From assembly GCA_021736965.1 (NCBI GenBank), contig JAIPEV010000001.1:1-30132 (forward strand): a DNA stretch of 30,132 nucleotides, read 5' to 3'. The DNA comes from Halanaerobiales bacterium. Its GTDB lineage: Bacteria > Bacillota > Halanaerobiia > Halanaerobiales > M55B127. The translations under genes and the position numbers were made by a program. Shown here piece after piece: positions 1 through 30,132 of the stretch; position 1 is the first letter of the stretch; every line of letters starts with the position of its first letter. Under the pieces are notes generated by a model. That model made no database searches, was not told where the DNA came from, and saw nothing but the letters and a program-made list of their open reading frames with translations.

Positions 1-6
1 TATTGT

Positions 7-22
7 TATTTGAGATTAAGAA
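7..22 (+). repeat. 16-bp direct repeat TATTTGAGATTAAGAA, copy 1 (copy 2 at 8910-8925)
   Basis: Exact match to 8910-8925, the leader between promoter P5 and the tRNA. Confidence 0.8.
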
Positions 23-34
23 AATTTAAAAAAG

Positions 35-70
35 TACTTGACATTAATTTTTTAGTGTATTAACTTGATA
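35..70 (+). repeat. 36-bp exact direct repeat containing promoter P1 (copy 2 at 1239-1274)
   Basis: TACTTGACATTAATTTTTTAGTGTATTAACTTGATA is identical at 35-70 and 1239-1274; similarity continues to the RBS. Confidence 0.95.
38..66 (+). promoter_or_regulatory. sigma70-type promoter P1
   Basis: TTGACA (38-43), 17-nt spacer, TAACTT (61-66), with an upstream A-tract. Confidence 0.85.
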
Positions 71-102
71 TTGTTAATTAAAATTAAATGAAAGGAATTG
101 TT

Positions 103-411
103 ATGCTAGGTAAAGAATACGTTAATTTTATAGTGAGTACAAACACATTGAAAATTGAAGCTGTATTGAATAGGATTGATTTATTTTTGGATAATGAGGA
201 TATTTATTCAAAAATAGATAAGGAATTAGCTGATAAATTAAAAAATCTAATTAAACAATGTAACCACTATTTAGACAAAGATTGCACTAATAGGGCCATA
301 TATGATTTGGATACAATTTTTGATATTATGAGTGAAATTGCACCAGAAAATTGTACTTTTGGTTATCATGCGTATAACGGCACTGATTTAGGATTTTGGT
401 ATTTTAAATAA
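103..411 (+). CDS. hypothetical phage protein with C-terminal IAPE..FG....G.D.GFW motif
   Basis: ORF track gives 88-411; the start was moved to ATG 103 because the AAAGGA RBS lies at about 91-96. Paralogous to the C-terminus of 457-1245. Confidence 0.8.
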   Translation: MLGKEYVNFIVSTNTLKIEAVLNRIDLFLDNEDIYSKIDKELADKLKNLIKQCNHYLDKDCTNRAIYDLDTIFDIMSEIAPENCTFGYHAYNGTDLGFWYFK

Positions 412-456
412 GCATATATGCTAATATTTTTTAATCTATAAATAAAGGAAAATATT

Positions 457-1245
457 ATGGAAACTGTATTAAATGAATTTAATGTAAGTAAAAAATTAGA
501 AAAATACGAAAACTTTTTAGATTATCATTTTGAGGATAGAGTAGATGCTTGTATCTTTGAAAGTTTATTTGAATATAGCTTAATTAGAAATCCTAAAAAT
601 AATCAAGTTATTACTGCTAAAAATTTTAATACTTATAACAATCCAGATTTTCAATTTTCTATTTCGTATATACATCAAGCTGATGTTAGATATGAATTAG
701 AACAAGTAGATAATGATTTCTTTACCTTCACTGGTCGGTCGCTTAAGCAACTAAATAAAGAAATTGAGGATAACCACTTAGCTAATTTTGTTTCGGCCAT
801 ACAGGCATATAACGGATCTTTTGATAGCTTATTTATTTATAACTCGTTATCTGAGATTGATTTAATTTCAGAAATTGAAAATAATATAATCAGATATAAG
901 TTACCAGTAGAATTTCAAAATATGGAATTTAGTATGGAAAACTCAACAGAAATTAGAATATCTGAATTTATAAATCTATTTACAAATATTAGAAATTTAC
1001 ATTCGTTTAAAGTTAATATATGTAAGGATATAGATAAAATAATCAAAAAATCCAATAGTTTACTGGATAAATTAAAATATGCTGATGGTGTAATTCAAAA
1101 AGCTGATGTAACTGCTGATATGTTTGCTATACTTGATTTAAAAATTATACCTTTATTAGATAAAATTGCACCAGCAGGATATAAATTTGGATATGATAAC
1201 TGTATAATACACAAAAATTTAGGATTTTATAAAAAAAATACTTGA
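457..1245 (+). CDS. hypothetical protein; C-terminal domain paralogous to 103-411
   Basis: AAAGGA RBS. Ends IAPAGYKFGY...LGFYKKNT; the stop TGA lies inside the TTGACA of P2. Confidence 0.85.
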   Translation: METVLNEFNVSKKLEKYENFLDYHFEDRVDACIFESLFEYSLIRNPKNNQVITAKNFNTYNNPDFQFSISYIHQADVRYELEQVDNDFFTFTGRSLKQLNKEIEDNHLANFVSAIQAYNGSFDSLFIYNSLSEIDLISEIENNIIRYKLPVEFQNMEFSMENSTEIRISEFINLFTNIRNLHSFKVNICKDIDKIIKKSNSLLDKLKYADGVIQKADVTADMFAILDLKIIPLLDKIAPAGYKFGYDNCIIHKNLGFYKKNT

Positions 1246-1270
1246 CATTAATTTTTTAGTGTATTAACTT
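1242..1270 (+). promoter_or_regulatory. sigma70-type promoter P2 (identical to P1)
   Basis: TTGACA 1242-1247, 17 nt, TAACTT 1265-1270. Confidence 0.85.
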
Positions 1271-1291
1271 GATACTGTTATTTAATTAAAC

Positions 1292-1307
1292 GAAAGGAAA
1301 CAAAATG
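1292..1307 (+). repeat. repeated RBS/start leader GAAAGGAAACAAAATG
   Basis: Exact copies at 1292, 4925, 5269 and 8389; variants at 5504 and 6934. Each ends in the ATG of a gene. Confidence 0.9.
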
Positions 1308-1673
1308 AAAATTTATTTAAATGTAATTCAAATTTTAGAGATTGATAGTTTGCTTGACAATCCAATTACAAGCCCTGAAACTAGCCCTTACAGTACAAAA
1401 ATATCTAAATCTATTAAAAAGAAATTTAATAAAAAAATAGTTAGATATACCAGAAACGGGCTTTTATTAAGAGATAATGAATTTAATTTTACCAATAAAG
1501 AATTAGATTTATTGCTAGAGTTAGCAGTAGATGGTTATATGAGTAATAAAAACTTTAATTTCGTTAGTGAGATGGAAACAGCTAAGGAATTAAAAGCCCT
1601 AATTAAGGAATTAAAAGAAAAAACTTACAGAAAAAACAAATTAATCCTTGATATTTATCAATATGGATTATAA
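1305..1673 (+). CDS. hypothetical protein
   Basis: 122-aa ORF directly behind P2 and the repeated leader. Confidence 0.8.
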   Translation: MKIYLNVIQILEIDSLLDNPITSPETSPYSTKISKSIKKKFNKKIVRYTRNGLLLRDNEFNFTNKELDLLLELAVDGYMSNKNFNFVSEMETAKELKALIKELKEKTYRKNKLILDIYQYGL

Positions 1674-1713
1674 ATTAGTATTGTTAATTGAAAACAAAAC
1701 AAAGGAATTTAAA

Positions 1714-2493
1714 ATGAGTAAAGAAAAAACAATCATTAAAAGATGTATTGAATTACCACTTTTCACTGGATTTTATGCTGGTGTCTTGAATTATGATAAT
1801 GAAAATTTAGTTAATTTGATAATAACACCAGATATATATGAAAAATGCTTGCAATATGTATCTGGAAGGTTTGAATCTGAATTATCAGATATTCTAGATG
1901 AGTTAGTATTTGATATGCTAGATTATACTAGCATTAATAAAGCACTAGCAAAACAAGCTAATGAAGCCGTTAGAGATATTCTTATAAGTGAAAATTTAGC
2001 TACTGATTTAAAATATGAAAAATTGTATCAACCATATGCTTATAACTTTGATAATGATAGAATAGATGCGGTTATAAGATTATCCAGTGATAATATTAAC
2101 ACAATTAAAAAGTTTATTAGTAAAACTTTTAAAGATTTTGAACAAGATGTTAAAGATACCTCTACAAGCAGGGACGGCTTTATTTCTTTTCATGAAAATA
2201 AAGCTGATAAAGATGTATGGAAAATTGATAATATTATTAAAAATCATGATAACGCAAAGCTTAAGTTTGTATTAAGTTTTATACTGAATAGATTAAATTA
2301 CTCATCTATTAGTATATTGTACTCAGATTATTATTGTTTACATACAGTTATATTAGAAAACTTATTACCCGAGTATAACACAAACAAAAAAATAGAAAAG
2401 TATCTGGTAAGTGAATTAAAAAAAGAAGGATACAATGATCCTTTAGCTGATACTGGATACTATAATGTTAATCAAACAAAAATTTTTAAATAA
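1714..2493 (+). CDS. conserved phage hypothetical protein (LPLFTGFY / YNFDNDRI / SRDGFISF motifs)
   Basis: Start moved from 1648 to ATG 1714 behind AAAGGA (1701-1706). The motifs resemble a recurrent phage early-gene family of unknown function (from recall). Confidence 0.8.
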   Translation: MSKEKTIIKRCIELPLFTGFYAGVLNYDNENLVNLIITPDIYEKCLQYVSGRFESELSDILDELVFDMLDYTSINKALAKQANEAVRDILISENLATDLKYEKLYQPYAYNFDNDRIDAVIRLSSDNINTIKKFISKTFKDFEQDVKDTSTSRDGFISFHENKADKDVWKIDNIIKNHDNAKLKFVLSFILNRLNYSSISILYSDYYCLHTVILENLLPEYNTNKKIEKYLVSELKKEGYNDPLADTGYYNVNQTKIFK

Positions 2494-2502
2494 GGAATTA
2501 AA

Positions 2503-2745
2503 ATGTATATTAAAATTATTTTTATTGATAAAGAAGCTGCTAAATTACCTTTAGAAATCTTAAAAGAAAGTAAAGTAAAATGTATAAAAGAGTTAAAAAA
2601 ATATTTCAATAAAAATGATTTGAAATATTATCCTACTGTACAAAAGTATAAAACAGAAAAAACTGATAAAGTATTTATCTGGAAACAGTATGTTTTAGTG
2701 TATAACTTTGATTTAGGCTATGTAAATCTTTATAAAGAAAAGTAA
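2503..2745 (+). CDS. hypothetical protein
   Basis: 80-aa ORF with TAAGGA RBS, tiling with its neighbours. Confidence 0.75.
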   Translation: MYIKIIFIDKEAAKLPLEILKESKVKCIKELKKYFNKNDLKYYPTVQKYKTEKTDKVFIWKQYVLVYNFDLGYVNLYKEK

Positions 2746-2762
2746 AGGTAAACTATTAATAA

Positions 2763-2806
2763 GCTAGTAAAGCTTGTTAAAATTGAAATTAGCAGGCTTT
2801 ACTAGC
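2763..2806. other. 18-bp intergenic RNA hairpin (processing site or terminator)
   Basis: GCTAGTAAAGCTTGTTAA (2763-2780) pairs with TTAGCAGGCTTTACTAGC (2789-2806); both non-Watson-Crick positions are G.U. No U-tract follows on the + strand. Confidence 0.7.
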
Positions 2807-2825
2807 AAACTTAAAGGATTTGATT

Positions 2826-3005
2826 ATGAAACTAATAAGATATTTTATACTAGTAGTTTTTATATTAATCACTGGAAGGTTTCTGTATCATGTAATTGAA
2901 AAGAATATAGTAGGTACTTACTTAATACTTGAAATAATAATTTTAGCAGTATTTTATTTTGTTTGCTGGTTTATTATTAACTATGTTTTTAAAGAAAGGA
3001 ATTAA
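2826..3005 (+). CDS. small membrane protein (2 predicted TM helices)
   Basis: Two hydrophobic stretches; AAAGGA RBS at 2813-2818 favours ATG 2826. Confidence 0.7.
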   Translation: MKLIRYFILVVFILITGRFLYHVIEKNIVGTYLILEIIILAVFYFVCWFIINYVFKERN

Positions 3006-3006
3006 A

Positions 3007-3369
3007 ATGAAATTAAAAGAATTTAAAAAATTAAATAAGTATAAGCTATTATCTGTTTTTGGTATTGTTTTAATTTTGATTAGCTTGTTTCTATTATTTA
3101 TTGATAGTACTGTTTTATTTGTAGTATTTTTCTTTGTAGGATATACTATAATTATTAAAGTTTCAGATATGCTAGATAGGAATGAAATATTTAGTATCAA
3201 TGAGTACGAAAAAATAATTATACAGGATAGTTTAGAAAACTCAGATATAATGAAGGGCTTTTATTTAAATGATTTAGCAGGCCAATTTACAGAAAAGCAA
3301 GTTAATAATATTTTACAGGCTAAACAAGCCCTAGAAACTAAATTTAATGTTAAAATAAAAGATAGTTAA
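3007..3369 (+). CDS. membrane protein (2 TM helices plus soluble C-terminus)
   Basis: Start moved from 2959 to ATG 3007 behind GAAAGGA. Hydrophobic segments LLSVFGIVLILISLFLLF and VLFVVFFFVGYTIII. Confidence 0.75.
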   Translation: MKLKEFKKLNKYKLLSVFGIVLILISLFLLFIDSTVLFVVFFFVGYTIIIKVSDMLDRNEIFSINEYEKIIIQDSLENSDIMKGFYLNDLAGQFTEKQVNNILQAKQALETKFNVKIKDS

Positions 3370-3403
3370 ATAATAATTTTTAACCTATAGACGGAGATAA
3401 AAA

Positions 3404-3865
3404 ATGAATATTGAAACTTTAGAAACGAAAAGAGAAGCTTTAAGAGTAGAGTATAATAAACTACAAAGTACAAAGCACCCGAAAGTAAATAAAGTAATTA
3501 GACAATTAACAAATATTAATAACCAAATACTTAGCTGGTATAAAGATAACATGTTAAAGATTGTAGAAGCTTATCCAAAGAATAAAATAAAATTACCTAG
3601 TAATATAATTAAGGATAAATCTAAAGATTGGATTTTATCTAGATTTAACATTAGTATTCCTGATGGTATGGTGTTTAGTAAAGCTAGGGAATACAAAGGC
3701 CAATCCATACCAGTAAGGTACAGGCAAACTATAGGGTATCTGGTAACAGGCTATTTAACAGTAAATAACAAGCTGTATAGTCAAGGCAATAAAGATTTTA
3801 ATTATTTAAAAAAGCATTATAAATTAAGACCTTATTCAGAAGCTAAAAAATTAATAAAGGATTAA
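3404..3865 (+). CDS. hypothetical basic protein
   Basis: 153-aa ORF with GGAG RBS. Confidence 0.8.
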   Translation: MNIETLETKREALRVEYNKLQSTKHPKVNKVIRQLTNINNQILSWYKDNMLKIVEAYPKNKIKLPSNIIKDKSKDWILSRFNISIPDGMVFSKAREYKGQSIPVRYRQTIGYLVTGYLTVNNKLYSQGNKDFNYLKKHYKLRPYSEAKKLIKD

Positions 3866-3870
3866 AAATA

Positions 3871-4371
3871 ATGATAGTACACTTAAGCGAATTGGATAAG
3901 ATAGATTTAGATTTAGAATATGAACAATATGTTAATTATAAACCTAATGGCTTATGGTATAGCTTTGATAATCTTTGGATAGATTTATGCAAAGAAGAAA
4001 TGAGTTATAGAATATCCATTAATGATAATATTTTTCTACTGAAACTTAATGATAAAAATATATATAAAATATATGATTATGATAGCTTTATATATTTTGT
4101 AGAAACTTATATAGATAATTCTGCTGAGTTTGACTATGAATTTCAAGGAATAGATTGGCCTTTAGTTTGTGAAAAATATGATGGAATAGAAATTAAAAAT
4201 TATTTTACATTAAGAGATGACTACGGGCTAGATAGATTTAGCTGGTTTTCCTCTTTAGATGTCCCTAGTGGTTGTGTTTGGAATTTAAATATTGTAGAGA
4301 TACTTAAAAGATATTCATATAAAGAATGGGAAAATAAAAAAATATATAACAGAAAGGTAAGATATGAGTAA
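3871..4371 (+). CDS. conserved viral hypothetical protein (KPxGLWxS / IDW..V...YDGI / DVxSGCxW), possible ADP-ribosyltransferase-like fold
   Basis: Motifs are visible in the translation; the fold assignment is inference. Confidence 0.75.
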   Translation: MIVHLSELDKIDLDLEYEQYVNYKPNGLWYSFDNLWIDLCKEEMSYRISINDNIFLLKLNDKNIYKIYDYDSFIYFVETYIDNSAEFDYEFQGIDWPLVCEKYDGIEIKNYFTLRDDYGLDRFSWFSSLDVPSGCVWNLNIVEILKRYSYKEWENKKIYNRKVRYE

Positions 4372-4864
4372 CAGGCAAAGCTCTATTTTTATAGGTAAAT
4401 ATCCATTTGCAAAGTGTCCTATTTGTAAGAATAACTCAATTGTAAAAAATAAAAATAAATATGGTAATATTGAATTAGAGTGTCCCGAGTGTAAATTAGA
4501 AACTGAATATATAAATTCAAGGTTATTTGTTATTAAACATGATACAGATGTTAATTGGGAAATTAGTTTTTCTGGTTTTGAAGGTTGCCCCTATTGCAAT
4601 TTTCAAAGAAAATGGGAAACAGACAATAAAACATATATCGATGGTATTGTCTATTGGAGCACTTATTGTAAGTTAGATAGGGTACAGGCTAGGGAATACT
4701 TTGTAATTGGCTTAAAATTGAAATTAGATAGGTTTATGCTGATTGGAAACAAAGAGTATTTAACAGATGAAATAAAAGAAAAATTGTACAAAAAACATAG
4801 GAAACATAAAGAAATAGTAGACAATTTATTAAATGATATAAATATAAATTATGATTTTTTTTAA
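4364..4864 (+). CDS. zinc-ribbon protein
   Basis: CPIC...CPEC and CPYC motifs; overlaps the previous stop (coupled). Confidence 0.8.
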   Translation: MSNRQSSIFIGKYPFAKCPICKNNSIVKNKNKYGNIELECPECKLETEYINSRLFVIKHDTDVNWEISFSGFEGCPYCNFQRKWETDNKTYIDGIVYWSTYCKLDRVQAREYFVIGLKLKLDRFMLIGNKEYLTDEIKEKLYKKHRKHKEIVDNLLNDININYDFF

Positions 4865-4873
4865 AATTATATC

Positions 4874-4902
4874 TTGACTTTTATTTTTATATGTTTTAGA
4901 TT
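4874..4902 (+). promoter_or_regulatory. sigma70-type promoter P3
   Basis: TTGACT 4874-4879, 17 nt, TAGATT 4897-4902, followed by the repeated leader. Confidence 0.8.
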
Positions 4903-4937
4903 GTAATTGTTATTTAAAAACAAAGAAAGGAAACAAA

Positions 4938-5285
4938 ATGGAAAATTACTTTTTAGAAATGATTAAGGAAACAGACGAAATATCAATGGATAATCTTTAC
5001 CGTACTAATGGCGGTGTTTATCTGGAGCTCCATGATAATCATACTGCTTGGCAAGTTAATCCAGTTAGTCAATTTTTTTATGATTATATTTTATTTGAAA
5101 AAATTAATGAGTTTAAAGAAAAAACAGGACAGGATATATATTTACTAGGCCGGAGTGGTAGACATGTTTGTATAGAAATGAATATGGATAATATTAAAAA
5201 TTTTAAAAAGTATCAAAAATTAGCTTTAAAACTAGAGCAGGATTTTATTAACGAGATTAATAAATCTGGAAAGGAAACAAAATGA
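4938..5285 (+). CDS. hypothetical protein (LLGRSGRH motif)
   Basis: Starts at the repeated leader; its stop overlaps the next ATG (ATGA). Confidence 0.85.
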   Translation: MENYFLEMIKETDEISMDNLYRTNGGVYLELHDNHTAWQVNPVSQFFYDYILFEKINEFKEKTGQDIYLLGRSGRHVCIEMNMDNIKNFKKYQKLALKLEQDFINEINKSGKETK

Positions 5286-5491
5286 GTAATAAATTTCATA
5301 AGAATTATGATAAGTGGTTAGCAGATTGTAGGAATGAATTAAAAAAAATGGGGTATGATCCTGCTGAGTGTGAAATTTGTGAAAGTGGTAAAGTATATTG
5401 GGGCGGTTCATTGGTAATTTCTGATATAGGATTTGTAACACCTTGGAAGGAAAGCAGACACTATACACCTTTAACTTGTTATAGTAATTAA
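5282..5491 (+). CDS. hypothetical protein
   Basis: Starts at a repeated leader copy (5269-5284). Confidence 0.8.
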   Translation: MSNKFHKNYDKWLADCRNELKKMGYDPAECEICESGKVYWGGSLVISDIGFVTPWKESRHYTPLTCYSN

Positions 5492-5515
5492 TATAATTTA
5501 AACGAAAGGAAAACT

Positions 5516-6319
5516 ATGTATTATGTACAATTTTTTAAAGAAAAAAATACTGGTAATTTAGTTTCGATACTTGGTTCAGACCAGAACAAAAAACTAGATG
5601 GTAGAAAAAATTTAGAAAATTTAAAGAAACAAGTAAAGAGTATTGTAAAAAAGTTAGATAATCCTTACATTGATGCTTATGAAATTAGGAAAGGTACTTT
5701 AAAAGATTATTCAGTTTTATTTAAAAAAGAACAAGTACTTTCTACAAAACAACAAGTGTATGTAAATGATTTATGTAATTTAATAAATACTCTTATTTCT
5801 AATAAAAAAGACCAAAATTTAGAAAACTTAAAGGACGCTTATGGATTATTGCCTGCTTGTCCTTATAAATATACGGCTAAATCTTGGGAAAAAAGTAATT
5901 TCTCTATAAAGGATATACTTAATAATTTTCTGGATAGAGATTCCATTTTAACAGGCGACGAAATTCAACAAATTGAAATTCTTAAAGATAAGATAAGAAA
6001 CTTTAGAAAAAATTTTATAGATGCTAAAGCACAAGTTATCTCTATTATTGAGTGTATAAGGAAAGGCCACTTGTACATTAATAGGTATCAGCTTTATAAA
6101 AATATAAATGAACAAACAATTGCTAAACAAAATTATCTTACCAGTGAGGAAACAAAAGAATTAAGACATTATATTGAAACTGAGTATAACAGGGCAATTC
6201 TTAAAAATTACCATACTAAAAAGTGTGATAATTGCGGTAAAATTACTATTGAATCAACTTATAATCTTAATTATGGTTTATGCAATATTTGCGTTAAAAA
6301 TATGGAAAGGGACATATGA
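5516..6319 (+). CDS. hypothetical protein with C-terminal zinc finger
   Basis: CDNCG...LCNIC near the C-terminus; leader variant GAAAGGAAAACTATG. Confidence 0.85.
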   Translation: MYYVQFFKEKNTGNLVSILGSDQNKKLDGRKNLENLKKQVKSIVKKLDNPYIDAYEIRKGTLKDYSVLFKKEQVLSTKQQVYVNDLCNLINTLISNKKDQNLENLKDAYGLLPACPYKYTAKSWEKSNFSIKDILNNFLDRDSILTGDEIQQIEILKDKIRNFRKNFIDAKAQVISIIECIRKGHLYINRYQLYKNINEQTIAKQNYLTSEETKELRHYIETEYNRAILKNYHTKKCDNCGKITIESTYNLNYGLCNICVKNMERDI

Positions 6320-6867
6320 GTTATAAAATTGAATTTGACAGAAAAATATTTTGGTTTGGTAGTGAATTAAGTAAAGATTATTTATTTTTTGTTGAAGAAG
6401 GCAGTAATAATATTATTGATAATACTACTGGTAAAATATCTAGAGATTGGGAACTTATCTGTATAGGGAAAGAATATGAACTTATGCAAGTTATTTGTAA
6501 AAGAGCAGGCTATACAGAAGGTAATATTTTAAGATACTCTAATGGAATAACCACACCAGAAAACTATATTAAAAAATATAGAAATCTAATAAAAAATGCA
6601 AAGCAGATTTATTATTTATTAGAGGATAGAACTCTTAAGCTAATTGTGTCTGTATATAATTTTGAGGATAGACTTGATTATGATAAAGAAAAAATAATGG
6701 AATACAGTAAATTATACAATGTTAAAAAAGAAGCTGGTAAAGATATTTATGATGAAACAGTTTATTATTTTAAAGTGATAATCAATAAAGAACAAGATTT
6801 ACAAACTTTTTTTAATTTAGCTTATTATCAAAAGCATTCTAGATTTTCTGCTAGATTTTTAAAATAA
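6316..6867 (+). CDS. hypothetical protein
   Basis: ATGA overlap, GAAAGG RBS, 183 aa. Confidence 0.8.
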   Translation: MSYKIEFDRKIFWFGSELSKDYLFFVEEGSNNIIDNTTGKISRDWELICIGKEYELMQVICKRAGYTEGNILRYSNGITTPENYIKKYRNLIKNAKQIYYLLEDRTLKLIVSVYNFEDRLDYDKEKIMEYSKLYNVKKEAGKDIYDETVYYFKVIINKEQDLQTFFNLAYYQKHSRFSARFLK

Positions 6868-6881
6868 TTTTAAGATTTTAC

Positions 6882-6910
6882 TTGACATTGTAAAATGTTA
6901 TCATTAGGTT
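6882..6910 (+). promoter_or_regulatory. sigma70-type promoter P4
   Basis: TTGACA 6882-6887, 17 nt, TAGGTT 6905-6910. Confidence 0.85.
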
Positions 6911-6947
6911 ATAATCGTTATTTAAAAATAAACGAAAGGGAAACAAA

Positions 6948-7601
6948 ATGGAATTTTTACAATTAATTGCCAAATCGGTTGATAAGTTTAGTGAAAATTT
7001 GTATATCTTTAAAGATAAAAAGATAGAAGGCAATGATTTAGCCGATGATAGATTTGTTATTGGAACTAGTAAACTAATGTACGAAACTAAAGATTATGAT
7101 AAAGCTGAGGAATTAATTTCTAAAATATCCAGTTATAAAAGTGTTATAAGACAGTTTGACAGGCTAGAAAATTACTATAGTTTGGAAAGTGTTTTTTATA
7201 AATTACAAAAAGGAAAGTTTTTTGTTCTTAAATTTAAGACAAAATATCAAGATATATCTGCTGATATTAAAGATATTTCTAATGGTATTAACAATAAAAG
7301 AAAATATTTTCCTTCAAATACACAAATAGAGACAAAAGCTATTGATACCGATTTATTTTGGTATTCTAAATATTTAAAAAAATATACTCAAGTTGTTATA
7401 ACAAAGGATAATATTCCTACAATAATAGACCCTTTATATATGGAAATATTTAAGAAAGCAGGGGGCTTGTATAGTACAAATATGAAGGATACTTTAATAA
7501 GCAAAGACCAAAATGTTATAGCTGTTCCTGAACTATCAGACGATCAATATAATTTTGATTGTATTTCAAAAGATGGTTATTATTATATAACTAAAAAGTA
7601 A
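6948..7601 (+). CDS. hypothetical protein
   Basis: 217 aa behind P4 and leader variant GAAAGGGAAACAAAATG. Confidence 0.85.
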   Translation: MEFLQLIAKSVDKFSENLYIFKDKKIEGNDLADDRFVIGTSKLMYETKDYDKAEELISKISSYKSVIRQFDRLENYYSLESVFYKLQKGKFFVLKFKTKYQDISADIKDISNGINNKRKYFPSNTQIETKAIDTDLFWYSKYLKKYTQVVITKDNIPTIIDPLYMEIFKKAGGLYSTNMKDTLISKDQNVIAVPELSDDQYNFDCISKDGYYYITKK

Positions 7602-7611
7602 AGGAATTAGA

Positions 7612-7839
7612 ATGTATCAATTTTTATCTAGAATTACAGGATTTAGTTTTGAGGAAACTATAAAACTTTTTTTAAAAGTTAAAGAAATGAAAACTGAGGA
7701 TTTACAGGAATGGTTAGAAAGCTCTAAACAGGGGATAAACTATTCTACAAAAGTAAGAACAAAAAGAATGATAGTAATTGATGAGTTAATCAAAAGAAAA
7801 GAAATTAAAAATAAAGGAATTAAATCATGCAACAAATAA
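7612..7839 (+). CDS. hypothetical protein
   Basis: AAAGGA RBS, 75 aa. Confidence 0.7.
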   Translation: MYQFLSRITGFSFEETIKLFLKVKEMKTEDLQEWLESSKQGINYSTKVRTKRMIVIDELIKRKEIKNKGIKSCNK

Positions 7840-8129
7840 TTGAAATAGATAATTTTAATAATTTTAAAGAAGGTGATTTGGTAAGATTTAAGGATGATCA
7901 CCATAATTATACTAGGATAGGAATTATTCTGAAAAAATATGATGATAAAATAGAATTAATAACAAAATTCTATGATAAACAAAGACATATGAAAATAGAA
8001 ATTAGAAGCAACAATAGCATAATTTCAATAATGTATTTGGCAGACTTTAGCTTTGCAATAACAGGGAAAATTATAGAGCATAACGCAAAGAAACAATTAG
8101 CAAACTTAATCGGTAATTATATAGAATAA
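7827..8129 (+). CDS. hypothetical protein, KOW/SH3-like N-terminus
   Basis: FKEGDLVRF...IGII pattern; AAAGGA RBS. Confidence 0.75.
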   Translation: MQQIIEIDNFNNFKEGDLVRFKDDHHNYTRIGIILKKYDDKIELITKFYDKQRHMKIEIRSNNSIISIMYLADFSFAITGKIIEHNAKKQLANLIGNYIE

Positions 8130-8142
8130 TAAAAGAATTATT

Positions 8143-8430
8143 ATGAGTATAAAGATAATAAAGAAAATTAGCGAAAAGGAAATTTTAAAAGCTATTGAAA
8201 ATAAAGATATTATAAGAAAAAGCGATGGTAAGCCGAATGAGTTTTGGAAAAGTTTAGTTGTTCTAGATATTATAGGATATGATATTGTGAGTATTAAAAA
8301 TTCTACAAAAGCTAATAAGCTAATTGAAAAAGAAAAAAAAGAAACAAAGAACTTTTTAATTATGTTAATAATTATTTTAAATAAAAAAGAAAGGAAACAA
8401 AATGTATTTAATTTTAATTCTAGAAAATAA
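8143..8430 (+). CDS. hypothetical protein (3' end possibly frameshifted at an A8 run)
   Basis: The 0-frame overlaps the next gene by 29 nt; a -1 shift at 8333-8340 gives a stop at 8382-8384. Confidence 0.65.
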   Translation: MSIKIIKKISEKEILKAIENKDIIRKSDGKPNEFWKSLVVLDIIGYDIVSIKNSTKANKLIEKEKKETKNFLIMLIIILNKKERKQNVFNFNSRK

Positions 8431-8626
8431 TGAGATTAATCCAGATTTTACAAAGGTAACAGATAGCTATGATAAAGCTTTTGAATACATGGTTAAAACT
8501 GCTAAAGATGATTTTGATTTAGAATTTGATACTAGTAAAAATTGTTTAGAAATTGAAAAAGAAATAAAGGAAGAGCTAGAATTTACTAAACAAAATATTA
8601 GTATCCATTATATCCAAAAGGTGTAA
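8402..8626 (+). CDS. small acidic hypothetical protein
   Basis: Starts at an exact leader copy (8389-8404); 17 D/E versus 9 K in 74 aa. Confidence 0.8.
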   Translation: MYLILILENNEINPDFTKVTDSYDKAFEYMVKTAKDDFDLEFDTSKNCLEIEKEIKEELEFTKQNISIHYIQKV

Positions 8627-8627
8627 T

Positions 8628-8876
8628 ATGGAAATTAAAATAAAATTAGAAAAAAAAGAAAACAAAGAAATTAATTTAATAAATCCAAATAAGACAACTT
8701 ATTCTTTGCTTTCTGAAAATGGCGATTTAATCGGCAATATGCACATTCTAAACAATGAAATTGCTTTATATGAAGCTGGAGGCAAACAAACATACTCTAT
8801 TAAGTTACAGGATATTTGGAATAGTTTTTGTGAAGCTTTAGGAAAGGAATATAATAAAATTGAAAAAAATACTTGA
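8628..8876 (+). CDS. hypothetical protein
   Basis: AAAAGG RBS; ends KNT* with the TGA inside the TTGACA of P5. Confidence 0.75.
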   Translation: MEIKIKLEKKENKEINLINPNKTTYSLLSENGDLIGNMHILNNEIALYEAGGKQTYSIKLQDIWNSFCEALGKEYNKIEKNT

Positions 8877-8901
8877 CATTCTCATATATATTTTTTAACT
8901 T
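8873..8901 (+). promoter_or_regulatory. sigma70-type promoter P5 (drives tRNA-Tyr)
   Basis: TTGACA 8873-8878, 17 nt, TAACTT 8896-8901. Confidence 0.85.
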
Positions 8902-8924
8902 GTATTAGATATTTGAGATTAAGA

Positions 8925-9007
8925 ACAAGTGTACTGAAATGGTTAAACAGGGCAGACTGTAAATTTGCTGACGAAAGTCTTTGAAGGTTCGAATCCTTCC
9001 ACTTGCA
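8925..9007 (+). tRNA. tRNA-Tyr (GUA), long variable arm, A1.C72 mismatch, no encoded CCA
   Basis: Acceptor ACAAGTG/CACTTGC plus A73; D arm CTG..GG..CAG; anticodon stem GCAGA/TTTGC with loop CT-GTA-AA; variable arm GAC-GAAA-GTC; T arm GAAGG-TTCGAAT-CCTTC. Confidence 0.92.
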
Positions 9008-9040
9008 CTGAGTGAATTTAATTAACTAAAAGGGGAAATT

Positions 9041-9574
9041 ATGAGTTATGCTGAATTTATCGATTGGCAAACAGAAGATTTTTTTGAAAATTGGGAAAAT
9101 GTAAGTATTAATGTTTTAGTAAAAATTTTTAAAGATAAGGATGATCCTAGAGCTGAGGAAATAGCTGAATATTTTGGTATAGATTTAGAGGATGGGTATG
9201 AGGAACTCGATGAGATTATTAATGATAGCTTTTTTCCAATGATAAACTTTATTTATCCATTAGAAACAAATACTTTACAAAAGGATGCTGTATATAAAAC
9301 TAGTTTAGAAACAAACTGTATTGTTTTATATAATAGAGTATTTGGTAAAAATTATTTATGTTTAGCTGCTGGTGGTATGGATTTTTCTCAAGACATAGGG
9401 CTAGCTTATGCTATTATGGATAAACGTATACCTTTAGAATTAGCTATAGACATTAACACACAGAAAAATTTAACTGTTAGAGGCGAAAATTGGGGCTTGT
9501 TAGAGTATAAGGTTATTCAAGCATTAGAAGCTGGTAAGAATAGAATTAATCAATTATTAAAAGAATGGAGCTAA
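9041..9574 (+). CDS. conserved phage hypothetical protein with acidic N-terminus (PMINFIYPL, LAAGGMDFS motifs)
   Basis: AAAAGGGG RBS. 20 D/E versus 4 K/R in the first 62 aa. Confidence 0.85.
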   Translation: MSYAEFIDWQTEDFFENWENVSINVLVKIFKDKDDPRAEEIAEYFGIDLEDGYEELDEIINDSFFPMINFIYPLETNTLQKDAVYKTSLETNCIVLYNRVFGKNYLCLAAGGMDFSQDIGLAYAIMDKRIPLELAIDINTQKNLTVRGENWGLLEYKVIQALEAGKNRINQLLKEWS

Positions 9575-9576
9575 TT

Positions 9577-10248
9577 ATGGATTATTTTGATTTTAAAAAA
9601 GTAGATGACTATTTAATAAGATTATCAAAAGACGAATTGGTTTCAAATCCAAGAGGATGGGCTACTTTAGGAACTTTGTGTATGTTTCACCCGGATTATA
9701 ATTTTCCTAATGAAGTTGATATTAACCCAAAAGATTTTTCTGGATTAGACGAAATTAAACAATACATTAAAAAAGAATTAAAGGGCGTATTTATTCATCC
9801 GATTTATTTATATGACCACACGGTTCTTTATATCAAGATAGGGGATTTTTCTGGAATGTTGCCCCAAGGACATAAAAGATGGGATTCTATGAAAGTTGGT
9901 TATATTTTTACTACTGTAGAAAGATTAAAAGACTATTGGCCGTATGATGGAAGCGAAAAGGAATTAAAAGGAAGAGCTGGAGAACTTTTTGAAAATGAAA
10001 TTGATGTATATAATAAATATGTCAATGGGGCAGGAATACAGTACTCTATTGAATATTTACCTACTAGTAAAAAGATTGATGTTTGCGGAGGCTTTTTTGA
10101 TAGGGAAAATGCTTATCATTCGGCTAAAGATTTTATTAAAGATCACAAAAAAATGATAAGCCTAAAAAAGAAACAAGCTGTTAAAAACTTTATTAAAAAA
10201 GATGTTTCTTTAGAAGATAGACAAAAACACTTGGAAAGGATTTCTTAA
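9577..10248 (+). CDS. conserved phage/ICE hypothetical protein (NPR.W..LG..CMFH..Y, YLYDH, WDS..VG, CGGF motifs)
   Basis: GGAG at 9567-9570 favours ATG 9577 (track start 9565). Family recognised from motif recall; function unknown. Confidence 0.8.
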   Translation: MDYFDFKKVDDYLIRLSKDELVSNPRGWATLGTLCMFHPDYNFPNEVDINPKDFSGLDEIKQYIKKELKGVFIHPIYLYDHTVLYIKIGDFSGMLPQGHKRWDSMKVGYIFTTVERLKDYWPYDGSEKELKGRAGELFENEIDVYNKYVNGAGIQYSIEYLPTSKKIDVCGGFFDRENAYHSAKDFIKDHKKMISLKKKQAVKNFIKKDVSLEDRQKHLERIS

Positions 10249-10532
10249 TGGATACTCTAATTAAATCTAAATTTGATTATAAAGATAAAGAGCTTGTTTT
10301 TAAAGCTTATGAAAGGTTCGGTTCTAAACTAAAATTAATCAAAGTATATGAAAAGGATACTAAATTTTATGTAACGTATAAAGATATTTCAAAAAGATTA
10401 GATAGTAAAGTAGATATTTTTAATTATGCTGGTTTTTTAAAATCTTATTTAGAAACTACTTTTAATAAGTATAGAAAGCCCGTTGTTGAAATAAATAAAA
10501 TTAATGCAGAAATTCCAACAGTTATTAATTAA
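10248..10532 (+). CDS. hypothetical protein
   Basis: TAATG coupling, GAAAGGA RBS. Confidence 0.75.
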   Translation: MDTLIKSKFDYKDKELVFKAYERFGSKLKLIKVYEKDTKFYVTYKDISKRLDSKVDIFNYAGFLKSYLETTFNKYRKPVVEINKINAEIPTVIN

Positions 10533-10542
10533 AAGGGTAAGT

Positions 10543-10917
10543 ATGGATTATAAAAATGAGTTGATTCAAAAGATAAAAAAAATCAATAAAGATGAAAGTT
10601 TAAATAAAGAACTAAATAAAGAATTAGAAAAACTAAAAACTGGAAAGGATATGGAGGAAACTATATATAGATTTAGTAAATTACTTAATAAATCACCTAA
10701 TGCTTTAGCAGTGGTTCTAATTCAGATAATAAAGTTAACTATATCAAATCAAAATAAAAATGATTTAATAGAAGATTTTTCTGAATTTGATAAGCAGACT
10801 TTAAGTATTATAGTTTTACTTTTTATATATGGAACTTTCCTCTTAAAGGATACTGATTTAGATTCTTTTAAAGTATTACAAAAAAGTATTGATTTTAACA
10901 ATGGAGCTATTAGTTGA
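10543..10917 (+). CDS. hypothetical protein
   Basis: AAAAGGG RBS favours ATG 10543 (track start 10504); its stop overlaps the primase start. Confidence 0.7.
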   Translation: MDYKNELIQKIKKINKDESLNKELNKELEKLKTGKDMEETIYRFSKLLNKSPNALAVVLIQIIKLTISNQNKNDLIEDFSEFDKQTLSIIVLLFIYGTFLLKDTDLDSFKVLQKSIDFNNGAIS

Positions 10918-12503
10918 AACAAGAGACAATCCAAGAAATAAAAGATACGGTTAATATAGTAGATATTATTTCTGAATTTGTAGATTTAAAGCCTTCTGGA
11001 AGGAATTATAAGGGCTATTGCCCTGTACATAATGAAAGTGAGCCTTCCTTTACTGTAAGTCCTGATAAAGGTATTTGTAAATGTTTTGGTTGTGGATTTT
11101 CTGCTGATTCTATTGGCTTTTTAATGGAAATAGAAAATTTAAGCTATATTGATAGTTTAAAATATATTGCTGATTTTTATCAAATAGAATATGAAGAAAA
11201 TGAAGAATATTTTAAGCTATATAAAATTAATCAAAAAGTAGTAAATTATTTTCATGACCATTTATTACAAGCTCCAAAACTAATTAAGTATCTAAAAGAC
11301 AGGGGCTTATCTATTGAAATTATCAAAGAATTTAAATTAGGATATGCCCCTAAAAATGATTATTTATCTGAATTAAATATAGATAAAAAAGAAGCTAATG
11401 ATTTAGGTTTACTTTATGAGGATAGGCCCCGGTTTTATAATCGAATTATGTTTCCTATTTTCAATTCTAAGGGCAAACCAATTGGTTTTAATAGTAGACG
11501 TCTACCAAATAAAGAAAATGGTGCTAAATACCTAAATATATCAAATACTAAAATCTATAATAAAAGTAAATCTTTATATAATTTGTTTAGAGCAAAAAAG
11601 AATATTAAAAGAGAAGATTCTGCTTGCGTTGTTGAGGGCAATATGGACGTTATTAAGCTGTATTCATTAGGCATTAAAACAGTTGTAGGAACAAGCGGAA
11701 CTGCTATAACAAAAAAGCAGGGTAAGATTTTAACTCGATATACAGACACTGTTTTCTTATTATTAGATTCTGATGAAGCTGGTAGAGCAGCAACAATAAA
11801 AGCTGGATTTACTTTTATATCTTTGAATTTACATATTAAAGTTATGGAATTGCCTGAAGGCAAAGACCCCGATGATTTTTTTACTAGTAAAAACCAATTT
11901 ATAAATTATCAAAAAAATAAAAGTATTGATTTTATGAAATACTTTTTTTCAAAGCAAAGAATGAAAAACTTACAAGATAAGCAAGCGGTAATTAAAGAAT
12001 TAAAGCAAAGATTTAAAAATAATAATATTCAGAATGAATTAATTTTAAATGAGATTAGTGAACAATTAGGAATAAGTAAACAATCCTTACAGAATGAATT
12101 AATTGTTAATTCTAGTAAACCTAGTTTAGATGTTAATTATCGATATAAAATAGAGATGACTATTATTAAGTATGCAATTGAAAATTTAAAAAAGAGAAAA
12201 TTTGTATTTAATAAAATGAAACCTAAAATGTTTAGGATAAAAATAGCTAGAAAAATATTAAAAAATCTTCATGAATATAAAGGGGGGGATTTTTATATTT
12301 TTCTGGATGGAAATGTTGATAAAAAGCATATTAAATTTTTAAAAAGGAATACGTCTTGGGAATTTGAACAATGTATAAGAGTATTAAAAGAAGATTTTAC
12401 TAATAGAATGATTGAATTTTTACAAAAAAAATTATTAAAAGAAACAAATTCAGAGGAAAAAAAGAAACTTTTACAAAAAATTGTAAAATTAAAAAAGAAA
12501 TAG
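10914..12503 (+). CDS. dnaG: DNA primase, bacterial DnaG type
   Basis: CHC2 zinc finger (CPVHNESEPSF..CFGCG), RIMFPI, KYLN, TOPRIM motifs VVEGNMDV and LDSDEAG, LPEGKDPD, plus a helical C-terminal domain. Confidence 0.97.
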   Translation: MKQETIQEIKDTVNIVDIISEFVDLKPSGRNYKGYCPVHNESEPSFTVSPDKGICKCFGCGFSADSIGFLMEIENLSYIDSLKYIADFYQIEYEENEEYFKLYKINQKVVNYFHDHLLQAPKLIKYLKDRGLSIEIIKEFKLGYAPKNDYLSELNIDKKEANDLGLLYEDRPRFYNRIMFPIFNSKGKPIGFNSRRLPNKENGAKYLNISNTKIYNKSKSLYNLFRAKKNIKREDSACVVEGNMDVIKLYSLGIKTVVGTSGTAITKKQGKILTRYTDTVFLLLDSDEAGRAATIKAGFTFISLNLHIKVMELPEGKDPDDFFTSKNQFINYQKNKSIDFMKYFFSKQRMKNLQDKQAVIKELKQRFKNNNIQNELILNEISEQLGISKQSLQNELIVNSSKPSLDVNYRYKIEMTIIKYAIENLKKRKFVFNKMKPKMFRIKIARKILKNLHEYKGGDFYIFLDGNVDKKHIKFLKRNTSWEFEQCIRVLKEDFTNRMIEFLQKKLLKETNSEEKKKLLQKIVKLKKK

Positions 12504-12504
12504 C

Positions 12505-12533
12505 TTGACTTTCTCAAATATAATTATTAAATT
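12505..12533 (+). promoter_or_regulatory. promoter P6 (AGCTTGACTTTYTCA class)
   Basis: TTGACT 12505-12510, 17 nt, TAAATT 12528-12533. Confidence 0.8.
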
Positions 12534-12557
12534 GTTTTTTATAAAAAGGAGTAAAAA

Positions 12558-12740
12558 ATGGATTTTAATATTATTGCTAGAGCATTAGTTTTAACGAGTA
12601 TGGGCTTATTTGCATTTTTAAGTGGAATTGATTTTTTATTGTTACTGTTTAAAAGTCCTTATGCTTGTCATTTTTCTACAATTAGCCACAGAATAAGTTT
12701 TATTTTTACTGTAATAATATTAACGTATTTATTAACATAA
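12558..12740 (+). CDS. small membrane protein
   Basis: AAAGGAG RBS; two hydrophobic stretches. Confidence 0.7.
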   Translation: MDFNIIARALVLTSMGLFAFLSGIDFLLLLFKSPYACHFSTISHRISFIFTVIILTYLLT

Positions 12741-12755
12741 AAAGGAGAGTGAATT

Positions 12756-13124
12756 ATGAGTGATTTTACTAAAGAACAAATTATTAAGTTTGACAAATTA
12801 GCATATGAGTATAAGTTAACCCAAAAGCTTAAATCTCAGTTTAAGAAAGACCAGAAGAAGAAAAAGAAAGAAATATTGGAAGCTATGGAACACGATTACG
12901 AAGTCGAAACAGAAAATGTTAAAATTAAACATAGTAGTTATTCAAGAGTTTTTTTTACAGAAAAAAAGATAAAGAAAGCTTTTTCAGATGTTCTCAGCGA
13001 AGATGAAATTGATGCTTTACTTGAACAAGTTGAAGGAACTCTTATTGACAAGTTATCTGTTTCTATTAAGGACACTAAACTAAATAGGAGTATTGCCAAT
13101 CAAGTCGATGAAGCCTCTCTATAA
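12756..13124 (+). CDS. hypothetical protein, coiled-coil N-terminus
   Basis: AAAGGAG RBS, 122 aa. Confidence 0.8.
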   Translation: MSDFTKEQIIKFDKLAYEYKLTQKLKSQFKKDQKKKKKEILEAMEHDYEVETENVKIKHSSYSRVFFTEKKIKKAFSDVLSEDEIDALLEQVEGTLIDKLSVSIKDTKLNRSIANQVDEASL

Positions 13125-13205
13125 TGTTACAAGCTATAGAGACTATAATTTTTATTTTTATTTTGATAAAAGAAGTAGGAAGATTATTTCAGAAAGGAGA
13201 AATTC

Positions 13206-14114
13206 GTGAAAAAGAAGAAGATTATGGTATCCCAAAATTTCTTCCATAAAATAGTTAGTTTAAAATCAGATATTGCTGAGATTATTTCTTTTAAAATTAT
13301 TGATTTATTCTCTCAAACAGGAAAGATGGTTTCTGTTAAAAATCTTGTTGAGAATATGAAAGGTTTATCAAAGATACAGATATATAATACTTTAGAATAT
13401 ATGGAAGGCCAGATTGATTTTGGCCTTCCTGACGATACTATTGATTGTTTGCCTTTACAGGGAGAGATAAAATCAATAATTAAAGAATATAGAAACTTGG
13501 GAACAAATAAGAAAGTTTCTAAAAAGAAAAAAAGTAAAAGAAAAAAAAGAGCTGAAAAGATAAATAAAGAAATACTTAATCCTTGGTATAGCTTTTTAAG
13601 AAAACATGGATATAAAAAAATTATTACTCAAAGCTACAGAAATTTTTGTTTTGGAATGATAAATAAGGCTATAAAAGAATATGATTTTACTTATAAACAA
13701 TTGCTGAAAATACTCAAATTTGGCTTTAGAAACGATTTTTTAAAAGATAAGGGTATTAACACTAATATTAAATCTATTCTATTCAGCGGGGCTAATATAC
13801 CCCAGAAATACCTTAAAAAGAAACAAAGCAAGTATAAAATTAGAACACATAACGGTATGCCTGCTAATTCTAAAAAGTTTGGTTATTTTGAAAGGAAAAA
13901 TAATAAATTTATCTTTAAGCCTCCAAAAAATAAAAAGACTATACATTACCAAGTTAAAAAAGAAACAAAAAATAGATTAGAAGGCAATTCTAAAAGAGAA
14001 ACCTTTGATAATCTTTTTAAAGATGGTAGTTTAAAGAAAAAGTTTCGGTGGCTTTTAGGGGAAACAGGTGAAAATAATGAATTTGTATATGGAGTTAATC
14101 ATGAACAAAATTAA
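13206..14114 (+). CDS. basic protein with putative winged HTH; candidate replication initiator/organizer
   Basis: GTG start behind GAAAGGAG; SVKNLVENMKGLSKIQIYNTLEYME is HTH-like; Lys-rich linker; located between dnaG and dnaB. Confidence 0.55.
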   Translation: MKKKKIMVSQNFFHKIVSLKSDIAEIISFKIIDLFSQTGKMVSVKNLVENMKGLSKIQIYNTLEYMEGQIDFGLPDDTIDCLPLQGEIKSIIKEYRNLGTNKKVSKKKKSKRKKRAEKINKEILNPWYSFLRKHGYKKIITQSYRNFCFGMINKAIKEYDFTYKQLLKILKFGFRNDFLKDKGINTNIKSILFSGANIPQKYLKKKQSKYKIRTHNGMPANSKKFGYFERKNNKFIFKPPKNKKTIHYQVKKETKNRLEGNSKRETFDNLFKDGSLKKKFRWLLGETGENNEFVYGVNHEQN

Positions 14115-14388
14115 ACAATGGTATAAAAAATTCAAGTATACAATAAGGGGTGCTTTTGGTATTTTTTTAATCTTGACTTCTCAGTTTATTTTATCTAGCA
14201 CAACCCAAGAAATAATCCAAGCAATTTCTATTGTTTTATATATCGATGGTTTGCTAATACTTTTTTCATTATCAAATAAGCTAGATAAAATAAAAAAGTC
14301 TAATTCACTTAAAATTAAAGATGTACAAAAAATTAATAATGATACTTTTAATATAATTGTTAAAAAAAAGGAAAAGAAAAATGAATGA
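14101..14388 (+). CDS. membrane protein (2 TM), probable paralog of 3007-3369
   Basis: GGAG RBS favours ATG 14101; KY....FGI.LIL.S.F.L is shared with 3007-3369. Confidence 0.75.
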   Translation: MNKIKQWYKKFKYTIRGAFGIFLILTSQFILSSTTQEIIQAISIVLYIDGLLILFSLSNKLDKIKKSNSLKIKDVQKINNDTFNIIVKKKEKKNE

Positions 14389-14812
14389 TAATATTTTAGA
14401 AGTAACAACACGTTTGCAAGCAGGAAAAGTAGCTGATTCTGGATATTTTTATCCTAAAGATGTTTTAATTGATGCTATGGATAAATTTAAACAGAAAGTT
14501 AAAAGTACTAAAGTATTTGGATATTTTGATGACCAATACTATATATCTCCAAATGAAAGGAATAAAGAGGAAAGGGCTTTTCGTATACTGGATGTAAACA
14601 AAACAAAAGATGATAGGTTTAAGCTTAAGATAAAACCACTTGATAATAAGAATGGTAATAAAGTTAAGGAACTAGTTTATAATAAAGAACATGTCAGCAA
14701 CGTACACTGTATTGGAGATGTAGAAGATTATACAATTAAAAATATTTATACAATTGAAACCGTTGATATTAAAAAAGATGATAGCAAGCCGTTAAAAAAG
14801 AAAGATAATTAA
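14381..14812 (+). CDS. T4 gp21-like prohead protease homolog, apparently inactive
   Basis: LQA...YPKDVLIDA..., then G, K.LD...G..VK.L and IG..VD patterns align by eye with gp21-type proteases; the catalytic His and Ser motifs are replaced. Confidence 0.55.
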   Translation: MNDNILEVTTRLQAGKVADSGYFYPKDVLIDAMDKFKQKVKSTKVFGYFDDQYYISPNERNKEERAFRILDVNKTKDDRFKLKIKPLDNKNGNKVKELVYNKEHVSNVHCIGDVEDYTIKNIYTIETVDIKKDDSKPLKKKDN

Positions 14813-14824
14813 TTCAAAAAAAGC

Positions 14825-14853
14825 TTGACTTTTTCAAAATAATATATTAAGTT
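14825..14853 (+). promoter_or_regulatory. promoter P7
   Basis: AGC-TTGACT-TTTTCA, 17-nt spacer, TAAGTT 14848-14853. Confidence 0.8.
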
Positions 14854-14888
14854 GCTATTGATAATTGAAATTTAAAAGGATAAGAAAT

Positions 14889-15089
14889 ATGCCTTACGAA
14901 TCTATATATGATTGTCCTGTTTGTTCTTATAAAGGAATACCTCATTATGAAGATTGTGGATATGGATATACTACTTATGGATCCGTTACCACTAAACATG
15001 AACAATATATGCCTGTATGCCCTGAATGTAAAAGTGATTTAAATGATGAAGATAAAACAGGCGAAAAAGAATTTCTAGACCCTTCTTAA
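14889..15089 (+). CDS. small zinc-ribbon protein
   Basis: CPVC...CPEC; AAAGGA RBS favours ATG 14889. Confidence 0.75.
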   Translation: MPYESIYDCPVCSYKGIPHYEDCGYGYTTYGSVTTKHEQYMPVCPECKSDLNDEDKTGEKEFLDPS

Positions 15090-15100
15090 AAAGGAAAATT

Positions 15101-15442
15101 ATGGTAAGAATTAAAAAGAAATTTAATGTTAATAAAATTAAAATAGGACAAATTTATAAAGTTGAGACAGAATATAGGGAAAAATTTTTAGGAATAGTGG
15201 CAGAAATTAAACCAGAAATTTCTTATTTTATTTGTCGAGTTAATATAGATACTATTAATAAAAAAGTGGATAATGTTAAATTGTTTGCTTTAGCTTCTCA
15301 GCATATAACTAATTTAGAATATATAGGTAAAATTCCTAATCTTATTAATTCTAGTATTTTAAAAAACAATTTAGAAAATTTAGAAACCTATATGGATTAT
15401 AAAATTTGTTATGAGTTATCAAAAATAATTGAAACTAATTAA
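15101..15442 (+). CDS. hypothetical protein, SH3-like N-terminus
   Basis: AAAGGA RBS; IKIGQIYKV...FLGIV pattern. Confidence 0.75.
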   Translation: MVRIKKKFNVNKIKIGQIYKVETEYREKFLGIVAEIKPEISYFICRVNIDTINKKVDNVKLFALASQHITNLEYIGKIPNLINSSILKNNLENLETYMDYKICYELSKIIETN

Positions 15443-15452
15443 AGGAGAAAGC

Positions 15453-15812
15453 ATGGATTATACTAAGTATTTAATTGATGACATGTCTTCAGAAAAGCGT
15501 CTTAATATGTGGGTAAAGAAAATCAAGAAACATTGGAAATTAAATTGTCAACAATTTCCTTATTTATTGACTGTTTTTGATAAGCTATATCAGCAATCAC
15601 ACGATATTGTTGAAACAGATGAGTATATAGTTTATCAGCTTTTGCATAAATTGTCTTTATCAGAATTAAAGGACTTAACGGACAATTTAGCTTTAATGGA
15701 AACTTTACTAAATGTTAATATCTGTACAGTACACTCTCATTGGGCCAATCCTGTCGATGGAGCTATTATTGAGATAAGACTTAAAAAATTATATGGAGAT
15801 GTAAATGAATAA
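15453..15812 (+). CDS. hypothetical protein
   Basis: AAAGGAG RBS favours ATG 15453. Confidence 0.75.
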   Translation: MDYTKYLIDDMSSEKRLNMWVKKIKKHWKLNCQQFPYLLTVFDKLYQQSHDIVETDEYIVYQLLHKLSLSELKDLTDNLALMETLLNVNICTVHSHWANPVDGAIIEIRLKKLYGDVNE

Positions 15813-15831
15813 AAGTAGAAAGTAAATTATA

Positions 15832-16209
15832 ATGGATAAGAAAAAAGAATTATATCATTATTTAGAAGAATTAGAATCTAGATTGGAAGATGATGCTCAT
15901 GATTGTCAAGGCTGTCTAAAGGATTATAAAGCTTTTAAAAAATGGTTAAAAGATTTAAAGGATAATTATAGACTTATCCCTAAACCAGATAAAGATAAAT
16001 CTCTTGAAGAGTTACCTAATATTGAAGAAGTATTAAGAGTATATACTCTAGTAAAGAACTATAAATATTCTACTAATAATAAAGCTTTAGATGAAATGTA
16101 TGGAATAGTAACAAATAGGCATTATTCAATAGAATTTACAAAAGAAGAAAGATTAATAGCATTAGAATGTATGCGAGAAATAATTAATCGGGAGAATAAA
16201 AATGAATAA
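15832..16209 (+). CDS. hypothetical protein
   Basis: 125-aa ORF tiling in the operon. Confidence 0.7.
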   Translation: MDKKKELYHYLEELESRLEDDAHDCQGCLKDYKAFKKWLKDLKDNYRLIPKPDKDKSLEELPNIEEVLRVYTLVKNYKYSTNNKALDEMYGIVTNRHYSIEFTKEERLIALECMREIINRENKNE

Positions 16210-16558
16210 AGATTATGAATTAGCTCAAATTAAAGCACAAAAAAGAGACAACAGATTTTTAATTACAGATTTAATTAATTTTATGGATTATAACGATATA
16301 AAAAATAAGTATAATAAGTTTGTTGCTGATGACTATTTTAATAAGTACCCGCATATGCTGAAAGAATCTCAAGGAATTAAAATAGTAGATTTTAAAGACG
16401 AACTGGAAAGAATTTCTGTATCTTATTTCTATAGAGACCATTATTATTCTCTAGAACAATACAGAAAAACAATTAAAAAAGTAAAAGAATGTGGAAAAAA
16501 TTTAATTGATTCCATTCAAAAGTGTAGACACGTTAAAGAGTTTACAGTTACCATTTAA
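16202..16558 (+). CDS. hypothetical protein
   Basis: GGAG RBS, coupled to the previous gene. Confidence 0.75.
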   Translation: MNKDYELAQIKAQKRDNRFLITDLINFMDYNDIKNKYNKFVADDYFNKYPHMLKESQGIKIVDFKDELERISVSYFYRDHYYSLEQYRKTIKKVKECGKNLIDSIQKCRHVKEFTVTI

Positions 16559-16571
16559 TTTGAGAAAAAGC

Positions 16572-16600
16572 TTGACTTTTTCATTTATATTTTGTATATT
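16572..16600 (+). promoter_or_regulatory. promoter P8
   Basis: AGC-TTGACT-TTTTCATTTA, 17-nt spacer, TATATT 16595-16600. Confidence 0.8.
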
Positions 16601-16624
16601 TAGTCTACATTTTAAAATAAAGAG

Positions 16625-17110
16625 GTGTATGTGGACATTTCAGAGTTACTTAAAAATTCTAAGATTCCTTATAAAGAAAAGAATTTAAATAAAAAATATT
16701 TAAAAAAGAGTAAAATATCTCAATCCTCTTTAATTTTAGCTGACAGCTCTATATACAGGAGTATAGGTAAAGAGATTGCTAGTCGAATAGTTTATAATTA
16801 TTTAAAAGAAAATAAACCTAGATACAATCCTGTTTATCTTTATAAGCCTGTATTTACTGTTTATCTTAATGAAAATAGAAAGATAAAAAATTTATGGAGA
16901 AAAACAGATGCTTTAATTTTTGATGGGGTAGATGAATATAGTAATAGATGGGATTTTCAAAATATTACTAATTTAATTACATCTAGAATTTATAATGATA
17001 AATTGACTATTATGATAGCTACTTCTGATATTGAAAATAGAATTAAGGAATATAATGGAGATAGTTTTTTATCTCTATTAACAAGTCTGCCTAAAATTGA
17101 GGTTCAATAA
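16625..17110 (+). CDS. DnaC/IstB-like helicase-loader homolog with degenerate Walker motifs
   Basis: SKIP N-terminal motif, remnant P-loop SLIL...SIGKEIA, Walker B-like ALIFDGVD, and W....NLI.SR.....TIMIAT box; upstream of dnaB. The start may be GTG 16631. Confidence 0.65.
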   Translation: MYVDISELLKNSKIPYKEKNLNKKYLKKSKISQSSLILADSSIYRSIGKEIASRIVYNYLKENKPRYNPVYLYKPVFTVYLNENRKIKNLWRKTDALIFDGVDEYSNRWDFQNITNLITSRIYNDKLTIMIATSDIENRIKEYNGDSFLSLLTSLPKIEVQ

Positions 17111-17113
17111 TTA

Positions 17114-17353
17114 ATGAATATAAAAATTGTTTCCTTCTATAAAAATAATATTGGATATGTATTAAAATTAATCTTAATAACTAATAAATATATTTATAGA
17201 GAAAAGTTTTGGGGCGATTACTCTTACTTATCGACAATTAAACACCTTATTCAAAAAACAGATAACACTAAAGCTAAATTTAAATTTTATAATTCTTTGA
17301 AAAAGCATTGTTCTACTTTTGAAAGTATTAAAGAGAAAAGAAAAAATAAATAG
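17114..17353 (+). CDS. hypothetical protein
   Basis: GAGG RBS, 79 aa. Confidence 0.65.
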   Translation: MNIKIVSFYKNNIGYVLKLILITNKYIYREKFWGDYSYLSTIKHLIQKTDNTKAKFKFYNSLKKHCSTFESIKEKRKNK

Positions 17354-17400
17354 TTTATATTTTTTTAATTGCAGATAACTTCTTAAATTGAGAGGATTTT

Positions 17401-18729
17401 ATGGCGGAAAATACTCCCTATAATCGGGAAGCTGAAGAATATTTATTAGGAACTACTTTATATAATTATAAAAAAGTTAAAGCCTTTACAGATAAATTAG
17501 CCCCTAAATTGTTTTATATTAAACAGAATAGATTTATAGCAAAGTCTATTTTAGAGTTACATAGGGAAGGACATAAAGTTGATATTATTACTGTACAGGA
17601 AAATTTAGAATCTAAAAATTTATTAGAAGATGCTGGCGGGTACGAAAAATTAGCTAATTTAAGAAATGAATCCTTTGCTATTGAAAATTTTTCTGAACAT
17701 TTAAGTATTTTAAAAGATAATTATGAACGTAGAAAACTAATTAACTTATTTTCCGAAACTACAAATGAACTCAGTAATAAAAAAGATTTAGATTCAGTTA
17801 AAAATAAAGTATCAACAAGCTTATTTAATTTAAACAGCAAACAAACAGCTGTATCTAAAGGCGGATTTGCTAAGTTTGAAGAAAACAGTATTAAAGAAAA
17901 AATAAATAGAATAAAAGTTGGTAGTGGTATTAGTATATTAGACCACGATTTAGCTAAAGGATTTGCTCCTCAGAATATTTCAATAATAACTGCTAGACCC
18001 CGTATGGGAAAATCAGCTGTAAAACAAAATATTATTTTAAATCAAGCTATGCGAGGAATTGGTATTCTTGATTTATCTTTAGAAATGACAGCTGAAGAAG
18101 AACTAGATAGAATAATATCAATGGATTCTGGAATACCTTTATACGATATTTTAAATATTAGAGATTGGGTAAAAATCAAAGATAGAAAGTTTGTTACTCA
18201 GTATCCTGAAAAATTAAGATTAATTAAAGAGACTGCTCAAAAATTGGATAATTTAGACTTATATATTGAAGATGGTATGATGTCTTTAAGCGAAGCTAGA
18301 GCTACTATGATACGCTATAAAGAGCTATATGATGTTGAAATTGTATATGTTGATTTAGTAGATAGAATTAAAGAAGTCTATAGAGCTTCTAGTAACAAAG
18401 CCCAAAAAATAACAAGTGTAGTCGGCTCCTTTGCTGAAATAGCTAGTAATTATAATATGCACGTATGTTGTTTAGTACAGCAAAGAAGAAGGAATAAGAA
18501 GAAAGAGAAGCCTTCTTTAGAAGGGTTAAAGGGTAGTGGAAGTTATGAAGAATTTGCTGATTTAATTCTGGGTGTATATCGAGAGTTTGTAGATGATGAT
18601 GAATTATTAGAAGATGATGTAATTGATATATATTTAAGGAAGCAAAGAATGGGCAAGACGGGCAAATATACTTTAAGCTGGGAAAGTGAAACTTTAAAGA
18701 TATTAGAACAGGATGGTATTTATGAGTAA
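17401..18729 (+). CDS. dnaB: replicative DNA helicase, DnaB family
   Basis: N-terminal EAEEYLLG domain, Walker A ARPRMGKS, SLEM, YVD, LKGSGSYEEFADLIL, KQRMG. Confidence 0.96.
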   Translation: MAENTPYNREAEEYLLGTTLYNYKKVKAFTDKLAPKLFYIKQNRFIAKSILELHREGHKVDIITVQENLESKNLLEDAGGYEKLANLRNESFAIENFSEHLSILKDNYERRKLINLFSETTNELSNKKDLDSVKNKVSTSLFNLNSKQTAVSKGGFAKFEENSIKEKINRIKVGSGISILDHDLAKGFAPQNISIITARPRMGKSAVKQNIILNQAMRGIGILDLSLEMTAEEELDRIISMDSGIPLYDILNIRDWVKIKDRKFVTQYPEKLRLIKETAQKLDNLDLYIEDGMMSLSEARATMIRYKELYDVEIVYVDLVDRIKEVYRASSNKAQKITSVVGSFAEIASNYNMHVCCLVQQRRRNKKKEKPSLEGLKGSGSYEEFADLILGVYREFVDDDELLEDDVIDIYLRKQRMGKTGKYTLSWESETLKILEQDGIYE

Positions 18730-20272
18730 TTTTAAATTAGAAATAAATAATGCGTATACATATGTTTTAGAAGGGGATACTAGCCTTATTAAAAAACAAT
18801 GTCAGCTAAAATCTCAAAGAATTTATAAATGGTCATTCTTATTAAAGCATAGAGCTGCTGATAAATGGCATATAAATAACTATAATTTAGATGAGTATAG
18901 AGCATTGTATGGAAAATGTAAAAAACATGATAAGCAGTATGCTATCCCTATGAAAAAATATATGAAAAATAAAAATAATATTGTCAATGTTCCTGTTTTT
19001 AAAGAAGATTGGATTAGTTTTTATGATGAAGATGAAGATAAGTTTCCTACTGGTTGGGTATTTTCTAAAGTTATAAAGCCTTTACAAGATAATTCGTATA
19101 CTTTTAATATTATCGATAATAGAACTGAACTAGAAACAAGTGATACATTTCAAGAAATACCATTACCTTATGAATTAAGATATTATCAAAAAGAAGCTAT
19201 TAATTTAGCTATTGATAATAATAGATTTATTTGTCATTTAGCTACAGGCGGCGGTAAAACATTAATAGGTATGGGGATTATTAAAGAAACAGGAGCTAGC
19301 TCTTTATTTATAGTACCCTCTTTATCTTTATTAAATCAAACTTATAGAAATTTTGTTGAAGTTTTTGGTAAAAAATATATAGGAAAAATAGGAGATGGTC
19401 ATGAAAAAATAAAAAAAGTTACAATTTCAACAGTACAAAGTTTGTGGAGTAAGCGTACAAAAGACAATATCCAAGATTTATTGTCTAATGTTGGTGTTAT
19501 GATACTAGATGAAGCCCACCATGTAAATACTTCTAAACAAAATACTAATACTTGGTTTCAGATAGCAATGCAATGTGATGCTAAAACTCGTATAGGATTG
19601 ACAGCAACACCGGGAAAAGATAATGATAAGTCTTTTGAGATGTTAAAAGCTGCTACTGGTAAAATTGCAATTTCTAAATCAATAAAGCAATTAATTGAAG
19701 AAGGATTTTTATGTCCTGCTGATATTTTTATGATTCCAATTAAACAAAAACAATATAGTCACTGGAAAACTGCTGTAAAACAGGGTATTCACTTAAATGA
19801 AAAAAGAAATCGAGTTATTGCAAAATATGCACAATCTTGTGCGGATAGGGGTGAAAATGTAGTAATTACTGTTAATAGAATTAAAACACAGGCTACCGAA
19901 TTGATAGAGCTGCTGCCTGATGCTTACACTGCTTTTGGAGACACTCCCTCAGAAGCTCGAAAACAAATATTTAAAGAGTTAGAAGATACTAGGGGTAATA
20001 TTCTTATTAGTTCTGTAATTGGAGAGGGTTGGGACTGTCCCAGTGCTTCTGTATTAATTCTTGCAGAAGGAGGAAAGGGCGGAGTAAATGCTAGAAATAA
20101 AATACAAAAAATAGGGAGAGTTTTAAGAAAAGAAAAAGACAAAGATAAGGCACTTATAATTGACTTCTTTGATAAAGATGGGAAAACTTTAGAAAAACAT
20201 TCACGATTTAGGTATAAACATTATAAAGAAAAGAATGCTTTTAATATTTATAGAGCTAAGCCAAGTGTGTAA
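18722..20272 (+). CDS. superfamily 2 helicase (UvsW/XPB/ResIII-like)
   Basis: LRYYQKEA, ATGGGKT, DEAHH, LTATP, EGWDCP, QKIGRVLR. Start 18722 or 18713. Confidence 0.93.
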   Translation: MSNFKLEINNAYTYVLEGDTSLIKKQCQLKSQRIYKWSFLLKHRAADKWHINNYNLDEYRALYGKCKKHDKQYAIPMKKYMKNKNNIVNVPVFKEDWISFYDEDEDKFPTGWVFSKVIKPLQDNSYTFNIIDNRTELETSDTFQEIPLPYELRYYQKEAINLAIDNNRFICHLATGGGKTLIGMGIIKETGASSLFIVPSLSLLNQTYRNFVEVFGKKYIGKIGDGHEKIKKVTISTVQSLWSKRTKDNIQDLLSNVGVMILDEAHHVNTSKQNTNTWFQIAMQCDAKTRIGLTATPGKDNDKSFEMLKAATGKIAISKSIKQLIEEGFLCPADIFMIPIKQKQYSHWKTAVKQGIHLNEKRNRVIAKYAQSCADRGENVVITVNRIKTQATELIELLPDAYTAFGDTPSEARKQIFKELEDTRGNILISSVIGEGWDCPSASVLILAEGGKGGVNARNKIQKIGRVLRKEKDKDKALIIDFFDKDGKTLEKHSRFRYKHYKEKNAFNIYRAKPSV

Positions 20273-20341
20273 ATCATACCCATATATTGTGGATAAGGAC
20301 AAAAAATAGAAATATTTACACAAATTAATTTAAGAAATAGC

Positions 20342-20370
20342 TTGACTTTTTCATTTAAATTTATTATATT
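20342..20370 (+). promoter_or_regulatory. promoter P9
   Basis: AGC-TTGACT-TTTTCATTTA, 17-nt spacer, TATATT 20365-20370. Confidence 0.8.
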
Positions 20371-20413
20371 ATGGTGTAATTTGAAAAATGAGAAAAACTC
20401 ATAGTAGAAATAA

Positions 20414-20914
20414 ATGCAGATTTTGGAGGCAAATTTGAGTATTTTTAAGGACAAACATACAAAATTTTTTGGCAAGCCAATTACTATAAAATGGTATAAG
20501 CGTATTTGGTGGAAAATAAAGGCACCTTTTGAAACTATGTGGTGGACACGGTTTGGATATTATACAGTATTGCATTGGTACCAAAGAGCGAAATATATCT
20601 ATTCCTATCGGGATGTGTTTAGTATTGTTGATTGGTTTAGGGATACTTTGCCGGAAATGTTATCCGATTTAGAAAACTGCTATATGTATAAACACGGTAT
20701 TTACAAATTTAATTTAGAAAACAATAATTTAACAGACAACGAATATTTAAGTATGAAATTTAGTTTAACAGAAAGAATTATTAGCGGTATTGAAGCACAT
20801 AAAAAATGGGAATGTTTGGAGTATACAGATACTAAAGAAGAAAAAATTATGCGTTATAAATACGAAGATGCTATGGATTTATTTACAAAATATTTAGGTA
20901 TATTTTGGGATTAA
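20414..20914 (+). CDS. conserved phage hypothetical protein (WYQR...YS..D / LPEML..L / LF.KY....WD)
   Basis: The start could be TTG 20435 behind GGAGG. Confidence 0.8.
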   Translation: MQILEANLSIFKDKHTKFFGKPITIKWYKRIWWKIKAPFETMWWTRFGYYTVLHWYQRAKYIYSYRDVFSIVDWFRDTLPEMLSDLENCYMYKHGIYKFNLENNNLTDNEYLSMKFSLTERIISGIEAHKKWECLEYTDTKEEKIMRYKYEDAMDLFTKYLGIFWD

Positions 20915-20930
20915 TAAAAAGGAGATTATA

Positions 20931-21389
20931 ATGAGTAAAAAAATTAATTTTGGTAGAAATGTTAGTGATACTACAAGAAAAGGCAAATTAACCAGCATAA
21001 AAGAAAAATTAGTAGAAAGTAGTAATTCTTTAAATGATTTACTTTCAGATAAACGATATAAGCCTATTTCTACAAAGGAAAGATTAAAATTAAAAGAATG
21101 GAAGAATGAATTAGGTGCTATTTATTTGCAAATAAATAGTTTTGAATTTTCAGAAAAAAAATATCCTAATTCAGTAAGAAATACTGTACTTCTTGTACAA
21201 AAAGTTTTTGGAGAAGATGCTACAAATTTTAAATTTTATGATTATAGTATTAGATTTGATTTAGATAATAGAAGATATAGAGTATCCACTAGAGGAAGCT
21301 TAATGGTAGAAGAAGTCTTAAATGGAGTTTTAGCAGGCAATCATAATGCTCGATTAGTTGAACAATTACTTCAACAACAAAAAGATTAG
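20931..21389 (+). CDS. hypothetical protein
   Basis: AAAGGAG RBS, 152 aa. Confidence 0.8.
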   Translation: MSKKINFGRNVSDTTRKGKLTSIKEKLVESSNSLNDLLSDKRYKPISTKERLKLKEWKNELGAIYLQINSFEFSEKKYPNSVRNTVLLVQKVFGEDATNFKFYDYSIRFDLDNRRYRVSTRGSLMVEEVLNGVLAGNHNARLVEQLLQQQKD

Positions 21390-21398
21390 GAGGTTATA

Positions 21399-21716
21399 AT
21401 GGCTCACGTTTCATTACATTTTAAAAAAGAAGAACAATATTTACATTTGTTACTAAAAGCAATTGCTTTCTATTATAAAAAAAGAGGAAATAAAGAAAAA
21501 GGCAATATTAGTTCATTTATTAAAAAACAAATAAGTATGCCTTTAAAAAGAGAGTATCAAGAGATTAAGAAAAAATCTGGAGTTGATGTTATTAAGCTCT
21601 ATGAAGAGTATGAACAGAAAAAACAAGGTTTAGAAAGAAACATTAAAAGTAAAACAAGGTATCCAACAGGATATGATATGATTCAAAGTAAATTAGAAGA
21701 ATTTGATGACGAATAA
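21399..21716 (+). CDS. hypothetical protein, possible ribbon-helix-helix DNA-binding protein
   Basis: AGGAGG RBS; N-terminal strand HVSLHF followed by two helices (NISSFIKKQI); C-terminal QSKLEEF. Confidence 0.7.
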   Translation: MAHVSLHFKKEEQYLHLLLKAIAFYYKKRGNKEKGNISSFIKKQISMPLKREYQEIKKKSGVDVIKLYEEYEQKKQGLERNIKSKTRYPTGYDMIQSKLEEFDDE

Positions 21717-21730
21717 AAAAAGGGAGTAAT

Positions 21731-22978
21731 ATGCAACCACTTTCATTAAAGTATCGGCCTCAAAATTTCAATGATTTTGTAGGAAATGAAGCTAATGCTA
21801 AAATTATTAAAAAAGCTATTCAAAAAAATAAGCTATCTGTTAGTTTATTATTTTCTGGCAGGAGAGGTACAGGAAAAACTAGTTTAGCTAGAGTAGTAGC
21901 TAAATCATTAAATTGTCCTAATCAGAAGGATGGAGAGCCTTGCAATGAGTGTCAAACATGCAAAGCTATTGATAGAAGTTCTTTTATTGATGTCGTTGAA
22001 ATTGACGGGGCTAGTAAATCTAAAGTAAAGCATATGCGACAGCTAAGCAAAGAAACTATTTTTGCTCCTTCTACAGGCAAAACTAAAATTTATATTATTG
22101 ATGAATGTCATAATATAAATAAAAAAGCTTGGAATGCTTTACTAAAGCCTATTGAGGAAGCTAAAGATAATATTAGATTTATATTTTGTACAACAGAACA
22201 CCACAGTGTTCCGGGAACAATAAAAAGTAGATTAAACTTGTATAGATTTAAAGAAATCTCAAAACAAAATATTTACAAAAGATTAAAGTATATCAGTAAG
22301 CAAGAAGACTTTAATATTAATGATGATTCTTTAAAAGTCATTGCTTCTAAATCTAGAAATTCTATGAGAGATGCTATTAATTTATTAGAACAATATATGG
22401 TAGCTGAAGGAAATTCTGATTTACAAAAACAACTCCTAAGAGAGATTAGCAGTAAAGAAATTAAACAGTTACTAGTATCTATTATGAAAGGTAAGGTCAA
22501 TAAAGCAATAAAGCTAATTAAAGGTGTTCATACCCCTATTGATGAAATTATTAACGAAATAATTGATTTTATTACAATTAACGATAATGGTTTTAAGTTC
22601 ATTTCTAAATTTGATAATAAACTAATAATAGCTTTCTTGGATTTACTTTTGGATTTTAAATCAGAATTAAATTACATAGATAACGTTATGGTAGATTTGC
22701 AAGCTCGTTTACTTCAATTTAAATTACAATATGTAAAAAGTATTTCTCTTAACTTTAAACAAGCTATTAATAAACTTAAAAATAAACTTAATCCAGATAC
22801 TGTTTATAATCAAGATGATTTTTATGTATTTGTACGAAACGGAGAAAGGCTTTATATTGTAAAAGATGAAAAATCTGTTTTAAAAGGAAAATATTTATTA
22901 TTTCCTTCCGATGTTATTAAAGTGCTTAAAGGAAAGTCCTTAAAAGGCCTAATTAAATATAAAACTAAAAGAGGTTAA
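21731..22978 (+). CDS. dnaX: clamp loader ATPase, DNA polymerase III gamma/tau (DnaX) family
   Basis: LKYRPQNF.DFVG, GRRGTGKT, zinc module C..C..C..C, EIDGAS, IIDECH, NALLK..EE, FIFCTT, SR(L), MRDA. Confidence 0.96.
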   Translation: MQPLSLKYRPQNFNDFVGNEANAKIIKKAIQKNKLSVSLLFSGRRGTGKTSLARVVAKSLNCPNQKDGEPCNECQTCKAIDRSSFIDVVEIDGASKSKVKHMRQLSKETIFAPSTGKTKIYIIDECHNINKKAWNALLKPIEEAKDNIRFIFCTTEHHSVPGTIKSRLNLYRFKEISKQNIYKRLKYISKQEDFNINDDSLKVIASKSRNSMRDAINLLEQYMVAEGNSDLQKQLLREISSKEIKQLLVSIMKGKVNKAIKLIKGVHTPIDEIINEIIDFITINDNGFKFISKFDNKLIIAFLDLLLDFKSELNYIDNVMVDLQARLLQFKLQYVKSISLNFKQAINKLKNKLNPDTVYNQDDFYVFVRNGERLYIVKDEKSVLKGKYLLFPSDVIKVLKGKSLKGLIKYKTKRG

Positions 22979-22980
22979 TA

Positions 22981-24099
22981 ATGAAATTTACTGTAGATAA
23001 AGATGTATTTCAATCTAATATTCGATTTTTAAATAAAATTACTAAGAATTTTGATTTTAATAATATTGCTGATAGTTTGCTATTTAAATTAAAAGATGAT
23101 AAATTAATTATTCAAGCTATGAATGATTTATCAGCAGCTAAGACAACTATTCCTATGAATAAAGAATTTTTAAATACTGAATTTCTTGTAGATGCTAATA
23201 AATTTTATAAAGTTATTAGATTTGCATCACAAGATACTTTAATGTTTGAATTGGATGCTGAAGATACTCAAAAAGGAGAAGGCCATTTAATATTTAGAGG
23301 AAAGTCTACTGTTAAATTTCCTTTAAAACCTTTATTTCAATATCCTACTTATAATAAAGAAAATCTTTATTATACTCCTGTCGATAAAGAATTTATAGAA
23401 GATTTGGATATTGCTAAGGAGTTTATTCATAAAAAAGCAACTAATTATTTATCTGGGATTAATATTAATTCTAATACAATTATATCTTCAAATAAGATTG
23501 TTGTTATGTTGATTAAACATAAGTATAATTTTGATAAATACCATTTTGATAGTCTGACAATACCTAGTGATACTACTAGTATTATTAAAGCTTTGGATGA
23601 TCCAGAAATTAGTTTTAGTTCTTCTTTTTATGTTAAAGGTAAAATAAAAGACTGTAAAGTAGAAACCTATCATAATGTTATTAATGATGATTATCCTGCT
23701 GATTTGATTTTACAGAAAACACATAAATGGGGCAATGAAAAGGATAAACATAAAGTTGTTTTTCGTCTCGATGATTTAAAAGTAATTAATAAAAAAATTA
23801 ATTCTGTTAATAGTAAAGATGATATGCCTGTAAAATTAGAAGTTAAAGAAGGCAAAATAACTTTTAAATATAGAGAAAATAAATTTACTTTTCAACAAAC
23901 TATAGAAGCTGAAACAGAAACTCCCTTAGTAACTAAAATGAGATGTGCTCGTATTGATAATCTTGTATCTCTAGCTAGTTTTTATGGACAGAATAAAATT
24001 TCATTATTTTTTAAAAAAGAAGATACTTCAGAACATTTTATATTTAAAGACAAATTTTTGTATGTTGCTGAATTGCAAGAGTTAACTATAAAAGAATAG
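22981..24099 (+). CDS. dnaN: DNA sliding clamp, divergent beta subunit (DnaN) family
   Basis: 372 aa. MKF.V....F N-terminus, lVdA.kf..vi, fP...YP, LsGi, iP and dYP patterns typical of the three-domain beta clamp; directly after dnaX. Confidence 0.8.
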   Translation: MKFTVDKDVFQSNIRFLNKITKNFDFNNIADSLLFKLKDDKLIIQAMNDLSAAKTTIPMNKEFLNTEFLVDANKFYKVIRFASQDTLMFELDAEDTQKGEGHLIFRGKSTVKFPLKPLFQYPTYNKENLYYTPVDKEFIEDLDIAKEFIHKKATNYLSGININSNTIISSNKIVVMLIKHKYNFDKYHFDSLTIPSDTTSIIKALDDPEISFSSSFYVKGKIKDCKVETYHNVINDDYPADLILQKTHKWGNEKDKHKVVFRLDDLKVINKKINSVNSKDDMPVKLEVKEGKITFKYRENKFTFQQTIEAETETPLVTKMRCARIDNLVSLASFYGQNKISLFFKKEDTSEHFIFKDKFLYVAELQELTIKE

Positions 24100-24108
24100 G
24101 AGAAAAAT

Positions 24109-24645
24109 ATGATAAAACTTACAGGACAAATCGGGAGAGAAGAATTTAATAAACGATTAAAGAGTGCTAGACCAAAAGTATTAAAATCTTTAGCTGAGGA
24201 CTTTACTAAAGTTTTAAGAATACCTGTGAACAAAGACCAAAAAAATAAAAATTTAAGAAAAACTTTAGAAGGTTTATATTTTAGAGATAGAAGTTTACTA
24301 AATGAAGATTCAATTGATAAAGATAAGGTAAATGGTAAAGATTACTTTGATGTTAGATGCCTTATTAATTGCCCGTTCACAACTAAAAATTCATTTTATG
24401 ATACTTATATGGCAATGATATATCCTTTTGAATTAAATAAAAATATTAAAAGAAGTGATATTTATAAAAGAGTAGAAGAATATAAAAAATATCATGATCA
24501 AAAATTCAGTAAAAAAGAAATTTACCGTATAATACAATGGGCGGGTCAACATAAAGTTGGCAAAAAATCTATTGTAGAAACTACAAAGCCAACTATGAAA
24601 TTCAGAAAAATAAAAGAATGGGATAATTTTGAGGCTAAATTGTGA
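24109..24645 (+). CDS. hypothetical protein between clamp and polymerase
   Basis: AGGAG RBS, 178 aa. Confidence 0.8.
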   Translation: MIKLTGQIGREEFNKRLKSARPKVLKSLAEDFTKVLRIPVNKDQKNKNLRKTLEGLYFRDRSLLNEDSIDKDKVNGKDYFDVRCLINCPFTTKNSFYDTYMAMIYPFELNKNIKRSDIYKRVEEYKKYHDQKFSKKEIYRIIQWAGQHKVGKKSIVETTKPTMKFRKIKEWDNFEAKL

Positions 24646-24857
24646 TAGATAGAGTTCCTAAAATCATTAAAGTAAAGGATAAGCCTTATCAGCTTATTCA
24701 TAAAAAAAGATTTTCTTTATGGAAGGATGATAAGGCTATTGATTTTTTAAAAAAGAAATATAATGCTAATATTGTTTTAAGAAAAAAGGGGTATATTTAC
24801 TTATTAAGAAAAATTGAAAATGCTAAATATAAAACAATAAAGGAAAACAATGGATAA
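24642..24857 (+). CDS. small basic hypothetical protein
   Basis: GTGA overlap, GAGG RBS; coupled to polA. Confidence 0.7.
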   Translation: MIDRVPKIIKVKDKPYQLIHKKRFSLWKDDKAIDFLKKKYNANIVLRKKGYIYLLRKIENAKYKTIKENNG

Positions 24858-27228
24858 ATGTCAAAAATGTTCTCTAGGTAATAAAGAAAAAAGATTTGAC
24901 TATTATTATAATGAAAACTCTAAATATTTAATACTATCAGATTTTCCTGAAACTATTGAGATAAGATCGGGTATTCCAAAGATTTTACAAGGACAATCTT
25001 CTTATCTTTTTAAAAAAATGATAAAAAAGGCAAACTTACAAATAAAAGACTTTAGCTATGCAACATTAACTCAATGCTATCCCACTACAAAAAATATAAC
25101 AGATACAAATACTAAAGAATCTATTAATACTTGCGTACAAGCAAACTTATATAGATTTATTAAAAAAGTAAATCCTGAAATTATCTTTATTACTAAAGAT
25201 GTTTGTGCTACATACTTTTTTAATCTTAGTTCTCTTAATTCGCTAGGAAACAGCCTGAAGTACTGGGAGGGCTTTAAAGTATTAGCTTTAGAGTTACCCT
25301 CTACTACTAGAAGAAAGAAATATTCTCGTATTAATAGCGTTGCTAATTTAAAATATGCTAAATCTTTAATAGAAGAAGATAATTCATTAAATCATTTAGA
25401 TTTAAATACTGTATCTAATACTAAAGAATTTTATAAATCTTTAGAAAAAATAAAAAATGGAAATGCTTTTAATAGGTATGGGGTAGATGTCGAAACCACA
25501 GGCTTAAATCCTTATAAAGGCGATAAAATATTTGGAATTAGTTTTGCTTTCTCAGATACAGAAGCTTATTATTTTCCTATTAGACGCCACTCTATTTTAG
25601 GCAATGGATATGAATTGTACTGGCCAAAAAAAGAAATGGAAAAGCTTAGAAAATTTGTAGAAGATAGAAATAATAAATTTTCATTTCATTTTTCTAATTT
25701 TGATGTTGAATTTATCCATATTGATTTAGGTTGGGATATAAAAGTTACAAATGATAGCTTAAATTTAGCGTATACTCTTAATGAAAATAGAAAAAAATCA
25801 TTGGAATACCTTACTAATAGATTTTTCTCTGATTTAGTTGGATTTAAAGAAAAATCTAAAAAAGAAATTAAACAAACAAAAGATTTTGATAAAATTCCAT
25901 TAAATATTTTAGCAGAAAGATGTAATATTGACAGTATTGCTTGTTTTAGATTAACTAATAAATTTGTACGAGAGTTATTTAATAATAATCAAGAATTGCT
26001 TAAATACTATAATAAGTTTAGAAAGCCTTTATTAAATATTCTTATTAATCTTCAAGAAAATGGATTTAAAATTGATTTAAATAGGCTAGAAGAGCTTGAT
26101 AAAAAATATTCTAGTAAGTTAAATAGATTAAAAACTAAAATGTGGAAAGCTGCTAACTGTAGATTTAATCCTAAATCTAATCCAGAATTAAGAGATGTTC
26201 TATACAATAAGATTAATTTAACTCCTCCAAAAGGTTTTATAACCGAAAAAACAAAAAAACCTCAATTAAATAAAGCAGCTTTTAAAGAGCTCAAAAAAGA
26301 ATATGGATTGCTTTTAATAGATTATATTTTAGATTACAAAGAATTGCATAAATTAAAATCAACTTATATAGATGGATTTAGAAAAGTTGTAGTGAACACT
26401 AGGATTCATAGTAAATTTAAATCTGCCGTTGCTAAAACAGGAAGGCTAGCTTCTAGTAATCCTAATGCTCAAAATATAGCAGGAAACAAAGACATTAAGG
26501 GCTTAATAATAGCAGAGGAAGGGTATAATATTATCGAAATGGATTATAAGCAAGCAGAGGCCAGATTATTCGCTTACTTATCTGGTAGTGACAAATTGGC
26601 AGAAGCTTGTTATTCTTCTGATGTGTACCAAAAAATAGCTGCTTTAAGTACTGGAGTAGATTTTGAAGAAGTAACACAAGAAGTCCGAGATCATTATAAA
26701 ATGGTTGTTTTAGCTTTACTATATGGTATGGGAGATGCCTCATTAGCAAAGATTATTAATAAAACAAAAAGACAGGCAGAATCTTTAAGAAATCAATTTT
26801 TTGATATGTTTCCTGCTGTTGTAAATTGGAAACAAAAAATATATAAAGAGCTAAAAGAGAATGGATATGTTACTAGCATATACGGCAGAAGAAGAAGAAT
26901 ACCTACTATATACAGCAATAAAGAAGAAGATAGAGCTGAAGCTAAACGCCAAGCTGTTAATTTTAAAGTTCAATCTCCTACTTTTGACTATGTTGGAGTA
27001 GGATTACAAAGAACTTATAAAAACATTCAACCTTTTGATGCAAAGATTATACTTACTGTCCATGATAGTATTTTAGTTGAAGTCAAAAAAGAACAAACAG
27101 AAGATATACTTCCAATAATGAAAAAATCAATGATAGACCCTGTACCTCCAATTGACAAAGATGCTCATATGGGAGTAGATGCTGAAGTGGGGAAAAGGTG
27201 GGGATTTTTTGAAACAGTAGAAATATAA
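24850..27228 (+). CDS. polA: family A DNA polymerase with N-terminal family-4 UDG-like domain and 3'-5' exonuclease
   Basis: Exo I DVETTG, Exo II NFD, TGRLASSNPNAQNI, motif A DYKQAEAR, motif B R..YK...L...YG, motif C VHDS; N-terminal C4/C7/C76/C95. Confidence 0.96.
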   Translation: MDKCQKCSLGNKEKRFDYYYNENSKYLILSDFPETIEIRSGIPKILQGQSSYLFKKMIKKANLQIKDFSYATLTQCYPTTKNITDTNTKESINTCVQANLYRFIKKVNPEIIFITKDVCATYFFNLSSLNSLGNSLKYWEGFKVLALELPSTTRRKKYSRINSVANLKYAKSLIEEDNSLNHLDLNTVSNTKEFYKSLEKIKNGNAFNRYGVDVETTGLNPYKGDKIFGISFAFSDTEAYYFPIRRHSILGNGYELYWPKKEMEKLRKFVEDRNNKFSFHFSNFDVEFIHIDLGWDIKVTNDSLNLAYTLNENRKKSLEYLTNRFFSDLVGFKEKSKKEIKQTKDFDKIPLNILAERCNIDSIACFRLTNKFVRELFNNNQELLKYYNKFRKPLLNILINLQENGFKIDLNRLEELDKKYSSKLNRLKTKMWKAANCRFNPKSNPELRDVLYNKINLTPPKGFITEKTKKPQLNKAAFKELKKEYGLLLIDYILDYKELHKLKSTYIDGFRKVVVNTRIHSKFKSAVAKTGRLASSNPNAQNIAGNKDIKGLIIAEEGYNIIEMDYKQAEARLFAYLSGSDKLAEACYSSDVYQKIAALSTGVDFEEVTQEVRDHYKMVVLALLYGMGDASLAKIINKTKRQAESLRNQFFDMFPAVVNWKQKIYKELKENGYVTSIYGRRRRIPTIYSNKEEDRAEAKRQAVNFKVQSPTFDYVGVGLQRTYKNIQPFDAKIILTVHDSILVEVKKEQTEDILPIMKKSMIDPVPPIDKDAHMGVDAEVGKRWGFFETVEI

Positions 27229-27237
27229 AAAAATAGC

Positions 27238-27266
27238 TTGACTTTTTCATTTAGTTGTTTTAACTT
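27238..27266 (+). promoter_or_regulatory. promoter P10
   Basis: AGC-TTGACT-TTTTCATTTA, 17-nt spacer, TAACTT 27261-27266. Confidence 0.8.
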
Positions 27267-27299
27267 ATTAATGCTATTTAAAATTAAAAGAAGAATAAA

Positions 27300-27542
27300 A
27301 TGAGATTATTTGACACGATTAACTTCAAGTGTGATAATTGTGGACAACCCTTAGAAATACAGACTAAAGCTGGTGTTTATTCTTTAAATACTTATTCTAT
27401 TCCTCAACTAGCTTCAAAGCCAATTAAATATAAGTTATCCATGTTAGATGATATATGTGGGGAAAAAGTACACTGTTCCGCATGTGGTTATACTAATCAA
27501 ATTAATATAATATCTTCACCGTCAATAAAAATTAATAGTTAG
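27300..27542 (+). CDS. small zinc-ribbon protein
   Basis: CDNCG...CSACG. Confidence 0.75.
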   Translation: MRLFDTINFKCDNCGQPLEIQTKAGVYSLNTYSIPQLASKPIKYKLSMLDDICGEKVHCSACGYTNQINIISSPSIKINS

Positions 27543-27552
27543 AAGGAGTAAT

Positions 27553-28746
27553 ATGAAAAATGTAATTTATAACAGAGAAAATCAAAATGTACCAATTAAA
27601 ACATGGACAAATGATATTGAACAGGGTGCTTTAGAACAGGCTTTAAATATGTCTAGATTACCCTTTGTATTTAAACATATAGCATTAATGCCAGATGTTC
27701 ATAGAGGATATGGAGTTCCTATTGGTGGAGTGATGGCTACAAAAGATGTCATAATTCCTAATGCGGTAGGTGTAGATATTGGTTGTGGAATGATTGCACA
27801 ACAAACTAATTTAAAAGAAATTACAGAAGATACATTAAAGAAAATACTCGGTTTAATTAGACAGAATATACCAACAGGATTCAGTCGCCATAAAGAAACA
27901 CAAGATGAAAGCCATATGCCTAAAGTATTGGAGGATAAACATCTTCCAGTAATAGAAAAGGAATATGAAAGTGCTTTATATCAAATAGGTACATTGGGGG
28001 GCGGAAATCATTTTATTGAATTTCAGAAAGATGAAAATGACAATATATGGATAATGATACATTCTGGTAGTAGAAATTTAGGATACAAAGTTGCTAAATA
28101 CTATAATGAGAAAGCAATTGAATTAAATGAAATGTGGTATTCACAAGTACCAAAAAAATATGAATTAGCATTTTTACCACCAGATACAGATGAATATAGA
28201 GATTATATTAACGAAATGAAATATGCTTTAAAATTTGCATTATGTAATAGAAGATTAATGTTATTTAGAGTTATGGATATTATGAAAAATTGTGTTAGAA
28301 AATATGATAATAATAATTTTTCGTTTGTAAATGATTATATTAATATTCACCATAACTATGCTTCAATTGAAAATCATTTTGGAAAGAATGTATGGATACA
28401 TAGAAAAGGAGCCACATTAGCCAGAGAAGGTACTATTGGTATTATTCCTGGAAGTCAAGGCACCAGTTCTTATATAGTTGAGGGGAAAAGCAATAAACAA
28501 AGTTTTACCTCTTGTAGTCATGGTGCTGGTAGATTAATGAGTAGGACTAAAGCAAAAAATGATTTAGATTTATACGTAGAAAAAGGTAAATTAGAAGACA
28601 AAGGAATTCTTCATTCTATTAGAGGAAAAAAGGATTTAGATGAAGCTAGTGGTGCTTATAAAAATATAGATATTGTAATGGAAAACCAAAAGGATTTAGT
28701 TGATATCATTCATAAATTAGAACCAATAGCAGTAATAAAGGGGTAG
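27553..28746 (+). CDS. rtcB: RtcB-family RNA ligase (3'-phosphate/2',3'-cyclic phosphate to 5'-OH)
   Basis: MPDVH.G.G.PIG, VGVDIGCG, GTLGGGNHF.E, HSGSR, HHN, HRKGAT, IPGS.G, SCSHGAGR, DE...AYK. Confidence 0.97.
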   Translation: MKNVIYNRENQNVPIKTWTNDIEQGALEQALNMSRLPFVFKHIALMPDVHRGYGVPIGGVMATKDVIIPNAVGVDIGCGMIAQQTNLKEITEDTLKKILGLIRQNIPTGFSRHKETQDESHMPKVLEDKHLPVIEKEYESALYQIGTLGGGNHFIEFQKDENDNIWIMIHSGSRNLGYKVAKYYNEKAIELNEMWYSQVPKKYELAFLPPDTDEYRDYINEMKYALKFALCNRRLMLFRVMDIMKNCVRKYDNNNFSFVNDYINIHHNYASIENHFGKNVWIHRKGATLAREGTIGIIPGSQGTSSYIVEGKSNKQSFTSCSHGAGRLMSRTKAKNDLDLYVEKGKLEDKGILHSIRGKKDLDEASGAYKNIDIVMENQKDLVDIIHKLEPIAVIKG

Positions 28747-28764
28747 AATAAAAAGGAGTAAATA

Positions 28765-29052
28765 ATGAATAATCAAGAATACGTAGATATAGAATTTGAA
28801 ACAGGAATGGTAGGTATTAGTGGTTCTGATAAAATATCTAAATTGTTAGATATAGAAGTAGTAACTTATGATTATCTTATAGATGAGTATATTCCAAATC
28901 AGGGTAAAAAAGATATGAATATGTTTATATCTTTAGGATTTAGCCCATATAATTATATACTCTGGAAATTATATAATGAAGGTCATATGAAAGAAAAATT
29001 GATAAAGCCATTCAAAGAAAAAATTAAAGAAGAATTTAACATAGAAATATAA
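28765..29052 (+). CDS. hypothetical protein
   Basis: AAAGGAG RBS, 95 aa. Confidence 0.8.
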   Translation: MNNQEYVDIEFETGMVGISGSDKISKLLDIEVVTYDYLIDEYIPNQGKKDMNMFISLGFSPYNYILWKLYNEGHMKEKLIKPFKEKIKEEFNIEI

Positions 29053-29064
29053 GGAGAAAATGTT

Positions 29065-29193
29065 ATGAAAACAAAATCTATTTATTTTGTAGGCCAACAG
29101 TATGAATTTGACTGTTATAAAAAAAGATGGTTAAGAGAAGATAAATATTTAGAACAACAAAAATTACATAATCTATTTAAGGAGGCAAATTAA
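29065..29193 (+). CDS. 42-aa hypothetical protein (not in ORF track)
   Basis: AAGGAG RBS at 29051-29056; MKTKSIYF...FKEAN; TAATG coupling to 29193. Confidence 0.6.
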   Translation: MKTKSIYFVGQQYEFDCYKKRWLREDKYLEQQKLHNLFKEAN

Positions 29194-29396
29194 TGAGAAA
29201 ACAATTTTTTGATAAAGGTGATAGAGTTTGGGATGTTTTTAAAGGGAGGACAGGAACAATTACTCAAGTTATAGAAGAAGATTACATGAATGAACCTTAT
29301 TATGAAATTGACTATGATGTTTGGAATAAAAGAAGTTCGTTGGATAGTAAAGTACCTCAACATCTTCTTAGATTTTTGGAGGATAATGATGAGTAA
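29193..29396 (+). CDS. small KOW/SH3-like protein
   Basis: AAGGAGG RBS; FDKGDRVW....GRTGTI...YEI.YD. Confidence 0.75.
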   Translation: MRKQFFDKGDRVWDVFKGRTGTITQVIEEDYMNEPYYEIDYDVWNKRSSLDSKVPQHLLRFLEDNDE

Positions 29397-29547
29397 ACTT
29401 GAACATACCATTGATAAAATATTTTATTTTATATTATATCGAGTTATTTGTCCTCGTAAAAACTGGAAAATAAGTCAAATATTTAAAATAACTATAAGGT
29501 ATACTAGAGTTAAACGAATTATAAAAAATGGAGAATATTATGTTTAA
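29386..29547 (+). CDS. small basic hypothetical protein
   Basis: GGAGG RBS before ATG 29386/29389 (track start 29290 is probably too long). Confidence 0.55.
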   Translation: MMSKLEHTIDKIFYFILYRVICPRKNWKISQIFKITIRYTRVKRIIKNGEYYV

Positions 29548-30132
29548 AACATTTAAAAAATTAATTAAAAGATACGAAAATATTACCAGAGAAGAAATTG
29601 CTAGAAAAGTAGATAATTATTCTGATGAAAAAGGCAATTTAGAATGGTATATACTAAAAAGAGATTTAACTGGATTTGGTGATGCTGCAGACTGTATATT
29701 ATGTAAAGAGGTAAAAAAACAATGTGGACATTGTGCATGGATGAAATTAACCGAATCTAAATGTTTTGAAAAAGAAAATGGAAAAACATTTAACCAAATT
29801 GATGATGCTGAGACTATAGAAAGCCTTTATCAAGCTTATAAAGATAGAGCAAAATATATGAGAAAGGTGTTAGAGAAATATGCGAATAATCAATTACCAA
29901 AAATAGGTAAATGTCCCTCTTGCGGTTCTAAATTAGTAATATTAGAAGAATATATTAGTGCAAACTATTCAACCATTAACGAGGAAAGAAACTGGGAATA
30001 TCAAGTTCACTGTCAAAAATGCAAAGCACGTGGGCCAGTTAAAGAAGGAAAAGAAAATGCAATTAACGCATGGAATGCTCTTCTTAGAAAAGGTATCGGC
30101 CAAGATGGAACAGGTAATACTGCTTTAGTGGG
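29540..30132 (+). CDS. partial gene (runs off window): Cys-rich N-terminal domain fused to a Lar-like restriction-alleviation zinc ribbon
   Basis: Translated by hand from ATG 29540 with no stop to the window end; contains KCPSCGS...QVHCQKCKARGP......AINAWN. Confidence 0.7.
   Translation, partial: MFKTFKKLIKRYENITREEIARKVDNYSDEKGNLEWYILKRDLTGFGDAADCILCKEVKKQCGHCAWMKLTESKCFEKENGKTFNQIDDAETIESLYQAYKDRAKYMRKVLEKYANNQLPKIGKCPSCGSKLVILEEYISANYSTINEERNWEYQVHCQKCKARGPVKEGKENAINAWNALLRKGIGQDGTGNTALV

Follow-up and report, generated by a model that had tools for sequence, protein, structure and literature searches.

A probable phage tRNA-Tyr with an A1.C72 first pair is best read as an old resident of its promoter–leader slot carrying a later one-base change

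In Bacteria, the first pair of tRNA-Tyr is G1:C72 and has an identity function for TyrRS (PMC9976931), as an earlier note on this DNA had maintained. The tRNA-Tyr(GUA) gene considered here has A1.C72 instead, and its first nucleotide is also the last base of a 16-nt leader sequence that recurs on the same contig. This raises the questions of how the mismatch arose and whether the tRNA can be expected to work. The earlier note had read the mismatch as the by-product of a tRNA captured into a promoter–leader slot, and had proposed that the product is a poorly charged decoy or needs 5′ editing. Our data point elsewhere. We consider it probable that this is a working supplementary phage tRNA-Tyr(GUA) in the leader of an early transcription unit, that it is an old resident of its slot and that A1 is a derived one-base change.

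The window, by which we mean the whole stretch of 30,132 nucleotides that was analysed, is an entire contig (C139) of a MAG of 1.5 Mb and 63% completeness. Its GC content is 26%, against 30% in the bin, and its long open reading frames (ORFs) lie nearly all on the + strand. Among its products are those of a series of replication genes: a DnaG-type primase, a DnaB helicase, a second helicase, a clamp loader, a beta clamp and a family A polymerase. Megablast against INPHARED found no near relatives of the window, and in tblastn the DNA polymerase reaches at most 24% identity to known phages. Searches of IMG/VR with the 177-aa protein encoded after the tRNA, with the primase and with two tRNA patterns gave no match, and a DNA search across the family of the bin returned short chance matches only. 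The contig is probably a fragment of a novel virulent phage, and the bin is its putative host, assigned by binning alone. Such a deeply novel virulent lineage would be of more interest than the mismatch itself. Two ORFs, at 4364–4864 and 29528–30130, gave weak Lar-like (restriction alleviation) zinc-ribbon matches of 22.4 and 27.1 bits against a Pfam cut-off of 28.6.

Both the tRNA gene and its mismatch are real. ARAGORN calls a tRNA-Tyr(gta) at 8925–9008, and Rfam RF00005 matches 8925–9007 on the + strand with 52.3 bits against a gathering score of 29, flagging 1:72 as the lone non-canonical pair. In the ARAGORN drawing, A1 and C72 stand unpaired above six pairs, and ARAGORN and Rfam find this as the sole tRNA on the 30-kb contig. 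It is a class II tRNA with a variable region of 14 nt that includes a 3-bp stem, forming a long variable arm; the sequence of this region differs from that of the host-bin tRNA-Tyr. The anticodon is GUA, with G34 and U35, and the anticodon loop is the same as in the host-bin tRNA-Tyr. The discriminator A73 is at 9007 and is followed by CTG, with no encoded CCA. Both the host-bin tRNA-Tyr and that of the phage relative described below have G1:C72, and the host-bin gene encodes its CCA. ARAGORN, Rfam and the sequence itself thus confirm the combination of A1.C72, A73 and a CCA-less end that the earlier note had described. A minimum-free-energy fold of the precursor was dropped as evidence because it was no better than the folds of shuffled sequences (z −0.10) and contained no cloverleaf. 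In that fold, leader positions 8909–8915 pair with the acceptor 5′ strand at 8926–8932 (seven pairs, including G.U), which is probably chance.

The gene lies in a compact transcription unit, in the order sigma-70-type promoter (8873–8901), 23-nt generic leader, tRNA (8925–9007), 33-nt spacer with a ribosome-binding site and 177-aa gene. The predicted promoter (8872–8901, +) has a −35 TTGACA at 8873–8878, a 17-nt spacer and a −10-like TAACTT at 8896–8901; its activity is suggested by the sequence, in which TAACTT is a weak match to TATAAT, and a generic consensus scan did not list it. The stop codon of the upstream gene (8628–8876) falls inside the −35, at 8874–8876, and the same overlap is seen for the gene at 457–1245, whose TGA at 1243–1245 lies within the −35 of the promoter that follows it. 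The leader (8902–8924, +) spans the 23 nt from the −10 to the tRNA and holds all but the last base of the repeated 16-mer. The 3′ trailer (9008–9040, +) runs from CTG to the next gene, whose ribosome-binding site is at 9030–9035. No terminator-like site was found in 8400–10400 and, since none follows the tRNA, we infer a shared transcript for the tRNA and the gene at 9041–9574 (+). The function of the 177-aa product of this gene is unassigned; it is syntenic with a 185-aa gene of the relative L015 (8083–8640), with which it shares 38% identity, and it has 110 metagenomic homologues, none of them with a Pfam domain. Members of this protein family (P0122–P0230, at least 110 metagenomic phage proteins) have conserved GGMD-x-SQD and N-T-Q-K-N-L blocks. 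A tRNA that comes after a generic leader and before the ribosome-binding site of the following gene, at a place where the other cassettes have leader and ribosome-binding site alone, is aptly described as occupying a promoter–leader slot, the term used in the earlier note.

The repeated leader proved to be real but ordinary. The 16-mer at 8910–8925, which reaches tRNA position 1, recurs exactly at 7–22 (+), where it is followed by 15 bases (23–37) and then by the TTGACA of the next promoter, just as had been reported. No further copy with two or fewer mismatches occurs in the window or in the rest of the MAG. Taken alone, an exact 16-mer repeat is within chance at 26% GC, as a repeated 16-mer was present in 98.5% of 200 order-2 Markov simulations (mean 6.2). 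Its place among the promoters of the window is more informative. A regular-expression scan for the pattern CTTGAC-A/T-T, 16 nt, TA-NNN-T identified 11 near-identical sigma-70-type promoter modules in the window, at 37, 1241, 1647, 4873, 6881, 8872, 12504, 14824, 16571, 20341 and 27237. Each continues for 8 nt past the −10 and then through an A/T-rich leader to a ribosome-binding site of the GAAAGGA type, which an ATG follows, and the same design is found in the relatives L015, L017 and L018. The first of them, P37 (CTTGACAT, 16 nt, TAACTT; 37–66, +), would drive the gene at 88–411, and a 36-nt exact repeat is common to this module (from position 35) and to 1239–1274. The modules look homogenised inside each genome. 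At the fixed offset of 8 nt after the −10, eight of the ten other modules match the 16-mer at 10–12 of 16 positions, compared with an expectation of 5.3 of 16, and a match of at least 10 of 16 is reached by just 1.6% of window positions. Because the other modules match in the same register, the 16-mer is best seen as one variant of the generic leader of the phage.

The copy at 7–22 has a similarly plain reading. Positions 1–6 (TATTGT, +) correspond to the final six letters of the 8-nt sequence gaTATTGT found after the −10 in the modules at 37 and 1241, and they appear to be the tail of a promoter module truncated by the contig start. Judged from this, the 7–22 copy would most simply be the leader of a promoter lost beyond the contig start and arranged in tandem with the next promoter. 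Positions 1–40 are known from one contig end, as both other assemblies (Logan contigs) begin at 41, within the repeated promoter; a search for a leftward extension found no other MAG contig that overlaps the contig start or has the 16-mer.

Relatives of the phage indicate when the mismatch appeared. The primase identifies three of them, at 55–58% identity. One, L015, comes from a JGI metagenome and is the same as L016 (SRR12689534), an independent recovery that brings the number of samples to two; its primase is 58% identical to that of the window. L015 has, in order, a homologue of the gene at 8402–8626, the promoter, a tRNA-Tyr, homologues of the 177-aa gene and of a 227-aa gene, and the primase, with proteins 38–58% identical to those of the window. 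From the −35 region to just beyond the −10, the tRNA promoters differ at one position. The promoter occurs twice in L015, at 7910–7939 and 12234–12263, and the window copy at 8872–8901 shows one difference from these. As this conservation exceeds the needs of a bare sigma-70 promoter, the spacer may bind a regulator. The L015 tRNA-Tyr scores 50 bits with no non-canonical pair: it has G1:C72 and A73, its trailer begins with CTG and CCA is not encoded. It is preceded by a leader of 25 nt whose sequence is unlike the 23-nt leader of the window. The other two primase relatives, L017 and L018, fall outside this comparison, their contigs starting downstream of the tRNA region.

The two tRNAs are 70% identical, and all 20 tabulated stem pairs are kept in both, save the 1:72 pair of the window. 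Seven pairs (3:70, 4:69, 11:24, 12:23, 27:43, 29:41 and 51:63) show double-sided compensatory changes. Pairs kept through such changes indicate that the tRNA structure has been under selection in the window/L015 clade, although the changes may all predate A1 and so leave the working of the present allele unproven. A scan of five loci with more distant homologues of the 177-aa gene found no tRNA. At three more homologue loci, the upstream gene abuts the 177-aa homologue directly. It therefore appears that only the window/L015 clade has the insertion. The window and L015 share the promoter, the tRNA gene and the gene after it, yet L015 has G1:C72 and another leader, which argues that the capture is old and that A1 came later. 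On this comparison, the tRNA would have been in the slot before the window phage and L015 split, with G1:C72 ancestral and A1 a later, lineage-specific change, a polarity that rests on one relative lineage, the retained C72 and the bacterial G1:C72 rule. The proposal that the mismatch was a by-product of capture is contradicted by L015, an observation of the kind that the earlier note had itself named as counting against it, namely a relative with G at this position. Neither can a junction exactly at nucleotides 1/2 be deduced, as it had been, from a one-base extension of the match. A makes up 41.6% of the strand, so that the identity covering tRNA position 1 has a chance expectation of about 42% and is uninformative.

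The simplest origin of A1 is a G-to-A transition in a 26% GC genome. It is highly improbable that the A at 8925 reflects an error of sequencing or assembly, or a minor variant, since two further assemblies (runs SRR12088346 and SRR12088347) match the window exactly over 8840–9045, that is, across 206 bases around the site; a G at this position, which the earlier note had singled out as telling against its own reading, was looked for at assembly level, and all three assemblies have A. More attention is due to gene conversion or recombination between paralogous promoter–leader modules, in which the converted tract would have extended by one base into the tRNA while leaving the gene and its role otherwise unchanged. 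This would turn the junction at nucleotides 1/2 proposed in the earlier note into the trace of a later conversion instead of the first capture. The two leader copies are identical at 16 of 16 positions, compared with 9–12 of 16 for other modules in register, which suggests recent copying; the 36-nt exact repeat at 35 and 1239 has the look of concerted evolution, and the two promoters of L015, at 7910 and 12234, show no difference from the −35 to just beyond the −10. However, the one additional match is an A, on a strand rich in that base, the sequences 5′ of the 16-mer differ (1–6 compared with 8904–8909), the 7–22 copy is visible at a contig end only, and a plain G-to-A transition accounts for the same data. 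We regard conversion as possible but unlikely. By either route, what is left is an A.C opposition atop an otherwise intact, covarying cloverleaf.

On the preferred reading, in which the tRNA still works, RNase P would free its 5′ end, host nucleases would trim the 3′ trailer to A73 or C74, and host nucleotidyltransferases would add CCA. All 12 host-bin tRNAs encode CCA, and the bin has two genes of the tRNA nucleotidyltransferase family. One encodes a CCA/CC-adding-like protein of 416 aa (contig C23; L028, 670–1917, −). The other encodes a protein of 867 aa (G000, contig C79; L027, 718–3318, −) that resembles the long A-adding enzyme at 424 bits, below the model cut-off, and has CBS/DHH-like N-terminal parts. 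The pair suggests split CC- and A-adding activities in the bin. The CCA-less tRNA precursors of phage T4, which are clustered and dimeric, are matured by host RNase BN/Z and a CCA-adding enzyme. The present gene is like those of T4 in being a phage tRNA without CCA where host tRNA genes encode CCA, and hence in calling for host trimming and CCA addition. Unlike the T4 case, the tRNA is solitary on its contig, and no RNase Z equivalog above the cut-off was found in 13 genomes of the genus of the bin; here 3′ trimming is presumably exonucleolytic or carried out by a divergent enzyme of the metallo-beta-lactamase fold.

The tRNA would then still be produced and would accept tyrosine, probably with some loss of efficiency. 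The tabulated experimental determinants of TyrRS in bacteria are A73, G34 and U35 (PMC9976931), and all of these, together with the long variable arm, are present in the phage tRNA-Tyr. A functional cost of A1 is nevertheless plausible, given the TyrRS identity role of the 1:72 pair, the influence on RNase P cleavage of pre-tRNA-Tyr positions that include G+1 and C+72 (PMC11143913) and the access that GlnRS gains to some E. coli suppressor tRNAs when weakened 1:72 pairs make them glutamine acceptors (PMC9976931). The effect of A1 is probably modest. Consistent with this, the tRNA-Tyr of phage T5 (8341–8428, −) has a G1.U72 wobble in its ARAGORN drawing and is annotated in the T5 record as an efficient suppressor scaffold, and as it works with a 1:72 pair that is not G:C, a severe A1 defect is less likely. 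T5 tRNA-Tyr is in several respects the closest parallel: both are bacterial-type tRNA-Tyr(GUA) genes of phages with a phage promoter (strong in T5, predicted in the window), a variable arm unlike that of the host and a 1:72 pair other than G:C. They differ in that the T5 gene is one of a cluster with over 20 tRNAs, encodes CCA and has a wobble pair, whereas the window gene is solitary on its 30-kb contig, lacks CCA and has an A.C mismatch.

The acceptor end of the window gene has other counterparts. The tRNA-Ile(UAU) of Bacillus phage PHZU0001 (18879–18952) has the same A1.C72 and CCA-less end, together with U2.G71 (ARAGORN drawing), the isoacceptor being different. G.U first pairs occur in several other phage tRNAs, as found by a script in a small sample of loci. 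Because this script mis-registers tRNAs with two or more apparent mismatches, we relied on the drawings for T5 tRNA-Tyr and PHZU0001 tRNA-Ile. In the apicoplast of Plasmodium falciparum, tRNA-Tyr has A1-U72, and the loss of G1 has been attributed to AT mutational pressure (PMC9976931, citing PMC6310243). There, as in the window, a tRNA-Tyr of bacterial type encoded by a very AT-rich genome has lost G1; in the apicoplast, however, position 72 has also changed, the pair is restored and TyrRS no longer uses 1:72, whereas the window gene keeps C72 and has lost the pair. Imperfect acceptor ends are thus known already from phage-encoded tRNAs, and the mismatch is an ordinary phage tRNA oddity that calls for no new mechanism.

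Such a tRNA would top up tRNA-Tyr during infection, either to meet the tyrosine demand of the phage or to offset host defences that target tRNA. Tyr codons account for 5.55% of the codons in phage ORFs compared with 4.25% in the bin, a 1.3-fold excess that is the third-highest ratio among amino acids; provided that the bin is the host, this higher use agrees with the usual explanation by tRNA supply. A defence-related role is also conceivable. [quoted passage not shown] As the PtuAB cleavage site lies in the variable loop, a variable arm unlike that of the host could be relevant to evasion. A strong promoter of its own is a feature of the tRNA in T5-type counter-defence; in the window, the predicted promoter directly upstream of the gene has a consensus −35, a 17-nt spacer and TAACTT, and is conserved in L015.

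The window also encodes an RtcB RNA ligase (397 aa; 27553–28746, +; PF01139, 379 bits), placed downstream of the promoter module at 27237. When it is aligned with the RtcB of Pyrococcus horikoshii, the Asp/Cys and His motifs and the guanylylated His prove to be kept, and the phage RtcB is apparently active. Between the module and the ligase gene lies a small zinc-ribbon-like ORF (27300–27542). An RtcB gene beside tRNAs is a known arrangement for RNA repair in phages (PMC7824862). A solitary tRNA-Tyr with its own consensus promoter and a non-host variable arm, together with RtcB, therefore also fits an anti-PtuAB-type role combined with RNA repair. More broadly, the early genes seem to be arranged as near-identical promoter–leader cassettes, of which one has a tRNA in the place of the 5′ untranslated region and another would drive RtcB; cassettes with a tRNA and with RtcB hint that the integrity of tRNAs is contested in an uncultured host with an AT-rich genome.

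Three other readings give the mismatch itself a larger part. The A1.C72 tRNA could be impaired or repurposed: it might act as a poorly charged decoy for tRNA nucleases or for sensors of uncharged tRNA, be prone to mischarging, or come from a gene that has begun to decay. The 1:72 pair does matter to bacterial TyrRS and RNase P, and the phage RtcB suggests a tRNA-directed conflict. The classical A1 mutant of E. coli su+3 tRNA-Tyr behaves as a glutamine acceptor. Its lesion, like those of other suppressors with weak 1:72 pairs, is at the top of the acceptor stem, as in the window; these are, however, amber suppressors made in the laboratory, and their CUA anticodon has more in common with tRNA-Gln, whereas the window tRNA is natural and has GUA. 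The acceptance of glutamine when 1:72 is weakened has been described for some E. coli suppressors (PMC9976931). Against impairment stand the other stems and the tyrosine identity elements, which are all intact, the canonical G1:C72 tRNA of L015 in the same slot, which implies that the function in this lineage is ordinary decoding, and the finding that rescue of T5 from PtuAB required a decoding-competent tRNA-Tyr (PMC11555353). We consider impairment or repurposing improbable. A positive role for the mismatch would be a still longer shot: A1.C72 may have been selected because tyrosylation is kept while the tRNA escapes a host reader of the acceptor end, such as a defence nuclease or peptidyl-tRNA hydrolase, with RtcB as its partner in counter-defence. 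For tRNA-Gln and initiator tRNA-Met there is a known reason to have the 1:72 pair open; none is known for tRNA-Tyr.

The mismatch could also be repaired after transcription, with A1 taken off and replaced by a G templated by C72, as happens in some mitochondria. The hallmark of edited mitochondrial tRNAs is a mismatch among acceptor pairs 1–3, as is present here, and bacterial Thg1-like proteins repair 5′-truncated tRNAs in vitro; 5′ editing of this kind has, however, not been found in bacteria or archaea (PMC4284800). The mitochondria of Acanthamoeba and others likewise start from an encoded first-pair mismatch (PMC4284800), but in the present case no Thg1-like 3′–5′ polymerase was found in the contig, the bin or its genus, and the process is not known from bacteria or phages. 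The Thg1 family (PF04446) was found in none of 13 genomes of the genus of the bin, which include seven of high quality and the bin with the contig itself, in a search that detected the positive control Methanosarcina acetivorans. In the 40 window ORFs scanned, which belong to a phage known as a fragment, RtcB was the only tRNA-end-modifying Pfam domain. The suggested need for 5′ editing thus finds no enzyme to serve it, and we give this reading hardly any credence. A natural A1.C72 tRNA-Tyr and its G1:C72 sister allele in a related phage are a ready pair with which to test the demands of TyrRS, RNase P and EF-Tu on the first pair.

A degenerate tRNA pattern, searched in metagenome and GTDB contigs, yielded eight loci, none of them recognisable as a phage relative. 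Inspection covered the four metagenome loci; the four GTDB loci are on bacterial MAG contigs. In the metagenome loci, the tRNA-Tyr stands beside other tRNA genes (three Thr–Tyr pairs and one contig with four tRNAs). The last of these, JXWU01108141.1 (L020, 1120 nt), carries Pro, Tyr, Phe and Asp tRNAs; its tRNA-Tyr shares the variable-arm pattern of the scan, and the contig may be a phage tRNA cluster.

Follow-up and report, generated by a model that had tools for sequence, protein, structure and literature searches.

The window, a whole 30-kb phage contig (30,132 nt), is binned with a low-GC Bacillota MAG. The contig is part of a phage genome, the remainder of which is absent from the bin, and no structural genes were found on it by Pfam and other family searches of its ORFs. 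It is best explained as covering the early and replication regions of a phage that is uncultured, probably virulent, and has a host of the low-GC Bacillota type. Its replication genes comprise a DnaG-type primase, a P-loop-less DnaC/DnaI-like protein, a DnaB helicase, an SF2 helicase, a gamma-type DnaX, a DnaN clamp and a PolA (Table 1). The first-pass annotation had described DnaG, DnaB, DnaX, the beta clamp and PolA as co-directional, and Pfam agrees for all five, each on the plus strand. The MAG has its own DnaG (on C47, 36% identical to that of the window) and its own DnaB, and the window set is therefore phage-specific. The search for dnaE suggested in that annotation turned up DnaE as well as PolC in the MAG, both of them host chromosomal genes and not phage genes.

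Table 1. Features of the replication region of the window, by position.
Feature	Position	Strand	Basis or remark
DnaG-type primase, 529 aa	10914..12503	+	Pfam Zn_ribbon_DnaG 1.1e-31, DNAG_N 1.3e-27, Toprim_2 4e-19
Phage promoter-like repeat, -35/-10 type, CTTGACTTTCTCA...	12495..12533	+	family D2
Basic protein, 302 aa	13206..14114	+	no assigned family
Promoter-like repeat, head of candidate loader-DnaB-SF2 cassette	16562..16600	+	D2/D3; TTGACT-17-TATATT
P-loop-less AAA+ core, 161 aa, DnaA/DnaC/DnaI/IstB clade	16625..17110	+	AF2 + Foldseek + VIA-align
DnaB-type replicative helicase, 442 aa	17401..18729	+	Pfam DnaB_C 1.1e-36, DnaB 1.4e-19; N and C domains
SF2 (ResIII/DEAD) helicase, 519 aa	18713..20272	+	Pfam ResIII 3.9e-30, DEAD, Helicase_C
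Promoter-like repeat, head of DnaX-DnaN-PolA cassette	20332..20370	+	D2/D3; TTGACT-17-TATATT
Three small ORFs, 166, 152 and 105 aa, cassette head	20414..21716	+	no assigned family
DnaX, gamma-type, 415 aa	21731..22978	+	Pfam DNA_pol3_delta2 7.7e-38 + lid domain
DnaN, 372 aa, strongly diverged homolog of the beta sliding clamp	22981..24099	+	PF00712 1.1e-8
Conserved protein, 178 aa	24109..24645	+	AF2 model, pLDDT 94.4
Basic ORF, 71 aa	24642..24857	+	ORF listing; pI 10.2
Family A DNA polymerase, 792 aa	24850..27228	+	Pfam DNA_pol_A 4.7e-85, DNA_pol_A_exo1 1.1e-10, UDG 2.9e-8
Promoter-like repeat, opens next cassette (80-aa ORF, RtcB)	27228..27266	+	D1/D2/D3

The promoter-like repeat family D2 is present in six copies, at 8863, 12495, 14815, 16562, 20332 and 27228. 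After the 20332 copy the next lies past PolA, and no repeat-family promoter or terminator-like site was found inside the 20414-27228 cassette, across which gene spacing is -8 to +16 nt. DnaX, DnaN (starting 2 nt past the dnaX stop), the 178-aa protein, the 71-aa ORF and PolA are packed in this one promoter-delimited unit. PolA had been placed 750 bp past the clamp, and is found there, but two reading frames lie in between, the 178-aa gene and the 71-aa ORF, and the second of these overlaps its neighbours at both ends, at the 178-aa stop codon on one side and at the polA start on the other. The three small ORFs at the cassette head gave no Pfam or PDB match, and only the third (21399-21716) has a homolog in the closest relative contig, L006 (5049-5435).

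Upstream of this cassette, DnaB carries the Walker A sequence ARPRMGKS. The SF2 helicase ORF immediately follows DnaB and was missing from the first-pass annotation; it matches the phrog_16 DNA helicase at 2.3e-74 and is conserved at L006 3509-5068. A DnaC-like loader had also been named, and an AAA+ core of the DnaA/DnaC/DnaI clade is indeed encoded, with the correction that it is the 161-aa ORF and that its P-loop is deleted; a motif scan found no Walker A in this protein. Its AF2 model (pLDDT 72) matches DnaA (2e-5), DnaC 3ec2 (3e-4) and DnaI 2w58 (5e-4) in Foldseek, and VIA-align gives Z scores of 14.5-13.2 for DnaA/DnaC/DnaI/IstB versus 9.8 for delta. A homolog lies 5' of DnaB in L006 (801-1301), and from its modelled fold the protein is a candidate helicase loader. 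The 302-aa basic protein, conserved at its C-terminus in L006 (2-343), has no significant match in Pfam, PHROG or PDB. An Atlas feature search points only weakly to a phage protein of the replication-organizer/HTH type (HTH_36/Phg_2220_C clusters, 0.94-0.96). The sole Pfam row for this protein, GnsAB_toxin at 18.6 bits, is under the cut-off.

The window DnaX matches phrog_5846 (3.4e-68), and its residues 2-234 align to E. coli gamma 1njf (2.9e-48). It has a zinc module of four Cys residues as well as the Walker A and DExx motifs, with SRL replacing SRC. The AAA+ module shares ~40% identity with DnaX sequences of Bacillota type; at the level of sequence, this suggests a host origin for it. Tau domains IV-V are absent, the collar region is highly divergent, and there is no Pfam match to domain III. 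A lineage-specific C-terminal extension adds ~70 aa past the position of the collar of gp17, the DnaX of Streptococcus phage Dp-1, and is conserved in L006. Delta and delta' had been reported as not recognisable; in agreement, searches of the window ORFs gave no hit to a delta or delta' family, and neither subunit is detectable across the window or L006 (30 + 21 kb replication region).

DnaN is very divergent. As a single sequence it has no match in the PDB; residues 1-331 match phrog_947 (4e-20), and a four-sequence profile, A4, finds PDB beta clamps (8dt6 7.9e-8; 1vpk 8.4e-7, the latter over profile positions 1-327). Its pI of 8.4 is near-neutral to basic, whereas typical ring clamps are acidic; pI varies within the clade. 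PolA consists of a UDG-superfamily N-domain, a 3'-5' exonuclease and a polymerase, the last matching DNA_pol_A at residues 412-785, collinear with profile positions 3-380. By Pfam it has neither a 5'-3' exonuclease domain nor a thumb insertion, and exonuclease and polymerase residues are invariant across the PolA clade alignment A1. Its best full-length matches among cultured phages are SPO1-type UDG-PolA enzymes (22-24% identity), which are phage replicases. No conserved clamp-binding motif was found in the seven-member PolA clade using four patterns, and no strict motif in any window replication protein.

The order DnaB-SF2-x-DnaX-DnaN-178aa-small ORF-PolA is conserved between the window and L006, whose PolA is 38% identical to that of the window. 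DnaN lies upstream of PolA in the same operon in at least two related contigs, and in a third case DnaN (P0129) and PolA (P0003) share one contig. Nodularia phage records also contain DnaN, DnaX and PolA. Coupling of PolA to the clamp in the window is plausible on synteny only. The L006 counterpart of the 71-aa ORF (9835-10008) is so by position, not by sequence. The 178-aa family comprises 15 clusters among 1.8 billion representatives, and in five cases its members share contigs with PolA-clade members. The AF2 model is helical in its N-half and weakly winged-helix-like in its C-half, with best structural matches of only Z<=4.4, to WH domains. Comparisons of the protein by sequence and by fold found no likeness to delta, delta', gp62, chi or psi. 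The protein is a candidate accessory of the clamp, loader or polymerase.

Comparable gene sets have been described in other phages. Kazlauskas & Venclovas 2011 reported PolA with polIII-beta and a lone polIII-gamma in Ma-LMM01 and RSL1, posed the same alternatives of a host-complemented loader or a gp62-like extra subunit, and noted that E. coli Pol I is stimulated by beta (PMC3201878). By description, these phages resemble the window in having a family A polymerase, a beta clamp homolog that is not strongly acidic and just one gamma-type ATPase, whose motifs are intact, delta and delta' being unrecognisable. They are complete genomes of >150 kb from cyanobacterium and Ralstonia phages, whereas the window is a 30-kb fragment in a Bacillota-associated bin and differs in its UDG-like PolA N-domain, its tight operon with the 178-aa protein and its DnaX C-terminal extension. 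Phage Dp-1 (NC_015274, 56.5 kb) encodes DnaN, DnaX, delta-like and delta'-like proteins, DnaC, DnaB, DnaG and PolA. It shares with the window a Bacillota host, the DnaC-like-DnaB-DnaG set, an SF2 helicase, DnaN, DnaX (phmmer 2.8e-32) and a proofreading PolA (2.7e-35), which is its only polymerase, and with L006 a sigma factor in the replication module (Dp-1 gp69; L006 2637-3209). In contrast to the window, its genes are dispersed and not in one DnaX-DnaN-PolA operon, its PolA is without the UDG-like domain, its DnaN is strongly acidic (pI 4.5) and gp17 is without the zinc module and C-terminal extension. SPO1-type phages (Herelleviridae, e.g. SPO1 gp31, Bacillus phage Nachito) have the same UDG-like, 3'-5' exonuclease and polymerase layout; the complete Nachito genome, however, has no DnaX-type or DnaN-type gene, while in the window clade the fusion occurs together with a clamp and loader ATPase.

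The gene content is consistent with the earlier proposal of a PolA that depends on the clamp and of a loader that is minimal or complemented, although the idea is not new (PMC3201878, Dp-1). We favour, at slightly better than even odds (about 0.55), a DnaX-based loader placing the phage clamp on primed DNA, with the clamp tethering PolA as replicase. One promoter would drive DnaX, DnaN, the 178-aa protein, the 71-aa ORF and PolA as a tight unit. DnaG primase and DnaB, with a degenerate, ATPase-dead DnaC/DnaI-like partner and the SF2 helicase, would be further parts of this replisome. The DnaX-based loader would set the fast-evolving beta clamp onto primed DNA, and the clamp would tether the proofreading PolA by a predicted contact lacking the canonical motif. 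To our knowledge, every characterised clamp loader requires a differentiated subunit, which together with the missing delta and delta' counts against this reading, as do the lack of a conserved clamp-binding motif in the PolA clade and the non-acidic window clamp. The T4 loader has four copies of the AAA+ gp44 and one small non-AAA+ gp62, of 187 aa, close to the 178 aa of the window protein. T4 also clusters its loader, clamp and polymerase genes and gives an idea of how a minimal loader might be built, but it uses a PCNA-like trimeric clamp, gp45, and a family B polymerase. In the manner of gp44/gp62, the loader here may consist of DnaX oligomers and a lineage-specific non-AAA+ partner; by analogy, either the DnaX C-terminal extension or the 178-aa protein is our preferred but tentative guess for this partner. 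No resemblance of the 178-aa protein to gp62 was detected in sequence or in fold, and therefore the T4 analogy is positional only.

Since the phage contig is partial, other polymerase or loader subunits may sit elsewhere. A classical gamma/delta/delta' loader as in Dp-1, with delta genes on the unsampled part or too divergent, would fit a fragment devoid of structural genes and proteins as extremely divergent as this DnaN, and Dp-1 shows that PolA phages can hold a delta'-like gp18 and a delta-like gp19. In Dp-1, however, these Pfam-recognisable genes adjoin DnaX, while the DnaX neighbours in the window and L006 are small ORFs without an AAA+ signature, and a search with gp18 and gp19 gave no hit at E<=1 among the ORFs of the window and L006. 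Together with the lone gamma in the complete genomes of Ma-LMM01 and RSL1 (PMC3201878), this makes a classical loader unlikely.

It is quite improbable that host delta/delta' complement the phage DnaX, or that clamp and loader serve host PolC/DnaE with PolA limited to gap filling and primer removal-type synthesis. The host does have both polymerases, the DnaX AAA+ module is of Bacillota type, and PolA has no recognisable clamp-binding motif. The missing tau domains IV-V, unmatched domain III and divergent collar nevertheless make it less likely that DnaX joins host delta/delta' or binds host alpha, and clamp divergence is too great to expect that host partners were kept. With proofreading but no 5'-3' exonuclease domain, PolA resembles phage replicases, and phages encoding primase, helicase and polymerase normally employ their own polymerase (PMC4889955). 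The clamp could also act mainly in late transcription or in repair/ligation, with PolA processivity coming from the UDG-like domain, as suggested for SPO1/T5-type PolA (PMC3201878); Nachito, with its fusion and no DnaX or DnaN, agrees with this, as do the sigma factors in the L006 and Dp-1 modules. Late transcription in T4 is clamp-dependent, activated via gp45. That of phage Mu is activated by the host clamp (PMC12867686). Against such a role stand the shared operon or contig of DnaN and PolA and the lack of a sigma or co-activator gene in the window cassette, and we regard it as very improbable. The PolA-processivity and transcription roles of the clamp are not mutually exclusive.

The most likely mechanism, a clamp-tethered PolA, corresponds to the PolA/beta/gamma replicase put forward earlier for Ma-LMM01, RSL1 and Dp-1-like phages. 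The window is best explained as encoding a largely self-sufficient replisome of bacterial style, and represents a new, very divergent lineage of an arrangement already described in other phages. Three features possibly distinguish this lineage: a clamp alongside a PolA that has a UDG-like domain, the 178-aa conserved partner, and the DnaX C-terminal extension.

DnaG, DnaB, DnaX, DnaN and PolA are all encoded in the window, as the first-pass annotation had claimed, and each is recognised by Pfam among the window ORFs. We file the window as a very divergent lineage of the known phage PolA/beta/gamma replicase, of the Ma-LMM01, RSL1 and Dp-1 type. The hybrid replisome is already known at the genomic level. 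Streptococcus phage Dp-1 encodes DnaN (gp10), DnaX (gp17), a delta'-like protein (gp18), a delta-like protein (gp19), a DnaC-like protein (gp66), DnaB, DnaG and PolA (gp71), and Nodularia phages, like the window, encode DnaX, DnaN and PolA. Beta has been proposed as the processivity factor of PolA in phages, and the same paper points to the stimulation of E. coli Pol I by beta (PMC3201878).

Features of the window and of the related metagenome contig L006 (positions on L006 are marked as such)
Feature	Coordinates	Strand	Remarks
Promoter-like repeat, nine near-identical copies	28, 1232, 4864, 8863, 12495, 14815, 16562, 20332, 27228		repeat search
DnaG	10914-12503	+	Pfam
DnaB	17401-18729	+	Pfam
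SF2 ResIII/DEAD helicase	18713-20272	+	ORF directly after DnaB
DnaX	21731-22978	+	Pfam; gamma-type, 415 aa
DnaN	22981-24099	+	PF00712 (N-domain) scores 35.7 bits, above its cut-off of 24.4
178-aa gene	24109-24645	+	between dnaN and polA
71-aa ORF	24642-24857	+	pI 10.2; GTG overlaps upstream stop, TAA overlaps polA ATG
PolA	24850-27228	+	UDG-superfamily N-domain, 3'-5' exonuclease and polymerase domains (Pfam)
Sigma-70 region-2 protein	L006 2637-3209		between DnaB and SF2 helicase
RecA	L006 16784-17791		downstream of PolA
SbcD-like phosphoesterase	L006 18635-19675		downstream of PolA

The contig (C139, 30,132 bp) is the longest in a 1.5-Mb, 63%-complete metagenome-assembled genome (MAG). It carries at least 44 ORFs, every one on the plus strand and most with no match in Pfam or PHROG, and its GC content, 25.9%, is below the roughly 30% of the remaining bin. 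A single tRNA-Tyr is present, and an Rfam search of the window returned nothing besides the tRNA. Each promoter-like repeat is made up of an A-tract, CTTGAC(T/A)TTTTTCA and a -10-like element, and the repeats bound gene cassettes in the early and replication regions alike. The extended promoter and leader motifs are absent from all other contigs of the bin, and no sister contigs of the phage were found by this route. The MAG has its own DnaG on contig C47 (36% identity to that of the window) and its own DnaB on contig C56 (28%). Because of the phage-specific promoter motifs and these separate MAG copies, C139 is taken as a phage fragment; since no structural genes lie in the 30-kb window, the phage genome is incomplete. 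We read C139 as part of an uncultured phage genome, spanning the early and replication regions and binned together with the probable host of the phage.

Other genes in the window touch on host interaction. An RtcB RNA ligase (27553-28746, Pfam 4.7e-113) has its own promoter repeat ahead of it and is 30% identical to a host RtcB on contig C48 of the MAG (2427-3770). The phage RtcB together with the phage tRNA-Tyr suggests tRNA repair as counter-defence. Two ORFs, 4364-4864 and 29528-30130, show matches to Lar-like (restriction alleviation) zinc ribbons slightly under the Pfam cut-off.

The first-pass annotation had left room for DnaE, HolA or HolB elsewhere in the genome. A search of the MAG finds DnaE on contig C48 and PolC on contig C58, and matches the HolA and HolB families nowhere beyond the window DnaX. 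The DnaE and PolC genes were considered as phage genes and rejected, both lying in classical Bacillota chromosomal contexts (proS-polC-rimP-nusA-infB-pnp and dnaE-pfkA-pyk). From these neighbours, they are host genes and so are not counter-evidence to the phage PolA reading. Neither the 30-kb contig nor L006 encodes another replicative polymerase, the phage genome being incomplete.

L006, a 21.6-kb JGI contig with a PolA of 38% identity and the only relative whose context was read, has the same gene order as the window: a DnaC-like ORF, DnaB, a sigma-like ORF, the SF2 helicase, a homolog of ORF 21399 and a 244-aa ORF, followed by DnaX, DnaN, a 104-aa ORF, a homolog of the 178-aa protein, a short overlapping ORF and PolA. 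The sigma gene has no counterpart at the equivalent position of the window. Judging from source contigs equal in bp, a DnaN relative (P0129) and a PolA relative (P0003) probably share one contig, and members of the 178-aa family probably share contigs with PolA relatives P0002, P0004 and P0005. IMG/VR was scanned with PolA and DnaN as single sequences and with profiles of DnaN and of a 178-aa subgroup, none of which gave close relatives, and neither this DnaX nor this DnaN occurs in any of 80 IMG/VR PolA loci (PolA at most 28% identity). The lineage was found in neither IMG/VR nor the cultured-phage collection.

The spacing of 750 bp between clamp and PolA stated in the first-pass annotation holds, and the gap proves to be coding, filled by the 178-aa gene and the 71-aa ORF. 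Eight ORFs in 20414-27228 are spaced by -8 to +16 nt, and the stretch bounded by the repeats at 20332 and 27228 is free of repeat-family promoters and terminator-like sites. This tight spacing and the lack of internal promoters or terminators point to joint transcription of the genes for DnaX, DnaN, the 178-aa protein and PolA together with the 71-aa ORF. On L006 an acidic 57-aa ORF (9835-10008) takes the same bridging place, its start and stop overlapping the genes on both sides; the position of the bridging ORF is conserved between the two contigs, its sequence is not. It may serve translational coupling or encode a small accessory protein. The 178-aa protein belongs to a family of 15 clusters among 1.8 billion representatives and is modelled with a confident fold (pLDDT 94.4), the C-terminal half of which weakly resembles a winged helix (VIA-align Z at most 4.4). 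It has no sequence match in the PDB and no Foldseek match at E of 0.001 or below in the PDB or BFVD, and an Atlas lead to PriCT-1 (0.90) is weak. It does not detectably resemble delta, delta' or gp62, gp62 being absent from the top matches of Foldseek and VIA-align.

DnaX matches domains I-II of E. coli gamma at 2.9e-48 in a PDB search, and its AAA+ module has the Walker A (GRRGTGKT), the zinc module (C62/C71/C74/C77), the DExx motif (IIDECH) and the arginine finger (KSRL), the last keeping the arginine of SRC with C replaced by L. The collar (domain III) gives no PF12169 match, unlike that of Dp-1 gp17; in the PDB search residues 237-340 find no counterpart, yet they can be loosely aligned to the Dp-1 collar. 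DnaX is gamma-like rather than tau, with no C-terminal Pfam domains of tau, whose domains IV-V bind DnaB and Pol III alpha. Past the collar, an extension of about 70 aa (residues ~340-415, window 22750-22978) is conserved in L006 and lacking in the gamma of Dp-1, gp17. The extension has a beta-rich look and its position recalls the extra domains of tau; it could link the loader to helicase or polymerase.

The earlier statement that no delta or delta' is recognisable is borne out, neither family scoring in any window ORF by Pfam. For delta (HolA), PF06144 and PF21694 are unmatched in the ORFs of the window and of L006, and PF06144 is also unmatched in the 63%-complete MAG; for delta' (HolB), PF13177 matches only the window DnaX in the MAG. 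The delta'-like and delta-like proteins of Dp-1 likewise have no counterpart in the window or L006, in a phage genome that is incomplete.

DnaN is far more divergent. It matches phrog_947 across residues 1-331, and a profile of four DnaN sequences finds 8dt6 (E 7.9e-8) and 1vpk (E 8.4e-7 over positions 1-327), the latter being T. maritima beta, in an alignment too weak to place the residues of the hydrophobic partner-binding pocket; DnaN is homologous over its full length to the three-domain beta subunit of about 370 aa. By single sequence it has no match in the PDB (phmmer) or among 50,697 phage records (tblastn). The AAA+ module of DnaX shares about 40% identity with bacterial DnaX, and DnaN is without BLAST-level relatives beyond its own clade; evolution of the clamp is much faster than that of the loader. 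Acidic overall charge is a heuristic for ring clamps that need a loader (PMC3201878). The window clamp has a pI of 8.4, close relatives have clamps of pI 8.7 and 6.5, and the values for L006 and Dp-1 are 5.4 and 4.5, a comparison confounded by composition bias, as the median pI of the window proteome is 9.0. Net charge of DnaN ranges from -6 to +5 inside the clade.

The PolA clade is small and known from metagenome assemblies only, at 38-61% identity. The catalytic residues are invariant throughout the clade in an alignment of its members, no 5'-3' exonuclease domain is present, and a PolA with intact polymerase and proofreading sites stands in one cassette with beta and gamma homologs. Its possible coupling to the clamp is drawn from context, the single operon and the conserved adjacency of the genes. 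Four patterns for QxxLF-type clamp-binding motifs found none conserved in three or more of the seven clade members, and the strict clamp-binding pentapeptide is absent from all window ORFs, replication proteins included. The polymerase domain is collinear with its Pfam profile, 374 residues aligning with 378 profile positions, and has no thumb insertion relative to it. With no conserved clamp-binding motif, a PolA that does use the clamp would, as far as sequence indicates, bind it through a non-canonical interface or by way of another protein.

The UDG-like domain of PolA (window 24850-25370) keeps four cysteines in the clade alignment and has altered motifs A and B; that of L006 retains an HP motif, and in clade member P0007 (601 aa) the domain is entirely missing. 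Either the clade can do without this domain or the P0007 record is truncated. The UDG-like domain of SPO1/T5-type PolA has been proposed as another processivity solution (PMC3201878). Three PolA phages that encode a clamp and loader were compared (Dp-1, Nodularia and R5C), and all lack the UDG-like domain that the window PolA has. The SPO1-like Bacillus phage Nachito, a complete genome, has the UDG-PolA fusion without DnaX and DnaN, and the closest IMG/VR UDG-PolA contig (53% complete) also has neither. The window clade unites a UDG-like PolA with clamp and loader, which are separate in the few groups sampled, the sample of five records being too small for a claim of novelty. Further features of the clade, namely the conserved 178-aa partner, the DnaX extension and the P-loop-less DnaC-like protein, may be distinctive.

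This DnaC-like protein is a 161-aa ORF (16625-17110), the sole such candidate in the window, starting behind the promoter repeat at 16562 and lying 290 nt upstream of dnaB; a homolog is likewise upstream of DnaB in L006. The best matches of its AF2 model (pLDDT 72) are DnaA, DnaC, DnaI and IstB (VIA-align Z 14.5-13.2, Foldseek probability 1.0), with lower Z for delta (9.8) and RFC (10.2). It has no Walker A, the P-loop being essentially deleted in the model, where two residues join strand 1 to helix 1; residues 1-23 are disordered, and the protein has neither the N-terminal helicase-binding domain nor the functional ATP site of DnaC/DnaI. Because of the missing Walker A and the short length, the DnaC-like loader of the first-pass annotation survives in fold, not as a canonical DnaC/DnaI member. 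The ORF directly after DnaB was also considered for this role and rejected, Pfam and PHROG both identifying it as the SF2 helicase. ORFs 20414, 20931, 21399 and 13206 have no PDB or Pfam matches.

Whether a viral gamma recruits host subunits or has a taxon-specific partner like T4 gp62 was asked in PMC3201878. A clamp-dependent PolA with a minimal or host-complemented loader, as first proposed for the window, is plausible from the gene set; the lack of a conserved clamp motif weighs against it, and the idea is in essence already published. A more specific scheme, which we consider unlikely (probability roughly 0.15), is that DnaX would oligomerise with a lineage-specific non-AAA+ partner, the conserved helical/winged-helix 178-aa protein or its own C-terminal extension, replacing delta/delta', to form a minimal loader for a non-acidic, fast-evolving clamp, and that the clamp would hold PolA non-canonically, e.g. 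via the catalytically dead UDG-like domain or a 178-aa adaptor, and not through QLxLF.

As a genomic observation, the window is mainly one more divergent example of a documented pattern. It bears on mechanistic questions raised in PMC3201878, namely how a lone gamma that lacks delta/delta' opens beta, and in what way a family A polymerase attaches to this clamp. The candidate operon is compact, with five genes in 5.5 kb including the conserved partner, and is suited to direct expression and testing. To our knowledge, a phage replicase of PolA, beta clamp and gamma has never been reconstituted. The UDG-like domain of PolA beside a clamp bears on whether the two processivity devices alternate or cooperate.
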